Source: Candidatus Desantisbacteria bacterium
GTDB taxonomy: Bacteria; UBA9089; CG2-30-40-21
Assembly (NCBI GenBank): GCA_043806395.1
Contig: JAZDHC010000154.1
Coordinates: 1-42,187, forward strand
Reading direction: 5' to 3'
Length of the DNA stretch: 42,187 bases
The position numbers and the translations under genes were made by a program. Positions 1 through 42,187 of the stretch are shown here, piece after piece. Position 1 is the first letter of the stretch. Every line of letters starts with the position of its first letter. Below the pieces are notes generated by a model, which did no database searches, was not told the origin of the DNA, and saw nothing but the letters and a program-made list of their open reading frames with translations.

Positions 1-90
1 GACACGAAGGCACGAAGGAAGACACAAAGGAAGATATTATTAGTGTTTTCTTAGTGTCTTGGTGTCTTCGTGGCAAATCTCCATCTTGCA
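1..90. repeat. Imperfect inverted repeat of CACGAAG/GACAC-type short units (REP-like family C)
   Basis: gacacgaaggcacgaaggaagacac ... gtgtcttggtgtcttcgtg are reverse complements. Related units recur at about 2786-2812, 15894-16061, 18815-18850, 36318-36352 and 41840-41870. Confidence 0.6.
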
Positions 91-145
91 CATTTAGTAG
101 CGGCGCCTGAGAGAACTCCACACTTTATTGAGCAATTACAATAGA

Positions 146-170
146 TGGAAGGCTAAAGCCTTCCGCTACA
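146..170. repeat. REP-like hairpin, family B (GGAAGGCTAAAGCCTTCC)
   Basis: Perfect stem ggaaggc/gccttcc. The same element recurs at 11508-11560, 26111-26165 and about 41927-41950. Confidence 0.8.
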
Positions 171-1115
171 ATGGAGGAAATTATGAGTGAGGTTAATAAA
201 AGAGAAGTTAAGCCATTTAGTTTTAAGGGTTCAGGACAGGTTCCAAAGACTCAGATTCAGGGTATTCAAGGTGTATATGAAGCCTATGCAGGCAAGCTTT
301 CTTCTTCTCTTTCAACAAGTTATAGGGTAAATATCTCAGCTCAGGTGCTTTCTGTAAATCAGAGTAACTTTGGTGATTTCAAAGAGACATTGCAGTCACC
401 ATCCATTATAGGCATTGTTGATATGTCTCCAATGAGGGGAGAGGCACTTCTTGAGGTTTCACCTAATCTGGTTTTTAATTTTATTGATCGTATGCTTGGT
501 GGCAGAGGTGAACTTATTTCCCTTACCAGACCGTTGACTGATATTGAGATGAAATTGGTTGAAGAGATATTGGGAGGATTTACCAGTGATCTCAAAGGCG
601 CACTTCGAGGTATTGTTACCACAAATGCGCGATTAGCCAATGTGCTTACAAATCCACGATTTATTCAGGGTACCTCTAATTCGGATATATGTATTTCAGG
701 AGCCATTGAGATTAAGGTGGGAGAGATAACCGGAATAATTAATCTTTGTGCACCTTCTTCAATCATAGAGGCTATCATGGAAGGGCTGTCAGGCGAAAAG
801 GCAACGACTGGCAGAAGAAAAAGCATTCAAAATCTTGTTACCTCGCCCGAGGATCAGGTTAAAACAAAGGAACTACTAAGGGATGTGGAATTCCCATTTG
901 TGGTTACATTGGGTCAGATAGATAGTAAAGCCAAGGATGTAATGAACCTTCAGGTTGGTGATGTTATCAGGCTCAATACAAGGGTTACGGATTATTTAAT
1001 AGCCACTGTTGGTGATATTCCTAAGTATAAATGTAAGCCTGGATTGGCTGGAAGCAGTCTGGCTGTAGAGATTGTAAAGGTGCTAAAAAAACAACCACCC
1101 ATAGAGGAGTGGTAA
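171..1115 (+). CDS. fliM: Flagellar motor switch protein FliM-like (CheC-like middle domain plus C-terminal SpoA/FliN-type domain)
   Basis: KPFSF...IQGIQGVYEAYAGKLSSSLS...FGDFKETLQSPSIIGIVDMSPMRGEALLEVSPNLVFNFIDRMLGGRGE follows the FliM core pattern. The C-terminus VTLGQIDSKAKDVMNLQVGDVIRLNT is SpoA-like. ATG 183 (MSEVNK) sits just after a GGAGG and may be the real start. Confidence 0.75.
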   Translation: MEEIMSEVNKREVKPFSFKGSGQVPKTQIQGIQGVYEAYAGKLSSSLSTSYRVNISAQVLSVNQSNFGDFKETLQSPSIIGIVDMSPMRGEALLEVSPNLVFNFIDRMLGGRGELISLTRPLTDIEMKLVEEILGGFTSDLKGALRGIVTTNARLANVLTNPRFIQGTSNSDICISGAIEIKVGEITGIINLCAPSSIIEAIMEGLSGEKATTGRRKSIQNLVTSPEDQVKTKELLRDVEFPFVVTLGQIDSKAKDVMNLQVGDVIRLNTRVTDYLIATVGDIPKYKCKPGLAGSSLAVEIVKVLKKQPPIEEW

Positions 1116-1140
1116 ATTCCCCTCGCTGAAAGGAAAAAGT

Positions 1141-2691
1141 ATGAAAAAATTACCAATAGGAATCCAGACATTTAGTGAAATAATTAGCAAAAATTATTGT
1201 TATGCAGATAAAACAGAGACAATATATAGGCTTATAAACAATGGTAAATACTTTTTTTTATCTCGTCCGAGAAGATTTGGGAAATCATTATTGATAAACA
1301 CAATAAAGGATTTATTTGAGGGCAAAAAGGAGCTTTTCAAGGGGCTATGGATAGAGGATGCATGGGATTGGGATGAAAAATATCCGGTAATAGCGATAAG
1401 TCTTGGTGGAGGGGTGGCAAGGAATAGAAATGAATTGGATATTATAGTAAAAAATCAATTTAAGAATATTTACGAAGATTATGGGATAAACGATTATGAA
1501 ATAACCTCAAGCAGCATTATGCTTTCAAATCTAATAAGAAAACTATACAAGGAATATAACAATCAGGTTGTAGTATTAATAGACGAATACGATAAGCCTA
1601 TATTAGATAACATTATAGATAGAGACAAAGCAACAGAAACGAGAGAATATTTAAGAGATTTATATTCAATATTAAAGGATAGTGATGCGTTCATTAAGTT
1701 TTGTTTCATAACAGGTGTATCAAGATTTTCTAAGGTATCATTATTCTCAGGGTTAAACAATCTATGGGATATAACGATAGATGAAAGATATGCAACAATC
1801 TGTGGCTACACTCAAAATAATTTAGAAACAGTATTTAAGGAATACTTAGAAGGAGTAGATTTAGAAAAGGTAAAACTGTGGTACAACGGATACTCATGGC
1901 TTGGGGAAAGTGTGTATAATCCATTTGACATTTTATTATTTTTAGGTAGTGCACAAAGAGAGTTTAGGAATTATTGGTTTGAGACCGGCAGCCCAACATT
2001 TTTATTAAAACTATTAAAAGATAGGAGATATTACATCCCAGAGCTTGAAGAGATAAGAGCAGGGGAGGAATTGATAGGTGCATTTGATGTAGATTTTATA
2101 GAACCAGCTGCATTGTTGTTTCAGACAGGATACCTGACGATAAAAGGTAAAAAGCAGATAGGAGCAAAGATAGAATATAGATTAACCTATCCAAACTTAG
2201 AGGTCAAAAGCTCCTTAAATAATTATTTGCTATTTTACCTGAATAAGGATGCCCAGACCAAAGAGAATACACAATCAAGGGTTTACGAGGCAATAGAGGA
2301 TTTAAATTTTGAATTACTAAAAGACACATTCTTTAGACTCTTTGCATCCATACCCTATGAATGGTACATAAAAAATGAATTGGACAAGTATGAAGGGTAT
2401 TATGCCTCAATATTCTATGCAGTCTTTGCCTCACTTGGATATGAACTATGCGTAGAAGAGTCTACCAATTATGGCAGAATAGATATGACGATAAAAACAG
2501 ATAAGGTGGTAATAATATTTGAGTTTAAGGTGGTGGATGATAAGGGTGATAAGAATACGGCATTGGAGCAGATAAAGAACAGGAAGTATTATGAGAAGTA
2601 TCTTAATTCAGGCAAGGGAATATATCTGGTAGGGATAGAATTTTCAAAACATGAAAGAAATATTGTTGGGTTTGATTGGGAAAAGGTGTAG
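1141..2691 (+). CDS. AAA-ATPase-like domain protein with C-terminal PD-(D/E)XK nuclease-type domain (PF09820/PF08011-like family)
   Basis: The N-terminus MKKLPIGIQTFSEII...YADKT...FFLSRPRRFGKSLL is the hallmark of this family. The C-terminus GRIDMTIKTDKVVIIFEFKV is PD-(D/E)XK-like. Confidence 0.75.
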   Translation: MKKLPIGIQTFSEIISKNYCYADKTETIYRLINNGKYFFLSRPRRFGKSLLINTIKDLFEGKKELFKGLWIEDAWDWDEKYPVIAISLGGGVARNRNELDIIVKNQFKNIYEDYGINDYEITSSSIMLSNLIRKLYKEYNNQVVVLIDEYDKPILDNIIDRDKATETREYLRDLYSILKDSDAFIKFCFITGVSRFSKVSLFSGLNNLWDITIDERYATICGYTQNNLETVFKEYLEGVDLEKVKLWYNGYSWLGESVYNPFDILLFLGSAQREFRNYWFETGSPTFLLKLLKDRRYYIPELEEIRAGEELIGAFDVDFIEPAALLFQTGYLTIKGKKQIGAKIEYRLTYPNLEVKSSLNNYLLFYLNKDAQTKENTQSRVYEAIEDLNFELLKDTFFRLFASIPYEWYIKNELDKYEGYYASIFYAVFASLGYELCVEESTNYGRIDMTIKTDKVVIIFEFKVVDDKGDKNTALEQIKNRKYYEKYLNSGKGIYLVGIEFSKHERNIVGFDWEKV

Positions 2692-2737
2692 AGATAAGGA
2701 AGATGCAAAGAACAGGTTGGGAAGTTGATAGGTTGAT

Positions 2738-2784
2738 GAGTTGATAGGTTGGAGGAACACAGATCCATAAACCTATCAACTCAT
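2738..2784. repeat. Hairpin (atgagttgataggtt / aacctatcaactcat) just after the stop of the 1141..2691 gene
   Basis: 15-bp perfect inverted repeat with no following T-tract. It looks REP-like rather than a clear terminator. Confidence 0.6.
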
Positions 2785-2861
2785 ATCTTCTCCGTGTCTC
2801 TGTGGTGAATTTAACTACCTGAGTAGTTAAATTCGGACAGGGATGCCCCCTGTTCCTACCA

Positions 2862-3038
2862 TCATCCAAATTTCAGGAAGGCCATAAGCCCACTCAGAAT
2901 AGCTACTATCCCTACCCCCATCCAAAGCATCCATTTGATTCGATTTCTGAGTAAGTCACAAATAGCTGTGGCTTCAGCCGATATCTTCGATGAAATTTCA
3001 TCACCATTTTGCTGGAATTCTTCTCCTGATGTGGTCAT
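2862..3038 (-). CDS. Possible 58-aa small protein with a C-terminal TM helix (below the ORF-track size cut-off)
   Basis: Hand translation: MTTSGEEFQQNGDEISSKISAEATAICDLLRNRIKWMLWMGVGIVAILSGLMAFLKFG*. A G-rich stretch lies upstream of the ATG. I recognise no family. Confidence 0.25.
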   Translation of the reverse strand: MTTSGEEFQQNGDEISSKISAEATAICDLLRNRIKWMLWMGVGIVAILSGLMAFLKFG

Positions 3039-3088
3039 GTTTCGCCACCCCCCATTACCTTAAAGAATACCATGAAATTATAGGGATG

Positions 3089-3409
3089 TCAAGAAAAATG
3101 TTGGGATAGGCTGGAAGCCTGTGCTACTATCAAATTGCATTGCCTGGCTTTGCGTCCACGGCCAGGCTTATCCTCAAATCCCTGGAAACCATTAGCAAGG
3201 AATTGAGTTACCCAATACCTGACTATGCGGCGATTTAATCCTATTACCCGAGCAGCTTCTGAGATACTTTTGGTCTGTGCTACCAAAAATACAGCCTTTG
3301 CCCGTCGCACTAATCCTGCCTTCATGTTCCTGTTCCTCATGTACCGCTGAAATTCCTGCTCCTGTCCATTTGTAAGTACAATCTGTAATGGTGTCTTTCG
3401 TCCTCGCAT
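3089..3409 (-). pseudogene. IS630-family transposase remnant (N-terminal HTH part only)
   Basis: LVRRAKAVFLVAQTKSISEAARVIGLNRRIVRYWVTQF...GFEDKPGRGRKA is the typical IS630/Tc1 N-terminal HTH region. The ORF ends after 106 aa with no DDE domain. Confidence 0.6.
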
Positions 3410-3434
3410 TTTAATTTTCCTCCCTGATTACAAT

Positions 3435-3487
3435 AAAAAAAAGGCTATGAGTTATACCCTGTCATCCTTGGATATAATCATAGCCTT
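3435..3487 (-). terminator. Rho-independent terminator
   Basis: On the minus strand, aaggctatga ... tcatagcctt forms a 10-bp stem with a partly paired interior, followed by TTTTTTTT. Confidence 0.55.
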
Positions 3488-3535
3488 ATAAGATGTGGGT
3501 ATCCCTTGATACCACATCCATTATTTAGTTGTCAA
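3435..3535 (-). ncRNA. Candidate sigma54-dependent small RNA (~100 nt, two hairpins plus a U-tract)
   Basis: It lies between a near-consensus -24/-12 promoter (3545-3562) and an intrinsic terminator (3441-3487 followed by 8 U). An internal hairpin gatgtggtatc/gatacccacatc spans 3492-3518. No ORF or RBS lies in between. Confidence 0.3.
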
Positions 3536-3544
3536 TAATTTAAT

Positions 3545-3562
3545 AAGCAATATTTGTGCCAG
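3545..3562 (-). promoter_or_regulatory. Sigma54 (-24/-12) promoter
   Basis: The minus strand reads CTGGCACAAATATTGCTT, which is TGGCAC-N5-TTGCT with exact GG-N10-GC spacing. Confidence 0.55.
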
Positions 3563-3688
3563 AATGCAGGGGGAAGGGACAGAGGGGTGCAGAAGGTACA
3601 GAAGGTGCAGAGGGTGCACAAGAAGAACAACCCCCTGACCCCTTCAAAGGGGGAATTTCCATCCCCTACCCTACCAGCGGGGGACATT

Positions 3689-3714
3689 GTAGGGGCGAAC
3701 CTATGTGTTCGCCC
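3689..3714. repeat. REP-like hairpin, family A (GTAGGGGCGAACCTATGTGTTCGCCC)
   Basis: 8-bp stem gggcgaac/gttcgccc. Copies or variants occur at 13371-13474 (x3), 19941-19966, 20083-20145 (pair), 21311-21336 and 42115-42174 (pair). Confidence 0.85.
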
Positions 3715-3766
3715 TCTTGGCCATAATTAATTGCATAGATCGTAAAAAAACTGATTTTGGACACTT

Positions 3767-3925
3767 ATTTCTCATCTCTGCCTGTGAGGAATGTATGCCT
3801 TATTTCTATTGTGTCTAATAATTGGACATAAGATGAGGATGCGCCAGATATGTTTTTAGCTGTAACATGTTATTAATTAATGGATTATGGTAATCTTCCC
3901 TACTGTACAAATATTGGACATAGGC
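3767..3925. promoter_or_regulatory. Putative enhancer (UAS) sites for a sigma54 activator
   Basis: TTGGACA (3767), the near-palindrome TGTCTAATAATTGGACA (3812-3828) and ATTGGACA (about 3914) lie 200-370 bp upstream of the 3545-3562 promoter. The same motif is found upstream of the 22501-22517 promoter. Confidence 0.35.
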
Positions 3926-4032
3926 GTACAACAATCTGTAATCAAGTATGGTGAGGGATGCTGTTACCCCTTGTTTTCATTATAGTTGCGTTGTTTTACG
4001 CTATGTGTGGAAAATGGACACTGCTCGTTTTA

Positions 4033-4417
<385 letters not shown>

Positions 4418-7400
4418 CTACCTTATCACCGCCAATTTACCATACCGTTTGCCCTGCGTATTACTGATCATGTACAGATAGACACCGCTGGCTACAGATT
4501 GTCCATCGCTATTTGTCAGGTCCCACTTTGCCTCTGTTGCCTTTGTGCCATCAACATCCGTGAGGGTTTGGACTAATTCACCGCTTAGGGTAAATATTTT
4601 GATTGTTGCCTTGCCAGAGAAATCAAACCGCATGTGCGAGAGCGTAGTTGGGTTTGGGTATATCTTCAGGTCGGCAAATCCTGGAATGCTTGATTTTTTG
4701 GCAATGCCATCAGCCTTAGCAATAATCTGGAAATGCCTGATATTGGATTCACCATCAATGGCTGATGAGTGATAGGTGCAACCTGTGCCTGCTCGCATAT
4801 CTATGGAAAGGCTTGTTTCTATATCCTTCAGACTTAACCCATACCCGGCTGGCAATTGCTCCTTATCCCAGCTAATGTTTACATCCCCGGAAAGGTTTGT
4901 CCTGATAGCAGCATCCCAGGCTATCACACCATCACCAACCTGTCGCATATCCCAGTCAAATCTGTCAAATATATCCTCCTCTGGATGGGTGAAGTACAGG
5001 CTGACAAATTTACCCTGCGGCTCTGGTGGCTCTGGTCTGTCATTCATATCAAGCCCGATGGATGAATCACGACTTATACCAAATCGAGGACAATAATTTG
5101 CCTTGTCCTCATATCCCCCGGCTGTAATGTGCAACCCAACTTGCCATGTATCAAGGGATACCACAACTGGTGATAACTGAAGGCTATTTGTGGTAGTGCT
5201 ACTGGCTGATATATTCGGCACAATCAACTGGCAATCACTCAATGCCGCAAACCAATATCCCTGCCATGGCTCAAGTCTGTTTGCCAACTGATAATTTCCA
5301 TCCACGAATCCATACAAGACATCCATGACCCAGCCAGAAGCCACTGCTTCCTTTAATCCCTTCCTCACCCCATCCTTTTGCACTGCAACCTTTGACCAAT
5401 CAGGGGTAAAATCAAACGGACAGCCGATCATGTTCCAGCCAGTCTGTAGGGGAATGGTAAATTCAGATGAGGATGATATCGCCCCTTCAGGTAAATCAAG
5501 ATTAATCGTTGCATCGTCCAGTAAGCCAAGCCAGTAGCCTTTGCCCAATCCCAACTTTGAGTAGACTTGAGTGTAGCCTGCCCGATTATATTCATAAATG
5601 TAGTTAGCTTTATCATAGCCCATCATCCCAAATACCGATGACTTGACTGGCATGGAGACCATGTGCCAGCCAGAGGAAAACCGCTGGCTGATTATCGGAG
5701 GCTTCACCGAGAGGCTGAATTGCCTCAAGCCATCGCTGTCAGACTTAAAAACCACAGGGGCAAGAGATCGGACAGGGACGAGTCCCCTGCTTTTGACAGA
5801 GGCAAGCTCTGTCCCTACACTTAGATTCCATGTTTGTCCACTTTCCGTATCCGTAAGCATTATTTCATATCCCTTTGTGTTACCCACAATATTTTCCATT
5901 GTCAGGGTAATCTCTGTCCCGGCTGGCATATTTGTCTGCACCTCAAATAAATACTGGTTATTCCCATACATCTGCCGCATATCCTGCATAAATTTGCCAA
6001 ACACCAGCCCCCACTCCGGATGTGGAAGGTATATCTGGATGTAGTTACCCTGTGATGGTGGTGGTGGCAAAGGCAGGTCATTCCATTGATCAAAGCCATC
6101 TGTTGATCCATAAGAATCAGCACCAAGCTGTATGCTTGCCAGCTGACCACCCACAGAGGCAGTTATGGGAAGCAACCACTGTCCATATTCCTCAATAGGT
6201 GAAATCACTCCATCATCTATGGGTAATATGGGAATACCACCCACAATTGTTTCATCTGAACCATCCACATTGTTGGTGCGATCATCTATGATAATCATGC
6301 CCATATCTGTTTGTTTGCCATTGCTTGCAGTGCCCTGTTTGGGTATTCCACCGGTCTGTATTTTATCGGTATCCATTGGGGTAGCAACTGTCGTACTTGT
6401 GGCAGAACCATTATCCTGGATTCCTGCCTTCGCAGGAATGACATTGGATTCTGTGGCAGAACCGTTATCCTGGATTCCTGCCTTCGCAGGAATGACATTG
6501 GGTTCTGTGGCAGAACCATTATCCTGGATTCCTGCCTTCGCAGGAATGACATTGGGTTCTGTGGTAGAACCATTATCCTGGATTCCTGCCTTCGCAGGAA
6601 TGACATTGGATTCATCCTGGATTCCTGCCTTCGCAGGAATGACATTGGGTTCTGTGGCAGAACCATTATTATTGGGTTCATCCTGGATTCCTGCCTTCGC
6701 AGGAATGACATTGGGTTCTGTGGCAGAACCATTATCCTGGATTCCTGCCTTCGCAGGAATGACATTGGATTCATCCTGGATTCCTGCCTTCGCAGGAATG
6801 ACATTGGGTTCATCCTGGATTCCTGCCTTCGCAGGAATGACATTACCTCTAACCCCTGCCAGCACCTTCAACCCCTGATAATCATCAGCCACAAACACAT
6901 AATCCCCCTGCATTGCCACGCCAAACGCCTTGCCACCTGTCTTATACGAGGATAGGAGGGTTGGCTGTGCCGGGTTGGAGACATCAAGTACGAATAATCC
7001 CGCTGCCTCACAAACCACAAAGGCTACATTGTCCCTGACCATCACATCCCAGGCAAAGCCATTGGTCTTATACGAGCCAGTCTTGACAGGCTTTGCTGGA
7101 TTAGATATGTCAATTATCTGTAATCCACCAGAATAGTCGGCAATATAGGCATATTTCCCAGAAAGCCAGATGTCATAGGCAGAGCCAGGGGTATCATATT
7201 GTCCCACCAATTTTGGACCATACGGATTGGAAACATCTATGACAACAAGTCCGCTACCATCATCTGCCACAAAGGCATACCCATCCCTGACACAAACCCC
7301 TCTGGAAATCCCATCCGTGTTATACTTGCCAATCTTTTTTGGTGTCTGTGGCTTAGAAATATCCACTATCTGTAACCCGGTCGCTCCTGCAGCTACATAG

Positions 7401-10400
7401 GCATAATTTCCAGAGATAGCGATATCATAACAAAAACCATCAATTGCCAGGCTTGAAACAAGAGTAGGCTTGTTGACATTGGATACATCAATCACCATCA
7501 ATCCCTTGGTCCCAGCGGCTGTGTAGGCATAATTGTCCACAACAACTGTATCTCGACAGGAGGAAGCTGTATTGTATTTGCCCGCAAAAACGGGTGAGGC
7601 TGGCTGGCTGATATCCATTATCTGTAGCCCGGCAGTGTCGCAGGACATGTAGGCATAGTTGTTTTTCAGGAATATGCCGTAGGACATGCCATCGGGCTTG
7701 AAACTGGCAATCAGTGTCATTGAACTAACGATTACTGTCCCTGTCCCAACAGCAGTTGCACTCGTTCCAATGGTCCCGTTTCCTGTCTTAACAACAGTTG
7801 CACTTGTCCCAACAACGGTTGTGGAGGTAGTACCTATGGTAATGGTTTTTGTCCCATCAAACACCAGCATCATTGGCTCAGTGGTAAACGACATGACCTT
7901 GCGACCCGTTGACATCATCATGGTCTCTTGATTCTTTGCTGTATTCTGAAGAAACTCCAGCTTGGTATTCTGCCGTTTTCTAAGCGTAAAATATACTGTG
8001 GCAATCGTCCCATTCCCATTGGCACTACCGGTCATCAGTCCGGCGGCATGACTTACAAAGCCGGCAGTATTCTTGATATCAGAGGCAATCTTTGGCAGGA
8101 AGGCATCATCCCCTTTAGTCCGATTAACCGCAAGGACAGTGGGGTCAAAGCCAAGGAAGAAGTCCATGCTGGTTAATGAGGATACACCCTCAACCTTTAT
8201 ATTGACAGGAAATTCTGTATTAACCTTAATTTTATCCATATTTTGGGGCAATTCAAGGAAAAGATGGGCGGATTGGACAGAGACGAGCCCTGTCCCTACG
8301 GCCAACATCGGTGCAAGTTGCACTGTCTGTTGTCCCACTGCCTTGAAATAATTATCCCTTAATATGGCAAAGTCAATTGTATTTACCTTATTATCCCCAT
8401 CAAAATCAGCATTGATATAGCCATTTCTATTCAATGCCCCTGTATCCAACCAGCCAGCATCAGTCTTTGTCTTAAAGTATGCTTCCCGCAGGCGACCAAA
8501 GTCTATGGTATTAACCATAGCGTCACCATCTGCATCACCATTTATCAGGGTCAGGGTGCCAGAGATGGTTACCTGCTGCTGACCAATAACCTCTATACCC
8601 TTCCATATATTTGGTGTGAGACCGGGACCATTTGCACGAATATTTGTTTTGCCCGGTGGAATCCTTTTGAGCAGAAAATAGCCCGCAAGATTGGCAGTTG
8701 TCGTAAGTTTTGTATCTGGTACATCAATATATATTCCAGAATATGATCCAACCCGGGGAATATCAATGGCAACGAATCCGTCCACCCGTCCAAATTCAAC
8801 AATAGATACATTCTTCTGGTCCGTAGCAATAAAGGGAATGTCCCTGGCAACTGAAACAAGTTTTGTCTTTCTGTTTGCATTTTGATTAAAATCAAAGGAC
8901 AATGTAGCATTACCCTTCTTTTTTGCCATAAATATGAACTCGGTAATTGTTCCATTACCCGTGATACTCCCGCTCATTACCCCGGCAGCATAAGAAATGG
9001 CTCCAGTGTCAATCCTTGAGGCTATTTTTTGGATAAAGGCAGTATCCTTAATCCCGATGGATTCAAATAACTCTGGATCAAACGACAGGAATAAATCCAT
9101 GTTTGTCAATCCTACAACCCCCTCTACCCTGATGGTCACGGTAAATGTTTCTCCAACCCCAACCTCACCTGGTGCATCCAACAACAGGGTCGTTTTTACA
9201 CTTGGTGTAAGTGTGGCATAAATATTGGTGGTTTGCTTTGTTTGGACAGAGACAGTACTTGTGAATGGATAATAGTTAACCTTTTGTATGCTCAGGGTAT
9301 GACTGCCGACCATAACATCATTGATGGTCAAGCTGCCTGTGCCAACAAAAATGCCATCAAGGTAAACCTGAGCATCTTTCACATTGGCAGCAACTGAGAT
9401 GAAGCCTGGCGGTGGGACAATGGTTTTGAATGAAAATCGGTAAGCCACTGTCAGCTTATTGCCGGGTAACGAATTATCTCTTGCATCAGTGGAAATGGTG
9501 CAGGCATAGGTGGCATTTTCATTAAATCCATCATTAGTAATGGTCAATTGTGTTTTATCCTCGTTCCACCCAAATACCTTGCCCGAAATATCAGGGGAAA
9601 TGCTGAATGCCTGCTGGACAGCAGTCTGGTTCATGGGCTTGCTGAAGCTGATAATCAGGGGCTTATCCACAGCAATATCCCTTTCTCCATCCTTAATATT
9701 TGCCCCTGTAACTGTGGGCATGATACAATCAATCCGGACATCACCATCACTCATATCATGAGCTGTAGCACTATTTGAATCCGTCACCACAGCCTTTACC
9801 CGCAGGTCAAGGGTATTTGTCCCGGGCACAACCCAGGGGTAAAAAGACAGGGTGCTATCTGTAATAATCGTATTATCAAAGGTTTTGCCTTTATCCATAG
9901 AATAATACAGAGACACCTTATAGGGTGAAACACCACCATTAATATTCCATGTAACATTATTAGATGCTGACCCACTTAAGGTTTCACTCCCATTGGGAAA
10001 TGTAAGGACAACGCTGAGTGTGCCGGGCACAAAATTATAATCCACGGTTACGCTCCCAACAGGAAGCTCTGGAGGCATTGGAATCTCTAATGCTCTCATG
10101 GCATTAGAGCCATCAGTAACGAATGCCAGCCCCTTGTTTATGCTGATATCGTAGCTGTCAGCTATTGGTTTACCACTATTTTCTATATACTTCTGGATGA
10201 GCTTTGGCAGCTTTGGGTTGGAAATATCAATGACTCGCAAGACGAAAACATTGAACAGTGTTGAGTCCTTTTTGTAACTAACCGTATAGGCATAGTTTCC
10301 ACGAACAATGGTTCTATACATTGATTCATCCAACATATCTGCATTGTATTTACCAACAAGTATTGGTGCCTCTGGATTAGAAACATCAATGATTTGAAGC

Positions 10401-11458
10401 CCACCGGCACCATAGGAAAGGTAGGCATAATTTCCAGAGACATAGACAGCACAGGCTTGTGCACCAGCCTTAGCACTTGTCAATTGAACATATCCAGCCT
10501 CTTTTATGTTAGAGGGATCGCTGACATTGAGTATCTTTAATCCAGTAGTAGCATGTGCCAGATAAGCATAATTACCCCGCACATAAACACCATATACTGT
10601 ATTTCGAGTGGCTTGTTCATAGATACCTTTGTCAACAGGCTTTTTTGGATCCGATACATCCACTATCCTTAAGCCAGTAATATGAGCCACGAAGACATAA
10701 TTGCCCAATGGATATATATCATACACTCGGCTTGATATCCCAAAGTTGCCCACCACTGTTGGTGTAGTAGGGCTTCCGACATCAATAATACGAACGCTTG
10801 TTGCCTGAAAGTCACTTTGATAATTGATAAGATAAACGAATTTACCATCCCCGACAAGACCATTTATAGTTCCACTAAGTTCATATTTTCCTACCCTCTT
10901 TGGGGATAAAGGGTTGCTGATATCAAGGCTATACATCCCTTTTGAGCCCTCCCCAAGATAGGCATAATTTCCATTAGTATAAACACCGCAATAGCTTTCA
11001 CCACTGCCAGTATATTTTCCAACAACCGTGACTGTTCCTGTTTTACCTGTGGAAAACTTAAACCTGCCAAGTGCTGGGTCAATGCCTACCTCCCCTGAAT
11101 TTATGGTTATATTTGGCCAGCCAGCCACATCAGACAGGTCAATACCTACTGGTTTTTTCTTGTTCTCTACATTAGTATACTCTGTCGAGCAGACATCTAT
11201 GCCATTATCATATATCCGCATCCCGTCATCAGTATTGAAAAGACTGGGTGCCTCGGTTCGTGAGATGGGCAAGCCATTTCTTCTGGTTAATTGCTTCTCA
11301 GCATTTAATCCGGAAAACTTGAACGAAGCCGGGTTATTGTCTCCGGCATTGCCAGCCGGTTGCTTTCGTATTTCTAAGGCATGGGCAGTGGTGGAGAGGC
11401 AGATAAGGGCGGAGATGATAAGTATTGCCATGGCATGGGGTAGGGATTTATTCAGCAT
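4418..11458 (-). CDS. Giant secreted multidomain surface protein (2346 aa): two LVIVD-repeat propellers, Ig-like domains, PEGA, cohesin-dockerin-cohesin, repeat linker, conserved C-terminal module, T9SS-type (FlgD-Ig-like) CTD
   Basis: - Signal peptide: MLNKSLPHAMAILIISALICLSTTAHA.
- Repeated GLQIIDVSNP / GLRIVDVSDPKKP / GLKILNVSDP motifs (LVIVD).
- PEGA-like VYLDGIFVGTGSL...HTLSIQKVNYYPF.
- Cohesin-like FTVTIRVEGVVGLTNMDLFLSFDP and FPVNIKVEGVSSLTSMDFFLGFDP.
- Dockerin pair DADGDAMVNTIDFGRL / DFDGDNKVNTIDFAIL.
- C-terminus IYPNP...SGVYLYMI...GKLAVIR.
- AAGGAG RBS upstream. Confidence 0.85.
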   Translation of the reverse strand: MLNKSLPHAMAILIISALICLSTTAHALEIRKQPAGNAGDNNPASFKFSGLNAEKQLTRRNGLPISRTEAPSLFNTDDGMRIYDNGIDVCSTEYTNVENKKKPVGIDLSDVAGWPNITINSGEVGIDPALGRFKFSTGKTGTVTVVGKYTGSGESYCGVYTNGNYAYLGEGSKGMYSLDISNPLSPKRVGKYELSGTINGLVGDGKFVYLINYQSDFQATSVRIIDVGSPTTPTVVGNFGISSRVYDIYPLGNYVFVAHITGLRIVDVSDPKKPVDKGIYEQATRNTVYGVYVRGNYAYLAHATTGLKILNVSDPSNIKEAGYVQLTSAKAGAQACAVYVSGNYAYLSYGAGGLQIIDVSNPEAPILVGKYNADMLDESMYRTIVRGNYAYTVSYKKDSTLFNVFVLRVIDISNPKLPKLIQKYIENSGKPIADSYDISINKGLAFVTDGSNAMRALEIPMPPELPVGSVTVDYNFVPGTLSVVLTFPNGSETLSGSASNNVTWNINGGVSPYKVSLYYSMDKGKTFDNTIITDSTLSFYPWVVPGTNTLDLRVKAVVTDSNSATAHDMSDGDVRIDCIMPTVTGANIKDGERDIAVDKPLIISFSKPMNQTAVQQAFSISPDISGKVFGWNEDKTQLTITNDGFNENATYACTISTDARDNSLPGNKLTVAYRFSFKTIVPPPGFISVAANVKDAQVYLDGIFVGTGSLTINDVMVGSHTLSIQKVNYYPFTSTVSVQTKQTTNIYATLTPSVKTTLLLDAPGEVGVGETFTVTIRVEGVVGLTNMDLFLSFDPELFESIGIKDTAFIQKIASRIDTGAISYAAGVMSGSITGNGTITEFIFMAKKKGNATLSFDFNQNANRKTKLVSVARDIPFIATDQKNVSIVEFGRVDGFVAIDIPRVGSYSGIYIDVPDTKLTTTANLAGYFLLKRIPPGKTNIRANGPGLTPNIWKGIEVIGQQQVTISGTLTLINGDADGDAMVNTIDFGRLREAYFKTKTDAGWLDTGALNRNGYINADFDGDNKVNTIDFAILRDNYFKAVGQQTVQLAPMLAVGTGLVSVQSAHLFLELPQNMDKIKVNTEFPVNIKVEGVSSLTSMDFFLGFDPTVLAVNRTKGDDAFLPKIASDIKNTAGFVSHAAGLMTGSANGNGTIATVYFTLRKRQNTKLEFLQNTAKNQETMMMSTGRKVMSFTTEPMMLVFDGTKTITIGTTSTTVVGTSATVVKTGNGTIGTSATAVGTGTVIVSSMTLIASFKPDGMSYGIFLKNNYAYMSCDTAGLQIMDISQPASPVFAGKYNTASSCRDTVVVDNYAYTAAGTKGLMVIDVSNVNKPTLVSSLAIDGFCYDIAISGNYAYVAAGATGLQIVDISKPQTPKKIGKYNTDGISRGVCVRDGYAFVADDGSGLVVIDVSNPYGPKLVGQYDTPGSAYDIWLSGKYAYIADYSGGLQIIDISNPAKPVKTGSYKTNGFAWDVMVRDNVAFVVCEAAGLFVLDVSNPAQPTLLSSYKTGGKAFGVAMQGDYVFVADDYQGLKVLAGVRGNVIPAKAGIQDEPNVIPAKAGIQDESNVIPAKAGIQDNGSATEPNVIPAKAGIQDEPNNNGSATEPNVIPAKAGIQDESNVIPAKAGIQDNGSTTEPNVIPAKAGIQDNGSATEPNVIPAKAGIQDNGSATESNVIPAKAGIQDNGSATSTTVATPMDTDKIQTGGIPKQGTASNGKQTDMGMIIIDDRTNNVDGSDETIVGGIPILPIDDGVISPIEEYGQWLLPITASVGGQLASIQLGADSYGSTDGFDQWNDLPLPPPPSQGNYIQIYLPHPEWGLVFGKFMQDMRQMYGNNQYLFEVQTNMPAGTEITLTMENIVGNTKGYEIMLTDTESGQTWNLSVGTELASVKSRGLVPVRSLAPVVFKSDSDGLRQFSLSVKPPIISQRFSSGWHMVSMPVKSSVFGMMGYDKANYIYEYNRAGYTQVYSKLGLGKGYWLGLLDDATINLDLPEGAISSSSEFTIPLQTGWNMIGCPFDFTPDWSKVAVQKDGVRKGLKEAVASGWVMDVLYGFVDGNYQLANRLEPWQGYWFAALSDCQLIVPNISASSTTTNSLQLSPVVVSLDTWQVGLHITAGGYEDKANYCPRFGISRDSSIGLDMNDRPEPPEPQGKFVSLYFTHPEEDIFDRFDWDMRQVGDGVIAWDAAIRTNLSGDVNISWDKEQLPAGYGLSLKDIETSLSIDMRAGTGCTYHSSAIDGESNIRHFQIIAKADGIAKKSSIPGFADLKIYPNPTTLSHMRFDFSGKATIKIFTLSGELVQTLTDVDGTKATEAKWDLTNSDGQSVASGVYLYMISNTQGKRYGKLAVIR
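6390..6850 (-). repeat. Nine in-frame copies of a palindromic REP-like unit (core ggattcctgccttcgcaggaatgacatt) encoding NVIPAKAGIQD, with or without an NGSATEP spacer
   Basis: Each unit has an 8-bp stem attcctgc/gcaggaat. Unit lengths are all multiples of 3. The track shows four reading frames open across the array (6165..6878, 6311..6955, 6295..6843 and the parent ORF). Confidence 0.9.
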
Positions 11459-11507
11459 TTAGTGTGGTCTCCTTTTGTTTACGATTATTTGTACATTACC
11501 GCATAAT

Positions 11508-11560
11508 GTATCGGAGGGCTTTAGCCCTCCAATAAATGGAAGGCTGAAGCCTTCCGATAC
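11508..11560. repeat. Compound REP family B palindrome between the PorV-like and giant genes
   Basis: gtatcggagggctttagccctcc aataaa tggaaggctgaagccttccgatac: two hairpins enclosed by an outer gtatcgg/ccgatac stem. Confidence 0.85.
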
Positions 11561-11570
11561 ATTTTTCCAA

Positions 11571-13325
11571 CTAATTCATTACTTCCCCATCATCTATTGG
11601 TGCAATATCCATGAATTTGAAATGCGTGCTTGCGGCATTTTTTAATCCATTGTCTGTCCCTTGGTTGATGGTCACCGCTGGTGGTGCAGGAACATTTACG
11701 CTGGTCGTATTCACTTCAGGTGCTAATGGTGGTGCCTTGTTGGGGGTAGCACTATCACCAGAGGATGCCTGTGGTGAACCTGCAACTGTAGTCGTGCCTT
11801 GTTGTTCCTTGCTGGCAGGGGCAGGGGGTGGGGTTTGCTTTGTGTTCATGGGCGTTATTGTATCCACCTTGCTGGTTGCGGTCCCGCTGGCAGGGGTAGC
11901 ACCGTCCCCAGCCTTTGCCTGTGATGAGCCTGTAGGCGTGCCTACAATCGATGCAGTTGTTGCATCATTGTTGACCGTGGACTGCGGACTATTGACTGTC
12001 GTGACTATCGCAGTCGTACCAACAACTGGTGCTGCATTCCCGCTGATTACTGCTGGCGTTGTTGTGGTCGCATCAGTAATAGATGTTGCTGATTTATCCA
12101 CCGCAGTCGCTGTCTCCTCTCCACCATCAAAATCTATCCCATCCGCAGCCTTATCAAAATCAACAATCTTTTTCACCTCCGCAGCTTCTGTTGTGGTTGC
12201 CGTACCCTTTGCTGTCTCTAATGGGACATTAATGCCCGGCAGCACAGGCATCTTTTTCTTATCATCCTTCTTTTTCTTCAAATGCTCCGGGAAGTTTTTC
12301 TCCTCAATAAACATCCCCAGAGCAAACCGTTGTACGGCTATCCATGGAACTAATGGCTCTTTCTTCTTTTCCCCTGTTTCTAATAGCATCATCCTTTGCT
12401 TTGGCTTTGGTGACCCAAACCTTAGTGAGGTTGAGAGGCGATGAGCATTACCGAGAGAGTCATACGGGGCAAAGGCATAATCAAGTAAACACTTATTACC
12501 TGTTATTCCAAATCCAAAACCAAATTTTCCTGTATCTGCTCCCATTCTATACCCTGCCCGAAGCATGGTATTAAGCCCTGCCACCTTTGGCATGGTTCGT
12601 TCAATACCAAGGTTTGTGGTTCGTTGTCCATCATTGGGCATATTCACATCCATACAAATGATAGAATTAGTCAATTGATAGCTTAGCCCAAATCTCATCC
12701 GAAATGGCATTGGGTCATCAACTACGCCCTGCTTTTTATCACTGGCTTTTATGCCAATATTTTGTACAACTGCCCCAACCACCAGATTGTGTATTGGGGT
12801 ATGGCATAATCCGCCAAGGTCAACCACAAGATTGCTGGTATTCTTATTATCAATGCCCTGTTTTACGAATTTTAATCCTGCCCCAATAGCTGCACCTTGT
12901 CCAAACATCCGGCTAACAGCAAGGGACATGGCCATATCATTTGCCTTAAAATCACTGTTCATGTTGCCATTAGTCTTATTATACCTTTTTATCCCATCCA
13001 CCCCAAGCATGGACAATGATACCCCCAATGCCCCTTTATTCTTGTTGGGACGGACGAAAGCAAGGTATTCACTGTTAACATCTTGAAAATAAGAAAGATG
13101 CGTGGCCATAACCTCTGTTTGCGTAAGCTGAGAAAGACCAGCAGGATTCCAATAAATGGCACTAATATCATCTGCTAATGCACAAAATGCCTCTCCCATG
13201 CCTGCGGCACGGGCACCAACACCTATTTTCAGAAATGCTGCCCCAGACTTGCCTGTATCCTTTGCCTCAACCCCACTGACTGATACCATTCCAATAATCA
13301 ACAAAAATATCACTCGTTTTATCAT
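11571..13325 (-). CDS. PorV/PorQ-family-like outer-membrane beta-barrel with a ~280-aa low-complexity C-terminal extension
   Basis: Signal peptide followed by GAAFLKIGVGARAAGMGEAFCALADDISAIYWNPAGL, the hallmark PorV/PorQ N-terminal motif. The barrel ends in an OMP-type beta-signal ...NAHRLSTSLRF at aa 305, after which a T/A/P/K-rich tail continues. I moved the start to ATG 13325 because AAGGAG lies 7 nt upstream; the track start 13331 is a GTG. Confidence 0.6.
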   Translation of the reverse strand: MIKRVIFLLIIGMVSVSGVEAKDTGKSGAAFLKIGVGARAAGMGEAFCALADDISAIYWNPAGLSQLTQTEVMATHLSYFQDVNSEYLAFVRPNKNKGALGVSLSMLGVDGIKRYNKTNGNMNSDFKANDMAMSLAVSRMFGQGAAIGAGLKFVKQGIDNKNTSNLVVDLGGLCHTPIHNLVVGAVVQNIGIKASDKKQGVVDDPMPFRMRFGLSYQLTNSIICMDVNMPNDGQRTTNLGIERTMPKVAGLNTMLRAGYRMGADTGKFGFGFGITGNKCLLDYAFAPYDSLGNAHRLSTSLRFGSPKPKQRMMLLETGEKKKEPLVPWIAVQRFALGMFIEEKNFPEHLKKKKDDKKKMPVLPGINVPLETAKGTATTTEAAEVKKIVDFDKAADGIDFDGGEETATAVDKSATSITDATTTTPAVISGNAAPVVGTTAIVTTVNSPQSTVNNDATTASIVGTPTGSSQAKAGDGATPASGTATSKVDTITPMNTKQTPPPAPASKEQQGTTTVAGSPQASSGDSATPNKAPPLAPEVNTTSVNVPAPPAVTINQGTDNGLKNAASTHFKFMDIAPIDDGEVMN

Positions 13326-13364
13326 TGACACACTCCTTAATATTTATTGCTTTAATTAGGATAA

Positions 13365-13480
13365 CCATAAGGGCAGACACATAGGTCTGCCCCTACTTTT
13401 TCACCATAAGGGCAGACACATAGGTCTGCCCCTACTTTTTCACCATAAGGGCAGACACATAGGTCTGCCCCTACTTTTTC
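13365..13480. repeat. Three tandem 39-bp copies of a REP family A unit (...cataagggcagacacataggtctgcccctactttttcac)
   Basis: gggcagac starts at 13371, 13410 and 13449 (period 39). The third copy supplies the last codons and the stop of the NHL gene (…AVKK*, stop at 13471-13473). Confidence 0.9.
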
Positions 13481-15864
13481 ACCGCTATCTTGCATGTCTC
13501 CACCTTTCCACCGGCAGTAAGCACGCAAAAGTAAACCCCATCCGCTACGATATTGCCATCCTTGCTTCTGCCCTGCCATGGGATGTGATGACCACCCAGT
13601 TTTGGCTCCAAATCATCCCCCTTGCCTTCCCATTCCCAGATAAGTTCACCAGCTAAGTTGTAAACCTCCATAAAAGCACTATCCACCTTGTTTGGCAAAT
13701 TGTAGAAAATAACCGTACCATCCGTTGTTGCAGTAGTACTGCCAATATATACCGTATCTCCATCACACGGATCAAATGGATTTGGATAATTATGCAAATC
13801 TACCTCATGGGAAATCACCGGTGCAAGTGGTACAAGCATAACCTCTTCAACCGTACTCACATTATTTGGCTTTATTGAAACAGCCTTCATGGCATAACCT
13901 GTTTTATAACCATCCTTAAATACCATAACAGAGTATGTACCCATTGGTATTCCATCAAGGCTATACCTGCCTGTGTTATCTGTATAACCAGTACTTGCCA
14001 CTACCCCTGTCTCTTGTTGATTTATTTTCACTTGGGCATTATAAACGGGTATACCCTGATTGGTCACCGTACCTGCAACCCCTCCGGTGGGTACAAAATC
14101 AAAGGGCATAAACCGTTGAATTCGGTGATTGCCGGTGTCTGCAATATAGATATTATTCTTATCATCTATGGCTATTCCCTCTGGAGAAAATATCTGTCCT
14201 TGAGCCATTCCCTCCTGCCATGGATAGATACCAAGCTGATTCCCCAGTCTATCCATGATATGCAGGCACCTATTTACTCTATCTAAGATGTAGAGCCGAT
14301 TTAATGAATCCTTTGCAATGCCGCAGGGATACTGGAATTGTCCATCATCCTCATCAAGTCCTGGCTTACCTATTGTCCTGAGTTGTCCACCTTTCTCATC
14401 AAAAACCCTGATCAAATGCTCAGTATGACAAACCACGAAAACCTCTCTTGAAGTAGCACTTGTTTCTATCACCTCTATATCTAATGGCATATTAAGAACA
14501 GCCCATTTGGTAATCATATTCCCGTTCCGATCCAATACCTGTATTCGATTATTAGAGGTGTCAACTATATAGGCATTCCCGATTGAATCAATGGCTATAT
14601 CCTGCGGGTACTTAAATTTACCCTCCCCTGATCCAAGCTCTCCCCAACTGTCAATAAACACCCCGTTATTATTAAAGCGTTGAATGCGACTATTGTAAGA
14701 ATCCGTAATATAGACCCTATTGTTATTATTTCTATCTATGGCAATCCCGGTTGGGGTATCAAACAGCCCTTTCTCAAGCATGGATGACTTACTGCCCCAC
14801 GCAGTAATAAATTTGCCGTCTTGAGTAAACTTCTGAATCCTATGATTATCTTTATCTACAACGAACATATTGCCATTAGAGTCAAAAGCCATATCTACAG
14901 GTGAATTAAATCTTCCCGTTTCAAAGCTGTTTTTACTTAATAAGCTTATAAAATTTCCTTTATTATCAAACCTCTGTATACAATTATTTTTTCTATCTAC
15001 AGCATAAACTGTTCCTTCTTTATTAACAAACAACCCGGCTATATCCCCAAATTGTCCAGCCCTGAACCCTGTCTTACCACCCCATCCACATTTTTTCTGG
15101 AAATCCAGCCCAAAGCCATAGATATATTCATATTTTCCATTCATATCCTCTTTCTTTGCAGTTAGATAGATGGATTGGTTATTATTGGTTGCAATCCCGG
15201 TCAGTGTCCCAAGACTTTCATCCTTCAGGCATACAGATATCATGGTAAAGGTACCCTCAATATATATCTTCTGGATACGATGATTACCTGTATCAACAAC
15301 ATATAACATGAAGTCAGTAGGGTTATAAACAATATCCAAAGGGGCTAAAAACTGTCCTGAGCCTGTCCCTGTCTCCCCTATCTTGCGAATAGACAATCTC
15401 TTGCCATCAAACTCCCAGATACAGCCTTTATCGCTATCAGTCACATATACTAAGCCATTTCTGCCAATTGTTATCCCGCAAGGCTTGCCAATATCCCCCT
15501 TGCCCCACACACCAAAAACGACACCATCTTTGTTTAATCCCAGAACGCACTTAAGATCAGCATCTATCACAAAGATGTTTCCTTTATTATCCGCAGCCAC
15601 ACCAATGGGTTTAGAAAGCATGTCCAGATCATTTCCATAAAACTCCTTCTCCAGCTCACCCTTTGGATTAAACCTCTGCACACATTTTTTGCCTGTATTT
15701 GCCACAAACATATAGCCATCAGTATTCACAGATACATCTGACGGCTTATCAAAATCATACTTATGATATTCCCCAGGGAATTCGGCAGAAAATACAAGAT
15801 CCTTGGCATAAACACTGCCTGTTATTAAACATAATATCAACCCTAACCATAATATCTTTTTCAC
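13471..15864 (-). CDS. Secreted NHL-repeat beta-propeller protein with a carboxypeptidase-regulatory-like domain and a FlgD-Ig/T9SS-type CTD
   Basis: - Signal peptide: MKKILWLGLILCLITGSVYA.
- Many NHL-type blades (…VYVTDSDKGCIWEF, …VVDTGNHRIQKI, …VVDKDNHRIQKF, …ITDSYNSRIQRF, …IVDTSNNRIQVL, …IADTGNHRIQRF).
- GVAGTVTN...TGRYSLDGIPMGTYSVMVFKDGY.
- C-terminus YPNPFDP...DGVYFCVL...KIAVKK.
- GTG start with GGAGG upstream. Confidence 0.85.
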   Translation of the reverse strand: MKKILWLGLILCLITGSVYAKDLVFSAEFPGEYHKYDFDKPSDVSVNTDGYMFVANTGKKCVQRFNPKGELEKEFYGNDLDMLSKPIGVAADNKGNIFVIDADLKCVLGLNKDGVVFGVWGKGDIGKPCGITIGRNGLVYVTDSDKGCIWEFDGKRLSIRKIGETGTGSGQFLAPLDIVYNPTDFMLYVVDTGNHRIQKIYIEGTFTMISVCLKDESLGTLTGIATNNNQSIYLTAKKEDMNGKYEYIYGFGLDFQKKCGWGGKTGFRAGQFGDIAGLFVNKEGTVYAVDRKNNCIQRFDNKGNFISLLSKNSFETGRFNSPVDMAFDSNGNMFVVDKDNHRIQKFTQDGKFITAWGSKSSMLEKGLFDTPTGIAIDRNNNNRVYITDSYNSRIQRFNNNGVFIDSWGELGSGEGKFKYPQDIAIDSIGNAYIVDTSNNRIQVLDRNGNMITKWAVLNMPLDIEVIETSATSREVFVVCHTEHLIRVFDEKGGQLRTIGKPGLDEDDGQFQYPCGIAKDSLNRLYILDRVNRCLHIMDRLGNQLGIYPWQEGMAQGQIFSPEGIAIDDKNNIYIADTGNHRIQRFMPFDFVPTGGVAGTVTNQGIPVYNAQVKINQQETGVVASTGYTDNTGRYSLDGIPMGTYSVMVFKDGYKTGYAMKAVSIKPNNVSTVEEVMLVPLAPVISHEVDLHNYPNPFDPCDGDTVYIGSTTATTDGTVIFYNLPNKVDSAFMEVYNLAGELIWEWEGKGDDLEPKLGGHHIPWQGRSKDGNIVADGVYFCVLTAGGKVETCKIAVKK

Positions 15865-15893
15865 TTAAAAACCTCCGAATTAATAAAATAAAG

Positions 15894-16061
15894 ATTCACC
15901 GCAGAGACGCAGAGACACAGAGACACAGAGAAGAAGCAGAGAAGAATTAATCCACAGCTAACAAGCAATTTTAATAAAAGAAAAACAACAAACAAAAAAA
16001 TCTTAATCTGTGTAATCTGTGGATAGATTCTTCTCTGCGTCTCTGCGCCTCTGCGGTGAAT
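15894..16061. repeat. Long imperfect inverted repeat (REP family C arms) between the 912-aa gene and the NHL gene
   Basis: attcaccgcagagacgcagagacacagag...atccacag (15894-15957) is the reverse complement of ctgtggat...ctctgcgtctctgcgcctctgcggtgaat (16017-16061). The loop is AT-rich. Confidence 0.85.
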
Positions 16062-16069
16062 TTTCCCCC

Positions 16070-18808
16070 TCACTCAAACTCTATCTCCGCCTCTTTCTCA
16101 GCCATGCCAAAATTAATCCCTTCAATCTCCTGCTCTGGCTTAAGATCCACATCAAAAAATTCAGGGGTAGTCATAACATATCCCTTTGGCAAACCAGACT
16201 TATCCATTCGCATCCGTATTTTGTTTGGCGGGATATTGGTAAACCTGTACAACCCACCGGATTCAGTAAAGGTAGGGGCATCATTAGCATACACAATTAT
16301 ATCACTATCACTGGTCTCCCCTGCATCCAAAACACCGTTCCTGTTCTCATCTATGAAAACCCTGCCATGAATAGTTCCAGCCTTCTGGAGTGGAAATTTA
16401 AGCTCAATACCCTTGCCTGCTTCTACCTTGATTGTTTGTTCCAACTCTGCCACGCAGATAAAATCAATGGGTACTGAACCAAGGTCAATATTCAGGTTAT
16501 AGACCCCAACAGGGACATCCACAAAACATGCCTTTCCATTCTCTCCTGTCATAGTCACCTTTGCCTTATCCTTAGTTTCACTCTTTCCAAAGATAGCAAC
16601 CTTTATTCCGGGAAGACCCTCTTCATTAGCTGAAAACACCCTGTTTGCATCCTCATCCTTAAAAACGCTGATGGATACAACGCCAAGTTTGGAAAACTCA
16701 TTTTTATCAGGCAATTTTTTGGAGATAGAGGTCATATCATCCGGGGTCACGCCAAAACGAAACTCCTTTGCCTCTGTAAACTTTATATCATTTGCCATGT
16801 ACTTAAGATAGTTCTGCCTGTTCTTTTCACGAAAGGTAAAACTCACCTTCCAGTTAAATTTTTGCTCATTTTTAGAAAAAAATTCCAGGTCCATGTTTAA
16901 TGGATAATTGGGAAATTTATATGTCAAATTTGCCTTTTTCTCTGTACTCATCCTTTCCACGAAGTTTATCTTGCCATTGCTCTTATATTGGTTTTCTTCC
17001 CTCTGGCACACCCGCTGCAAGCTCCCGGTAAGATTACGGGTCAGTTTTTTCTTAACCCCAACAGTAATGTTTTCTCTGTTAATGTCACTATTGGCAATGG
17101 TTTGATCATCTATACCTGTTATATTATAACTAACCCACGGATTAAACCCATTGTAAGAATATCGCAGGCTGATATCCCTTTTAAGGGAGAACTGCTCCTT
17201 CAGCTTGTCCTTTGAAATACTATCAGTCCTTTCCAGACCTATCCCTGATGAGACAGAGAGAGGAAATTGCGGCAAAAAATCCATCTTTACAGACAGATAA
17301 TTTACCAGATTCTTATCATTTTGATTAATTAACTCCCTGAAACTCTGCTGCTTTGTAAGTGTCAGGGTAAACTCTTTGGAAAAATTCCATCTATACCCTG
17401 AATTCCAACTATATCCCAAGCTCTTAGTATTAGAAGAGCCTGATTCACCATTAGAGAATGCCCCGTCAATCCAGAACTTTTTCCCCAGCTTAAACTTACC
17501 ATCAAGTTTCCACAGGGAGGTATTATTTGCTACCCAGGGGCTATTTGCAACAGAGTATTCGGTATTCAGCTTAATCTCCCCTACCCTTCTGGAATCAAAT
17601 GAGCTATTTATCTTCCATCTATTAATATCATTGTATGAAACCTGTCCGTTTGAACTTGAGTATTCGCCATTTAACTGCATATTGCCTATTTTAGTGGCTG
17701 TGCCATAGCCAGTGCTTAATTTCCAGATGGAAGTATTGCTGCCAATATTATGATATTTTCCATGAGGAGATGTTATCGAGTATTCACCATTAACCTTCAT
17801 GCTGCCCCGTCCGGTGGCTGTACCATAGCCAGTTGATAACCGTAAGTTCGAGGCATTGCCATCATCAGAAAAGCCCATCCCCATGCTTGCTCCATTGAAG
17901 CCATACGAACCATTCAGTGCCAGAGCCTGCTTGGCATTAATCAAGGAATACTTAAAATCACTGGAAACCCTTTTCAACTTAAACACCCCTCCTATCCGAT
18001 ACCCATCTCCACCAAAACTACCTGTTTGATAATCCATGCTCATGTTCATGGGATAAACGGTTGTGGTTGTTGTAGCAGTTGGTAGTTGGCAGTTGACAGT
18101 TGACAGTTGACAGTTGACAGTTGACAGGACAGAACTGCTGCCGACTGCCGACTGACTGCTCTGTGTTCCTGCGGACTGCTGACTGCTGACTGCCAACTGA
18201 CTGCTCTGTGTTCCTGCCGACTGCTGACTGGCAACTGCTGACTGACTCCCTGTCTCCCCCGCCACTTTCCAGAACAAGAGGGGCATACTCAAACTACCAC
18301 CAATCGCATCCCCTGCTACAGTATCCTTAAAACAAAAGGTATTAGCGGTGACACCTGATTTAGCAGTCAGATCAATCTTCCCGCCATAAACATCACCACC
18401 TCTACTTGATAATCCCTTAAAGAAAAGAGGCGTGATTCGTTCATGCCATAGTTTTTTATTAGAGGCAAGCCTTACGCCCTTAATCTGTGGGGCAGAGGAC
18501 ATCAGCCCTGTAACCCCTGGCATGATATCCGGACCAATACCCAAATCCACAGAAGGGTTGAAAATATCCACCCGGGTATAGTTAAGCACAAGGCTTTTCT
18601 CTTGCAGGTTTATATTCCCCTTCAATATTGGGCTAAACGAAATCAATCTTTCCCGACCACGAAGGTTCAGGTCAAAATCAACGCTACTTAATCCCTTATC
18701 CGTTCCCTCAATGCCTATGGAATAATTCCCTTCTCCATAAACAGCAAAGGCATTTTCAGAGACAACTGTAGTTAAGGCTATGATAATTGCTACAATATAA
18801 TACATCAT
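16070..18808 (-). CDS. 912-aa secreted, beta-barrel-like outer-membrane protein with C-terminal Ig/SdrD-B-like (carboxypeptidase-regulatory-like) domains; usher-sized, function unknown
   Basis: Signal peptide (…VVSENAFA). The middle ~500 aa is rich in alternating aromatic/Gly/Ser/Asn strands (WKLSTGYGTAT…, LNGEYS…, repeated). The C-terminus GTIHGRVFIDENRNGVLDAGE...GGLYRFTNIPP is SdrD-B-like. The CDS call is solid; the functional label is inference. Confidence 0.8.
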   Translation of the reverse strand: MMYYIVAIIIALTTVVSENAFAVYGEGNYSIGIEGTDKGLSSVDFDLNLRGRERLISFSPILKGNINLQEKSLVLNYTRVDIFNPSVDLGIGPDIMPGVTGLMSSAPQIKGVRLASNKKLWHERITPLFFKGLSSRGGDVYGGKIDLTAKSGVTANTFCFKDTVAGDAIGGSLSMPLLFWKVAGETGSQSAVASQQSAGTQSSQLAVSSQQSAGTQSSQSAVGSSSVLSTVNCQLSTVNCQLPTATTTTTVYPMNMSMDYQTGSFGGDGYRIGGVFKLKRVSSDFKYSLINAKQALALNGSYGFNGASMGMGFSDDGNASNLRLSTGYGTATGRGSMKVNGEYSITSPHGKYHNIGSNTSIWKLSTGYGTATKIGNMQLNGEYSSSNGQVSYNDINRWKINSSFDSRRVGEIKLNTEYSVANSPWVANNTSLWKLDGKFKLGKKFWIDGAFSNGESGSSNTKSLGYSWNSGYRWNFSKEFTLTLTKQQSFRELINQNDKNLVNYLSVKMDFLPQFPLSVSSGIGLERTDSISKDKLKEQFSLKRDISLRYSYNGFNPWVSYNITGIDDQTIANSDINRENITVGVKKKLTRNLTGSLQRVCQREENQYKSNGKINFVERMSTEKKANLTYKFPNYPLNMDLEFFSKNEQKFNWKVSFTFREKNRQNYLKYMANDIKFTEAKEFRFGVTPDDMTSISKKLPDKNEFSKLGVVSISVFKDEDANRVFSANEEGLPGIKVAIFGKSETKDKAKVTMTGENGKACFVDVPVGVYNLNIDLGSVPIDFICVAELEQTIKVEAGKGIELKFPLQKAGTIHGRVFIDENRNGVLDAGETSDSDIIVYANDAPTFTESGGLYRFTNIPPNKIRMRMDKSGLPKGYVMTTPEFFDVDLKPEQEIEGINFGMAEKEAEIEFE
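18076..18124 (-). repeat. Heptanucleotide tandem repeat inside the 912-aa CDS: (CAGTTGA)x5 perfect plus 2 variant units
   Basis: cagttgg tagttgg cagttga x5 encodes STVNCQLSTVNCQL. Two ~45-bp direct repeats (…actgctctgtgttcctgc(c/g)gactgctgactg…) lie at about 18150-18240. Confidence 0.9.
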
Positions 18809-19088
18809 TTGTTAAAATCTTGTCTGCGTGGAAGGATTACTTCGTGATTCGTGCCACAAGGCATAAATCACGGTTGTGAGTTATTGATTGACTCAAGGAG
18901 AGTGTTTCATCCTCAAAATATGTAATACAGTATGATAATACATGCAAATACATAAATTGTGCCACTTATAAAGTAATACATGCTTTACCTTCATCCTTCT
19001 GTGTTTCCCTAATTCCCACTTATCAAAGGGGGTTAGGGGGTTGTTCTTTTCTGTACCTTCTGTTTTCCTCTACCTTTAGCCTTCTGCC

Positions 19089-19916
19089 CTACTTAACCGC
19101 TTTTGCCGCCTTAATCTCTTCCAGTGTTGTCCAATTATAGGTAGACATTGTAGAGAGTTTTGCCTTTTTCCCGGCCATCTTTGCTGCCCCATAATCAAAG
19201 AATACAACAACTGTATATTCACCCTTAGCCAATTTCACCGGGTCAGTTGTTTCATAATCAATGATCTCTGTAGGCAGGATCATCTGTCCATTAAGATCCC
19301 CCTTTGCCACGGTTTCATCCTTACTATTCTTAATCACGAACTTTCCATCCGGTGCAGGCATAAATAGCGGGACATTGCCAGTATTCTTTACACTAACCTT
19401 TAGCTTCACCCCATTGGCATCGTGATAGGCTTGAATACTCTTAATCTCAATCTTTTTCTCTAAGGTATCAGTTACCTCCAGCCCAAGAAAAGAAACTACC
19501 TCACCAGCTGCCACAACACCACCCTTCTTTTCTAATGGCTTTGTAACAAAACAGGCTAATCCCCAATATCCGCCCTTAGCATCCTTTGGCACCTTAACCG
19601 TATAGCGGACAATCTGGTGTTTATCAGCACCAAGCAAAAAACCCTCTGGTTCAATGATTACCCAATCAGTAAGGCTCTTGGGATTTTTACCTGCTCCAAC
19701 AAATTCCCTTTTTGCCGTACGAGGATCTATAGACCAATCCTTGAGTTGGACCTTGATATAGACCTCTTTATCTGCCCGATTATAGAGATCAAATGTCCCA
19801 TTCTTTGTCTCACCTGGTGCAGCCTGAATCTTCACTACACTCGGCTGCACAGAAACAGCCTCTACATTCACACTGGCAATCAGAAATAACATTGCCATTA
19901 ACCACATTCCTTTCAT
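19089..19916 (-). CDS. Secreted ~275-aa protein, possible PapD-like (two Ig-like domains) periplasmic chaperone
   Basis: I moved the start to ATG 19916 (AGGAGG 5 nt upstream, signal peptide MKGMWLMAMLFLIASVNVEA). The track's N-terminal extension runs through a REP element. VSVQPSVVKIQAAPGETKNGTFDLYNRADKEVYIKVQLKDW follows the chaperone N-domain strand pattern. No canonical motif is certain. Confidence 0.4.
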   Translation of the reverse strand: MKGMWLMAMLFLIASVNVEAVSVQPSVVKIQAAPGETKNGTFDLYNRADKEVYIKVQLKDWSIDPRTAKREFVGAGKNPKSLTDWVIIEPEGFLLGADKHQIVRYTVKVPKDAKGGYWGLACFVTKPLEKKGGVVAAGEVVSFLGLEVTDTLEKKIEIKSIQAYHDANGVKLKVSVKNTGNVPLFMPAPDGKFVIKNSKDETVAKGDLNGQMILPTEIIDYETTDPVKLAKGEYTVVVFFDYGAAKMAGKKAKLSTMSTYNWTTLEEIKAAKAVK

Positions 19917-19940
19917 TCGAACCTCCTGATATTTTTTATC

Positions 19941-19966
19941 GGGCAGACACATAGGTCTGCCCCTAC
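19941..19966. repeat. REP family A hairpin
   Basis: gggcagacacataggtctgcccctac lies immediately upstream of the 19916 start. Confidence 0.85.
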
Positions 19967-20082
19967 AGTTCACAACTTACAGCTTAGCCAGGCAAGATTC
20001 AGGACCCGTAAGAGCAAGGGAGGGCAAGCCTTACCTTTCCCGAATCCAGCCACATCTAAGCTGTAGGTTGCAAACTGCCATC

Positions 20083-20145
20083 GTAGGGGCGAACCTATGT
20101 GTTCGCCCTCTCAAACACAGGGCGAACACATAGGTTCGCCCCTAC
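20083..20145. repeat. Inverted pair of REP family A elements
   Basis: gtaggggcgaacctatgtgttcgccc (20083-20108) and gggcgaacacataggttcgcccctac (20120-20145) sit directly downstream of the 20153 stop. Confidence 0.85.
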
Positions 20146-20152
20146 CCCATTA

Positions 20153-20827
20153 CTATCCCACTATCGGAATTAATGTAAATGTCAAGGTATTTGAGTATTC
20201 GCCCTCTGTATACCTTGCCAGATTAGAAACACCAAGCTTAAACACTACCAATCTTGGGTCACTGGTGGACATCTTAACCCCAAAAAGGTATTGCGCCTCA
20301 TTGTGTAATCTCAACCATGTGGCTCTTGCCATATTAGAGCCAGTACTTTCAGATGGATATGTTTGAGCTGATGCCTCTGCCCCTTCGAGCTTGTTTAGTA
20401 ACACATAAGTCTTTTCAGTCTGTACGGTCAGATAAGTATCATCCAATCTTAAAACCCCTTGTGGACCTGCTGGCTGGACACCATGGATATAAAGATTGGC
20501 TCCATCCTGAGCATTAGTAAACAGGGTGATTGAAATAGCATCTGCTCTTTCGGCAAACCCCTTACCAATATCTGAATTTGCCGAATTCATGACATCATTA
20601 TTGGCTGAAGCACCGCCATCAGGATAATTAATAACACTGGCTACCGTTAGATTACGGGCATAATCCTCTGGTCCAGGAGTAATTGTCTCCCTCATATCTA
20701 TGCCAACAAGCTCAATTATCTGTGGCACCTTTAACCCTATTTGAGCATCCTCCTGCTGCATGTCCGCTGCATACCCAGAAACAGCTATCATACCTATCAC
20801 TAACACACCTGACAATATTCGTTTCAT
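20153..20827 (-). CDS. Secreted pilin-like protein, paralogue B (224 aa)
   Basis: I moved the start to ATG 20827 (AAGGAGG upstream, signal peptide MKRILSGVLVIGMIAVSGYA). The track's extension overlaps a terminator hairpin. It aligns along its whole length with 21440..22219 (ADMQQEDAQIGL…ETITPGPEDYAR…IGKGFAER…LFTNAQDGA…WLRLHNEAQYLF…ARYTEGEYSNTLTFTLIPIVG). Confidence 0.75.
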   Translation of the reverse strand: MKRILSGVLVIGMIAVSGYAADMQQEDAQIGLKVPQIIELVGIDMRETITPGPEDYARNLTVASVINYPDGGASANNDVMNSANSDIGKGFAERADAISITLFTNAQDGANLYIHGVQPAGPQGVLRLDDTYLTVQTEKTYVLLNKLEGAEASAQTYPSESTGSNMARATWLRLHNEAQYLFGVKMSTSDPRLVVFKLGVSNLARYTEGEYSNTLTFTLIPIVG

Positions 20828-20949
20828 ACCAAACAAACCTCCTTGTATTATATTCGCTGTATCAGCGTTATCAGATGACAGGATTCGGGATGATAAGAAT
20901 CGGGAGGGTGATTTCTTAACGATTCCCGAATCCATAATCTGTTGTTGCC

Positions 20950-21011
20950 AAAAAAAAATCACGAGACCATGAACATGTCAAAACAAAAGACATGTTCATA
21001 ACCTCGTGATT
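20950..21011 (-). terminator. Rho-independent terminator/attenuator T2 in the leader of paralogue B
   Basis: Minus strand: aatcacgagGTTatgaacatgtc - 9-nt loop - gacatgttcatGGTctcgtgatt, giving 9+11 bp of stem, followed by about 7 T. Confidence 0.6.
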
Positions 21012-21048
21012 TTAATAACACGCCGTAGGGGTGACAAGACACTCCTAC

Positions 21049-21160
21049 GGCATACCACATTCATCGAGTAATCATCTTTTGTATACCACATTCATCTTTT
21101 GACTAACTCAATATACCACTATTAAGCCAATCACATTTTTGTATGTAACATTCATCGGTT
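21049..21160. repeat. Four degenerate ~30-bp tandem repeats centred on (G)TATACCACATTCATC
   Basis: Cores lie at 21052-21065, 21083-21096, about 21113-21123 (partial) and 21143-21156 (atgtaacattcatc). They sit between terminators T1 and T2. Confidence 0.75.
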
Positions 21161-21200
21161 TGGCATGATTCACTTTTGAACTATGCCACCATTTTTTAAC

Positions 21201-21260
21201 AAAAAAAATCACGCCCTTTCACAATCCTTTAATTACAGTATGATTTGTGAACGCGTGATT
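21201..21260 (-). terminator. Rho-independent terminator T1 downstream of paralogue A
   Basis: Minus strand: aatcacgcgttcacaaatc - loop - gattgtgaaagggcgtgatt, followed by TTTTTT. It shares the AATCACG stem start with T2. Confidence 0.55.
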
Positions 21261-21439
21261 ATTAGAAAACTCATTATTTACCCACCACCTTATTTATTTT
21301 TTTTATAGCAGGGGCAGATTATTCTCTGCCCCTACAGTTAAAAGGGGATTTTCCCTTCATATCTCAGAAGAAGTTGATATAAATTAACAGCACAAAAATA
21401 TTACCAGAACAAGTAATCTTCGCTAAAACTTAGCCCACA

Positions 21440-22219
21440 TTATCCAACGATTGGCATAAGGGTGAATGTAAGTGTGTTGGTATATTCGCCCTCTGTGTAT
21501 CTCGCTAAATTGGCAATGCCAAGGTTGATAACTATCAGTCTTGGTGCCGCTGTGGACATCTTTACCTCAAACAGGTGTTGAGCCTGATTGTGGATGCGAA
21601 GCCATGAAGATGCTGCTGTGTCTTTTGCATTAGTGCTAAGCTGGAAATCCAGACCATCAACGATTGAACCACCCATACCATCTCTTGGGTTATCCACAAC
21701 GGGAACAGTATTAGAGGGTGTTTTTGTTCCAGCACTCTCTGCCACTGCCATTGTCGTTGCGTTGGCATATGCACCTTCTAAGTCATTCTGCAAGATGTAA
21801 GTCTTTTCTGTGCAGACTGACACATAGGTATCTTCCAATCTTAAAACATTTGCCTGAGTAGCTGGCTGTGAACCGTGAACGAACAACGCTGCACCATCTT
21901 GAGCATTGGTAAATATTGTCATCTCTAAAGCGGCTGTTCTTTCTGCAAAACCCTTGCCAATACCATCATTGGCATCTGTCGTGACATTAGGGTCTCCTGC
22001 TTGATTACCATCTGGAAAATTTACCACTCTTGTTTTTTGCAGATCCCTTGCATAATCCTCTGGACCTGGTGTAATTGTCTCAGACATATCAATACCAGCC
22101 AACTCAATGAGTTGCAAACAATTCAAACCAATTGATGCATCTTCTTGCTGCATATCTGCTGCCATTGCTACTCCACTTGCTAATGCTACTGCTACTACGC
22201 TAACTAATAACTTCTTCAT
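21440..22219 (-). CDS. Secreted pilin-like protein, paralogue A (259 aa)
   Basis: GAGGAG RBS. Signal peptide MKKLLVSVVAVALASGVAMA. The mature N-terminus ADMQQEDASIGL is shared with paralogue B. The C-terminal strand ARYTEGEYTNTLTFTLMPIVG resembles the terminal strand of chaperone-usher-type subunits. Confidence 0.8.
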   Translation of the reverse strand: MKKLLVSVVAVALASGVAMAADMQQEDASIGLNCLQLIELAGIDMSETITPGPEDYARDLQKTRVVNFPDGNQAGDPNVTTDANDGIGKGFAERTAALEMTIFTNAQDGAALFVHGSQPATQANVLRLEDTYVSVCTEKTYILQNDLEGAYANATTMAVAESAGTKTPSNTVPVVDNPRDGMGGSIVDGLDFQLSTNAKDTAASSWLRIHNQAQHLFEVKMSTAAPRLIVINLGIANLARYTEGEYTNTLTFTLMPIVG

Positions 22220-22500
22220 TTTTTCCTCTCCTCTTTTCCTTTTGGATTCTTTTTAGATTTTGTTGCTTTTTGGGTGTGAGGCATAAAGCCTCAAAGCAAT
22301 TTACTTCTTCTGAGAATCATTGAAATTAGAGGAAAATCCCTTTTTTAAACTATCACCCCCTGTAAATCATATATGTTCATTAAACCCCACATCCACATTA
22401 AGTAGAACAAGCTTCGTCCAATTACTCAAACTAACTTGTTCTACCCGATGAATGTGGTATACATACCGCAATTTTGTTTACATTGTCTTGCCATTCATAT

Positions 22501-22517
22501 AGCAAATTTCATGCCAA
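22501..22517 (-). promoter_or_regulatory. Sigma54 (-24/-12) promoter heading the cluster
   Basis: The minus strand reads TTGGCATGAAATTTGCT, which is TGGCAT-N5-TTGCT with exact GG-N10-GC spacing. It lies about 270 nt upstream of ATG 22219. Confidence 0.55.
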
Positions 22518-22552
22518 AATTAGAAACAGGCAGCTACACATAACTCAACCAA

Positions 22553-22746
22553 TTGCCATTATTGGACTTATCATCTTATCATCTATGTTATCAGGGAATA
22601 TTTTACTATTGAACAGTGTCCAATTATTAGAATGTTCAAAACCAGCAATTTCTGTGAAGTCTACAAGCAGCGTAATCTATAAGTCTAAATTCTACAGGAT
22701 GTTATATGAGAGTGTCCAATTACAGACATGTGTCCAATTATTGGAC
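22553..22746. promoter_or_regulatory. Putative enhancer (UAS) sites: GTCCAAT-N-ATTGGAC palindromes
   Basis: tgccattattggac (22553-22567), tgtccaattattag (about 22617-22631), tgtccaattacagaca (about 22712-22727) and the perfect 7-1-7 palindrome gtccaattattggac (about 22732-22746). They lie 40-230 bp upstream of the sigma54 promoter and next to the bEBP gene. Confidence 0.4.
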
Positions 22747-22779
22747 TTTTGGGCATGGACAGGTGAAAAAAGTTGGTTC

Positions 22780-22990
22780 TATCACGATTTGTGTGGGTAA
22801 ATAAGAGATAGGTTTATCTCTTTCATTCCACACCAGAGTATGTCATCTGGAGGTATTTCTACTTCCATGTGCGGGGGTTAAATGTATACTTTGGAGTGGT
22901 TAAAGCGATAAACCTTCTTCAATACATATTAAGAATGTTCTGCAAGGTTGATAAAAAACCAACTTTATCTTACCCACACAAATCGTAATA
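22780..22990. repeat. 21-bp inverted repeat (1 mismatch, 17 bp perfect) flanking a 169-bp segment
   Basis: tatcacgatttgtgtgggtaa (22780-22800) is the reverse complement of ttacccacacaaatcgtaata (22970-22990). It sits between the UAS cluster and the kinase gene. Confidence 0.7.
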
Positions 22991-23008
22991 GAGCCCTGTA
23001 GATTAAGG

Positions 23009-24388
23009 ATGGTTATATTAATGTCGAGCATATCACCCAAGGTATTAAGAAAAAGAAAAAAACATGTGCTTATTGTCCTTATCTCTATCCTATCCATCTT
23101 ATTGCTATTTAATTTGTGGGGCTGGTCTTTTTACCTTCAAGCAAAACACTTTCTGGATGAGGAACTTGGTAAACGACTTATAGCTATTGCAGCAATTACA
23201 TCCTTGCAAGTATCACCAGAATTGATAAAATCAATAAAGGAAAGAACCATAGATGATGCTCAAGCCTTCAATTTCAGAGAGTATTTAGCTACAGTCAATG
23301 AGGAGAACAATCTGGAAAGTGTTTTCATTATTGATAAGGAGAATAATTATATTCTTGATGCTGGATCTGTTCAATTAGAAGGGGGGAAATATCGATGTCT
23401 GAATATTGAAGATACTACTAAAATCCTTGATGCTTCGTTGGGTAAATCCTCTTGTTCCAAGCTATATCGTAATGGAAAGGAGATGTTTAAAACAGGTTTT
23501 GCCCCATTGAAGGATACTTCTGGTGAGGTAATAGCTATACTTGGGGTTGATGCCAGCCCTAAATTTTTGAGGGTTTTATCTAAGATACAGAATACTCTGA
23601 TTTTTTTTGGGATAATCAGCCTTGCTCTGGGTGTTCTCTATGTATTTATTTTGCTTGCAGTTATAAATGGATTTATCTCTACCCAAGAGGCAATATTTCA
23701 TGCAGAAAAGCTTGCCAGTCTTGGCCGTTTGTCAGCCGGGATGGCTCATGATATCAGGAACCCTCTGCAAATAATTAACAGTACCTATGAGTCATTAAGG
23801 AAACGGCATCTTCCTCAGGACATTCAAGATGAGATGTTTGATTATATTCCCGATGAGATAAAAAATTTGAACAAAAAGATCAATAGTTTTCTTTCACAGA
23901 CTAAGGATGCCCCACTTGAGATTGAGTTAAATAATCTAAAGGTATTACTTGACCGTATCATTGAAAGGATGTCTCCAGATTTAGAAAGGGCAAATGTCAG
24001 GATAAATAATCATATCGAATCAGAGATTGGTGAATTTTATTTTGACAAACAACAGATGGAAGGGGTATTCCAGAACCTTATCCGCAATGCTATTGAAGCT
24101 ATGCCTGATGGTGGAGTAATTACCATCAAGGCATATCCTTATAAGGGTGGCAAGCAATTTGTGGTTATTGATGTTTCAGATACTGGATACGGCATTAATC
24201 AAAGGGACCAGAAAAAATTGTTTGAACCATTTTTTACTACCAAAGAACATGGCTATGGATTGGGAATGTCTATTGTATTTAGAATAATTCAGAAACATGG
24301 CGGGGAAATAAAGGTAAAGAGCAAGCCAGGTCAAGGCACAACCTTTACCATCCTTTTGCCATGGAAACAGGAGGAGCTAATTAAATGA
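23009..24388 (+). CDS. Membrane sensor histidine kinase (two TM segments flanking a ~160-aa extracytoplasmic domain; HisKA plus HATPase_c)
   Basis: H-box SAGMAHDIRNPLQ, N-box QNLIRNAIEAM, G-boxes DTGYGI and GYGLGMSIV. ATG 23021 is an alternative start. Confidence 0.9.
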   Translation: MVILMSSISPKVLRKRKKHVLIVLISILSILLLFNLWGWSFYLQAKHFLDEELGKRLIAIAAITSLQVSPELIKSIKERTIDDAQAFNFREYLATVNEENNLESVFIIDKENNYILDAGSVQLEGGKYRCLNIEDTTKILDASLGKSSCSKLYRNGKEMFKTGFAPLKDTSGEVIAILGVDASPKFLRVLSKIQNTLIFFGIISLALGVLYVFILLAVINGFISTQEAIFHAEKLASLGRLSAGMAHDIRNPLQIINSTYESLRKRHLPQDIQDEMFDYIPDEIKNLNKKINSFLSQTKDAPLEIELNNLKVLLDRIIERMSPDLERANVRINNHIESEIGEFYFDKQQMEGVFQNLIRNAIEAMPDGGVITIKAYPYKGGKQFVVIDVSDTGYGINQRDQKKLFEPFFTTKEHGYGLGMSIVFRIIQKHGGEIKVKSKPGQGTTFTILLPWKQEELIK

Positions 24389-25752
24389 ATCTCTTAATCG
24401 TTGATGATGAAAAAAGAATATTGATGCTCTTAAAGCAATCCCTTCAAGACGAGGGGTATGAGGTAGAAACAGCCAATGATGGGTTTGAGGCAATTGAACG
24501 GATTAAAAAGCATGATTTTGATCTGGTCATCACAGATCTAAAGATGAGTGGAAAGGATGGAATAAGTGTTTTAAGAGAAACAAAAGCCCTTTCGCCCCGT
24601 ACAGAGGTAATTATGATAACCGCTTTTTCCTCAAATGAAACAGCGATTACAGCCATGAAAGAGGGTGTTTATGATTATCTTATCAAGCCGTTTGATACCA
24701 ACGAATTAAAACTATTAGTAAAAAGGGTTGAAGAAAAGCAGCAACTAAAAAAAGACAATATAGTGCTTAAGGAGAAATTAGAAACACCCTATAATTTTGA
24801 CAACATTATTGGCAAGAGTGCCAGTATGCACAAAATATTTGACCTGATAAAACAGGTTGCTCCAACCAATACCACGGTATTGATACTTGGCGAAAGCGGT
24901 ACAGGTAAGGAATTGATTTCAAAGGCTATCCATTACAATAGCTCCAGAAGGGATAAGCCCTTTATGGCTGTTCATTGTGCAGCCATGGTGGAGACTCTCT
25001 TAGAAAGCGAGCTGTTTGGTCATGAAAAGGGGGCATTTACTGGTGCACATGTCAGAAAACTCGGACGATTTGAATTGGCAAAGGGTGGTACTATATTTCT
25101 GGATGAAATAGGAGAAGTCGCTCCATCTATTCAGGTGAAGCTCCTTCGTGTACTTCAAGAAAGGGAATTCTTTCGTGTTGGCGGAGAAACAGTGGTAAAA
25201 GCAGATGTTCGGGTTATTACTGCCACCAACAAGGATCTCGAACAGGCTATTAAGGGTGGTGATTTCAGAGAGGATCTGTTTTATCGACTGAATGTTTTCC
25301 CCATTATTCTGCCACCGCTTAAGGATCGACGGGATGATATCCCCGGATTGGTCAGGCATTTTGTCAAGAAATTTGGACAGGAAGGCAAAGAGATACGGAA
25401 TGAGGTTATGCTCTGCTTGATGCAGTATAGATGGACTGGAAACCTTCGAGAGTTAGAGAATATAGTGGAAAGGGCATTGATTATTTCCGGGGATGGACCA
25501 ATTACCCTATCCTGTATCCCAAGTCATATCCAAAATGAACAAGTATCTCCTGTCTCTGTAAATATTCCTGATGAGGGTGTATCTTTAGAAAAGATTGAAC
25601 ATGAATATATTCTTAAGGCTATAGAAAAAGCAAAGGGAAATAAGAGTAAGGCAGCCAAACTACTTGGTATTACCCGACGGGCACTTTATTCAAGGATGGA
25701 AAGGTTTGATAGGGGAGGGGATATTGAAGGAGAAATAGAAGAAGAGGAGTAA
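24385..25752 (+). CDS. Sigma54-dependent response regulator (NtrC/AtoC family bEBP: REC, AAA+, Fis-type HTH)
   Basis: [17 protein letters not shown], Walker [15 protein letters not shown] motif (EKGAFTGAH), C-terminal [19 protein letters not shown]. The start overlaps the kinase stop (ATGA), implying coupling. Confidence 0.92.
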
Positions 25753-25760
25753 ATATTATA

Positions 25761-26081
25761 GGGCATGGTTCAAAACTGTTCATTGTACATGCCATTAGTA
25801 AGTGCAACAATATTGCGGTCAGCCTGTCAGAATATGGGATTGAGGAAGGTGGATATATATACATAGCGGATTCGGCGTTGATTACAGAGGATAATCTTAA
25901 GAAGATAGGGCTGTTCATAAGTCGGCTACCTGCAACTTATAAGGAACATGATCGAATAATCAAAGAAGCCGTAGAAAAAAATAGCTGGCAAGAGATAGGG
26001 GTTATAGCCGAGACAAAAGGAATTGCGAGGCGACCAAATGCATATTACCGTGGATACGATGAGGGAGAAGTAAAGCTATAA
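25761..26081 (+). pseudogene. Transposase fragment (IS4/IS1634-like DDE region), no start codon
   Basis: The open frame …GGYIYIADSALITEDNLKKIGLFISRLPATYKEHDRIIKEA… resembles the ADSAL…F(I/V)xR(L/V)P segment of IS4/IS1634-type transposases. The frame is open from the GGCATGGTTCAAA repeat end and lacks an ATG. Confidence 0.45.
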
Positions 26082-26110
26082 GCACCCGACCATAAACATC
26101 TGTAACATTA

Positions 26111-26165
26111 ATGTAGCGGAGGTCTTTAGACCTCCAATAGCTGGAAGGCTAAAGCCTTCCGCTAC
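26111..26165. repeat. Compound REP family B palindrome, nested in an outer 16-bp inverted repeat (aagcacccgaccataa / ttatggtcgggtgctt)
   Basis: tgtagcggaggtctttagacctcc aatagc tggaaggctaaagccttccgctaca. The outer arms lie at about 26081-26097 and about 26181-26198. Confidence 0.8.
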
Positions 26166-26253
26166 AAAAGTTATAGGTACTTATGGTCGGGTGCTTATAT
26201 GGTTTCAAAATTTCCTCCTATAAAATTTTATGTAAAGTTTAAGCCCTTTATTA

Positions 26254-26943
26254 TTATTTCCCATGTGAAATCATCCCCCAAAAAAGTCTCCAAAAAAATA
26301 CATGAGCCTTTCTAAAGGTAGGGAGTTTTGACTTGCCCCATTTTCTTTCGTATTCATGGCTGGCAGTTTCCCTTACCTTATGCCCCATCCGTAAACATGT
26401 TATAATCATTTCATGTTCTATATCAAAGTCATTGGCTGCTAATTTCAAGCTCAAAAATACATCCCTTTTGATTGCCCTGAAACCATTCAGCACATCAGTC
26501 AATTGGGTTTTATACCTCAGGTTTATTATCAGGGTAATCAATCCACCGCCAACCATTCTAAGATAATTGGAGGTATTTCCGTGAAACTCATCGCTTCCGC
26601 CCATCATCCTTGAGGCAATGACCATATCAGCCTGTCCACAGGTTATCAGTTGAACCAAGTTAGGAATATCAGACGGTTCATGAGAGCCATCTGCATCTAT
26701 AAAAACAAGGATATTCCCCTTTGCAGCCTCTGCACCCATTTTATAAGCATCACCCTTTCCCAGTCCATTATCTAAAATCACCCTTGCCCCGGCTTGTTCG
26801 GCAAACTCCATTGTTTTATCCTTAGAATGTCCATCTACAACCAGAACTTCATCCGCATAAGGCTTGACCTGTTTAACAACCGATTGTATTCCTCCAGCCT
26901 CATCCTTTGCTACGATAATTACGGTTATGGTTTCTGTACTCAT
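26254..26943 (-). CDS. Family 2 glycosyltransferase (DPM1-like / polyprenol-phosphate glycosyltransferase type)
   Basis: VIIVAKDEAGGI…VVDGHSKDKT…ILVFIDADGSHEP is the GT-A fold with a DxD motif. Confidence 0.8.
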   Translation of the reverse strand: MSTETITVIIVAKDEAGGIQSVVKQVKPYADEVLVVDGHSKDKTMEFAEQAGARVILDNGLGKGDAYKMGAEAAKGNILVFIDADGSHEPSDIPNLVQLITCGQADMVIASRMMGGSDEFHGNTSNYLRMVGGGLITLIINLRYKTQLTDVLNGFRAIKRDVFLSLKLAANDFDIEHEMIITCLRMGHKVRETASHEYERKWGKSKLPTFRKAHVFFWRLFWGMISHGK

Positions 26944-27165
26944 ATTTTTGCTCCTATCGCCAGATTACTTCTTCCGTCAGCTTCGCTGCCACCTTCCTCA
27001 AGGAGGAAGGCTTTTCCTAAGTCCCCCTCCTTGAGGAAGGTGTCACGCAGTGACAGGGGGAGTTATTTCTTTTGCTTGCCGTTAATTATATTGTAAATAC
27101 CTGTCAGTTTGTTACACTGATTTGAACCATGCCCAAATTATTTAATCATATCCATCTGTTTCAAT

Positions 27166-28489
27166 TTACTTTTTCCTCAACTTCCTATAAACCTCAGGCA
27201 ATAAAAGTCTAATAACCTCTCCCATAAACTCCTCATCCTTAAACATTCTGACAAAGAACTCCTCATTTTGCTCATATCGAATTGCCGCAATATCCTTAAA
27301 CTGCTGTTCAAATATTTTTTCAAAGGTTGATTGAGGGTTGTTTTTAGCAAGATCGACTAATCGTTCATTTGCCATGAAGTCCTGTGTTAGCTGTGCTAAC
27401 ACCTTATCCATTTCTAAAAAGTTGGTACCAAACCGCTCATTAATTTTTTCGATGATAACCGACAACGGCTCCTTTTTCTTATCTTTGCCCCCAATGTTCC
27501 CTTTGGCTGCATATATCTCTGAACTATCAAATATAGGGATACTACCCTCAAAGTCCTTTTCAATTTTGTATTTATCAAGCAAAACCTTGTCATCAACAAT
27601 TATCTTATCCATCTTACCCTTGGGCATAAGCTTGAGTAAAAATTTTGCATAGACACTAAACTTTTGCATTTCTATATCAAACATTCTACAAACCTGCGTA
27701 ATAAAGGCATAAAGCCGCAAAAAACGGGCAAGTCCTGTTTTTATCTCGTCTTGCTCCTTTGCGTCTTTTGCTGAAAAGCGGTCAAGTGCCGGTTGTAGTG
27801 AAGCGGCTAACTTTCCAATATCAGGTATTTCCTGCTGAGCTGTTTTATAATAAATTTTTGCAAAAAGCTCAATTTCGGACTGTTGCCACAAATGATATTC
27901 ATCAAGTGTGTTTTTAATGTCCTTGATAATATTAGGGCTTGCTTCCTCTGACAAAATTACAGCTTGATAATACGGTTCAAATGATTTCTTTATTTCATCA
28001 GCAGTATTGACAAAATCAAGCACAAAGGTGTCTTCTTTGCCTGACATCGTGCGGTTTAATCGAGATAAAGTCTGCACTGCTTTAACCCCTGATAATTTCT
28101 TATCAACAAACATCGTGTGAAGTAGCGGCTCATCAAACCCTGTTTGATATTTTTCAGCAACAATAAGCACATTAAATTCATCAGAATTAAAATATTCGGG
28201 TAGTTGCTTTTCCTTAATACTCTTTCCGTCCGCAGTTTTGTTTAGTTTTTCCTCTGTATATTCTATCCCCTCATCGTTAACAACACCCGAAAAGGCAACC
28301 AAAATATCCAAATCATCGTATTTTTTATCTTTAATGTATCTCTTAAATTAAGGTCAAAAGTGTGTGGGATTCTAACGCCAGTTCTTTATCAAAAGAATTC
28401 ACCCCACCCTTGATATATCCACCCTTAGTGATGAGATAATGTTCTATAGCTTCTTCAAGTTTTTTCTCTCTGTGGTCAAAATCAGACAT
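27166..28489 (-). pseudogene. hsdR: Type I restriction enzyme R subunit remnant (N-terminal ~48 aa joined to the C-terminal ~390 aa; nuclease and helicase core deleted)
   Basis: The C-terminal part LVAFSG…IEYTEEKLN…FNVLIVAEKYQTGFDEPLLHTMFVDKKLSGVKAVQTLSRLNR is helicase motif VI plus the HsdR C-domain. Hand translation of 28489 downward gives MSDFDHREKKLEEAIEHYLITKGGY…FDKELAL…, an HsdR-type N-terminus that stops near 28345. Confidence 0.65.
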
Positions 28490-28504
28490 TTTACACGACC
28501 TCCC

Positions 28505-29797
28505 TTATAATGTGAAAATTGCGTACAGGGGCACGGATTTTATACCATTTTCAAATCCGAAGTTTTTAGATGATACTCTTATAATATATTGGGGCGAATA
28601 CTTTTTCCTGTAAATCACCATGCTTTTCGCCTTAGTATTGTGTGCAGCTTTAACCTCCACAGGAATTACATGTCCTTCTTTAACAATCAAAAAATCAATT
28701 TCAGCTACACCCTTTGATTCCCAATACATAAGGGCATATCCATTTGACGCCAATGCACAGGCAACATAGTTTTCCGTAAATGCTCCTGAAAACTGTTTGA
28801 TTTCCGGAGAGTTTAAGGATTGCAATGTGATGCCGGCTTTTGCCGATAAAAGTCCAATATCATTCATATAAAGCTTAAAACTCGATAGATCCTGATAAGC
28901 AACAGGAGGCATATAGCCATGTTCGCACTTAACACATCGAAGAACCACACCCGAACTAACCAGCCAATCAATGGATTCACCGAATAACGAGGCACGAGCA
29001 CCGCTTTTAATCATCTTATATTGAAATTTCTTATTCTCTTTTGCCAATTGTGTCGGAATTGAGTCATATGCTCCTTTTATGCGCATACTTTCAGTATTTG
29101 TTGCGTATTTTGTCATGTCGGAGATATATGCATTTAAAATTAACTCCTTTATTTCCCTTTCGTTTATCACAACTTGCCTTGACACATGTGTTCCTACCAC
29201 TGCAGGCATTCCTCCGGTTACAAGGTAATCGTTGTAATCTGAAATCGCTTCTTTATGAAGTATTTCAGGCATTGGAAAATTATCATTATGGTGAGATCTG
29301 ATGTTGTCAATAAGCAAATCTTTACCTTTTGCCCATAAAAATTCTTCAAAATCCAACGGGTGCATGAATTCAATAAAAACCTTCCCTACAGGAAAAGAAA
29401 ATCTGTTGCGATTTATTGCAACCCCCAAAAGACTGCCAGCTGCAATGATATGGTATTCTGGAGCAATTTCTGCAAAGTATTTTAGAGAAGTAAGTGCTCT
29501 TTCGCAAAGCTGGATTTCGTCAAAAAATATGAGTGTCTCAGATACCTCTATTTCTGCGTGGAAGTACTGTTCTAATATTTTTATGATTCTTTCCGGTGAA
29601 ATAGCACCTTCAAAATAGGGAATAATCCCAATTTCCAGTTCAAAGTTAACATAAACCATATTTTTATAGTTCTTTTTGCCAAATTCACAAATGGCATATG
29701 TTTTGCCCACTTGCCTGGCTCCATGAATTAACATTGGCATTCGATTTTGCTGTTGATTCTTCCATTTTAACAATTTTTCAGTGATTTTTCTTCTCAT
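28505..29797 (-). CDS. AAA+ ATPase of the AAA_14/DUF4143 family
   Basis: Walker A GARQVGKTY, Walker B LIFFDEIQ. The C-terminal region has the length and pattern typical of DUF4143 proteins. The ORF is intact. Confidence 0.75.
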   Translation of the reverse strand: MRRKITEKLLKWKNQQQNRMPMLIHGARQVGKTYAICEFGKKNYKNMVYVNFELEIGIIPYFEGAISPERIIKILEQYFHAEIEVSETLIFFDEIQLCERALTSLKYFAEIAPEYHIIAAGSLLGVAINRNRFSFPVGKVFIEFMHPLDFEEFLWAKGKDLLIDNIRSHHNDNFPMPEILHKEAISDYNDYLVTGGMPAVVGTHVSRQVVINEREIKELILNAYISDMTKYATNTESMRIKGAYDSIPTQLAKENKKFQYKMIKSGARASLFGESIDWLVSSGVVLRCVKCEHGYMPPVAYQDLSSFKLYMNDIGLLSAKAGITLQSLNSPEIKQFSGAFTENYVACALASNGYALMYWESKGVAEIDFLIVKEGHVIPVEVKAAHNTKAKSMVIYRKKYSPQYIIRVSSKNFGFENGIKSVPLYAIFTL

Positions 29798-29896
29798 TAG
29801 TATCCCTCAGTTTTTAAAGAATACATTGAACCTATTGTCTAAATATTAACATATATAATTATATTTGTCAATAATAATGTATTCAAAAACATTTAT

Positions 29897-30561
29897 TCAA
29901 ATATAAAAAGGTTTATTGGAAACTTCCTTTTTGCCGGTTACACATTCGTAGATTAGGGATTTTTTGTAGGCGGTTAGTTTTTCTATGAGTTTTTGCTTGC
30001 CGGTTATTAACTTGTCAATTTGACTGCACTTGCGGTCAAGATACTTTATTATTGTATTAATTTCAATTTCTGTTTAAACTGGAATAGCTATATTACCCAC
30101 AGTTGCTGTGTTTAAATTTAACTGTGTTCCCATTTTCCCCAACCCACCATAACATTCTCCTAAATTAAGAATCTGATAAAGCCAATTTTTATATAAACTT
30201 TGCAATACAGGAAAATATACAAACCCATCATGAATGCAACATTTTATTTTTGCAATACAAGGCTTCCCTACAGTAGCACAAATACTTACAAATAAACTTT
30301 CTGGTTCAAGTTTAACACTTAAACTTGAACCCAATTCAGAAAGTTTTTCACCTGCACTAAGTAAATACTTATCTGACGAAGTTACATCACTTATTCGAAC
30401 CCACTCATAATCTCCGTTTTCATCATAATACTTACTATCGTCAATTGGTCTGGGACTGGCACCACGCTTGATACTACTTAATGATTTAATTCGGCAAACT
30501 TCCACCCCTCCGGTATTTCCCCAATCCACTCAATCCCACTATTCTTCATCACTCTTTCCAT
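29897..30561 (-). pseudogene. hsdS: Type I R-M specificity subunit remnant (single TRD, at least one frameshift and one in-frame stop)
   Basis: Three pieces lie in different frames:
- MERVMKNSGIEWIGEIPEGWKFAE… from ATG 30561.
- …VCRIKSLSSIKRGASPRPIDD…YEWVRISDV… (track ORF 30074..30529).
- The conserved C-terminus …IIKYLDRKCSQIDKLITGKQKLIEKLTAYKKSLIYECVTGKKEV… ending at 29897. Confidence 0.65.
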
Positions 30562-30578
30562 TATTCAAACACCGCCCA

Positions 30579-31583
30579 TTACTTTTTCTCAATTTGTTTC
30601 TTTGCTGATTCAATTGCTTGCATAAAGTGTTTTTCAACCTCAGTTATTTCATCATCAGACATCTTCTTATATTTCCCATATTCTTCCAATGCCTTTTTCG
30701 TAGCATCTTCATTGGAAACTTTTCCCTTATGCTCTAAAATATCGTGCCTTGCCAGTTTTAAGAATCCGTCCAGAGTTTCTATCCATTCCTTCATATGCAT
30801 TGGTATTCTTCGTCTTGCCTGCATTTCAGCCAAATCAAGAAACGCAGAAACAATCAAATTCAAACCTTCTATTTCCTCTTCAGTAAGATAGTTTTTTGCA
30901 ACTGAAATATCTACTTTTTGTGGCTTTGTTCCTGAAAAATTAGTAAGCCCCATAAATGGCTTTTTTGCATCTGCCCGAAGCATTATTACCTCAGCCGCTG
31001 TATGTTTATGAGCCGCCCAATGCATTTTATTTTGTATAGTTTGAAAAAATCTCTTTGATGTATCAATTGAAGGATTATAATCTACACTTGTTGCATAAAT
31101 ATCAAGTACCTTTCTCCAAAAGACTTTTTCTGATGAACGAATATCTCGAATTCTATCAAGCAATTCATCAAAATAGTTACCGCCACCAGCTTTTTTAAGA
31201 AGGTCATCATTCATTGTAAAGCCTTTAATGATATATTCATTTAATCGCTTAGTTGCCCATATTCTAAACTGTGTTCCACGAAGGGATTTTACACGATAAC
31301 CGACTGAAATAATTACATCAAGATTATAGTAATCAACAGCTCTTTCAACAGTTCTGTCCCCTTCATTTTGAACTGTTGCAAAATTTGCAACAGTTGAATT
31401 CCTTCTTAATTCGCCTTCTTCAAAAACATTTTTTATGTGCCTTGAAATTACAGATTTATCTCTTTGAAAAAGTTCTGCAATTTGATTGAGCGACAGCCAA
31501 ACTGACTCGTCTTCCATCCTTACATCAATCTTTGTCTGCCCATCTTCGGTCTGATAAATAATTAACTCAGATTTATTATCCAT
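30579..31583 (-). CDS. RhuM-family protein (Virulence_RhuM domain)
   Basis: ELIIYQTEDGQTKIDVRMEDESVWLSLNQIAELFQRDKSVISRHIKNVF…YNLDVIISVGYRVKSLRGTQFRIWAT is the characteristic RhuM N-terminal region. Such genes often ride in type I R-M loci. Confidence 0.8.
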   Translation of the reverse strand: MDNKSELIIYQTEDGQTKIDVRMEDESVWLSLNQIAELFQRDKSVISRHIKNVFEEGELRRNSTVANFATVQNEGDRTVERAVDYYNLDVIISVGYRVKSLRGTQFRIWATKRLNEYIIKGFTMNDDLLKKAGGGNYFDELLDRIRDIRSSEKVFWRKVLDIYATSVDYNPSIDTSKRFFQTIQNKMHWAAHKHTAAEVIMLRADAKKPFMGLTNFSGTKPQKVDISVAKNYLTEEEIEGLNLIVSAFLDLAEMQARRRIPMHMKEWIETLDGFLKLARHDILEHKGKVSNEDATKKALEEYGKYKKMSDDEITEVEKHFMQAIESAKKQIEKK

Positions 31584-31600
31584 GTTTTTTCACCTCAAAT

Positions 31601-31840
31601 CTAATTTCTCAACTGTTCCAAAGCCCCCTCAAGCTCCTTTTCAATCTCCATAATCTCCGCCATAATATCGCTTGAGGCTTGCGGTGCAGCATATTTGTAA
31701 AAATACCTTGTGAACGGTATTTCATAGCCGATTTTGGTTTTACTCTTATCTATCCAGGCATCGGGAGCAAAAGGCAACACCTCTCTTGCAAAGTAGCTGT
31801 CAATATCATCGGTTAGAGGCACATTTTCAGTATCTCGCAA
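31601..31840 (-). pseudogene. hsdM: C-terminal fragment of the type I R-M methyltransferase subunit
   Basis: …ENVPLTDDIDSYFAREVLPFAPDAWIDKSKTKIGYEIPFTRYFYKY… is the conserved HsdM C-terminal tail. No methyltransferase core lies upstream; the next gene starts at 31899. Confidence 0.6.
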
Positions 31841-31898
31841 ACTGCTGTCAGGCTGTTTTTCTCCTTTTTTGAGGACAGGAGGTGTAAAATTTCACTTC

Positions 31899-32687
31899 CT
31901 ATATCTTCCCCCCGCTAATAATCAATGACCCCGCCATATTCCTTACCCCATAAACCCTTTCCATAAACCCACCCAGCAAGCTGACAATCCCTACCATGCT
32001 GTCAGGCACAATCGGATGCAAGAAATCAAACGGTACAACCCTTGTCTCGCAAAAGCCTGCCTTTCTTAATTGTTTCAGTATCCTCCAGCTAAAGAATGCT
32101 GTTTCATCAGGGGATTCACCAAGTAGGCGACCAAGAAATTTGATATTTTTAATGAGCATGTTCTGTGGGTTAAGCATATTTGGTTCAGTGAAGGCAAACC
32201 TTCCCTTGTGAACTAACACCCGTTGTATCTCCGCTAAGGCTGTGGGAAGCTCCAAGTGATGAAGCACGGCATTGCCTACCACGGCATCAAAGAAGTTGTC
32301 CTTAAATGGCAAGTATTCTGCTTGACAAAGGATAAATGTGGGGGGCAGGGTTGTCCCTTCGCAAACAGTGGGATAGGGTAGTAGGGAAGTTGTATTTTGC
32401 AAAGGCATGGCCGTTTCCCTTACCTTGTCCGCAGCCAGAGCAAGTAACACCTCAGAAATATCTGTGGCAATTATCCTTGCTCCTGCTTGAATCAACCTGA
32501 GGGTATATTCTCCAGTACCACATCCAATCTCCAACACCCTCATCCCTGGTGAGATACAGCATTTTTCAATAAGCAAGCCACTTCTTCGCTTAACCCTTTG
32601 TTTGCCGGCAAGGGTAGATTCCCCCCAGACAATCTCTGCCTTTTCTGCAATCTTGCAATTATGTTCCTGTTCTCTGTGAAGACGCAA
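31899..32687 (-). CDS. Class I SAM-dependent methyltransferase
   Basis: Motif I VLEIGCGTGEYT. Post-I/II DAVVGNAVLHHL (Methyltransf_11/25-like). Confidence 0.8.
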   Translation of the reverse strand: MRLHREQEHNCKIAEKAEIVWGESTLAGKQRVKRRSGLLIEKCCISPGMRVLEIGCGTGEYTLRLIQAGARIIATDISEVLLALAADKVRETAMPLQNTTSLLPYPTVCEGTTLPPTFILCQAEYLPFKDNFFDAVVGNAVLHHLELPTALAEIQRVLVHKGRFAFTEPNMLNPQNMLIKNIKFLGRLLGESPDETAFFSWRILKQLRKAGFCETRVVPFDFLHPIVPDSMVGIVSLLGGFMERVYGVRNMAGSLIISGGKI

Positions 32688-32711
32688 AATAATATTACCT
32701 CATGGATTAGG

Positions 32712-32785
32712 TGTTTAGGCTGTAGGCATTTAGGCTATAGGTAGGAATTAGACCTAATAGCCTATAGTCTAAATGCCTACAGCCT
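32712..32785. repeat. Long hairpin (aggctgtaggcatttag… / …ctaaatgcctacagcct)
   Basis: A 17-bp perfect outer stem plus partial inner pairing, between the amidase stop and the methyltransferase start. Confidence 0.8.
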
Positions 32786-32788
32786 ATC

Positions 32789-34213
32789 CTACCAGATAGC
32801 CATACTTCCACTCTTTCTTGGCGTCGTAGGCGGTGGCGTTGTCTGTTCCTTAGTATCAAATCCCATCTTTCCCTCATACTTAGCCTTATAAGAAACAATA
32901 GAATCACATATTGAAGAAACCAGATCATCCCTGAACCCATCACTTCTCAATTTATTCTCTTCAAGCGGATTAGAAAGAAATCCTACTTCAATCAAAACAG
33001 CAGGCATCATAGCATCTCGTAGTACCCAAAAAAAAGCACTTTTTACCCCACGATCTACTAATCCCAGGTTTTTACAGGATATTGACTGAACTATTCCAGC
33101 CAATTCTATACTCTCTTCAATAAATTCTTGTTGGGCAATATCACCAAGAATAAGTTTAACCATATCTGTACTATTAGAATTGCTTTCATGTTCAAGAGAG
33201 ATAACCTCATTTTCAGCAGCAGCCAATGCTCTGGCAGCATTATCTGTTGCCTCTGTAGAGAGATGAAAAACCTCAAATCCATGTGCTCCTCTGGCATATG
33301 AGGCATTGCTATGGATAGAAATAAACAAATCCGCTTTCTTATAATTGGCAAATCGTGTCCTTTCTCGCAGAGGGATAAAATAATCACTGTCACGAGTAAG
33401 AAGAATATTAATATCTGGTAATGCCCTTTGAAGGCTGAATTTCAATTTTTTGGCAATATTCAGAACGACATTTTTTTCCAACAACCCACTTTTGCCTACA
33501 GCACCTGAATCCTTACCCCCATGACCAGGGTCAATTACAATAGTCATGATCCGGGTATTATCTGGCGGGCTTGTTGATATTAATGCTCCACCATCTTGTT
33601 CAGTGCCATTCATTATTTCCATGCTATCTGATTTTTCTTGTACAGAATCTTTTACTTGTTCTTCGTAGATTCTATTGGTTAATTTTATAGGACTATTCGC
33701 TATTGAGGTAGTACCTCTGGCAGGTAAATTAGATGAAGGTGGAAATCGTCGCACCAGCTCTTCTTCCATAGAGGAGACATAGGTGTCTTTGGAATCTATA
33801 ATTAATCTTTTGCCCTCTGCATCCCATCTTATCAAGAGATTAAAGGGGTTAGTGAAACTACTGACAATAAAACTTAACGGAATAAAAATTCTTCCGGTAA
33901 TCAACCTAATCGGACATTCCATCTTATAATAACGGTTATTTATCTTGACATTCGGGCTGCCAATACTAAAATTAAAGGTATTTTTATCCTTAGTCAGGAT
34001 GACTACCTTGGTAATTGGGTTCCATTGCATATATGCCTTAAATGTCTTTGCCATCTCAGACAGACACACCATTGTCTGTCCATCTTCAACGATGTATTCC
34101 ATCGTTACCTTTAATCGATTAACATTATCTACAATGGTAATACTTTCTCCAAACACAGGGGAAGAGAAAAAACAGATTATTAAAAAAAACATTCCAAGTT
34201 TTATTCTTTTCAT
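32789..34213 (-). CDS. N-acetylmuramoyl-L-alanine amidase (Amidase_3) with an N-terminal copper-amine-oxidase-like (stalk) domain
   Basis: IVIDPGHGGKDSGAVGKSGLLEKNVVLNIA…ISIHSNA…EVGFLSNPLEE. I moved the start to ATG 34213 (signal peptide MKRIKLGMFFLIICFFSSPVFG, AGGTGA RBS). Confidence 0.85.
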   Translation of the reverse strand: MKRIKLGMFFLIICFFSSPVFGESITIVDNVNRLKVTMEYIVEDGQTMVCLSEMAKTFKAYMQWNPITKVVILTKDKNTFNFSIGSPNVKINNRYYKMECPIRLITGRIFIPLSFIVSSFTNPFNLLIRWDAEGKRLIIDSKDTYVSSMEEELVRRFPPSSNLPARGTTSIANSPIKLTNRIYEEQVKDSVQEKSDSMEIMNGTEQDGGALISTSPPDNTRIMTIVIDPGHGGKDSGAVGKSGLLEKNVVLNIAKKLKFSLQRALPDINILLTRDSDYFIPLRERTRFANYKKADLFISIHSNASYARGAHGFEVFHLSTEATDNAARALAAAENEVISLEHESNSNSTDMVKLILGDIAQQEFIEESIELAGIVQSISCKNLGLVDRGVKSAFFWVLRDAMMPAVLIEVGFLSNPLEENKLRSDGFRDDLVSSICDSIVSYKAKYEGKMGFDTKEQTTPPPTTPRKSGSMAIW

Positions 34214-34326
34214 TTGATCACCTGTGAAATAGTAGTGTAAGAATGCAGAATAAAGAAGATGATGGGGAGATATTATTTGAATTAGATATGGTTGCTCTAC
34301 CCTTGTTTCCTTCATTCCTTGCCATG

Positions 34327-34355
34327 AGTATAACACAACTTATTTCTTTTGTCAA
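34327..34355 (-). promoter_or_regulatory. Sigma70-type promoter for the amidase gene
   Basis: The minus strand reads TTGACA-17 nt-TATACT, about 105 nt upstream of ATG 34213. Confidence 0.55.
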
Positions 34356-34438
34356 ACAAATAATGGTTATGACAGCAATTCTCGGTGAACACATGAAAAA
34401 TAGAGTTTTCACTTCAATGTCAAAGTAATTACGGTGAA

Positions 34439-35355
34439 TTAAAACCTCTTTCCCACAGACACCCGATGTGTATTGTCCACATCCCCATAAGGGACAAACG
34501 CATAATCAAACTGAAGGTTTTCTGTGCCAAACCCTATGCCAGCACTCAAGCCTTTATCCATGTCACTATTGGAGTTATATCCTGTTCGCAGGCTAAGTTT
34601 TGGTGTCAACTTGTACTCTACACCAGTATTTATTCTTATATTATTGTCTGTAGGTATGGTAACATCCAGAACACATAATGCCTTTTTGCTGGGCATATTA
34701 AAGGCAATACCACCCTTAATCTCCAGTGGCAGACTATCTGCCTCATTCTCAAACTTCATCTTTGTCCCCATGTTTCGTAAGGCAACACCGACATTTAATC
34801 CCTTAATCTTTGTTGAGCATAATATCCCCATGTCCATAGCTAACCCAGCAGCAGTGCTGTTCTTGATCCTCTGACGAATAACACGGGCATTTGCCCCAAC
34901 TGACATCTGTTCATTCATCCTGCGAGCGTAACTCATGGTTACAGCCATATCCCCGGCTGAAAAGTCCTCAGGGGGGTGCTGGCATCCTTCCAGCCATCTA
35001 TGTTCCCGCTTCCCAGATAGGTAATGCCACCAGCAATCACCCGACCATCACTCAATGGCTTAGCATAGCCCACAAACTCATACCTGACATCCTTGAGCCA
35101 TTCATTGTGCATAAAGGTAAACTCCTGATGTTTAATGCTACCCAGACTGGCTGGGTTCCAACAAATAGCATTCACATCACCATCAACCGCAACATATGCA
35201 CCACCAAGTGCTACGGGTCTTGCCCCAACATCTATTTTGAGGAATTGCCCGCCCTTTGTACCGGCTTTGCTGCTTGTTGCCTCTGTGTTCAGAGCCATTC
35301 CTGTGGTGATGACAAAGATACATATCCCGACTAACATTCTTTTTGTGATTAACAT
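34439..35355 (-). pseudogene. Second PorV/PorQ-family-like barrel, split by a 1-nt frameshift at a G6/C6 run (34971-34976)
   Basis: ORF 34939..35355 has a signal peptide plus GGQFLKIDVGARPVALGGAYVAVDGDVNAICWNPASL. ORF 34439..34948 ends in the OMP beta-signal …NTHRVSVGKRF. Adding one C restores …GWKDASTPPEDFSAGDMAVTMSY…. Confidence 0.7.
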
Positions 35356-35786
35356 ACTCGTACCTCCTTGAATTTGTAAATAATATAGCAGCTACAACGG
35401 CTATTTAGCACGAAGTACTGCATATGATTTTACTTGCTGAGAGCACTGCAAAGTCAACATAATGGCTGCAAAGACTTATGACAATTCTTGACACAAAAAC
35501 ATGTTACTCCTAACTCCTTGCAACTCTTATGCTTGCGAAAAACTCGACATAATTTCCAACATTTATGAGCCTTGCGAAGGCTAAATTCAGCTACTTTTGG
35601 CAATTTTTAGCAAACTGGATGAAATTACCTCATGCATCTCGTCAAGCATGTCAACAACTTACGATATTTGTCAAGTTGAAGTTTTTGCAGGATTTTAGGG
35701 CTATTTTCGTTGTAACTCCTTGTATTTATAGGGATATAGCTTATGCAACGCTCTCCACTTGCTACTACTCATTCCATAAGATTTTC

Positions 35787-35928
35787 GGCATGGTTCAAAA
35801 CTGTTCATCACAGGGTTGCAAAGACACAGAGGAAGAACAACCCCCTAACCCCCTTTTTTAAGGGGGAATTAGAGAAATACAGCCATCCACTTGTCCGTTT
35901 AGTTTGTTACCCTGATTTGAACCATGCC
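35787..35928. mobile_element. 142-bp MITE-like element with 13-bp terminal inverted repeats GGCATGGTTCAAA / TTTGAACCATGCC
   Basis: The left 22 nt (ggcatggttcaaaactgttcat) are identical to 25761-25782. The right 28 nt (agtttgttaccctgatttgaaccatgcc) match 27106-27133 with 1 mismatch. A solo left end lies at about 36265-36278. Confidence 0.5.
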
Positions 35929-35938
35929 AGATTTTCTC

Positions 35939-35967
35939 TTGACAAATATGTATTTTTGTGATACCAT
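35939..35967 (+). promoter_or_regulatory. Possible sigma70-type promoter giving a leaderless transcript
   Basis: TTGACA-17 nt-TACCAT. The -10 ends 7 nt before ATG 35975. Confidence 0.3.
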
Positions 35968-35974
35968 ATGAAAT

Positions 35975-36163
35975 ATGATTAAGGAACAACAGCAAAATTT
36001 AGCTAAATATTTATACGATATCAGTAAAATTATATTTGCTACAATAGTATTAGGTCCCTTAATTGAACCTGTTAGTTTTAAGATTTGGATTATAACCAGC
36101 GGCATTATTGCTACCATTATAATCCTTTTTTCAGCCTATCTTTTAGATGGACGGAGGAAATAA
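35975..36163 (+). CDS. Possible 62-aa two-TM small membrane protein
   Basis: MIKEQQQNLAKYLYDISKIIFATIVLGPLIEPVSFKIWIITSGIIATIIILFSAYLLDGRRK has two hydrophobic helices. There is no RBS, which fits a leaderless start. Confidence 0.3.
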   Translation: MIKEQQQNLAKYLYDISKIIFATIVLGPLIEPVSFKIWIITSGIIATIIILFSAYLLDGRRK

Positions 36164-36165
36164 AA

Positions 36166-36255
36166 ATGATTGCCGTAGGTATAATATTTATTGTTATCAG
36201 CATAATCGGTATAATTGGAATTAGTTACATGCTAACACATAAACCTACATCATAG
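36166..36255 (+). CDS. Possible 29-aa single-TM peptide
   Basis: Hand translation: MIAVGIIFIVISIIGIIGISYMLTHKPTS*. GGAGG lies 7-8 nt upstream, and the ORF starts 3 nt after the previous stop. Confidence 0.3.
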   Translation: MIAVGIIFIVISIIGIIGISYMLTHKPTS

Positions 36256-36410
36256 CCAAATTCCGGCATGGTTCAAAAAAAGGGGCAAAAGGGGGAACAC
36301 CATAAAAATATCCTGAAAATCTCTTGTGGTTCTCTGTGTCTCTGTGGTGAATTCCTCTTCATGAGTAGTTACATTTCTTCTTTGCGTCCTTTGCGAAGAA
36401 TCTCCCTCCT

Positions 36411-39400
36411 CTACCTTATCACCGCCACTTTTCCCACTCTTCTATTCCCATTCCCATCGCTAATCATATAAATATACAGCCCGCTGGCAACCGTCTCACC
36501 AGCATCATTATCCAACTTCCACTCATATCCAGCCGAAACATCTGGCACATCCTTAATCAATTCCCCAGACAAATTCAATATCTTCAAGTTCCCGGTAAAC
36601 CCATCAAAGTGCATGGGTAGCTTCATTGCCGGATTGGGCCATATCTTAAAATCACCCACCTTCTCAACCTGCACCCCTGCTGTTTCCTGCTTTATCGCCC
36701 GTACCATAAAATGCCTCACCGATAACCCCTGATCCTGTGGACAGGTGTAGGTATAGCCATTCTCCTTATCCATAATCATACTTGTCTGACTATCTGTATC
36801 AATCAACAACAAACAATAGCCCTGTGGTAAATATTCCTTGTCCCATGTGATGGCTACAACCTCGTTTGACAGGTTGGTTTTTACCTCAAACTCCCAAGCG
36901 GTAGTGCTCCCAAGTGGTTTCATATCCCAGTCAAATCTATTGAATACACCCTCCTCCGGGTGTGTGAAGTAAAGTGTGACAAAGCTCCCTTGTGGCTCTG
37001 GCGACTCTGGTCTGTCATTTGCATCAAGTCCAGGAGAGGCATTGGGATTTACACCAAAACATGGGGCAAGATTGGCTGTATCCCTATACCTACCGGCTGA
37101 AACATTTAACCCCACCTGCCACTTTCCACTTTCCACTGGTGCTGCCTGAAGAATATTGGTAGTGATACTACCCGCTGCTACATTCGGCACAATCAAACTA
37201 CAATCAACAAGTGCTGCTAACCAATACCCTTCCCATGGCTTAATCCCATTAGCCAATTGATAATTTCCATCCGTATAACCATACAGAATATCCATAACCC
37301 AGCCAGCACCAACCGCTTCCTTCAATCCCTTCCTCACCCCATCCTTTTGCACCATAACCATTGACCAATCCGGGGCAAAACTAAAGGGACAGCCAATCAT
37401 GTTCCAGCCTGGCTTTAAGGCAATGGTAGCCTCATTTGCCATGGGACTATCCTCCACAGTAACTGTGGCTGTGGCAAGCATCCCCAACCAATAGGCACAT
37501 CCATTGGTAATTGTTGTTGCCTCCTCATACCCCTGCTTGTCAAGGTTATAGCCATACAGGTAATATGTGTTGATACCCTCAAAAGTGCTGCTTGACTGCT
37601 GATTAGAGCCAACTGGTATGGAGATGAGGTTCCAGCCCTTGCCATAGGTATGAGAAGAACCTTTTGCTGTTTGGGTGCCATTCTTCACCGAAGAGGCTTT
37701 GAGGCTCAACTCAAACCTGTAAAGTGTCCTGCCCTGTAAACTGCATTTAGCTACTGTCCTTAAATCCCATAATTGACCGTCATCTACATTCCTCAACATA
37801 ACACTATATCCATTAGGAATCCCAATAAAGGAAAGGGTGACAGCCTCACTTGAGCTTGTTTTCACCTCTAATCCTATGACAGCGTCTGTAGCAAACATGC
37901 GAATATCCCGACTGAACTTATCAAATATCATCCCCCAATCCTGATGTGGGAAATACACCTGAAGATACGCCGTATCAGCCGACGCTGGTGGCAGGGGTTC
38001 ATCAAATTCTGCATCAAAGCCATTACTTGCCCCGGCATACATCCCCAGAATCGCTGTACTGGTTATTTGTCCGCTTTGTGCCACAATTTGCATCTCCCAA
38101 TCCATGAGTTGCGAGGTCGTAACAGGGGTTATTATTGCCACATCCGTAGCCACATTTGTTGTCCCTGATTGTGGTACTGATGCTTCGACAGTATTATCTG
38201 CCTTAACCGTTGGTGTCCCAATCTCAAACTCTACTGGATTTGCCTCATATTTTCCTATCCATCTCTTTGGTTGGTTTCCCCAGGAGCTATAGGTTGTCTT
38301 CAGGGTATATTTGCCCGGGGAGGTAATCTTATAACCTGAAACAAGCTCAAGTTTATTGCCAAAGGCTATTTGGCTTAAGCTTAATTTCAGGCTTGTTTGT
38401 TCACCCGGTTTAAGGGTAACAACCGGTGGCAGTCCACTCGAAAAGGGACCAATATATCGCACTATTTTGTGTGTGGGTGTTTCTATTTCCAGAAACAGGG
38501 ACTCGGACTCCATGCTTAATCTACTTACGGTCATGGTTCTGGTACCGCTACACCTTAATACTGCTGTGGCTACAATAGATTCAGCTACACCAAATCCCTC
38601 CTTGTCCAGAACAATGGAAAACTGAAGATCATCCTGAGCCGTAAGGGGAATGCTTAAACCCTGCTGTCCCCTTTTTACCCCAATGGACTGTTTGGCATAT
38701 GGATAATAGCCCTTGGACTGCACACTTAAGGCATAATCCCCTGGTTCAATATCGACTAACTGATATTCTCCGTACCTATTGGTAATGGCAGAATAGCCGC
38801 CAATAGTCACCGTTGCATTCTGTACAGGCTGTTTGGTCACAATATCAGTAACCTTGCCAGAGACTATCCCCAGCCGTGGCTGTTGCACCTCAAACTTTAA
38901 CCCCGGGCATTGTATCTGTGGGTAAATATTGCTTTTATTCAACCAGCCATCAAGAACGAATTCACCCGTCTTATCAGCCAGCCAGGTGGATTGCAGCAAT
39001 ATCTTTGCTCCATTATCCGAAAGGCTTACGCTCTTTCCTCCAGCCAAATTTTGTCTGCTCCACTGGAAGATAACATTACCACTGCCATCTTTTATCCTCA
39101 GATCGCCTATTCGCTCATCAAAGGAAAGTTCCCTCAGGCTAAGCGGCAAGTTCAAGGTGTTTACCACCAGACTAAGGGTTACATAATCACCCTGATAGTA
39201 TGTAGTCTTATCGGTTTTAATCGCTATCGTTAATGGAGAAGCCCACTTCTTAGCATAAGGGTTGTGCTTAGTATAGAATGGCTTGCCATCACCAAGCATT
39301 ACTAATTTCATGCTTTCACTGATGAGTGATTGGCTGCCAGTATAAAATGCCTCTACACTGAAGCTCCCTTTCCCCTTTTTTAACAGGAATGGTGAGAGTA

Positions 39401-41798
39401 CAAAGTGTTCTAATGGAATGCCATCCTTGTTCAGAATTTCAGCATTGAGGCTAACGATATCCCCATGATTTGAGGTGTATTTATAATCACCCGTTATCTC
39501 CAGCCCAAAATTAGCCGTGCTTGTCACCTTGACATTAGCTATCTCATCCTCTTTTGCAGTCTTAAACGACCAAGAGCATTTCTGTGCTAAATTATTACCC
39601 ACCACATCCCTTGCCGTGATATGGAGACTCAGGGTATAGGTTGCATCAGGCAAGGAGATATTTGGGGTAATGGTGAAAATATTCCCGGTATCATTCCAAC
39701 TGACCGTATGGCTGGCAAATGGGGTAATGCCAAAAATATCCTGCTGATTCACATCCATCCTTTCGCTGAATTGGATAACAAATGGCATTGTTCCGGGTTC
39801 AATGCCTGTTTGCTCGTCCGGGATATTGGTATAAACCACTGTTGGCGGGGTGGCATCTAATTTGAATGTTTCACTCACCGCAGTTGCTTTTTCACCTAAT
39901 GCATCCGTAACCATTGCCTTGACCCGAATGGCTTGAGAATCAACCTGTGGCAAAATCCATGGATAGGAGACTTGCGACAGGTTGCTATCCATGACAGAAT
40001 ATGTTTTGCCATTATCGATTGAATAGTATAAATCCACTGTATATGGTGAAATACCACCGGAAATCAGCCAGCCAATATCTAATTTTGCCCCACCCATCAA
40101 GTATTGGCTGCCAGTTATCCCCTTGAGCAGAATCAAGAGTGGTGCATTTTTTCCCTTCACAGCTGTATCAGATTTGAGGCTAAAGTATCCATTACTAATA
40201 TCCATTGCCTTATTGCCATTAGAATCAACCACTGACACCATAATCCCCAGCCTGTCTGAAACCACTGGTGGCATTGTCCAGATATAGACATTTGGACCCA
40301 TTGATTGCTGTTTTAGCCCCTTGACAATATTGGAGTTAATCGGATATAAACCATCTCTGGCATAGGAAATATCTACAGTGTATGGTGGAATGCCGCCACT
40401 AATATTCCAGACGATATTTTGCTGATTACCTATATCCCAGACCTCATTCCCATCAGGAGAGGTTAAGGATGCCTTCAAATCTGATCTGTAATAATCCACG
40501 GTTATTTTCCCCAGAGGCAATTCAGAAGGGTAGGGGACATCGACTATCTCCAAACCCTGATAATCATCTGCCACAAAGGCATATCCATTAGCCACATGCA
40601 GGTTAAATGCCTTGCCCGTTGTCTTATAGGTATCAATCAGCCTCGGATTGGTTAGCTCAGTGAGGTCAACAATATGAATACCCTGACCATTAGCAGCAAT
40701 ATAGGCGTACTTATCGAATCCAACAATATCATAAAGGTTGCCGGGCAGACTCAGCCTTGCCTTTAAGACAGGATTTTTGGGATTGGAAACATCTATCACC
40801 TCTAAAAGCGATTGGTAATTGACTAAATAGGCATAATTATTGCTAACGAACACACCCTTTGCCTGAGCAGTATTGTTATAGGTTGAGGCGAGGACAGGAT
40901 GAATGGGATCAGTAATATTGACAATATACATGCCACTTTTATCATCAGCGATATAGGCATAATTGCCAGAGACATATACCCCCCGACATTGTGCCCCGAT
41001 AATCTCCAGACTCGAAGCAATAAATGGCTTGAGCGGGTTGGATACATCTATTATCTGAAGCCCGCCGCGATAATCAGCCACAAAGGCATACTTGCCAACA
41101 ACCTGCACATCATAAGCCCAACCCGGAGTATCACAGGTGCCAAGCAAAATCGGATTTTTTGGGGCAGAGATGTCAATAATTTGCAACCCGGCATAACCAT
41201 CTGCAACAAAAGCATACTTGCCTGAAACGAAAACCTCATATGCCCAGCCATCTGTGTCATGCCTGCCTGTTGGGACAGGTGACTTAGGATTAGAAATATC
41301 TATTATCTCCAGCCCCTGCTGAAAGTTAGCTATGTAGGCATATTTATCCTGAACAAAAACCCCATAAGCTGTGTGCAAAGCATCATACTTACCAATTAGT
41401 TTGGATATTTCCATATCCCCATCAGCAAGCTTAAACCGTCCCAACTCAGGGTCAACACCAATATTTCCAGGGGTTATTTTTATATCAGGCCAGCCAGCAG
41501 CATTGGATAAATCCATACCAACAAGTTTTTTTCTTGTTTCAGCTGGTGTGGAGTCAAGGCAAAGATTCTGGCCATCAACGAAGATATTGATACTTCCATC
41601 ATTTACTTCAAGGCTGGAAAGGGGTGCATTTTCTTTGCTGGAGAGTTGTTTATCAATGTTATCAGGCATAAACCTGAACGAGGTTGGATTATTATCACCC
41701 GCATCAGAGGGGATGGCATTTTTTATTCTGCTCTCAGCATGGATGCCTGTGGGGATAAACATAAGGATACAGAGCAAGAGATACGCGATTTTTTTCAT
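36411..41798 (-). CDS. Second giant secreted surface protein (1795 aa): LVIVD propeller, Ig-like domains, carboxypeptidase-regulatory-like domain, conserved C-terminal module, T9SS-type CTD; paralogue of 4418..11458
   Basis: - Signal peptide: MKKIAYLLLCILMFIPTGIHA.
- N-terminal DAGDNNPTSFRF…IGVDPELGRFK matches giant 1.
- GLEIIDISNP / GLQIIDISAPKNP / GLQIIDVSNPLKP repeats.
- GIVSGKVTD…YGEYQLVDIEPGDYALSVQSKGYYPY.
- C-terminal GWNMIGCPFSFAPDWSMVMVQKDGVRKGLKEAV….
- IWPNP…SGLYIYMI…GKVAVIR. Confidence 0.85.
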   Translation of the reverse strand: MKKIAYLLLCILMFIPTGIHAESRIKNAIPSDAGDNNPTSFRFMPDNIDKQLSSKENAPLSSLEVNDGSINIFVDGQNLCLDSTPAETRKKLVGMDLSNAAGWPDIKITPGNIGVDPELGRFKLADGDMEISKLIGKYDALHTAYGVFVQDKYAYIANFQQGLEIIDISNPKSPVPTGRHDTDGWAYEVFVSGKYAFVADGYAGLQIIDISAPKNPILLGTCDTPGWAYDVQVVGKYAFVADYRGGLQIIDVSNPLKPFIASSLEIIGAQCRGVYVSGNYAYIADDKSGMYIVNITDPIHPVLASTYNNTAQAKGVFVSNNYAYLVNYQSLLEVIDVSNPKNPVLKARLSLPGNLYDIVGFDKYAYIAANGQGIHIVDLTELTNPRLIDTYKTTGKAFNLHVANGYAFVADDYQGLEIVDVPYPSELPLGKITVDYYRSDLKASLTSPDGNEVWDIGNQQNIVWNISGGIPPYTVDISYARDGLYPINSNIVKGLKQQSMGPNVYIWTMPPVVSDRLGIMVSVVDSNGNKAMDISNGYFSLKSDTAVKGKNAPLLILLKGITGSQYLMGGAKLDIGWLISGGISPYTVDLYYSIDNGKTYSVMDSNLSQVSYPWILPQVDSQAIRVKAMVTDALGEKATAVSETFKLDATPPTVVYTNIPDEQTGIEPGTMPFVIQFSERMDVNQQDIFGITPFASHTVSWNDTGNIFTITPNISLPDATYTLSLHITARDVVGNNLAQKCSWSFKTAKEDEIANVKVTSTANFGLEITGDYKYTSNHGDIVSLNAEILNKDGIPLEHFVLSPFLLKKGKGSFSVEAFYTGSQSLISESMKLVMLGDGKPFYTKHNPYAKKWASPLTIAIKTDKTTYYQGDYVTLSLVVNTLNLPLSLRELSFDERIGDLRIKDGSGNVIFQWSRQNLAGGKSVSLSDNGAKILLQSTWLADKTGEFVLDGWLNKSNIYPQIQCPGLKFEVQQPRLGIVSGKVTDIVTKQPVQNATVTIGGYSAITNRYGEYQLVDIEPGDYALSVQSKGYYPYAKQSIGVKRGQQGLSIPLTAQDDLQFSIVLDKEGFGVAESIVATAVLRCSGTRTMTVSRLSMESESLFLEIETPTHKIVRYIGPFSSGLPPVVTLKPGEQTSLKLSLSQIAFGNKLELVSGYKITSPGKYTLKTTYSSWGNQPKRWIGKYEANPVEFEIGTPTVKADNTVEASVPQSGTTNVATDVAIITPVTTSQLMDWEMQIVAQSGQITSTAILGMYAGASNGFDAEFDEPLPPASADTAYLQVYFPHQDWGMIFDKFSRDIRMFATDAVIGLEVKTSSSEAVTLSFIGIPNGYSVMLRNVDDGQLWDLRTVAKCSLQGRTLYRFELSLKASSVKNGTQTAKGSSHTYGKGWNLISIPVGSNQQSSSTFEGINTYYLYGYNLDKQGYEEATTITNGCAYWLGMLATATVTVEDSPMANEATIALKPGWNMIGCPFSFAPDWSMVMVQKDGVRKGLKEAVGAGWVMDILYGYTDGNYQLANGIKPWEGYWLAALVDCSLIVPNVAAGSITTNILQAAPVESGKWQVGLNVSAGRYRDTANLAPCFGVNPNASPGLDANDRPESPEPQGSFVTLYFTHPEEGVFNRFDWDMKPLGSTTAWEFEVKTNLSNEVVAITWDKEYLPQGYCLLLIDTDSQTSMIMDKENGYTYTCPQDQGLSVRHFMVRAIKQETAGVQVEKVGDFKIWPNPAMKLPMHFDGFTGNLKILNLSGELIKDVPDVSAGYEWKLDNDAGETVASGLYIYMISDGNGNRRVGKVAVIR

Positions 41799-42114
41799 TG
41801 TTTGGAGCCTCCAAGGGCATAGCTATGGCGTAAAAGGAAAGGCACAAAGGCACAAAGAAACCCTCTCCCCAGTAAATTCCCCCTTTGAAGTGGGTTAGGA
41901 GGATGTATTCCCCTCTGGACATATGAAATGGAAGGCTGAAACCATCCACTACGAGGGGTGTCTTTTTTCTCTATGACAATATGATTTTAAGTTGTGAAAG
42001 AGGAAAAAACAGAAAGGATTGAGCATCCCTCATTACAGGGATACTATACTCAGCAAGTCCATAAATTGTGTTTTTCGCTGGTCTTAATCAACGATAGCTG
42101 CGTTGTTCAGATTC

Positions 42115-42174
42115 GTAGGGGCGAACCTATGTGTTCGCCCAGTTATTCGGGTAGACACACAGGTCTACCCCTAC
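42115..42174. repeat. Pair of REP family A elements
   Basis: gtaggggcgaacctatgtgttcgccc (42115-42140) and the variant gggtagacacacaggtctacccctac (42149-42174). Confidence 0.85.
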
Positions 42175-42187
42175 GGTCCATCTTACG

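Follow-up and report, generated by a model that had tools for sequence, protein, structure and literature searches.

Does a sigma-54 promoter that leads into a terminator serve a small RNA (sRNA), or does it serve the gene that lies beyond the terminator? The question is raised by a locus in a 42,187-nt stretch of DNA from a Candidatus Desantisbacteria bacterium (contig JAZDHC010000154.1, assembly GCA_043806395.1), the whole of which is called the window. A reading made earlier from the letters alone, here the sequence-only reading, had proposed a sigma-54/bEBP-dependent sRNA and, as an alternative, an orphaned promoter and leader. Conservation was assessed by comparing the window with labelled relative lineages, among which L002 is of the Ca. 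Desantisbacteria CG2_30_40_21 type.

A predicted sigma-54 promoter shares its upstream sites with a second promoter

The promoter at the locus, P2, was compared with P1, the promoter near 22.5 kb that is divergent from, and adjoins, the genes for a histidine kinase and a bEBP. The features concerned are as follows.

3547 to 3561, minus strand: sigma-54 promoter P2, TGGCAC-N5-TTGC, with the −24 GG at 3560-3559 and the −12 GC at 3548-3547
3567 to 3721: REP-like repeat block of 154 nt, inserted between the upstream sites and P2
3747 to 3763, minus strand: promoter-proximal half-site AAGTGTCCAAAAT, with TGTCCAA at 3763-3757
3812 to 3828: proximal upstream site, a 17-bp palindrome, TGTCTAATAATTGGACA (minus strand, TGTCCAATTATTAGACA)
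3904 to 3920: distal upstream site, a 17-bp palindrome, TGTACAAATATTGGACA (minus strand, TGTCCAATATTTGTACA)
22502 to 22747, minus strand: P1 region, with TGGCATGAAATTTGC at 22516-22502
23009 to 24388: histidine kinase of the NtrC-family regulator
24385 to 25752, plus strand: NtrC-family response regulator (receiver, AAA+ sigma-54 interaction and Fis-type HTH domains), the presumed activator

A near-perfect TGGCAC-N5-TTGC had been reported on the minus strand, and the match proved to be exact: TGGCACAAATATTGC (3561-3547, minus strand) is the sole exact occurrence in 42 kb, and the looser TGGCAY-N5-TTGC occurs three times in the window versus 0.3 expected. P2 carries the GG at −24, the GC at −12 and the invariant spacing of the sigma-54 consensus, and its transcription start is predicted at 3535, give or take 3 nt. 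The gene rpoN is absent from the 42-kb window.

Upstream of P2, TGTCTAATAATTGGACA and TGTACAAATATTGGACA each differ from the palindrome TGTCCAA-N3-TTGGACA at a single position in 14, and a third palindrome of the same quality lies upstream of P1, at 22731-22747. Palindromes matching at 13 or more of the 14 positions number three in the window, versus 0.01 expected, and the proposal that P2 and the 22.5-kb promoter have a half-site in common was borne out, as the same palindromes stand at both. In L002 the distal site forms a perfect palindrome (TGTCCAATATTTGGACA), and the site also occurs in L009, L012, L013, L021 and L022; the proximal site is likewise perfect in L002 and is kept in all relatives. 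In relatives, an inverted copy of the half-site AAGTGTCCAAAAT stands upstream of the following sigma-54 promoter, and L009 carries an identical A-to-G change in both half-site copies.

The sites lie 195 to 352 nt from P2 because of the REP insertion: the centers of the distal and proximal sites are 352 and 260 nt, respectively, from the −24 GG. Copies of the block, which belongs to genome-wide repeats, occur at 18999-19048, 20079-20111, 35833-35882 and 42111-42143, and its sequence does not align with L002 (45% identity). The distances to the GG, from half-site through proximal to distal site, compare as follows.

P2 with the REP block removed: 41 / 106 / 198 nt
L013, which has no REP block there: 38 / 104 / 184 nt
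P1: 45 / 110 / 206-224 nt (motif at 45, 110, 206 and 224 nt)

Upstream sites for a bEBP, which are expected at roughly 80 to 200 bp, were found together with a bEBP gene in the genome, and binding itself is predicted. Because the same sites sit at the divergent 22.5-kb promoter, we infer that the bEBP encoded at 24385-25752 acts at them. We conclude that P2 is, by its sequence, a genuine sigma-54 promoter that shares both upstream-site motif and geometry with P1.

The predicted transcript folds into two hairpins and ends at a terminator

Two structured elements follow the predicted start site.

3491 to 3519, minus strand: hairpin 1, GGAUGUGGUAUC-AAGG-GAUACCCACAUCU, −13.8 kcal/mol
3433 to 3487, minus strand: intrinsic terminator with an 18-bp interrupted stem, the 10-nt loop AAGGAUGACA and U8

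These correspond to the two hairpins and eight U residues described previously, the second stem-loop spanning 3487-3441 (−21.3 kcal/mol) and leading directly into a T8 run at 3442-3435, as in a Rho-independent terminator. A simple terminator scanner passed over it on account of the 10-nt loop. Folding of the 105-nt RNA gave −36.1 kcal/mol (z = −5.8), a stability that none of 200 shuffled sequences reached. As had been claimed, no open reading frame with a plausible ribosome binding site (RBS) was seen by eye between P2 and the terminator, where frames run to 6 to 11 codons.

Constrained folding gave neither an antiterminator nor a riboswitch-like alternative fold. When the terminator was forbidden by blocking its 3′ arm, hairpin 1 formed alone (−15.3 versus −36.1 kcal/mol), and no competing helix used the 5′ terminator arm. 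The mutually exclusive terminator and antiterminator folds that define an attenuator were not found, and regulated read-through would therefore need an additional factor; no antiterminator protein gene was identified in the window. Inspection by eye gave no ANTAR-type dual hexaloop in the RNA. CsrA-like sequestration through GGA motifs is at most speculative: three ANGGAN-like motifs are present, a count that does not exceed chance.

The predicted terminated RNA adjoins a conserved HTH gene

3089 to 3424, minus strand: GGGAGG RBS (3424-3419) and orfA-like HTH gene, with its ATG at 3409 and coding sequence 3409-3089

The RBS lies 11 to 16 nt after the U-tract and the ATG follows at 25 nt, such that the predicted 3′ end of the RNA is 25 nt from the start codon of a conserved, co-oriented gene. 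The gene matches Pfam HTH_28/23/29 and the N-terminus of the IS630 profile, and its product has no significant relative among solved structures. In comparison with IS630 orfA/orfB elements (NCBIfam NF033545; intact relative in L023-L026), the HTH open reading frame corresponds to the N-terminal HTH domain and stops in every lineage at GRGRK, which is also where orfA stops. Unlike IS630 transposase genes, it has no DDE open reading frame at its locus, holds a fixed chromosomal position and is under strong purifying selection, with dN/dS values of 0.02 to 0.27. Between the window and L002, it differs by 22 synonymous and 2 nonsynonymous changes, over a divergence at which synonymous sites differ by about 39%. 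The gene follows the upstream sites in seven informative lineages, its locus is fixed in eight, and its synteny holds in L002, L009 through L013, L021 and L022. The label of IS630 remnant does not fit a gene with purifying selection, a fixed position and an identical endpoint; strong purifying selection instead indicates that the gene is probably a domesticated orfA and neither a mobile copy nor a decaying remnant.

No convincing alternative promoter was found between the terminator and the HTH RBS. The 3′ arm of the terminator contains TATAAT in L002 and TATAAC in the window, with no acceptable −35 element. We conclude that the HTH gene is a likely read-through product of P2.

Promoter and RNA structure are conserved in two lineages

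L002-type contigs keep P2 as TGGCATAAATATTGC (TGGCAT-N5-TTGC), and 35 of 37 positions from promoter to start are identical to those of the window. Window and L002 are 94.6% identical in the promoter and 95.7% identical in the transcript, compared with 74.6 to 81.5% in the flanks and 90.8% in the HTH coding region. Differences affect 4 of the 94 aligned transcript positions, versus 18.5% divergence in neighboring intergenic DNA (P = 4e-5), and none of the 58 stem positions is changed: all four substitutions and both indels are unpaired. The sole change in hairpin 1 turns a bulged C into U, the sole change in the terminator does the same to a bulge C, and both hairpin loops are identical. The least conserved part of the RNA is its 5′ single-stranded tail, which in every L002-type contig is split from the promoter by a 190-nt MITE at the predicted start site. 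L002 also tolerates an 11-nt insertion between the motif hairpin and the terminator, and the RNA of L001 is identical to that of the window. We conclude that the predicted structured transcript and its strong terminator are under purifying selection.

The promoter and hairpin module was found in two closely related lineages only, the window type and L002, and for that reason no covariation could appear. The upstream sites and HTH gene occur with neither promoter nor hairpins in L009/L010/L011, L012, L021 and L022. In L013, a homologous, spacing-defective and vestigial promoter precedes the HTH gene, and the terminator hairpin is missing. The case named earlier as telling against an sRNA, that of a related promoter fused to a gene with the hairpins unconserved, is in part realized by these lineages. 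The L008 contig begins inside a MITE just upstream of the RBS and is uninformative on the hairpins. A 22-mer of the terminator matched four metagenome contigs, all syntenic and from L002-type organisms; a 21-mer of hairpin 1 had no match among GTDB species representatives, and a protein-anchored genome scan re-found L010 and L022 only. The module was rejected as a dispersed REP or MITE, being single copy and at the syntenic site in every metagenome match. Within the window, its one relative is a distant paralogue at 21065-20954.

The hairpin 1 motif recurs in predicted stems of the surface-protein cluster

20950 to 21160, minus strand: cis-element in the gap between pilin-like genes A and B, a paralogue with three copies of the motif, a hairpin and a terminator with U9

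The 5′ arm of hairpin 1, AAUGGAUGUGGUAU, agrees with the cluster motif GAUGAAUGUGGUAU at 12 of 14 positions. When the candidate RNA was turned into a covariance model, the model found the A-B element (23 bits, E about 0.006 to 0.01), a module of motif, hairpin and terminator that is situated within the operon, upstream of paralogue B, and is conserved in L018 and L029. The leader of paralogue A is built from the same stem sequences as hairpin 1, its element AUACCACAUUCAUC is invariant in the window, L018 and L029, and the hairpin 1 motif is paired intramolecularly at every place where it occurs. Direct alignment of P1 plus its leader with P2 plus its RNA showed little likeness beyond the promoter, and the signal of paralogy for the P2 RNA comes from the motif and the covariance model match.

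One way in which these stems could matter is in trans. P2 may produce a free-standing sigma-54/bEBP-dependent sRNA of about 100 nt that acts by base pairing, for example with AUACCACAUUCAUC, or by binding protein through its AAGG/AAGGAUG loops. Several observations are consistent with such an RNA: the terminator is strong and constitutive with no antiterminator fold, promoter and RNA are better conserved than the adjoining coding sequence, and the loops do not vary between the lineages. Moreover, the 9-nt match to the 5′ untranslated region of paralogue A noted previously in fact extends to 13 bp including one G-U pair, and an A-to-G change in L002 retains the pairing as G-U. The match nevertheless stems from the repeated stem-building motif; the complementary segment lies within hairpin 1, and its partner in the leader lies within a very stable conserved stem. 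The motif has also changed together with its own 3′ arm, from A-U to G-C, relative to the operon copies, which indicates that selection acts on intramolecular pairing. Further evidence against an sRNA is the restriction of the module to two closely related lineages and the poor conservation and MITE interruption of the single-stranded 5′ tail.

Target searches pointed the same way. An RNAduplex scan of 23 gene 5′ regions against shuffled sequences, in which the duplexes were unrealistically long, gave no outlier except a trivial self-overlap, and 15 of 100 shuffles scored as well as paralogue A. A perfect 15-nt complementarity of the LVIVD mRNA (5148-5162) to the top of hairpin 1 is absent in L001 and L002 and was dismissed as chance, and TGTCATCCTTGG, complementary to the terminator loop, shows no enrichment. 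Rfam returned no match at gathering thresholds and nothing meaningful at permissive ones, the best subthreshold match being LhrC (19 bits versus a threshold of 110 bits, E = 1.1). The conserved accessible seed with targets that marks a trans-acting sRNA was not found. The earlier sRNA proposal keeps its sigma-54 promoter and its conserved, structured, terminated RNA and loses its free-standing character, with no conserved single-stranded seed and a gene directly downstream. We consider a trans-acting sRNA possible but doubtful.

P2 may drive a terminator-gated leader of the HTH gene

With a promoter before it and, after it, the RBS of a conserved gene in the same orientation, the module occupies the position of a leader. 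The alternative that had been offered, an orphaned promoter and leader, came nearer in naming a leader, but the unit is not orphaned and runs into the conserved HTH gene. We favor over the trans-acting sRNA the reading that the P2 unit is a sigma-54/bEBP-dependent, terminator-gated leader of the HTH gene, to which we assign a probability of roughly 45%. On this reading, the unit is a genuine sigma-54 enhancer-dependent one and belongs to the same regulon as the pilin-like/LVIVD surface-protein operon; termination efficiency, read-through and its control are inferred.

In the proposed mechanism, the phosphorylated NtrC-family activator would bind the two palindromes and the proximal half-site and loop to sigma-54 holoenzyme at 3561-3547, and transcription would start near 3535. 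The nascent RNA would form the 5′ hairpin with its cluster-specific GUGGUAU/AUACCAC motif and then the terminator, which would release it at about 3435. With U8 and a stem-loop of −21 kcal/mol, termination is expected for most polymerases, and the RNA of about 100 nt would be the default and main product. Read-through, by leakage or by a factor that recognizes the motif hairpin, would allow transcription of the HTH gene, and the leader would tie a limited level of HTH protein to the activity of the activator. The link is not obligatory, as the HTH gene is kept with neither promoter nor terminator in four lineages and with a vestigial promoter in L013.

Alternatively, P2 and hairpin 1 could be a diverged paralogue of a pilin-gene promoter and its leader, a relic with at most an insulating role whose RNA is functionless. 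The terminator would then only keep this transcription out of the HTH gene, which would have its own unrecognized promoter. The HTH gene persists in five other lineages where the promoter is lost or spacing defective, the region accepts REP and MITE insertions, and the TATAAT/TATAAC sequence could serve a weak sigma-70 promoter. A dead promoter, however, would not be kept with its hairpins and U-tract at 95 to 96% identity while synonymous sites diverge as far as they do, and the TATAAT lacks its −35 partner. We regard a relic as unlikely. A last reading, in which the hairpins form the structured left terminus of an IS630-type element and a barrier to read-through ahead of its transposase gene, with a fortuitous sigma-54 match, is highly improbable: although the HTH open reading frame is orfA-like and flanked by a 13-nt inverted pair and the left end of the intact relative contains GTGTCCAATT, the gene sits at one locus in all lineages under purifying selection with no DDE open reading frame, the module is single copy and does not accompany other orfA homologues, the intact IS of L023-26 among them, and the P2 geometry fits P1 too well for chance.

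Comparison with known sigma-54-dependent RNAs and leaders

Both sigma-54-dependent sRNAs and leaders that contain a terminator are well-known classes, the latter including attenuators and factor-dependent or processive antitermination systems such as RAT/LicT, HutP, and RfaH/LoaP with leader elements. Like antitermination leaders, the P2 unit runs from a promoter through a motif hairpin to an intrinsic terminator that immediately precedes the RBS of a putatively regulated gene, and a module of its type recurs inside a long surface-protein operon; unlike them, it has no overlapping antiterminator fold, and the motif hairpin does not overlap the terminator. Sigma-54-driven attenuators are, to our knowledge, not a described class. 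As both classes are well known and the element occurs in two close lineages, the terminator-gated leader is plausible and would not surprise a specialist.

The Qrr sRNAs of Vibrio depend on LuxO and sigma-54 (PMC4878744). The P2 RNA resembles them as an RNA of about 100 nt with stem-loops and a Rho-independent terminator, made from a sigma-54 promoter that an NtrC-family regulator, in the P2 case presumably, activates from upstream sites. Unlike Qrr RNAs, which usually occur as several paralogues and have a highly conserved seed, the P2 RNA is least conserved where it is single stranded, has no sequence or structure similarity to them in Rfam, abuts the RBS of a conserved gene and is known from two lineages only. 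CrcZ (CbrB/sigma-54), GlmY (GlrR/sigma-54) and NrsZ (NtrC/sigma-54) are sRNAs that sequester proteins or base pair (PMC8871633, PMC3844500). They share with P2 sigma-54/bEBP control of a noncoding transcript beside regulated or regulatory genes, and they share motifs that are repeated in loops, AAGG/AAGGAUG in the P2 RNA, a likeness that is suggestive only, as the count is not above chance. The P2 RNA is much shorter than CrcZ, and neither a partner protein nor evidence of processing was found for it.

A broader possibility, which we consider a long shot, is a Desantisbacteria-specific riboregulatory system in which the GAUGAAUGUGGUAU/AUACCACAUUCAUC stems of the pilin A leader, the A-B element with its two terminators and the P2 RNA would recruit an antitermination or RNA-binding factor, or pair in trans, to set the ratio of the major subunit to the giant downstream surface proteins. 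The same circuit would gate the domesticated IS630 orfA HTH protein, and transposon-end-like binding sites for that protein, which flank its gene and adjoin the following sigma-54 promoter, may be part of it. If P2 and its RNA behave as predicted, they would provide the first regulatory RNA element reported from the candidate phylum Desantisbacteria and a further case in which enhancer-dependent sigma-54 transcription yields a noncoding or leader RNA and not directly a protein. The P2 unit would tie together a two-component activator, a lineage-specific cluster of pilin-like and giant LVIVD surface proteins and a domesticated transposase DNA-binding domain, and it offers testable regulatory wiring for an uncultured organism.

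A sigma-54 promoter with displaced upstream sites

Homologues of the window's proteins carry the name Candidatus Desantisbacteria. The related contigs compared (L001 to L029) included a near-identical strain, L001 (GCA_043823455.1), and a sister lineage of the CG2_30_40_21 type, comprising L002 to L007 and L014 to L020.

Features of the region
22219-4418, minus: long gene cluster encoding paralogues A, B and C (lineage-specific, without Pfam match; "pilin-like" is the term of the sequence-only reading), a 912-aa protein, an NHL-repeat protein, a UPF0164 protein and a 2346-aa LVIVD-repeat protein
23009-24388: histidine kinase, upstream of and divergent from the cluster
24385-25752: NtrC-family sigma-54 activator, upstream of and divergent from the cluster
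22516-22502, minus: promoter P1
3561-3547, minus: candidate promoter P2, TGGCACAAATATTGC
3519-3491, minus: hairpin 1
3487-3441, minus: long terminator stem-loop, then U8
3409-3089, minus: 106-aa ORF (HTH gene)

The sister lineage has hprK, a rapZ-like gene and pheA beside the cluster (L018, 1-2927) in place of the kinase/activator pair of the window (23009-25752), so the regulon does not always have the activator genes next to it. LVIVD homologues in related contigs gave a weak or faint Por_Secre_tail match.

P2 and the hairpin RNA lie just downstream of the LVIVD gene. The sequence-only reading had described P2 as a sigma-54 promoter with upstream sites of the same motif as at P1, and both descriptions were accurate. 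P2 is the sole exact TGGCAC-N5-TTGC in the window, and two sites upstream of it (3812-3828 and 3904-3920) match the 17-bp palindrome TGTCCAA-N3-TTGGACA at 13/14, the only other window site of that quality lying upstream of P1 (3 observed, 0.01 expected). The stretch between these sites and P2 (3567-3721) consists of REP-like elements that have other copies elsewhere in the window, and it could not be aligned with the sister lineage.

Distances from site centre to the -24 GG
P2 as it stands: 195, 260 and 352 nt
P2 minus the 154-nt REP block: 41, 106 and 198 nt
L013, a related contig with no REP block at that point: 38, 104 and 184 nt
P1: 45, 110, 206 and 224 nt

An architecture common to P2, P1 and L013 is hard to explain by chance, and the similar geometry indicates an ancestral enhancer-dependent promoter. 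We conclude that P2 is in all probability a real promoter of the same regulon as P1.

Conservation of the hairpin RNA

The 105 nt after P2 fold at -36.1 kcal/mol (z = -5.8) and contain both hairpin 1 and the long U8-tailed hairpin, confirming that element of the sequence-only reading.

Identity between the window and L002
LVIVD 3' coding region: 74.6%
Upstream-site region: 81.5%
Promoter to start site: 94.6% (35/37 in L002-type contigs)
Transcript, hairpins to U8: 95.7% (90/94 in L002-type contigs)
U-tract to ATG: 76%
HTH coding region: 90.8%

The four transcript substitutions fall in the 5' tail (two) and in the two bulges (two), and the linker between the hairpins differs by an 11-nt insertion. 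None of the 58 paired positions is changed and the transcript is more conserved than neighbouring intergenic sequence (P = 4e-5), which argues that both stems are under selection; with only two lineages, no covariation was detected. In every L002-type contig, a 190-nt MITE with terminal inverted repeats GTAACTACTCA and target duplication (C)ATTGACA lies exactly at the predicted start site, which implies that in these contigs the single-stranded 5' tail is either altered or not required. The MITE family (GTAACTACTCA...TGAGTAGTTAC) occurs at L002 2661-2860, at all L002-type loci and at window 2788-2833 and 36330-36375.

The downstream HTH gene

The gene after the U-tract had been taken for an IS630 remnant. 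The ORF is homologous to the orfA gene found in split IS630 elements, and L023 to L026 contain an intact relative (orfA plus DDE_3 orfB), but it proved to be a conserved gene instead. It is fixed at the locus in eight lineages (window, L002, L008 to L013, L021 and L022), ends right after GRGRK in 8/8 and has a dN/dS of 0.02-0.27, with 22 synonymous and 2 non-synonymous changes between the window and L002. In the window, a GGGAGG RBS starts 11 nt and the ATG 25 nt past the U-tract. In L002, L009/10/11, L012, L013, L021 and L022, the ORF sits downstream of the palindromes, and on contigs long enough (L002, L009/L010 and L012) of the LVIVD gene as well; the partial ORFs upstream of it in L013 and L022 fit that order, and L008 begins too near the HTH gene to be informative here. 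We conclude that the ORF is presumably a domesticated transposase DNA-binding domain and an expressed gene.

The HTH gene lies between two inverted copies of a 13-nt sequence, AAGTGTCCAAAAT (window 3752-3764, minus; L001 about 8502-8514; L002 2438 and 3439; L009 5928 and 7967). In L009, an identical A-to-G change is present in both. The GG of a third sigma-54 promoter (TTCTGGCACrGTAGTTGC) follows 32 nt after the right copy; this promoter stands ahead of the next pilin-like paralogue and lacks palindromic sites of its own within 460 nt upstream. The two copies may derive from transposon ends and serve the HTH protein as binding sites.

A terminator-gated leader as the favored reading

Judged on anatomy and synteny, the RNA would be the terminator-gated leader of the HTH gene within a sigma-54/bEBP-dependent transcription unit (probability about 0.45), the roughly 100-nt RNA being the default product. 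As a bEBP/sigma-54-driven RNA, the P2 unit is functionally like Qrr, GlmY, CrcZ and NrsZ (PMC4878744, PMC8871633, PMC3844500), and it is also similar to terminator-containing leaders. The candidate RNA belongs to no Rfam family and lacks the alternative fold of a classical attenuator. That it acts as a free sRNA, as first proposed, is rather unlikely. In favor of this reading are the strong terminator without an antiterminator alternative and the conserved loops; the conserved seed of a base-pairing sRNA was not found.

The intact promoter and hairpins occur in the window and L002-type lineages only. In L013, the homologous promoter has a -24/-12 spacing 2 nt too short (AAGGCACGCATTGCTT) and the TGGATGTGGT motif is present, with no hairpin or terminator ahead of the HTH RBS; L009/10/11, L012, L021 and L022 have no sigma-54 promoter between the half-site and that RBS. 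From this arrangement, the HTH gene emerges as the conserved partner of the upstream sites. A promoter fused to a protein gene without conserved hairpins had been named as evidence against an sRNA, and it was found in part, as a spacing-defective promoter that leads to the HTH gene in L013 with no terminator hairpin. A relic or insulator is slightly less likely again than the free sRNA. Every database match showed the hairpin module as a single copy at the syntenic site, and an IS end is highly improbable.

In L021, the HTH leader contains a hairpin (470-545; AAAGTAGAACAGGC...GCTTGCTCTACTTT) similar to the inner one in the leader of paralogue A (GGGTAGAACAAG...CTTGTTCTAC), a likeness that hints at a derivation of HTH leaders from pilin-gene leaders.

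A motif shared with the pilin-like genes

Hairpin 1 has as its 5' arm (AAUGGAUGUGGUAU) a 12/14 copy of GATGAATGTGGTAT. The window contains this 14-mer exactly three times, twice in the A-B intergenic region (sense) and once in the paralogue A leader (reverse complement). The motif extends to 17 nt, invariant in the related contigs L018 and L029.

Elements carrying the motif
Window about 20950-21260, minus; L018 5100-5430; L029 5950-6375: conserved structured non-coding A-B element
Window 22385-22490, minus; L018 3745-3850; L029 4740-4850: paralogue A leader, nested hairpin of very high stability (z = -6.7 to -7.6)

The A-B element runs from a terminator after gene A through three motif copies in hairpins to a second, U9 terminator upstream of paralogue B. 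A covariance model of the candidate RNA matched this region (23 bits, E about 0.006-0.01), where the order is hairpin, linker and U9 terminator, with a motif copy as the hairpin's 5' arm; this 3' part has a fold z of -9.0. The A-B element could act as an attenuator within the operon, or else be an independent sRNA.

The paralogue A leader holds an invariant 17-nt element, UGUAUACCACAUUCAUC, the exact complement of the A-B copies. The 9-nt complementarity previously noted between the candidate RNA and this leader thus reflects real sequence similarity, but it is better explained by a shared stem-building cis-motif than by a seed-target pair, because the leader element is itself paired within a conserved, very stable stem and the copy in the candidate RNA departs from the operon copies at a position matched by a change in its own 3' arm (A-U to G-C). 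Such a paired change fits selection for the local hairpin.

Other repeats and sigma-54-like matches

REP-like palindromes (GGGGCAGACCTATGTGTCTGCCCC or a GCGAAC variant) and a GGGGGTTAGGGGGTTGTTCTT element occur in many intergenic regions (window 13364-13483, 19934-20154, 3685-3717 and 42111-42183), and in L008, L009, L013 and L022 elements of these types precede the HTH RBS. Within the LVIVD gene (6295-6878), tandem coding repeats (NVIPAKAGIQD...) are made from a REP-like DNA unit, the same DNA also giving spurious long ORFs when read in other frames. The LVIVD stop codon is immediately followed by about 390 nt of tandem repeats of 7 nt (4026-4417), GAGTTGR units and then their complement CAACTCY, which together form a giant inverted array that is absent from L002 and differs in copy number in strain L001. 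L001 also differs from the window beyond the AAA-ATPase gene, with a 151-aa ORF and then the next pilin-like gene in the place of FliM. A sigma-54-like match, TGGCAAGGGTTTTGC, is conserved within the coding sequence of several pilin-like paralogues (window 21945-21959, minus; L001 9211; L005 1230; L013 2499), probably for coding reasons, an internal promoter being possible.

Follow-up and report, generated by a model that had tools for sequence, protein, structure and literature searches.

Chaperones of the PapD type fill the groove of a fibre subunit with a strand of their own, and in chaperone-usher pili a terminator-like hairpin also follows the major pilin gene, as it follows the first subunit gene here. 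Secretins serve as export channels of the outer membrane, and among T9SS attachment pairs PorZ is held at the surface by PorQ; to our knowledge no T9SS has been linked to a chaperone-like fibre module. In the WxL clusters of Lactobacillales the commonest arrangement, "2 WxL + 1 WxLIP", has been proposed to form a fixed platform, and AlphaFold predicts that a strand of WxLIP joins the WxL beta-sandwich in parallel orientation and so completes it (PMC10599100). The locus described below, from Candidatus Desantisbacteria, resembles each of these systems in part. The reading preferred here, in which we place even, undecided confidence, is that it is a conserved, sigma-54-controlled surface locus that would build a donor-strand fibre with the help of a chaperone and display CTD adhesins alongside.

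The gene cluster and its control region

The window (the whole 42,187-nucleotide stretch that was analysed; GCA_043806395.1, JAZDHC010000154.1) contains seven consecutive minus-strand genes from 22219 down to 4418. As the original prediction had stated, all seven ORFs were recovered and all seven products have a signal-peptide-like N-terminus (e.g., ...GVAMA/ADMQQ, ...NVEA/VSVQPS, ...NAFA/VYGEG, ...TTAHA/LEIRK). The first two genes encode small paralogues, termed subunits A (21440-22219, 259 aa) and B (20153-20827; 224 aa when counted from an ATG within a 269-aa ORF), and are followed by genes for a 275-aa chaperone-like protein (19089-19916, within a 294-aa ORF), a large protein of 912 aa (16070-18808), an NHL beta-propeller protein of 797 aa (13471-15864), an outer-membrane barrel of the PorV/PorQ family (11571-13331, 586 aa) and a giant LVIVD/Big_5/PEGA/dockerin protein of 2346 aa (4418-11458). 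The T9SS core genes porK/L/M/N and sov were said to be missing from the window, and a scan of its ORFs of at least 150 aa indeed gave no core gene, SprA, PorK/L/M/N and PorU included.

A sigma-54-type -24/-12 promoter, TGGCATgaaatTTGCT, lies on the minus strand at 22501-22516, 282 nt upstream of the subunit A gene, so the cluster is headed as predicted; the pattern occurs twice in the window against 0.32 matches expected by chance, and it also precedes the first gene of the cluster in at least six further loci (L001-L004, L006, L007, L008, L013, L014). Three exact copies of AATTGGACA (22617-22746, minus strand), including the palindrome GTCCAATAATTGGAC, precede the -24 element by about 100-230 nt, and in L001, L013 and L014 the motif recurs at a distance of 207-230 nt ahead of the promoter. 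Divergent from the cluster is a two-component pair on the plus strand (23009-25752) that comprises a histidine kinase (23009-24388) and an NtrC-type sigma-54 activator (24385-25752). From the sequence of this region, the AATTGGACA copies form a candidate enhancer (UAS) to which the activator may bind. A sigma-54 activator also adjoins the cluster of L008; the closest relatives, L001-L004, do not have it there.

Between subunit genes A and B lies a terminator-like hairpin (20950-21008, minus strand; 20-bp stem, dG -28.3 kcal/mol, followed by T9). With so strong a hairpin after the first gene, transcription of all seven genes as one operon is unlikely. The hairpin may attenuate transcription and in this way set the ratio of the subunits. 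REP hairpins had been reported in all gaps; the hairpins are real, but they belong to more than one family, as GGGCAGACACATAGGTCTGCCC occurs in three tandem copies between the NHL and PorV-like genes (13371-13470) and once at 19941, and the remaining gaps hold different hairpins.

Linkage to a PorV-like barrel and CTD proteins

The assignments originally given to the last three products were largely borne out. The 586-aa barrel, a FadL-like (UPF0164) protein with a long low-complexity C-terminal tail and 39% identity to its L005 orthologue, scores 150.7 bits against the PorV/PorQ family model NF033709 (cut-off 90); it reaches 118 bits with the PorQ model and 58 bits with the PorV model, in each case below the equivalog cut-off. 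The 2346-aa protein contains eleven LVIVD repeats with Big_5, PEGA and dockerin domains, and its C-terminal domain matches TIGR04183 (T9SS type A CTD) with 34.1 bits (cut-off 23). In profile searches the 797-aa protein shows seven NHL repeats and a CarboxypepD_reg domain; its T9SS-like CTD is the weak part of the assignment.

The expected synteny was found when gene neighbourhoods were checked in related genomes. Close Ca. Desantisbacteria relatives keep the order subunit-subunit-chaperone-large protein, and L013, L014 and L016 keep the entire order, LVIVD gene included. In distant relatives with 37-43% protein identity (phmmer/BLASTP) the subunit, NHL-CTD and PorV-like genes are adjacent, with subunit-NHL gaps of 13-40 nt. 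In L020 a single run comprises the chaperone-like, large, subunit, NHL-CTD and PorV-like genes, with an overlap between the first two and a subunit-NHL gap of 19 nt; the arrangement is the same in L005 and L008, and in all three the NHL orthologue lies directly 3' of the subunit gene. Because this compact five-gene cluster is kept in distant relatives, its association with the PorV-like module counts as conserved, and the proposed coupling of a fibre-like module to PorV-like and CTD genes holds as gene clustering.

Relatives of the cluster core, as judged from sequence, also occur unannotated in other phyla. In Ca. Velamenicoccus (L018) and in L010, L011 and L012, a member of the 275-aa family stands beside two to six small unannotated signal-peptide proteins, which end in the same C-terminal motif (...AGRYTGTITFTLVLN and similar), and beside a protein of ~880-990 aa with the same C-terminal Ig pair. 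More generally, in Omnitrophota and other lineages the 275-aa family is found beside motif-bearing small subunits and a protein of ~900 aa that is homologous to the 912-aa one, and tandem-doubled members of the family adjoin a secretin. The Omnitrophota loci examined have no PorV-like gene.

These distributions bear on an alternative that we consider unlikely, although it survives better than those discussed below: that the fibre and CTD-anchoring modules are independent neighbours, perhaps co-regulated and making no physical contact, which share a neighbourhood because both act at the cell surface. The two modules can exist apart, as a second LVIVD-CTD gene lies in the window with its own frameshifted PorV-like gene and no fibre genes (34439-41798), loci in Omnitrophota and elsewhere have the fibre module with neither a PorV-like nor a CTD gene, and some subunit pairs stand alone under a sigma-54 promoter of their own. 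The strong hairpin and the REP-like elements between the genes also favour separation. Against it, the adjacency of the subunit, NHL-CTD and PorV-like genes persists at 37-43% identity, and chance adjacency rarely outlasts such divergence. Physical coupling of the modules, like the export step, is a proposal, and it is weakened by the CTD-protein and PorV-like pair that recurs alone and by the Omnitrophota loci, which have no PorV-like gene.

Components and assembly of the putative fibre

The two small proteins are paralogues (53% identity; BLASTP, P0066) that carry both motifs first noticed in them, ADMQQEDAxIGL at the mature N-terminus and ARYTEGEY(T/S)NTLTFTL(M/I)PIVG at the C-terminus. Subunit A has a conserved N-terminal extension and a hypervariable insert, the latter lacking in subunit B. 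The subunits are conserved at the mature N-terminus, and their chain stops 13 residues past the Tyr of the C-terminal motif, just beyond the "GxY...TLTFTL" strand; the Ig-like fold therefore appears to be missing its last strand. Neither protein matches any Pfam, NCBIfam or PDB sequence, and thus no well-known unrelated family claims them. The AlphaFold model (pLDDT 75) gave as its top PDB matches in Foldseek TLP-1a/b, the archaeal bundling pilus AbpA, FimF/G, CfaB, CsuA/B and cannulae; the best, TLP-1a, has E 5.9e-4 and probability 0.98, but TM-scores are low (<=0.34) despite the high top probability. On this predicted fold the small proteins can be modelled as donor-strand-type fibre subunits, with subunit A the probable major subunit. 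The suggested SCPU or chaperone-usher pilin-like terminal strand is thus upheld as a fibre-subunit-like fold and not as family membership, since PF05229, PF00419 and DUF4402 are unmatched; the system is not of the SCPU type. The family is confined to Desantisbacteria-like genomes, with several paralogues per genome. Profile comparison gave no link between it and the small proteins of other phyla: the alignment is limited to the short C-terminal motif, a feature that Ig folds commonly share.

The 275-aa protein has a signal peptide and no C-terminal membrane helix or other membrane anchor. What the original prediction had missed is that its family is large and spans several phyla (4161 cluster representatives, unannotated). 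A profile built from the family aligns with EfmWxLIP1, a WxL-interacting protein of two Ig domains, along the whole length (E 2.5e-8), and with residues 73-144 of the fimbrial chaperone EcpB (E 2.4e-4), a segment that we take to include the G1 donor-strand region. The protein itself matches Pfam WxLIP_PGBD weakly (14.7 bits, cut-off 27.3), three members of its family score weakly with NCBIfam models of fimbrial chaperones, and two members are named "PapD" by the JGI pipeline. By this sequence homology it has two Ig-like domains and is a remote relative of strand-donating two-Ig-domain proteins. The earlier comparison with PapD/FimC stands to that extent; PF00345 and PF02753 are unmatched, and no invariant basic pair like Arg8/Lys112 of PapD was seen across the family.

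The sole domain matches of the 912-aa protein are the two C-terminal SdrD_B/CarboxypepD_reg Ig-like domains (residues 715-835), which agree with the C-terminal Ig-like domains first described; there is no match to PF00577, to a PDB sequence or to a Pfam outer-membrane family. It has no internal transmembrane helices, and the large proteins of all loci carry an N-terminal signal peptide and no other membrane segment. The large proteins of L008 and L020 are homologues of it, and between Desantisbacteria and Omnitrophota the homology of the large proteins reaches past the Ig pair (hhalign probability 98.6%, E 1.3e-15). We propose it as a candidate outer-membrane assembly platform. Its layout is like that of ushers in the N-terminal part, the beta-rich body and the two C-terminal Ig-like domains, with no detectable homology. 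The lack of homology to ushers or any outer-membrane family would suit a second alternative, which we regard as improbable, in which this protein is a secreted tip, anchor or adhesin and the subunits exit through a T9SS or secretin encoded elsewhere or through the partner of the PorV-like barrel. SdrD_B Ig-like domains are typical of adhesins, the large proteins of L011 and L012 begin with Ig-like domains resembling the chaperone-like fold, and where the chaperone-like gene is doubled, its partner is a secretin instead. However, the large protein is always single-copy beside a single-type chaperone-like gene, in the position that an export component would be expected to take, and it has neither a C-terminal subunit-like motif nor a CTD. 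In its AlphaFold model, which is unreliable (pLDDT 33.5), residues 255-660 are dominated by beta-hairpins of 10-14 residues, which are long for soluble sandwiches.

The C-terminal YxxxLTFTL of the subunits presumably resembles the distal WxL motif, and is counted here for a third alternative. That the small proteins are capped by the 275-aa protein in a static WxL-type complex, a fixed envelope platform with no fibre growth, gains from the full-length WxLIP homology and from the two-paralogues-plus-one composition that mirrors the commonest WxL cluster (PMC10599100), but is likewise improbable. The 275-aa protein does not end in a membrane helix, and the subunits match no Pfam WxL domain, bear a conserved N-terminal extension and find their best structural matches in polymerising fibres. 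Each genome has several alternative pairs of subunits and a terminator follows gene A, as suits the economy of a major subunit, and a ~900-aa protein or secretin as partner points to export across an outer membrane.

Chaperone-assisted donor-strand fibre assembly is probably the function of the locus. The NtrC-type activator at the AATTGGACA sites would switch on the sigma-54 promoter, and the hairpin after the first gene would hold subunit A in excess over downstream products. Both subunits would pass the inner membrane via Sec, whereupon the 275-aa protein, presumed soluble and periplasmic, would lend a strand of its own (the "AAGEVVSFLGLEV" region) to the subunit groove, as PapD-type chaperones do and as is predicted for WxLIP. 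The 912-aa protein would take up chaperone-subunit complexes at the outer membrane, where the chaperone strand would give way to the conserved N-terminal extension (ADMQQEDAxVGL...) of the incoming subunit and the fibre would lengthen outward. The PorQ/PorV-like barrel may hold the NHL-propeller and giant LVIVD proteins at the surface via their CTDs, in the manner of PorQ-PorZ, where they could work with the fibre in attachment.

Comparison with known systems

The window's own subunits do not match the Pam pilus system of CPR bacteria (NF058581, compared by name), and the large subunits of the Omnitrophota loci weakly match its pilin C-terminal domain (E 0.02; 15 bits, cut-off 55), the match falling on the shared C-terminal motif. 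The subunit model finds its closest structural counterparts (9ikj, 9ikk, 7ueg, 9h8b) among the TasA-superfamily and other chaperone-free donor-strand fibres, a group with TasA, archaeal bundling pili AbpA, cannulae and TLP-1a/b, and an N-terminal donor strand would likewise serve polymerisation of the Desantisbacteria subunits; the locus differs from this group in showing no sequence match to it, in having no SipW-type signal peptidase and in containing a dedicated chaperone-like gene.

With T9SS attachment pairs (PorQ-PorZ, PorV-cargo) the locus shares a PorV/PorQ barrel beside a beta-propeller CTD protein and a giant CTD adhesin, the PorQ model outscores the PorV model, and the pairing of CTD protein and barrel recurs in the window; the T9SS core and scores above the equivalog cut-offs are what set it apart by their absence. 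The WxL/WxLIP (Csc) clusters of Lactobacillales/Bacillales likewise combine one WxLIP-like gene with two small paralogues, and the homology to EfmWxLIP1 (DUF916+DUF3324, 9i1y/9i25) covers both Ig domains. In contrast to those clusters, the Desantisbacteria host has a predicted outer membrane, the WxLIP-like protein is not membrane-anchored, the partners have no WxL domain match and there is an additional ~900-aa protein.

Chaperone-usher pili (Pap/Fim, alternate ECP, archaic Csu/CupE) have the same composition of small secreted subunits, a ~270-aa periplasmic two-Ig protein and a ~900-aa Ig-ended protein, and the subunit model and chaperone profile align with their FimF/G, CfaB and CsuA/B and with EcpB, respectively. 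No canonical family of this kind had been recognised in the first four proteins, and profile searches with PF00345, PF02753, PF00577, PF00419, PF05229 and DUF4402 accordingly gave no match in any cluster gene, with the PapD_N/C, Usher, Fimbrial and SCPU models all unmatched. The Desantisbacteria cluster differs further in a chaperone-like family with no conserved basic anchor pair, in a large protein with no detectable usher similarity, for which a barrel and plug are hypothetical, in its sigma-54 control and in the PorV-like and CTD-protein genes linked to it.

A conserved seven-gene cluster under predicted sigma-54 control

As originally predicted, seven consecutive minus-strand ORFs run from 22219 down to 4418, and all seven products begin with a signal-peptide-like N-terminus. 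From first to last they encode subunit A (259 aa; 21440-22219), subunit B (224 aa; 20153-20827), a chaperone-like protein (275 aa; 19089-19916), a large protein (912 aa; 16070-18808), an NHL-CTD protein (797 aa; 13471-15864), a PorV/PorQ-like barrel (586 aa; 11571-13331) and a giant LVIVD protein (2346 aa; 4418-11458); the last three, named beforehand as an NHL propeller, a PorV-like barrel and an LVIVD giant, were recognised as such by Pfam and NCBIfam. With moderate confidence the cluster is interpreted as a non-canonical, chaperone-assisted donor-strand fibre system that is controlled by sigma-54 and that in Desantisbacteria has an evolutionary tie with a PorQ/PorV-like module that anchors CTD adhesins; its mode of action would plausibly be chaperone-usher-like.

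Comparison of gene neighbourhoods shows that the cluster is syntenic in related genomes. The complete seven-gene order is repeated in loci L001-L004, L013 and L014, and in L016 it is kept from the chaperone-like gene onward. In a deeper branch, whose proteins are 37-43% identical, the chaperone-like, large, subunit, NHL-CTD and PorV-like genes are packed into a single compact run; in L020 the first of these overlaps the second and the subunit-NHL gap is 19 nt, and L005 and L008 (the latter with a sigma-54 activator at its start) overlap this compact arrangement. Since the gene order recurs in relatives, the idea that it is confined to this contig can be discarded, and the tie of the fibre-like genes to the PorV-like/CTD genes is conserved. 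When a narrower chaperone alignment served as the locus probe, four Desantisbacteria-type loci only were recovered. The nearest subunit relative (Candidatus Desantisbacteria CG2_30_40_21) is 93% identical; the 97 subunit homologues all come from Desantisbacteria or unclassified MAGs, all are named hypothetical, and none (0/97) has a Pfam domain. Two loci (L006 and L014; assembly DYDG01, GCA_020717845.1) are titled 'Marinifilum sp.' yet carry a Desantisbacteria-type cluster with a chaperone-like protein that is 81% identical; this MAG is probably mislabelled or mixed.

A sigma-54-type -24/-12 element of the GG-N10-GC class lies at 22501-22516(-), with three exact copies of AATTGGACA ~100-230 nt upstream, one of them within the palindrome GTCCAATAATTGGAC, and the divergently transcribed neighbours encode a histidine kinase and an NtrC-type activator (activator 24385-25752). 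The element TGGCA(C/T)-N5-TTGC(A/T) recurs 5' of the first cluster gene or of a stand-alone subunit pair in L001-L004, L006-L008, L013 and L014, and in L001, L013 and L014 the motif AATTGGAC is found 207-230 nt upstream of it. A conserved promoter and a gene for an enhancer-binding protein are features of a sigma-54 regulon, and control by sigma-54 is predicted on this basis; the adjacent two-component genes are absent from the flanks of the closest relatives (L001-L004). In those four loci lptB-like, hpf, ptsN, hprK and rapZ genes lie upstream of the cluster (about 3400-7900), a setting that is the usual neighbourhood of rpoN, and no rpoN occurs between the lptB-like gene and hpf. Elsewhere in the window a second exact sigma-54-type match, TGGCACaaataTTGCT, is located at 3546-3561(-); a small helix-turn-helix gene (3089-3409, -) follows 137 nt downstream of it.

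The REP hairpins expected in the intergenic gaps do exist, but they are not of one family in every gap. Between subunit genes A and B lies a likely terminator or attenuator (20950-21008, -), a hairpin with a 20-bp stem (dG -28.3 kcal/mol) and a run of nine T after it. In L006 and L007 there are additional subunit pairs, preceded by a sigma-54 promoter of their own and apart from assembly genes; the hairpin after the first subunit gene and these stand-alone pairs fit a major-subunit economy. Directly downstream of the giant adhesin gene (4100-4417) there is a long array of GAGTTGR heptamers and then its reverse complement (CTCAACT...), and the two may pair into a very long hairpin.

A PorV-like barrel beside CTD proteins

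The 586-aa barrel belongs to the PorV/PorQ family (NF033709, 150.7 bits vs a cut-off of 90) and stays under both equivalog cut-offs, PorQ (118 vs 220) being the better of the two and PorV (58 vs 250) the poorer. Its last ~275 residues (residues ~310-586; 11571-12400, -) are a tail that is rich in lysine and glutamate and then in Thr/Ala/Pro/Ser; tail length varies among the orthologues, which are 417-557 aa as whole proteins. The 2346-aa LVIVD/Big_5/PEGA/dockerin protein ends in a type A sorting domain (TIGR04183, 34.1 bits vs 23); the NHL protein scores sub-threshold with the same model (15.3 bits), and its CHU_C and FlgD_ig matches are weak. PorZ and PorQ are a pair of the T9SS attachment complex, and the adjacency of the NHL-CTD protein and the PorQ-like barrel recalls this pair. 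The statement that the window holds no T9SS core gene stands: SprA/Sov, PorK/L/M/N and PorU are absent from it, and also from the flanks of the related loci.

The strongest alternative, though an unlikely one, is that two independent modules are simply neighbours here. The window contains a second LVIVD protein (36411-41798, -; 1795 aa) with a T9SS-like CTD at its end, and ~1 kb downstream of its gene is a PorV-like gene that a frameshift divides in two (34939-35355 + 34439-34948, -); the CTD protein and PorV-like barrel are thus a recurring, separable pair that is able to stand alone. Weighed against independence is the gene order shared among the related loci, and we prefer the reading in which fibre system and anchoring module are evolutionarily tied.

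The subunits, the chaperone-like protein and the large protein

Subunits A and B are paralogues (53% identical by BLASTP) that share, as first described, the mature N-terminus ADMQQEDAxIGL and the C-terminus ARYTEGEY(T/S)NTLTFTL(M/I)PIVG. Their signal peptides end in ...GVAMA and ...SGYA, each directly before AD, with no cysteine at +1. In an alignment of 36 family members the N-terminal extension and the core are conserved and the inserts are hypervariable. The AlphaFold subunit model (pLDDT 75, pTM 0.75) is a beta-sandwich whose final strand is the C-terminal TNTLTFTL; one paralogue bears the UniRef label 'right handed beta helix', which is at odds with this model and was set aside. In a Foldseek search of the PDB the model matched first 'TLP-1a' (9ikj; E 5.9e-4, probability 0.98) and then TLP-1b, the Pyrobaculum bundling pilus AbpA, FimF/FimG, CS20, CfaB, CsuA/B and cannulae, all of which we take to be fibres that polymerise by donor-strand complementation; because the TM-scores are low (<=0.34), the model suggests a match of fold class to donor-strand fibres, short of proof. 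A missing final strand is the hallmark of donor-strand subunits. The subunit chain stops 13 residues beyond the tyrosine of a 'G-x-Y' corner motif, immediately past the last strand of the model, so that no space is left for a further strand after the C-terminal motif, from which we infer a subunit of the donor-strand type.

Sequence searches with the subunits returned no named family. Pfam scans of the 36 family members at E up to 10 gave noise only, with no Fimbrial, SCPU or DUF4402 match; the WxL domain (PF13731) was found in 0/36, and no TasA-type match was obtained in Pfam/NCBIfam scans of these and the seven cluster proteins. PDB searches with subunit profiles (A1, A6) found nothing, and single-sequence searches of the PDB gave antibody and WD40 matches, i.e. 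noise. The paralogues thus match no well-known unrelated family in Pfam or NCBIfam.

A word-indexed search with the 275-aa protein yielded 13 close homologues, among them one with the JGI name 'P pilus assembly chaperone PapD', and an exhaustive profile search found 4161 cluster representatives (50% identity), 833 of them at E up to 1e-10. Most members are 260-290 aa long and some are tandem-doubled (about 520 aa). Members match WxLIP_PGBD and WxLIP_HBD weakly or at the borderline, and a 60-sequence family profile matches both domains of EfmWxLIP1 (9i1y, 9i25; E 2.5e-8) and, partially, the fimbrial chaperone EcpB (5dfk; E 2.4e-4). In the latter alignment the profile stretch 'VrytikvPedakGgyyaviff' lies opposite 21 residues of EcpB and 'agrlgslvyvev' opposite 'ARIGTILVVAP', a pair presumably corresponding to the G1 donor-strand region of chaperone-usher chaperones; three members also weakly match NCBIfam fimbrial-chaperone models. 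The 275-aa protein itself has no Pfam match to PapD_N/PapD_C (PF00345/PF02753) at E up to 0.1 and none to PF11797 (DUF3324), and PF06030 (DUF916) is sub-threshold (14.7 bits vs a cut-off of 27.3). Superfamily-level homology to WxLIP is supported by these profile comparisons and, judged by that homology, the protein would have the two-Ig-domain chaperone fold originally proposed for it.

Apart from its signal peptide the 912-aa protein has no hydrophobic helix. Its N-terminal region is conserved; next come a variable linker of low complexity, a body with the repeated hairpin-like motif WKLSTGYGTATKxGNMxLNGEYS, and two C-terminal SdrD_B/CarboxypepD_reg Ig-like domains. The usher (PF00577) is a 24-strand outer-membrane barrel with a plug, and the layout of the 912-aa protein recalls that of ushers such as FimD and PapC, in which a barrel is flanked by one N-terminal and two C-terminal domains. 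Only the C-terminal Ig-like domains are recognised in Pfam, NCBIfam and PDB sequence searches, with no match to PF00577; no Pfam outer-membrane family matches, and a profile of the large protein (A5) found nothing in the PDB. Its homologues found number only nine, and the structure predicted by AlphaFold (pLDDT 33.5) is unusable, with many 10-14-residue strands that are a mere hint. The large proteins of Desantisbacteria and Omnitrophota align over ~390 columns, part of the beta-rich body among them (hhalign probability 98.6%, E 1.3e-15). A candidate role as outer-membrane platform is assigned because of this conservation and the position of the gene. That the large protein is instead an adhesin and not a pore is improbable; its unmatched body and recognisable Ig-like domains leave room for this reading, and the conserved body and gene position favour the platform.

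The module in other phyla and comparison with named systems

Around distant family members the same gene pattern recurs: several small, unannotated proteins with a signal peptide and the same C-terminal motif (...AGRYTGTITFTLVLN in L018, Ca. Velamenicoccus archaeovorus; ...GRYQGTVTYTLINR in L011; ...GNYQGTVKITLTEN in L010; ...PGSYGLTITFMLSTAV in L012), one or two chaperone-like genes, and a single protein of 880-990 aa whose C-terminal part has an SdrD_B pair; some loci add a 460-510-aa protein with the same C-terminal ending. In the complete genome of the Omnitrophota predator (CP019384; L018 7493-13824) genes for a 510-aa protein, a 249-aa protein, the chaperone-like QAT17153.1 and a 973-aa protein stand in series, all four annotated hypothetical. 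Homology of the subunits across phyla is not claimed: when Desantisbacteria subunits were compared by hhalign with the small proteins from other phyla, the 17-residue C-terminal motif alone aligned, at low probability, and the motif is also found in ordinary Ig domains, so a shared motif and a shared context are claimed instead. Tandem-doubled chaperone-like genes (515-517 aa) adjoin a secretin (L017 9001-12386; L019 7956-11554). Secretins are outer-membrane export channels, and this neighbour therefore supports a periplasm-to-surface role that the chaperone-like family may have; the MAG of L005 (AB1414) also has one doubled gene, so that a single organism can carry both variants. The large protein is not itself a secretin (hhalign probability <1% against the two secretins).

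Chaperone-usher pili and type V pili are the systems to which donor-strand fibres of outer-membrane bacteria are today assigned. We tentatively suggest, while holding it doubtful, that the loci represent an unrecognised periplasmic-chaperone-dependent fibre class, widespread in uncultured outer-membrane bacteria (Omnitrophota, Desantisbacteria and others), which combines a WxLIP-like chaperone, a new family of ~900-aa platforms in the outer membrane that have an Ig pair at the C-terminus (a secretin instead in the doubled-chaperone variant) and subunits unnamed in databases, links Gram-positive WxL/WxLIP to chaperone-usher chaperones in evolution, and in Desantisbacteria is physically joined to a PorQ/PorZ-like pair displaying CTD adhesins. 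If true, this would add a third route of assembly, served by a chaperone family (4161 representatives) and an outer-membrane partner of its own; it would fill in a large block of 'hypothetical' candidate-phyla genes, account for surface or host attachment of Velamenicoccus or Desantisbacteria, and make the tie to a PorV/PorQ-like barrel and CTD the first connection of such barrels with a fibre system.

Kinship with the canonical chaperone-usher families was not borne out: PapD, usher, fimbrial, SCPU and DUF4402 models are unmatched in Pfam/NCBIfam by the seven proteins and 36 subunit members. With these and WxL unmatched, the locus is not filed as chaperone-usher, SCPU or WxL; defining features of these systems and of type V pili were looked for and not found, type V pili (Bacteroidota FimA/Mfa) being rejected because the subunits have no lipoprotein signal. 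PapD has a basic residue pair, whereas no invariant pair of this kind exists across the chaperone-like family. WxLIP has a C-terminal transmembrane helix, unlike the 275-aa protein, which has no hydrophobic segment past its signal peptide and ends in ...YNWTTLEEIKAAKAVK, and WxL clusters have WxL-domain (PF13731) partners, whereas the Desantisbacteria subunits are unmatched; a static WxL-type platform, to which the WxLIP homology would lend itself, is accordingly the least probable alternative. Weak matches to NCBIfam NF058581 ('CPR_Pam_pilin_C, Pam pilus system pilin subunit'; E 0.02, 15 bits vs a cut-off of 55) from the large subunits at L010 4321-5703 and L018 7493-9025 bring in a further name, and 'Pam pilus system' (NCBIfam) and 'TLP-1a' (PDB) could be pointers to prior descriptions. 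WxLIP has two IgG-like domains, and an AlphaFold-predicted strand of it, running parallel, fills a gap in the WxL beta-sandwich, in an analysis that mentions neither chaperones nor pili (PMC10599100). If the proposed fibre class is real, enterococcal and listerial WxLIP would be recast as strand-donating, chaperone-like proteins.

Follow-up and report, generated by a model that had tools for sequence, protein, structure and literature searches.

The question raised by this locus is whether a run of perfect hairpins inside a giant gene is an ordinary protein repeat or an extragenic palindrome that has been taken into coding sequence. By the window we mean the whole stretch of DNA analysed, 42,187 nucleotides from a Candidatus Desantisbacteria-like groundwater bacterium. 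An earlier note on this DNA had proposed that a REP-type element expanded inside the gene, and this is now supported by the published definition of the CGTC-1 REPs, by the peptide VIPAKAGI, by occurrence of the element in at least 120 genomes and by orthologues free of the array. The reading we prefer, at a probability of about 0.8, is that a single CGTC-1-type REP lodged in a linker, was amplified in place and is translated as a tolerated spacer. REP units in coding sequence are a known kind of event, of which this array is a large and clear example, although its head-to-tail order and its size of 153 aa are unusual for the family.

The array within its gene

The features on which the argument depends are as follows.

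4418..11458, minus strand: giant secreted protein gene, 2346 aa (open reading frame and profile search)
11571..13331, minus strand: PorV/PorQ-family outer-membrane gene (NF033709, E=7e-44, above the cut-off)
6395..6850, minus strand: whole in-frame array, nine REP units and spacers, then native linker AATGGTTCTGCCACAAGTACG (NGSATST)
6812..6844, minus strand: REP unit 1, first in the coding direction, then 6-nt spacer GAACCC (EP)
6773..6805, minus strand: REP unit 2, then spacer GAATCC (ES)
6734..6766, minus strand: REP unit 3, then 21-nt spacer AATGGTTCTGCCACAGAACCC (NGSATEP)
6680..6712, minus strand: REP unit 4, then 33-nt spacer (EPNNNGSATEP)
6614..6646, minus strand: REP unit 5, then spacer GAATCC (ES)
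6575..6607, minus strand: REP unit 6, then 21-nt spacer with GCC>ACC (NGSTTEP)
6521..6553, minus strand: REP unit 7, then 21-nt spacer (NGSATEP)
6467..6499, minus strand: REP unit 8, then 21-nt spacer variant AACGGTTCTGCCACAGAATCC (NGSATES)
6413..6445, minus strand: REP unit 9, the last, with native linker NGSATSTTVATPMD directly after

The host protein carries a signal peptide, two LVIVD beta-propellers (E=1e-100), Big_5, PEGA, a dockerin-like segment and a C-terminal module, and it ends with a T9SS-type C-terminal sorting tail, for which the Por_Secre_tail match is weak (22 bits, below the cut-off). It is probably a T9SS-secreted surface protein, and the PorV/PorQ-family gene directly upstream supports, as context only, its role as T9SS cargo. 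Look-ups by exact protein gave no recorded match for it or for a neighbouring response regulator. The nine units span 6413-6844 and the array makes up about residues 1535-1687, lying, as had been proposed, between the second propeller and the C-terminal module.

The palindrome ATTCCTGCCTTCGCAGGAAT occurs exactly nine times, always perfect, at plus-strand positions 6420, 6474, 6528, 6582, 6621, 6687, 6741, 6780 and 6819, and nowhere else in the window even when 3 mismatches are allowed; shuffled sequences would be expected to hold none. Each copy sits in an invariant 33-nt unit (AATGTCATTCCTGCGAAGGCAGGAATCCAGGAT on the coding strand), and the earlier count of nine units, whose stems have 8 bp and whose loops have 4 nt, is confirmed. 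The nine identical copies, all head to tail, encode NVIPAKAGIQD nine times in the gene, followed by EP, ES, NGSATEP or EPNNNGSATEP, and the unit periods in coding order (39, 39, 54, 66, 39, 54, 54 and 54 nt) are all divisible by 3, as had been said. The spacers had been put at 24-33 nt; with a 33-nt unit they are 6 nt (three times), 21 nt (four times) and 33 nt (once), a minor discrepancy that follows from the choice of unit boundaries. The block of units 2-3 recurs as units 5-6, with a higher-order period of 159 nt and 99% identity. Four of the six frames are indeed open over the array, namely those of the ORFs 6165-6878 (+), 6311-6955 (+) and 6295-6843 (-) and that of the giant gene itself. 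Tryptic digestion of the array product is predicted to give AGIQDEPNVIPAK, AGIQDESNVIPAK and AGIQDNGSATEPNVIPAK.

Perfect 33-nt repeats are hard for short-read assembly, and the array could in principle have been inflated or mis-joined, or could mark REP-mediated chimerism of two genes. The public runs carry this genome at only about 2x depth, in short contigs that break inside the array. Nevertheless, other public groundwater and drinking-water runs, from other studies, yield contigs with unit-spacer-unit junctions, and a contig of the independent run X3 (6816-6900) crosses from the array into the propeller-coding sequence; hence the array is not a one-off artefact of assembly. Both flanks, moreover, are collinear with a single orthologous gene, so that the gene is not a chimera. 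The order of the units is non-degenerate, thanks to the spacer variants, and doubt is confined to their exact number. An assembly artefact is therefore very unlikely. Metatranscriptome contigs match the gene perfectly on either side of the array (5265-5518 and 7760-7909). Fusion of two genes by read-through of a REP array between them was also considered and ruled out, since the orthologues are single genes without the array and the C-terminal module lacks its own signal peptide.

A CGTC-1-type unit

The CGTC-1 REPs (Di Nocera, De Gregorio & Rocco 2013, BMC Genomics 14:522, PMC3733652) are defined by a CGTC head, with TGTC and CCTC accepted as variants, an 8-bp stem beginning with A and then T, a 4-nt loop and a CCA tail. 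On its coding strand the array unit has the accepted head variant TGTC followed by ATTCCTGC, which pairs with GCAGGAAT in an 8-bp stem that starts AT and is perfect in 9/9 copies; the loop on the head strand is GAAG, and GCAGGAAT runs on into CCA and then GGAT. VIPAKAGI is the intragenic CGTC-1 peptide of R. conorii and C. chlorochromatii (Additional file 3, PMC3733652); of the array-frame peptides (VIPAKAGIQ, WIPAFAGMT, SFLRRQESR and related), none was found in the main texts of the papers, and the match is to the supplementary table. By these sequence criteria the unit is a CGTC-1-type REP, of the family known as dRS3 in Neisseria and as RPE-6 in Rickettsia conorii. Like the array, this family has in-frame intragenic copies in several species, and it has no known dedicated transposase; none was found here either, a profile search of window ORFs of at least 150 aa giving no match to any transposase family and no RAYT gene. 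Mobilisation by a RAYT or IS110-type gene from inside the window was thus rejected.

The array differs from the published CGTC-1 REPs in several respects. These occur mostly as single units or head-to-head dimers, with negligible head-to-tail dimers, and the largest REP-encoded stretches are 43-82 aa (PMC3733652), whereas here there are nine head-to-tail copies, about 150 aa, and a co-amplified host flank. Single or head-to-head organisation is, in any case, a usual rather than a defining trait. That study names five phyla, and the host's candidate phylum is not among them. While CGTC-1 REPs are repeated and dispersed through their genomes, mostly outside genes, no such copy was seen elsewhere in the 42-kb window, where the dispersed REP family is a different, GTAG-headed one. 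The REPIN/RAYT elements, whose REPs are GTAG-headed, are also short hairpin-forming repeats, but the array unit has the head TGTC, no inverted doublet and no RAYT gene in the window.

Two other systems invite comparison. The Neisseria NIMEs, clusters of dRS3 interleaved with other repeats, share the hairpin family and the clustering, and N. meningitidis ORFs translated from such clusters are among the database matches to the array peptide. NIMEs, however, lie outside genes and have repeats of other families, 50-150 bp long, between their hairpins, whereas the array is coding sequence spaced by 6-33 nt of duplicated host linker. The Rickettsia palindromic element RPE-1 is longer, about 100-150 bp, with one insertion per site; the array, in contrast, is a tandemly amplified 33-nt hairpin. 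As the RPEs are described in the citing paper, RPE-1 and its relatives (Ogata et al., as cited in PMC3733652) are in-frame insertions within protein genes, and on that account they resemble the array in lying in frame in a functional-looking gene, in being absent from orthologues and in leaving the fold undisturbed. The array keeps the frame, the host protein is otherwise intact and its homologues lack the insert.

The reach of the element was gauged with the 25-mer GGATTCCTGCNNNNGCAGGAATGAC, one genome per species being considered and at least 120 loci with at least 138 copies being listed. The genomes that carry it number at least 120 and represent at least about 16 phyla, including CPR bacteria and a Nanoarchaeota MAG. 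Only 21% of the 138 listed copies fall within open frames of at least 300 codons, against 62% of random positions, and among the matches listed 8/138 lie at least 80 codons deep in a frame; 34/138 have an inverted neighbour within 120 nt and 0/138 one in the same orientation. About 93% of the 138 listed copies have loops fitting GNAR (among them GAAA 41, GAAG 38, GGAA 14, GCAA 13), and the loop is strand-specific across phyla, GNAR standing on the CGTC strand, which is the sense strand in the array. Head-to-tail arrays do exist elsewhere (L170 and L171); one extragenic CGTC-1 array has periods of 36, 47, 23, 82 and 22, as against the multiples of 3 in the gene. The array peptide finds its best protein matches in short hypothetical ORFs (94-261 aa), several of them from N. 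meningitidis. In a BLASTN comparison of the 42-kb window with the 120 REP-bearing loci the sole match was the REP itself, so that none of those loci comes from a close relative.

These results bear on a rival view of the array as an ordinary protein tandem repeat: a linker motif under selection, palindromic by chance and unrelated to REPs. It is true that the array is in frame, in a linker and with periods that are multiples of 3, and that the window holds no extragenic copy. An ordinary protein repeat, however, would be conserved in protein, diverged in DNA and present in orthologues; here the copies are 100% identical in DNA, and orthologues at 82% nucleotide and 44% amino acid identity have no repeat at the site. 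The unit, moreover, fits the published CGTC-1 definition, and it shares an identical 25-29-nt core with an element that lies mostly outside genes in at least 120 genomes of many phyla. We regard this view as largely refuted, and the little probability it keeps is the smallest of any reading considered here.

Orthologues and the origin of the spacers

One comparison is with the orthologue in L121/L122, which is full length (2248 aa), has the same architecture and lacks the array. It is 78% identical to the host protein in amino acids and 82% in nucleotides up to residue 1533, and exactly at the array the nucleotide alignment stops, breaking at CDS position 4596 and resuming at 5050. No REP was found in the 9-10 kb of L121/L122 DNA. 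The second orthologue, P0001 (44% amino acid identity), has the same domain order and is also without the array. The earlier note had set two things against a captured REP, a unit confined to coding regions and a diverged protein repeat in the orthologues; extragenic copies exist, in other genomes only, and neither orthologue carries any repeat at the site.

The native linker after the last unit is kept in L121/L122 as DNGRGSVTSTTVAKPMD, and the spacer AATGGTTCTGCCACA is the native linker found downstream of the last unit. Since the spacers copy the host linker, the array most likely expanded on the spot, the REP and its host flank being duplicated in tandem. The expectation of intergenic copies of the unit held for other genomes but not nearer home: no canonical CGTC-1 unit was found in about 146 kb (partly redundant) of Desantisbacteria relatives and orthologous loci, nor outside the gene in the window, so that capture from the genome's own REP pool is something we infer. 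As a separate observation, two loci of the relatives, L163 and L164, contain a related long-loop hairpin within a longer intergenic repeat.

The most probable course of events is that one CGTC-1-type hairpin lodged in a fast-evolving, low-complexity linker and was amplified there together with 15-21 nt of neighbouring host linker, probably by slipped-strand or unequal-recombination tandem duplication, to give nine head-to-tail copies. A frame filter would have acted, only variants with a period that is a multiple of three surviving, because the essential secretion tail lies downstream. In translation this would add about 150 residues to the protein, (NVIPAKAGIQD + EP/ES/NGSATEP) x 9, which probably form a disordered spacer. 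In an AlphaFold model the propeller has pLDDT values of 73-94 and the array 21-26, all coil; as the alignment held three sequences and the C-terminal module also scores low, this is a weak sign of disorder.

Tolerance or function

The array would, on our reading, be neutral, tolerated rather than selected. Of the two fates that had been offered, tolerated or exapted, the first is the better supported. The chief challenge to neutrality comes from the cores, which show 0 substitutions in 297 nt against 3-4 independent changes in about 150 nt of spacers; a rough calculation puts the chance of all changes landing in spacers at about 0.01-0.04. Spotless cores could reflect homogenisation or constraint rather than pure neutrality, and the array might then be a selected, hairpin-driven module of variable length, acting as a contingency locus through spacer length or through mRNA hairpins that pace translation or stabilise the message, its cores kept by selection or gene conversion. 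The spacer variants that contigs of other samples show at different sites (6572 A>G; 6715 G>A), the nine hairpins predicted across the array in the mRNA (z = -8.8), the strand-specific loop and the surface location of the host protein are all consistent with such a module. Recent expansion, however, suffices to explain identical cores, and the sister species lives without the array; no joints, and no variation in copy number, were seen among the short public contigs, and the placing of intragenic REPs in unrelated proteins speaks against functional constraint (PMC3733652). We judge a selected module improbable, though less so than an artefact of assembly.

A bolder proposal, to which we give marginally less credence than to the selected module alone, joins two ideas. 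The first is that the CGTC-1 hairpin may be more than a passenger and may be conserved through a near-universal mechanism that makes or maintains it, given that at least about 16 phyla share the 25-mer and its strand-specific GNAR loop and that no transposase is known for it. The second is that the array is a maintained device: hairpin-promoted slippage could alter the length of a surface-protein stalk, or the hairpins could act in the RNA, setting the pace or the stability of the message where it passes from one large folding unit to the next. Whatever its cause, the hairpin's broad, strand-specific conservation across phyla merits its own survey.

For the preferred reading of a tolerated, in-place expansion, the value of the locus is that it is an unusually clean natural case of an extragenic repeat becoming protein sequence. 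The insertion can be dated against a sister species at 82% nucleotide identity that lacks the array, the duplication of host flank is visible, and the downstream secretion signal supplies the frame filter. For annotation the lesson runs in both directions: peptides such as VIPAKAGIQ, SFLRRQESR, WIPAFAGMT and LDSCLRRND usually flag spurious ORFs, but in this host one such peptide very probably belongs to a genuine protein. The array also carries the published CGTC-1 family into a candidate phylum and adds to it a coding form that is tandem, head to tail and 150 residues long.

The giant gene and its neighborhood

The nine-unit array (~6395-6850, minus strand) occupies residues 1535-1687 of a 2346-aa ORF (4418-11458, minus strand), directly upstream of which lies a PorV/PorQ-family gene. 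The encoded protein carries:

N-terminal signal peptide
ten LVIVD repeats, arranged as two propellers
Big_5 and PEGA domains
dockerin-like segment
~650-aa C-terminal module, with a T9SS-type sorting tail at its end (weak Pfam score)

A protein named Candidatus Desantisbacteria by NCBI shares 90% identity with the window's FliM, and pieces of the window occur in public runs from groundwater, drinking-water, and biofilm metagenomes. Perfect-match contigs from a groundwater metatranscriptome flank the array on both sides (5265-5518 and 7760-7909); this suggests that the giant gene is transcribed, DNA carry-over being a possible alternative source of these contigs.

Directly 3′ of the stop codon are ~17 copies of AGAGTTG, an 11-nt gap, and ~35 copies of CAACTCY (4032-4158 and 4171-4415), a heptamer-repeat inverted pair that could form a very long 3′ UTR hairpin. 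A smaller inverted pair of different heptamers (GTTGATA/TATCAAC) is found further downstream at L122, one of the orthologous loci. Further heptamer arrays stand at 18075-18247 and 2714-2752 (GCAGTTG x7.6, CTGCCGA/CTGCTGA, GTTGATAG), the first inside the N-terminal part of an ORF (16070-18808, minus strand) with a real start that may lie farther into the frame, downstream. The window also encodes a paralogous cargo/PorV pair without a REP array, namely a second giant LVIVD/Big_5 protein of 1795 aa (36411-41798, minus strand) and an adjoining PorV-family ORF (34439-34948, minus strand), the latter of 169 aa, covering profile positions 110-323, and apparently truncated. On the minus strand at 27166-31583, genes for an AAA/DUF4143 ATPase and a RhuM-family protein are interspersed among type I restriction-modification fragments, in what looks like a disrupted or mosaic defense locus:

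27166-28311, minus, HsdR C-terminal piece
30074-30529, minus, HsdS half

The array and its REP family

The 20-nt palindrome ATTCCTGCCTTCGCAGGAAT occurs nine times at 6420-6838, with an 8-bp stem and the loop CTTC on the plus strand, and all nine copies are perfect, as the earlier note had counted them. The 42-kb window has no tenth copy, even when 3 mismatches or a degenerate pattern are allowed, and shuffled sequences yielded none. Read on the coding (minus) strand, the unit is an invariant 33-mer, AATGTCATTCCTGCGAAGGCAGGAATCCAGGAT, and the spacers are of three types:

6 nt, GAACCC or GAATCC
21 nt, AATGGTTCTGCCACAGAACCC and two single-base variants
33 nt, one instance

The unit-to-unit periods (39, 39, 54, 66, 39, 54, 54, and 54 nt) are all multiples of three, and across the array four of the six frames remain free of stops, so that the reading of it as in frame and multiply open holds. 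Tandem Repeats Finder gives an additional higher-order period of 159 nt at 99% identity, and units 2-3 and units 5-6 thus represent a duplicated block. There are 0 substitutions in 297 nt of cores against 3-4 independent ones in ~150 nt of spacers, a contrast slightly at odds with neutrality, for which very recent expansion, gene conversion, or constraint could be responsible. Two other samples have contigs in which the unit-spacer-unit junctions recur, as does the join of the array to the propeller-coding sequence; these contigs, too short for counting units, differ in their spacers at other sites (6572 A>G, 6715 G>A).

The unit reads TGTC-ATTCCTGC-GAAG-GCAGGAAT-CCA and agrees on all four points with the CGTC-1 REP family, which has the head CGTC (variants TGTC and CCTC accepted), a stem of 8 bp whose positions 1 and 2 are A and T, a 4-nt loop, and a tail fitting CCA (Di Nocera et al. 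2013, PMC3733652). CGTC-1 is the same element as Neisseria dRS3 and Rickettsia conorii RPE-6 (PMC3733652). Intragenic copies encode VIPAKAGI in several R. conorii proteins and in a Chlorobium chlorochromatii membrane protein, and the other frames give SFLRKQES, LDSRFRGND, and WIPAF.GMT (PMC3733652, Additional file 3), so that the earlier note's account of such peptides as products of palindromic repeats is correct and documented. CGTC REPs are described as lacking a dedicated transposase (PMC3733652), in agreement with the absence of any transposase among the ORFs of at least 150 aa in the window, which also contains no RAYT gene.

Folding of the sense-strand RNA predicts that all nine hairpins form (-197.6 kcal/mol, z = -8.8), as had been proposed for the mRNA. 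As for the companion proposal of a disordered protein spacer, in an AlphaFold model from a three-sequence alignment the propeller has pLDDT 73-94 and the array 21-26 without secondary structure, which is only weakly consistent with disorder because the C-terminal module is poorly modelled as well.

The same hairpin in other genomes

A scan of GTDB (one genome per species) for GGATTCCTGCNNNNGCAGGAATGAC returned at least 120 loci with at least 138 copies. Among the matches listed, the 25-mer GGATTCCTGC-N4-GCAGGAATGAC covers at least roughly 16 phyla, far exceeding the five given for CGTC-1 in 2013 (PMC3733652); the hosts include

Bacteroidota, Nitrospirota, Chloroflexota
Alpha- and Gammaproteobacteria (including Rickettsia), Campylobacterota
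Desulfobacterota/Thermodesulfobacteriota, Planctomycetota, Omnitrophota
Poribacteria, Hydrogenedentota, Binatia, KSB1
two CPR lineages (Kuenenbacteria, Peregrinibacteria), a Nanoarchaeota MAG

The loop is strand-specific among these matches, with GNAR on the CGTC strand (GAAA 41, GAAG 38, GGAA 14, GCAA 13, GCAG 9, GGAG 8) and the reverse complements almost absent. CGTC-1 copies avoid genes among the matches listed: 21% lie in stop-to-stop frames of at least 300 codons, compared with 62% for random positions drawn from these loci, and only 8 of 138 are at least 80 codons from both frame ends. An inverted partner within 120 nt accompanies 34 of the 138 listed copies and a same-orientation partner none, in agreement with the published dominance of head-to-head dimers and negligible head-to-tail ones (PMC3733652).

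Tight head-to-tail arrays do exist and are rare. Searched against 5.8 billion proteins, the array peptide had only 24 matches, all short hypothetical ORFs (94-261 aa), several from N. meningitidis; in two JGI matches the called ORF lies in intergenic space and consists of a head-to-tail series of this hairpin. Periods are 36-82 nt in the intergenic array L170 and 60 nt in L171, and hence extragenic CGTC-1 periods need not be multiples of three.

Elsewhere the hairpin lies inside longer tandem repeats (~160-310 nt, 3-5 copies seen, conserved flanks) and seems to belong to a larger repeated module, in L027 (Flavobacteriaceae bacterium GF1), L114 (Winogradskyella ludwigii), L047 (Ca. Omnitrophus magneticus), and two further loci, L010 and L028. 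Three of the 138 listed copies, in L098 (Hydrogenedentes UBA2224, ~1917), L014 (Nanoarchaeota, ~1558), and L057 (Dehalococcoidia, ~1772), lie at least 146 codons from either end of open frames 500-580 codons long; VIPAKAGIQ is the translation of one copy, and these are possible further in-frame intragenic insertions.

The expectation that the unit also occurs outside coding regions is thus borne out in other genomes, among the matches listed, but not closer by: neither the 42-kb window nor ~146 kb (partly redundant) from relatives holds an extragenic CGTC-1 copy. The relatives' sequence has only a related long-loop hairpin, within a longer intergenic repeat of the Desantisbacteria loci L163 and L164. 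That repeat (L164 83-120 and 8700-8830, L163 ~4766) ends in CTCCGAGCATCGATGGAATATTGTCATTCCTGC, a 26-nt insert, and then GCAGGAAT; with its CGTC-1-like stem and long structured loop it is possibly a MITE-like REP relative. The dispersed REP family of the window is a different one, GTAG-headed (GTAGGGGCAGACCTATGTGTCTGCCC) and unrelated to the array unit:

13371-13474, minus, three perfect tandem 39-nt units in the intergenic gap separating the PorV gene from the following one
19941-19966, minus, dispersed copy
42149-42174, minus, dispersed copy with compensatory stem changes (GGGTAGAC...GTCTACCC)

Array-free orthologues and the origin of the array

When metagenomes were scanned with an alignment covering the C-terminal half, two contigs came up, L121 and L122, on which a full-length orthologue (2248 aa) is encoded; over residues 1-1533 it shares 78% aa and 82% nt identity with the window gene. 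At the nucleotide level the alignment ends at CDS position 4596 and restarts at 5050, exactly around the array, and neither 9-10 kb locus contains a CGTC-1 hairpin. At the array site the orthologue has ~109 nt that code for a G/N/D/Q-rich stretch; after these comes DNGRGSVTSTTVAKPMD, which corresponds to the DNGSATSTTVATPMD that directly follows the last array unit in the window. Hence the NGSAT part of the 21-nt spacers is a copy of the host linker, and the amplified segment is REP plus 15 nt of host flank plus GAACCC. In the distant orthologue P0001 (44% aa), a short unrelated linker without the array joins propeller and C-terminal module. Judged from these comparisons, the array is a lineage-specific insertion into a variable linker, and the earlier proposal of a REP-type element expanded in frame inside a CDS is supported. 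Two other origins were considered and rejected, an old protein repeat on account of the array-free L121, L122, and P0001, and a gene fusion because a single gene exists without the array.

The most likely history is one REP insertion followed by slipped-strand or unequal-recombination duplication. Nine separate insertions into the gene fit less well, since all copies are head to tail with identical cores, host flank is co-amplified with the REP, and the array contains a higher-order block duplication. Under insertion and duplication, frame-shifting variants would be lethal for protein function, the secretion tail being C-terminal, which would account for periods that are without exception multiples of three. 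The 21-nt spacers (e.g., 6446-6466) are themselves palindromic, with perfect 7-bp arms around a 3-nt loop (GGTTCTG-CCA-CAGAACC); the native linker has the first arm only, and the absence of the second (GAACC) there hints that fold-back or template switching made the duplication junction.

In-frame REP/RPE insertions are already published, including CGTC-1 copies encoding VIPAKAGI (PMC3733652), and the array is therefore a further case of a documented phenomenon. What is notable here is the tandem head-to-tail amplification, the co-amplification of host flank, the size, at ~150 aa against 43-82 aa for the longest REP-encoded stretches reported (PMC3733652), and the host protein, T9SS cargo from a candidate phylum.
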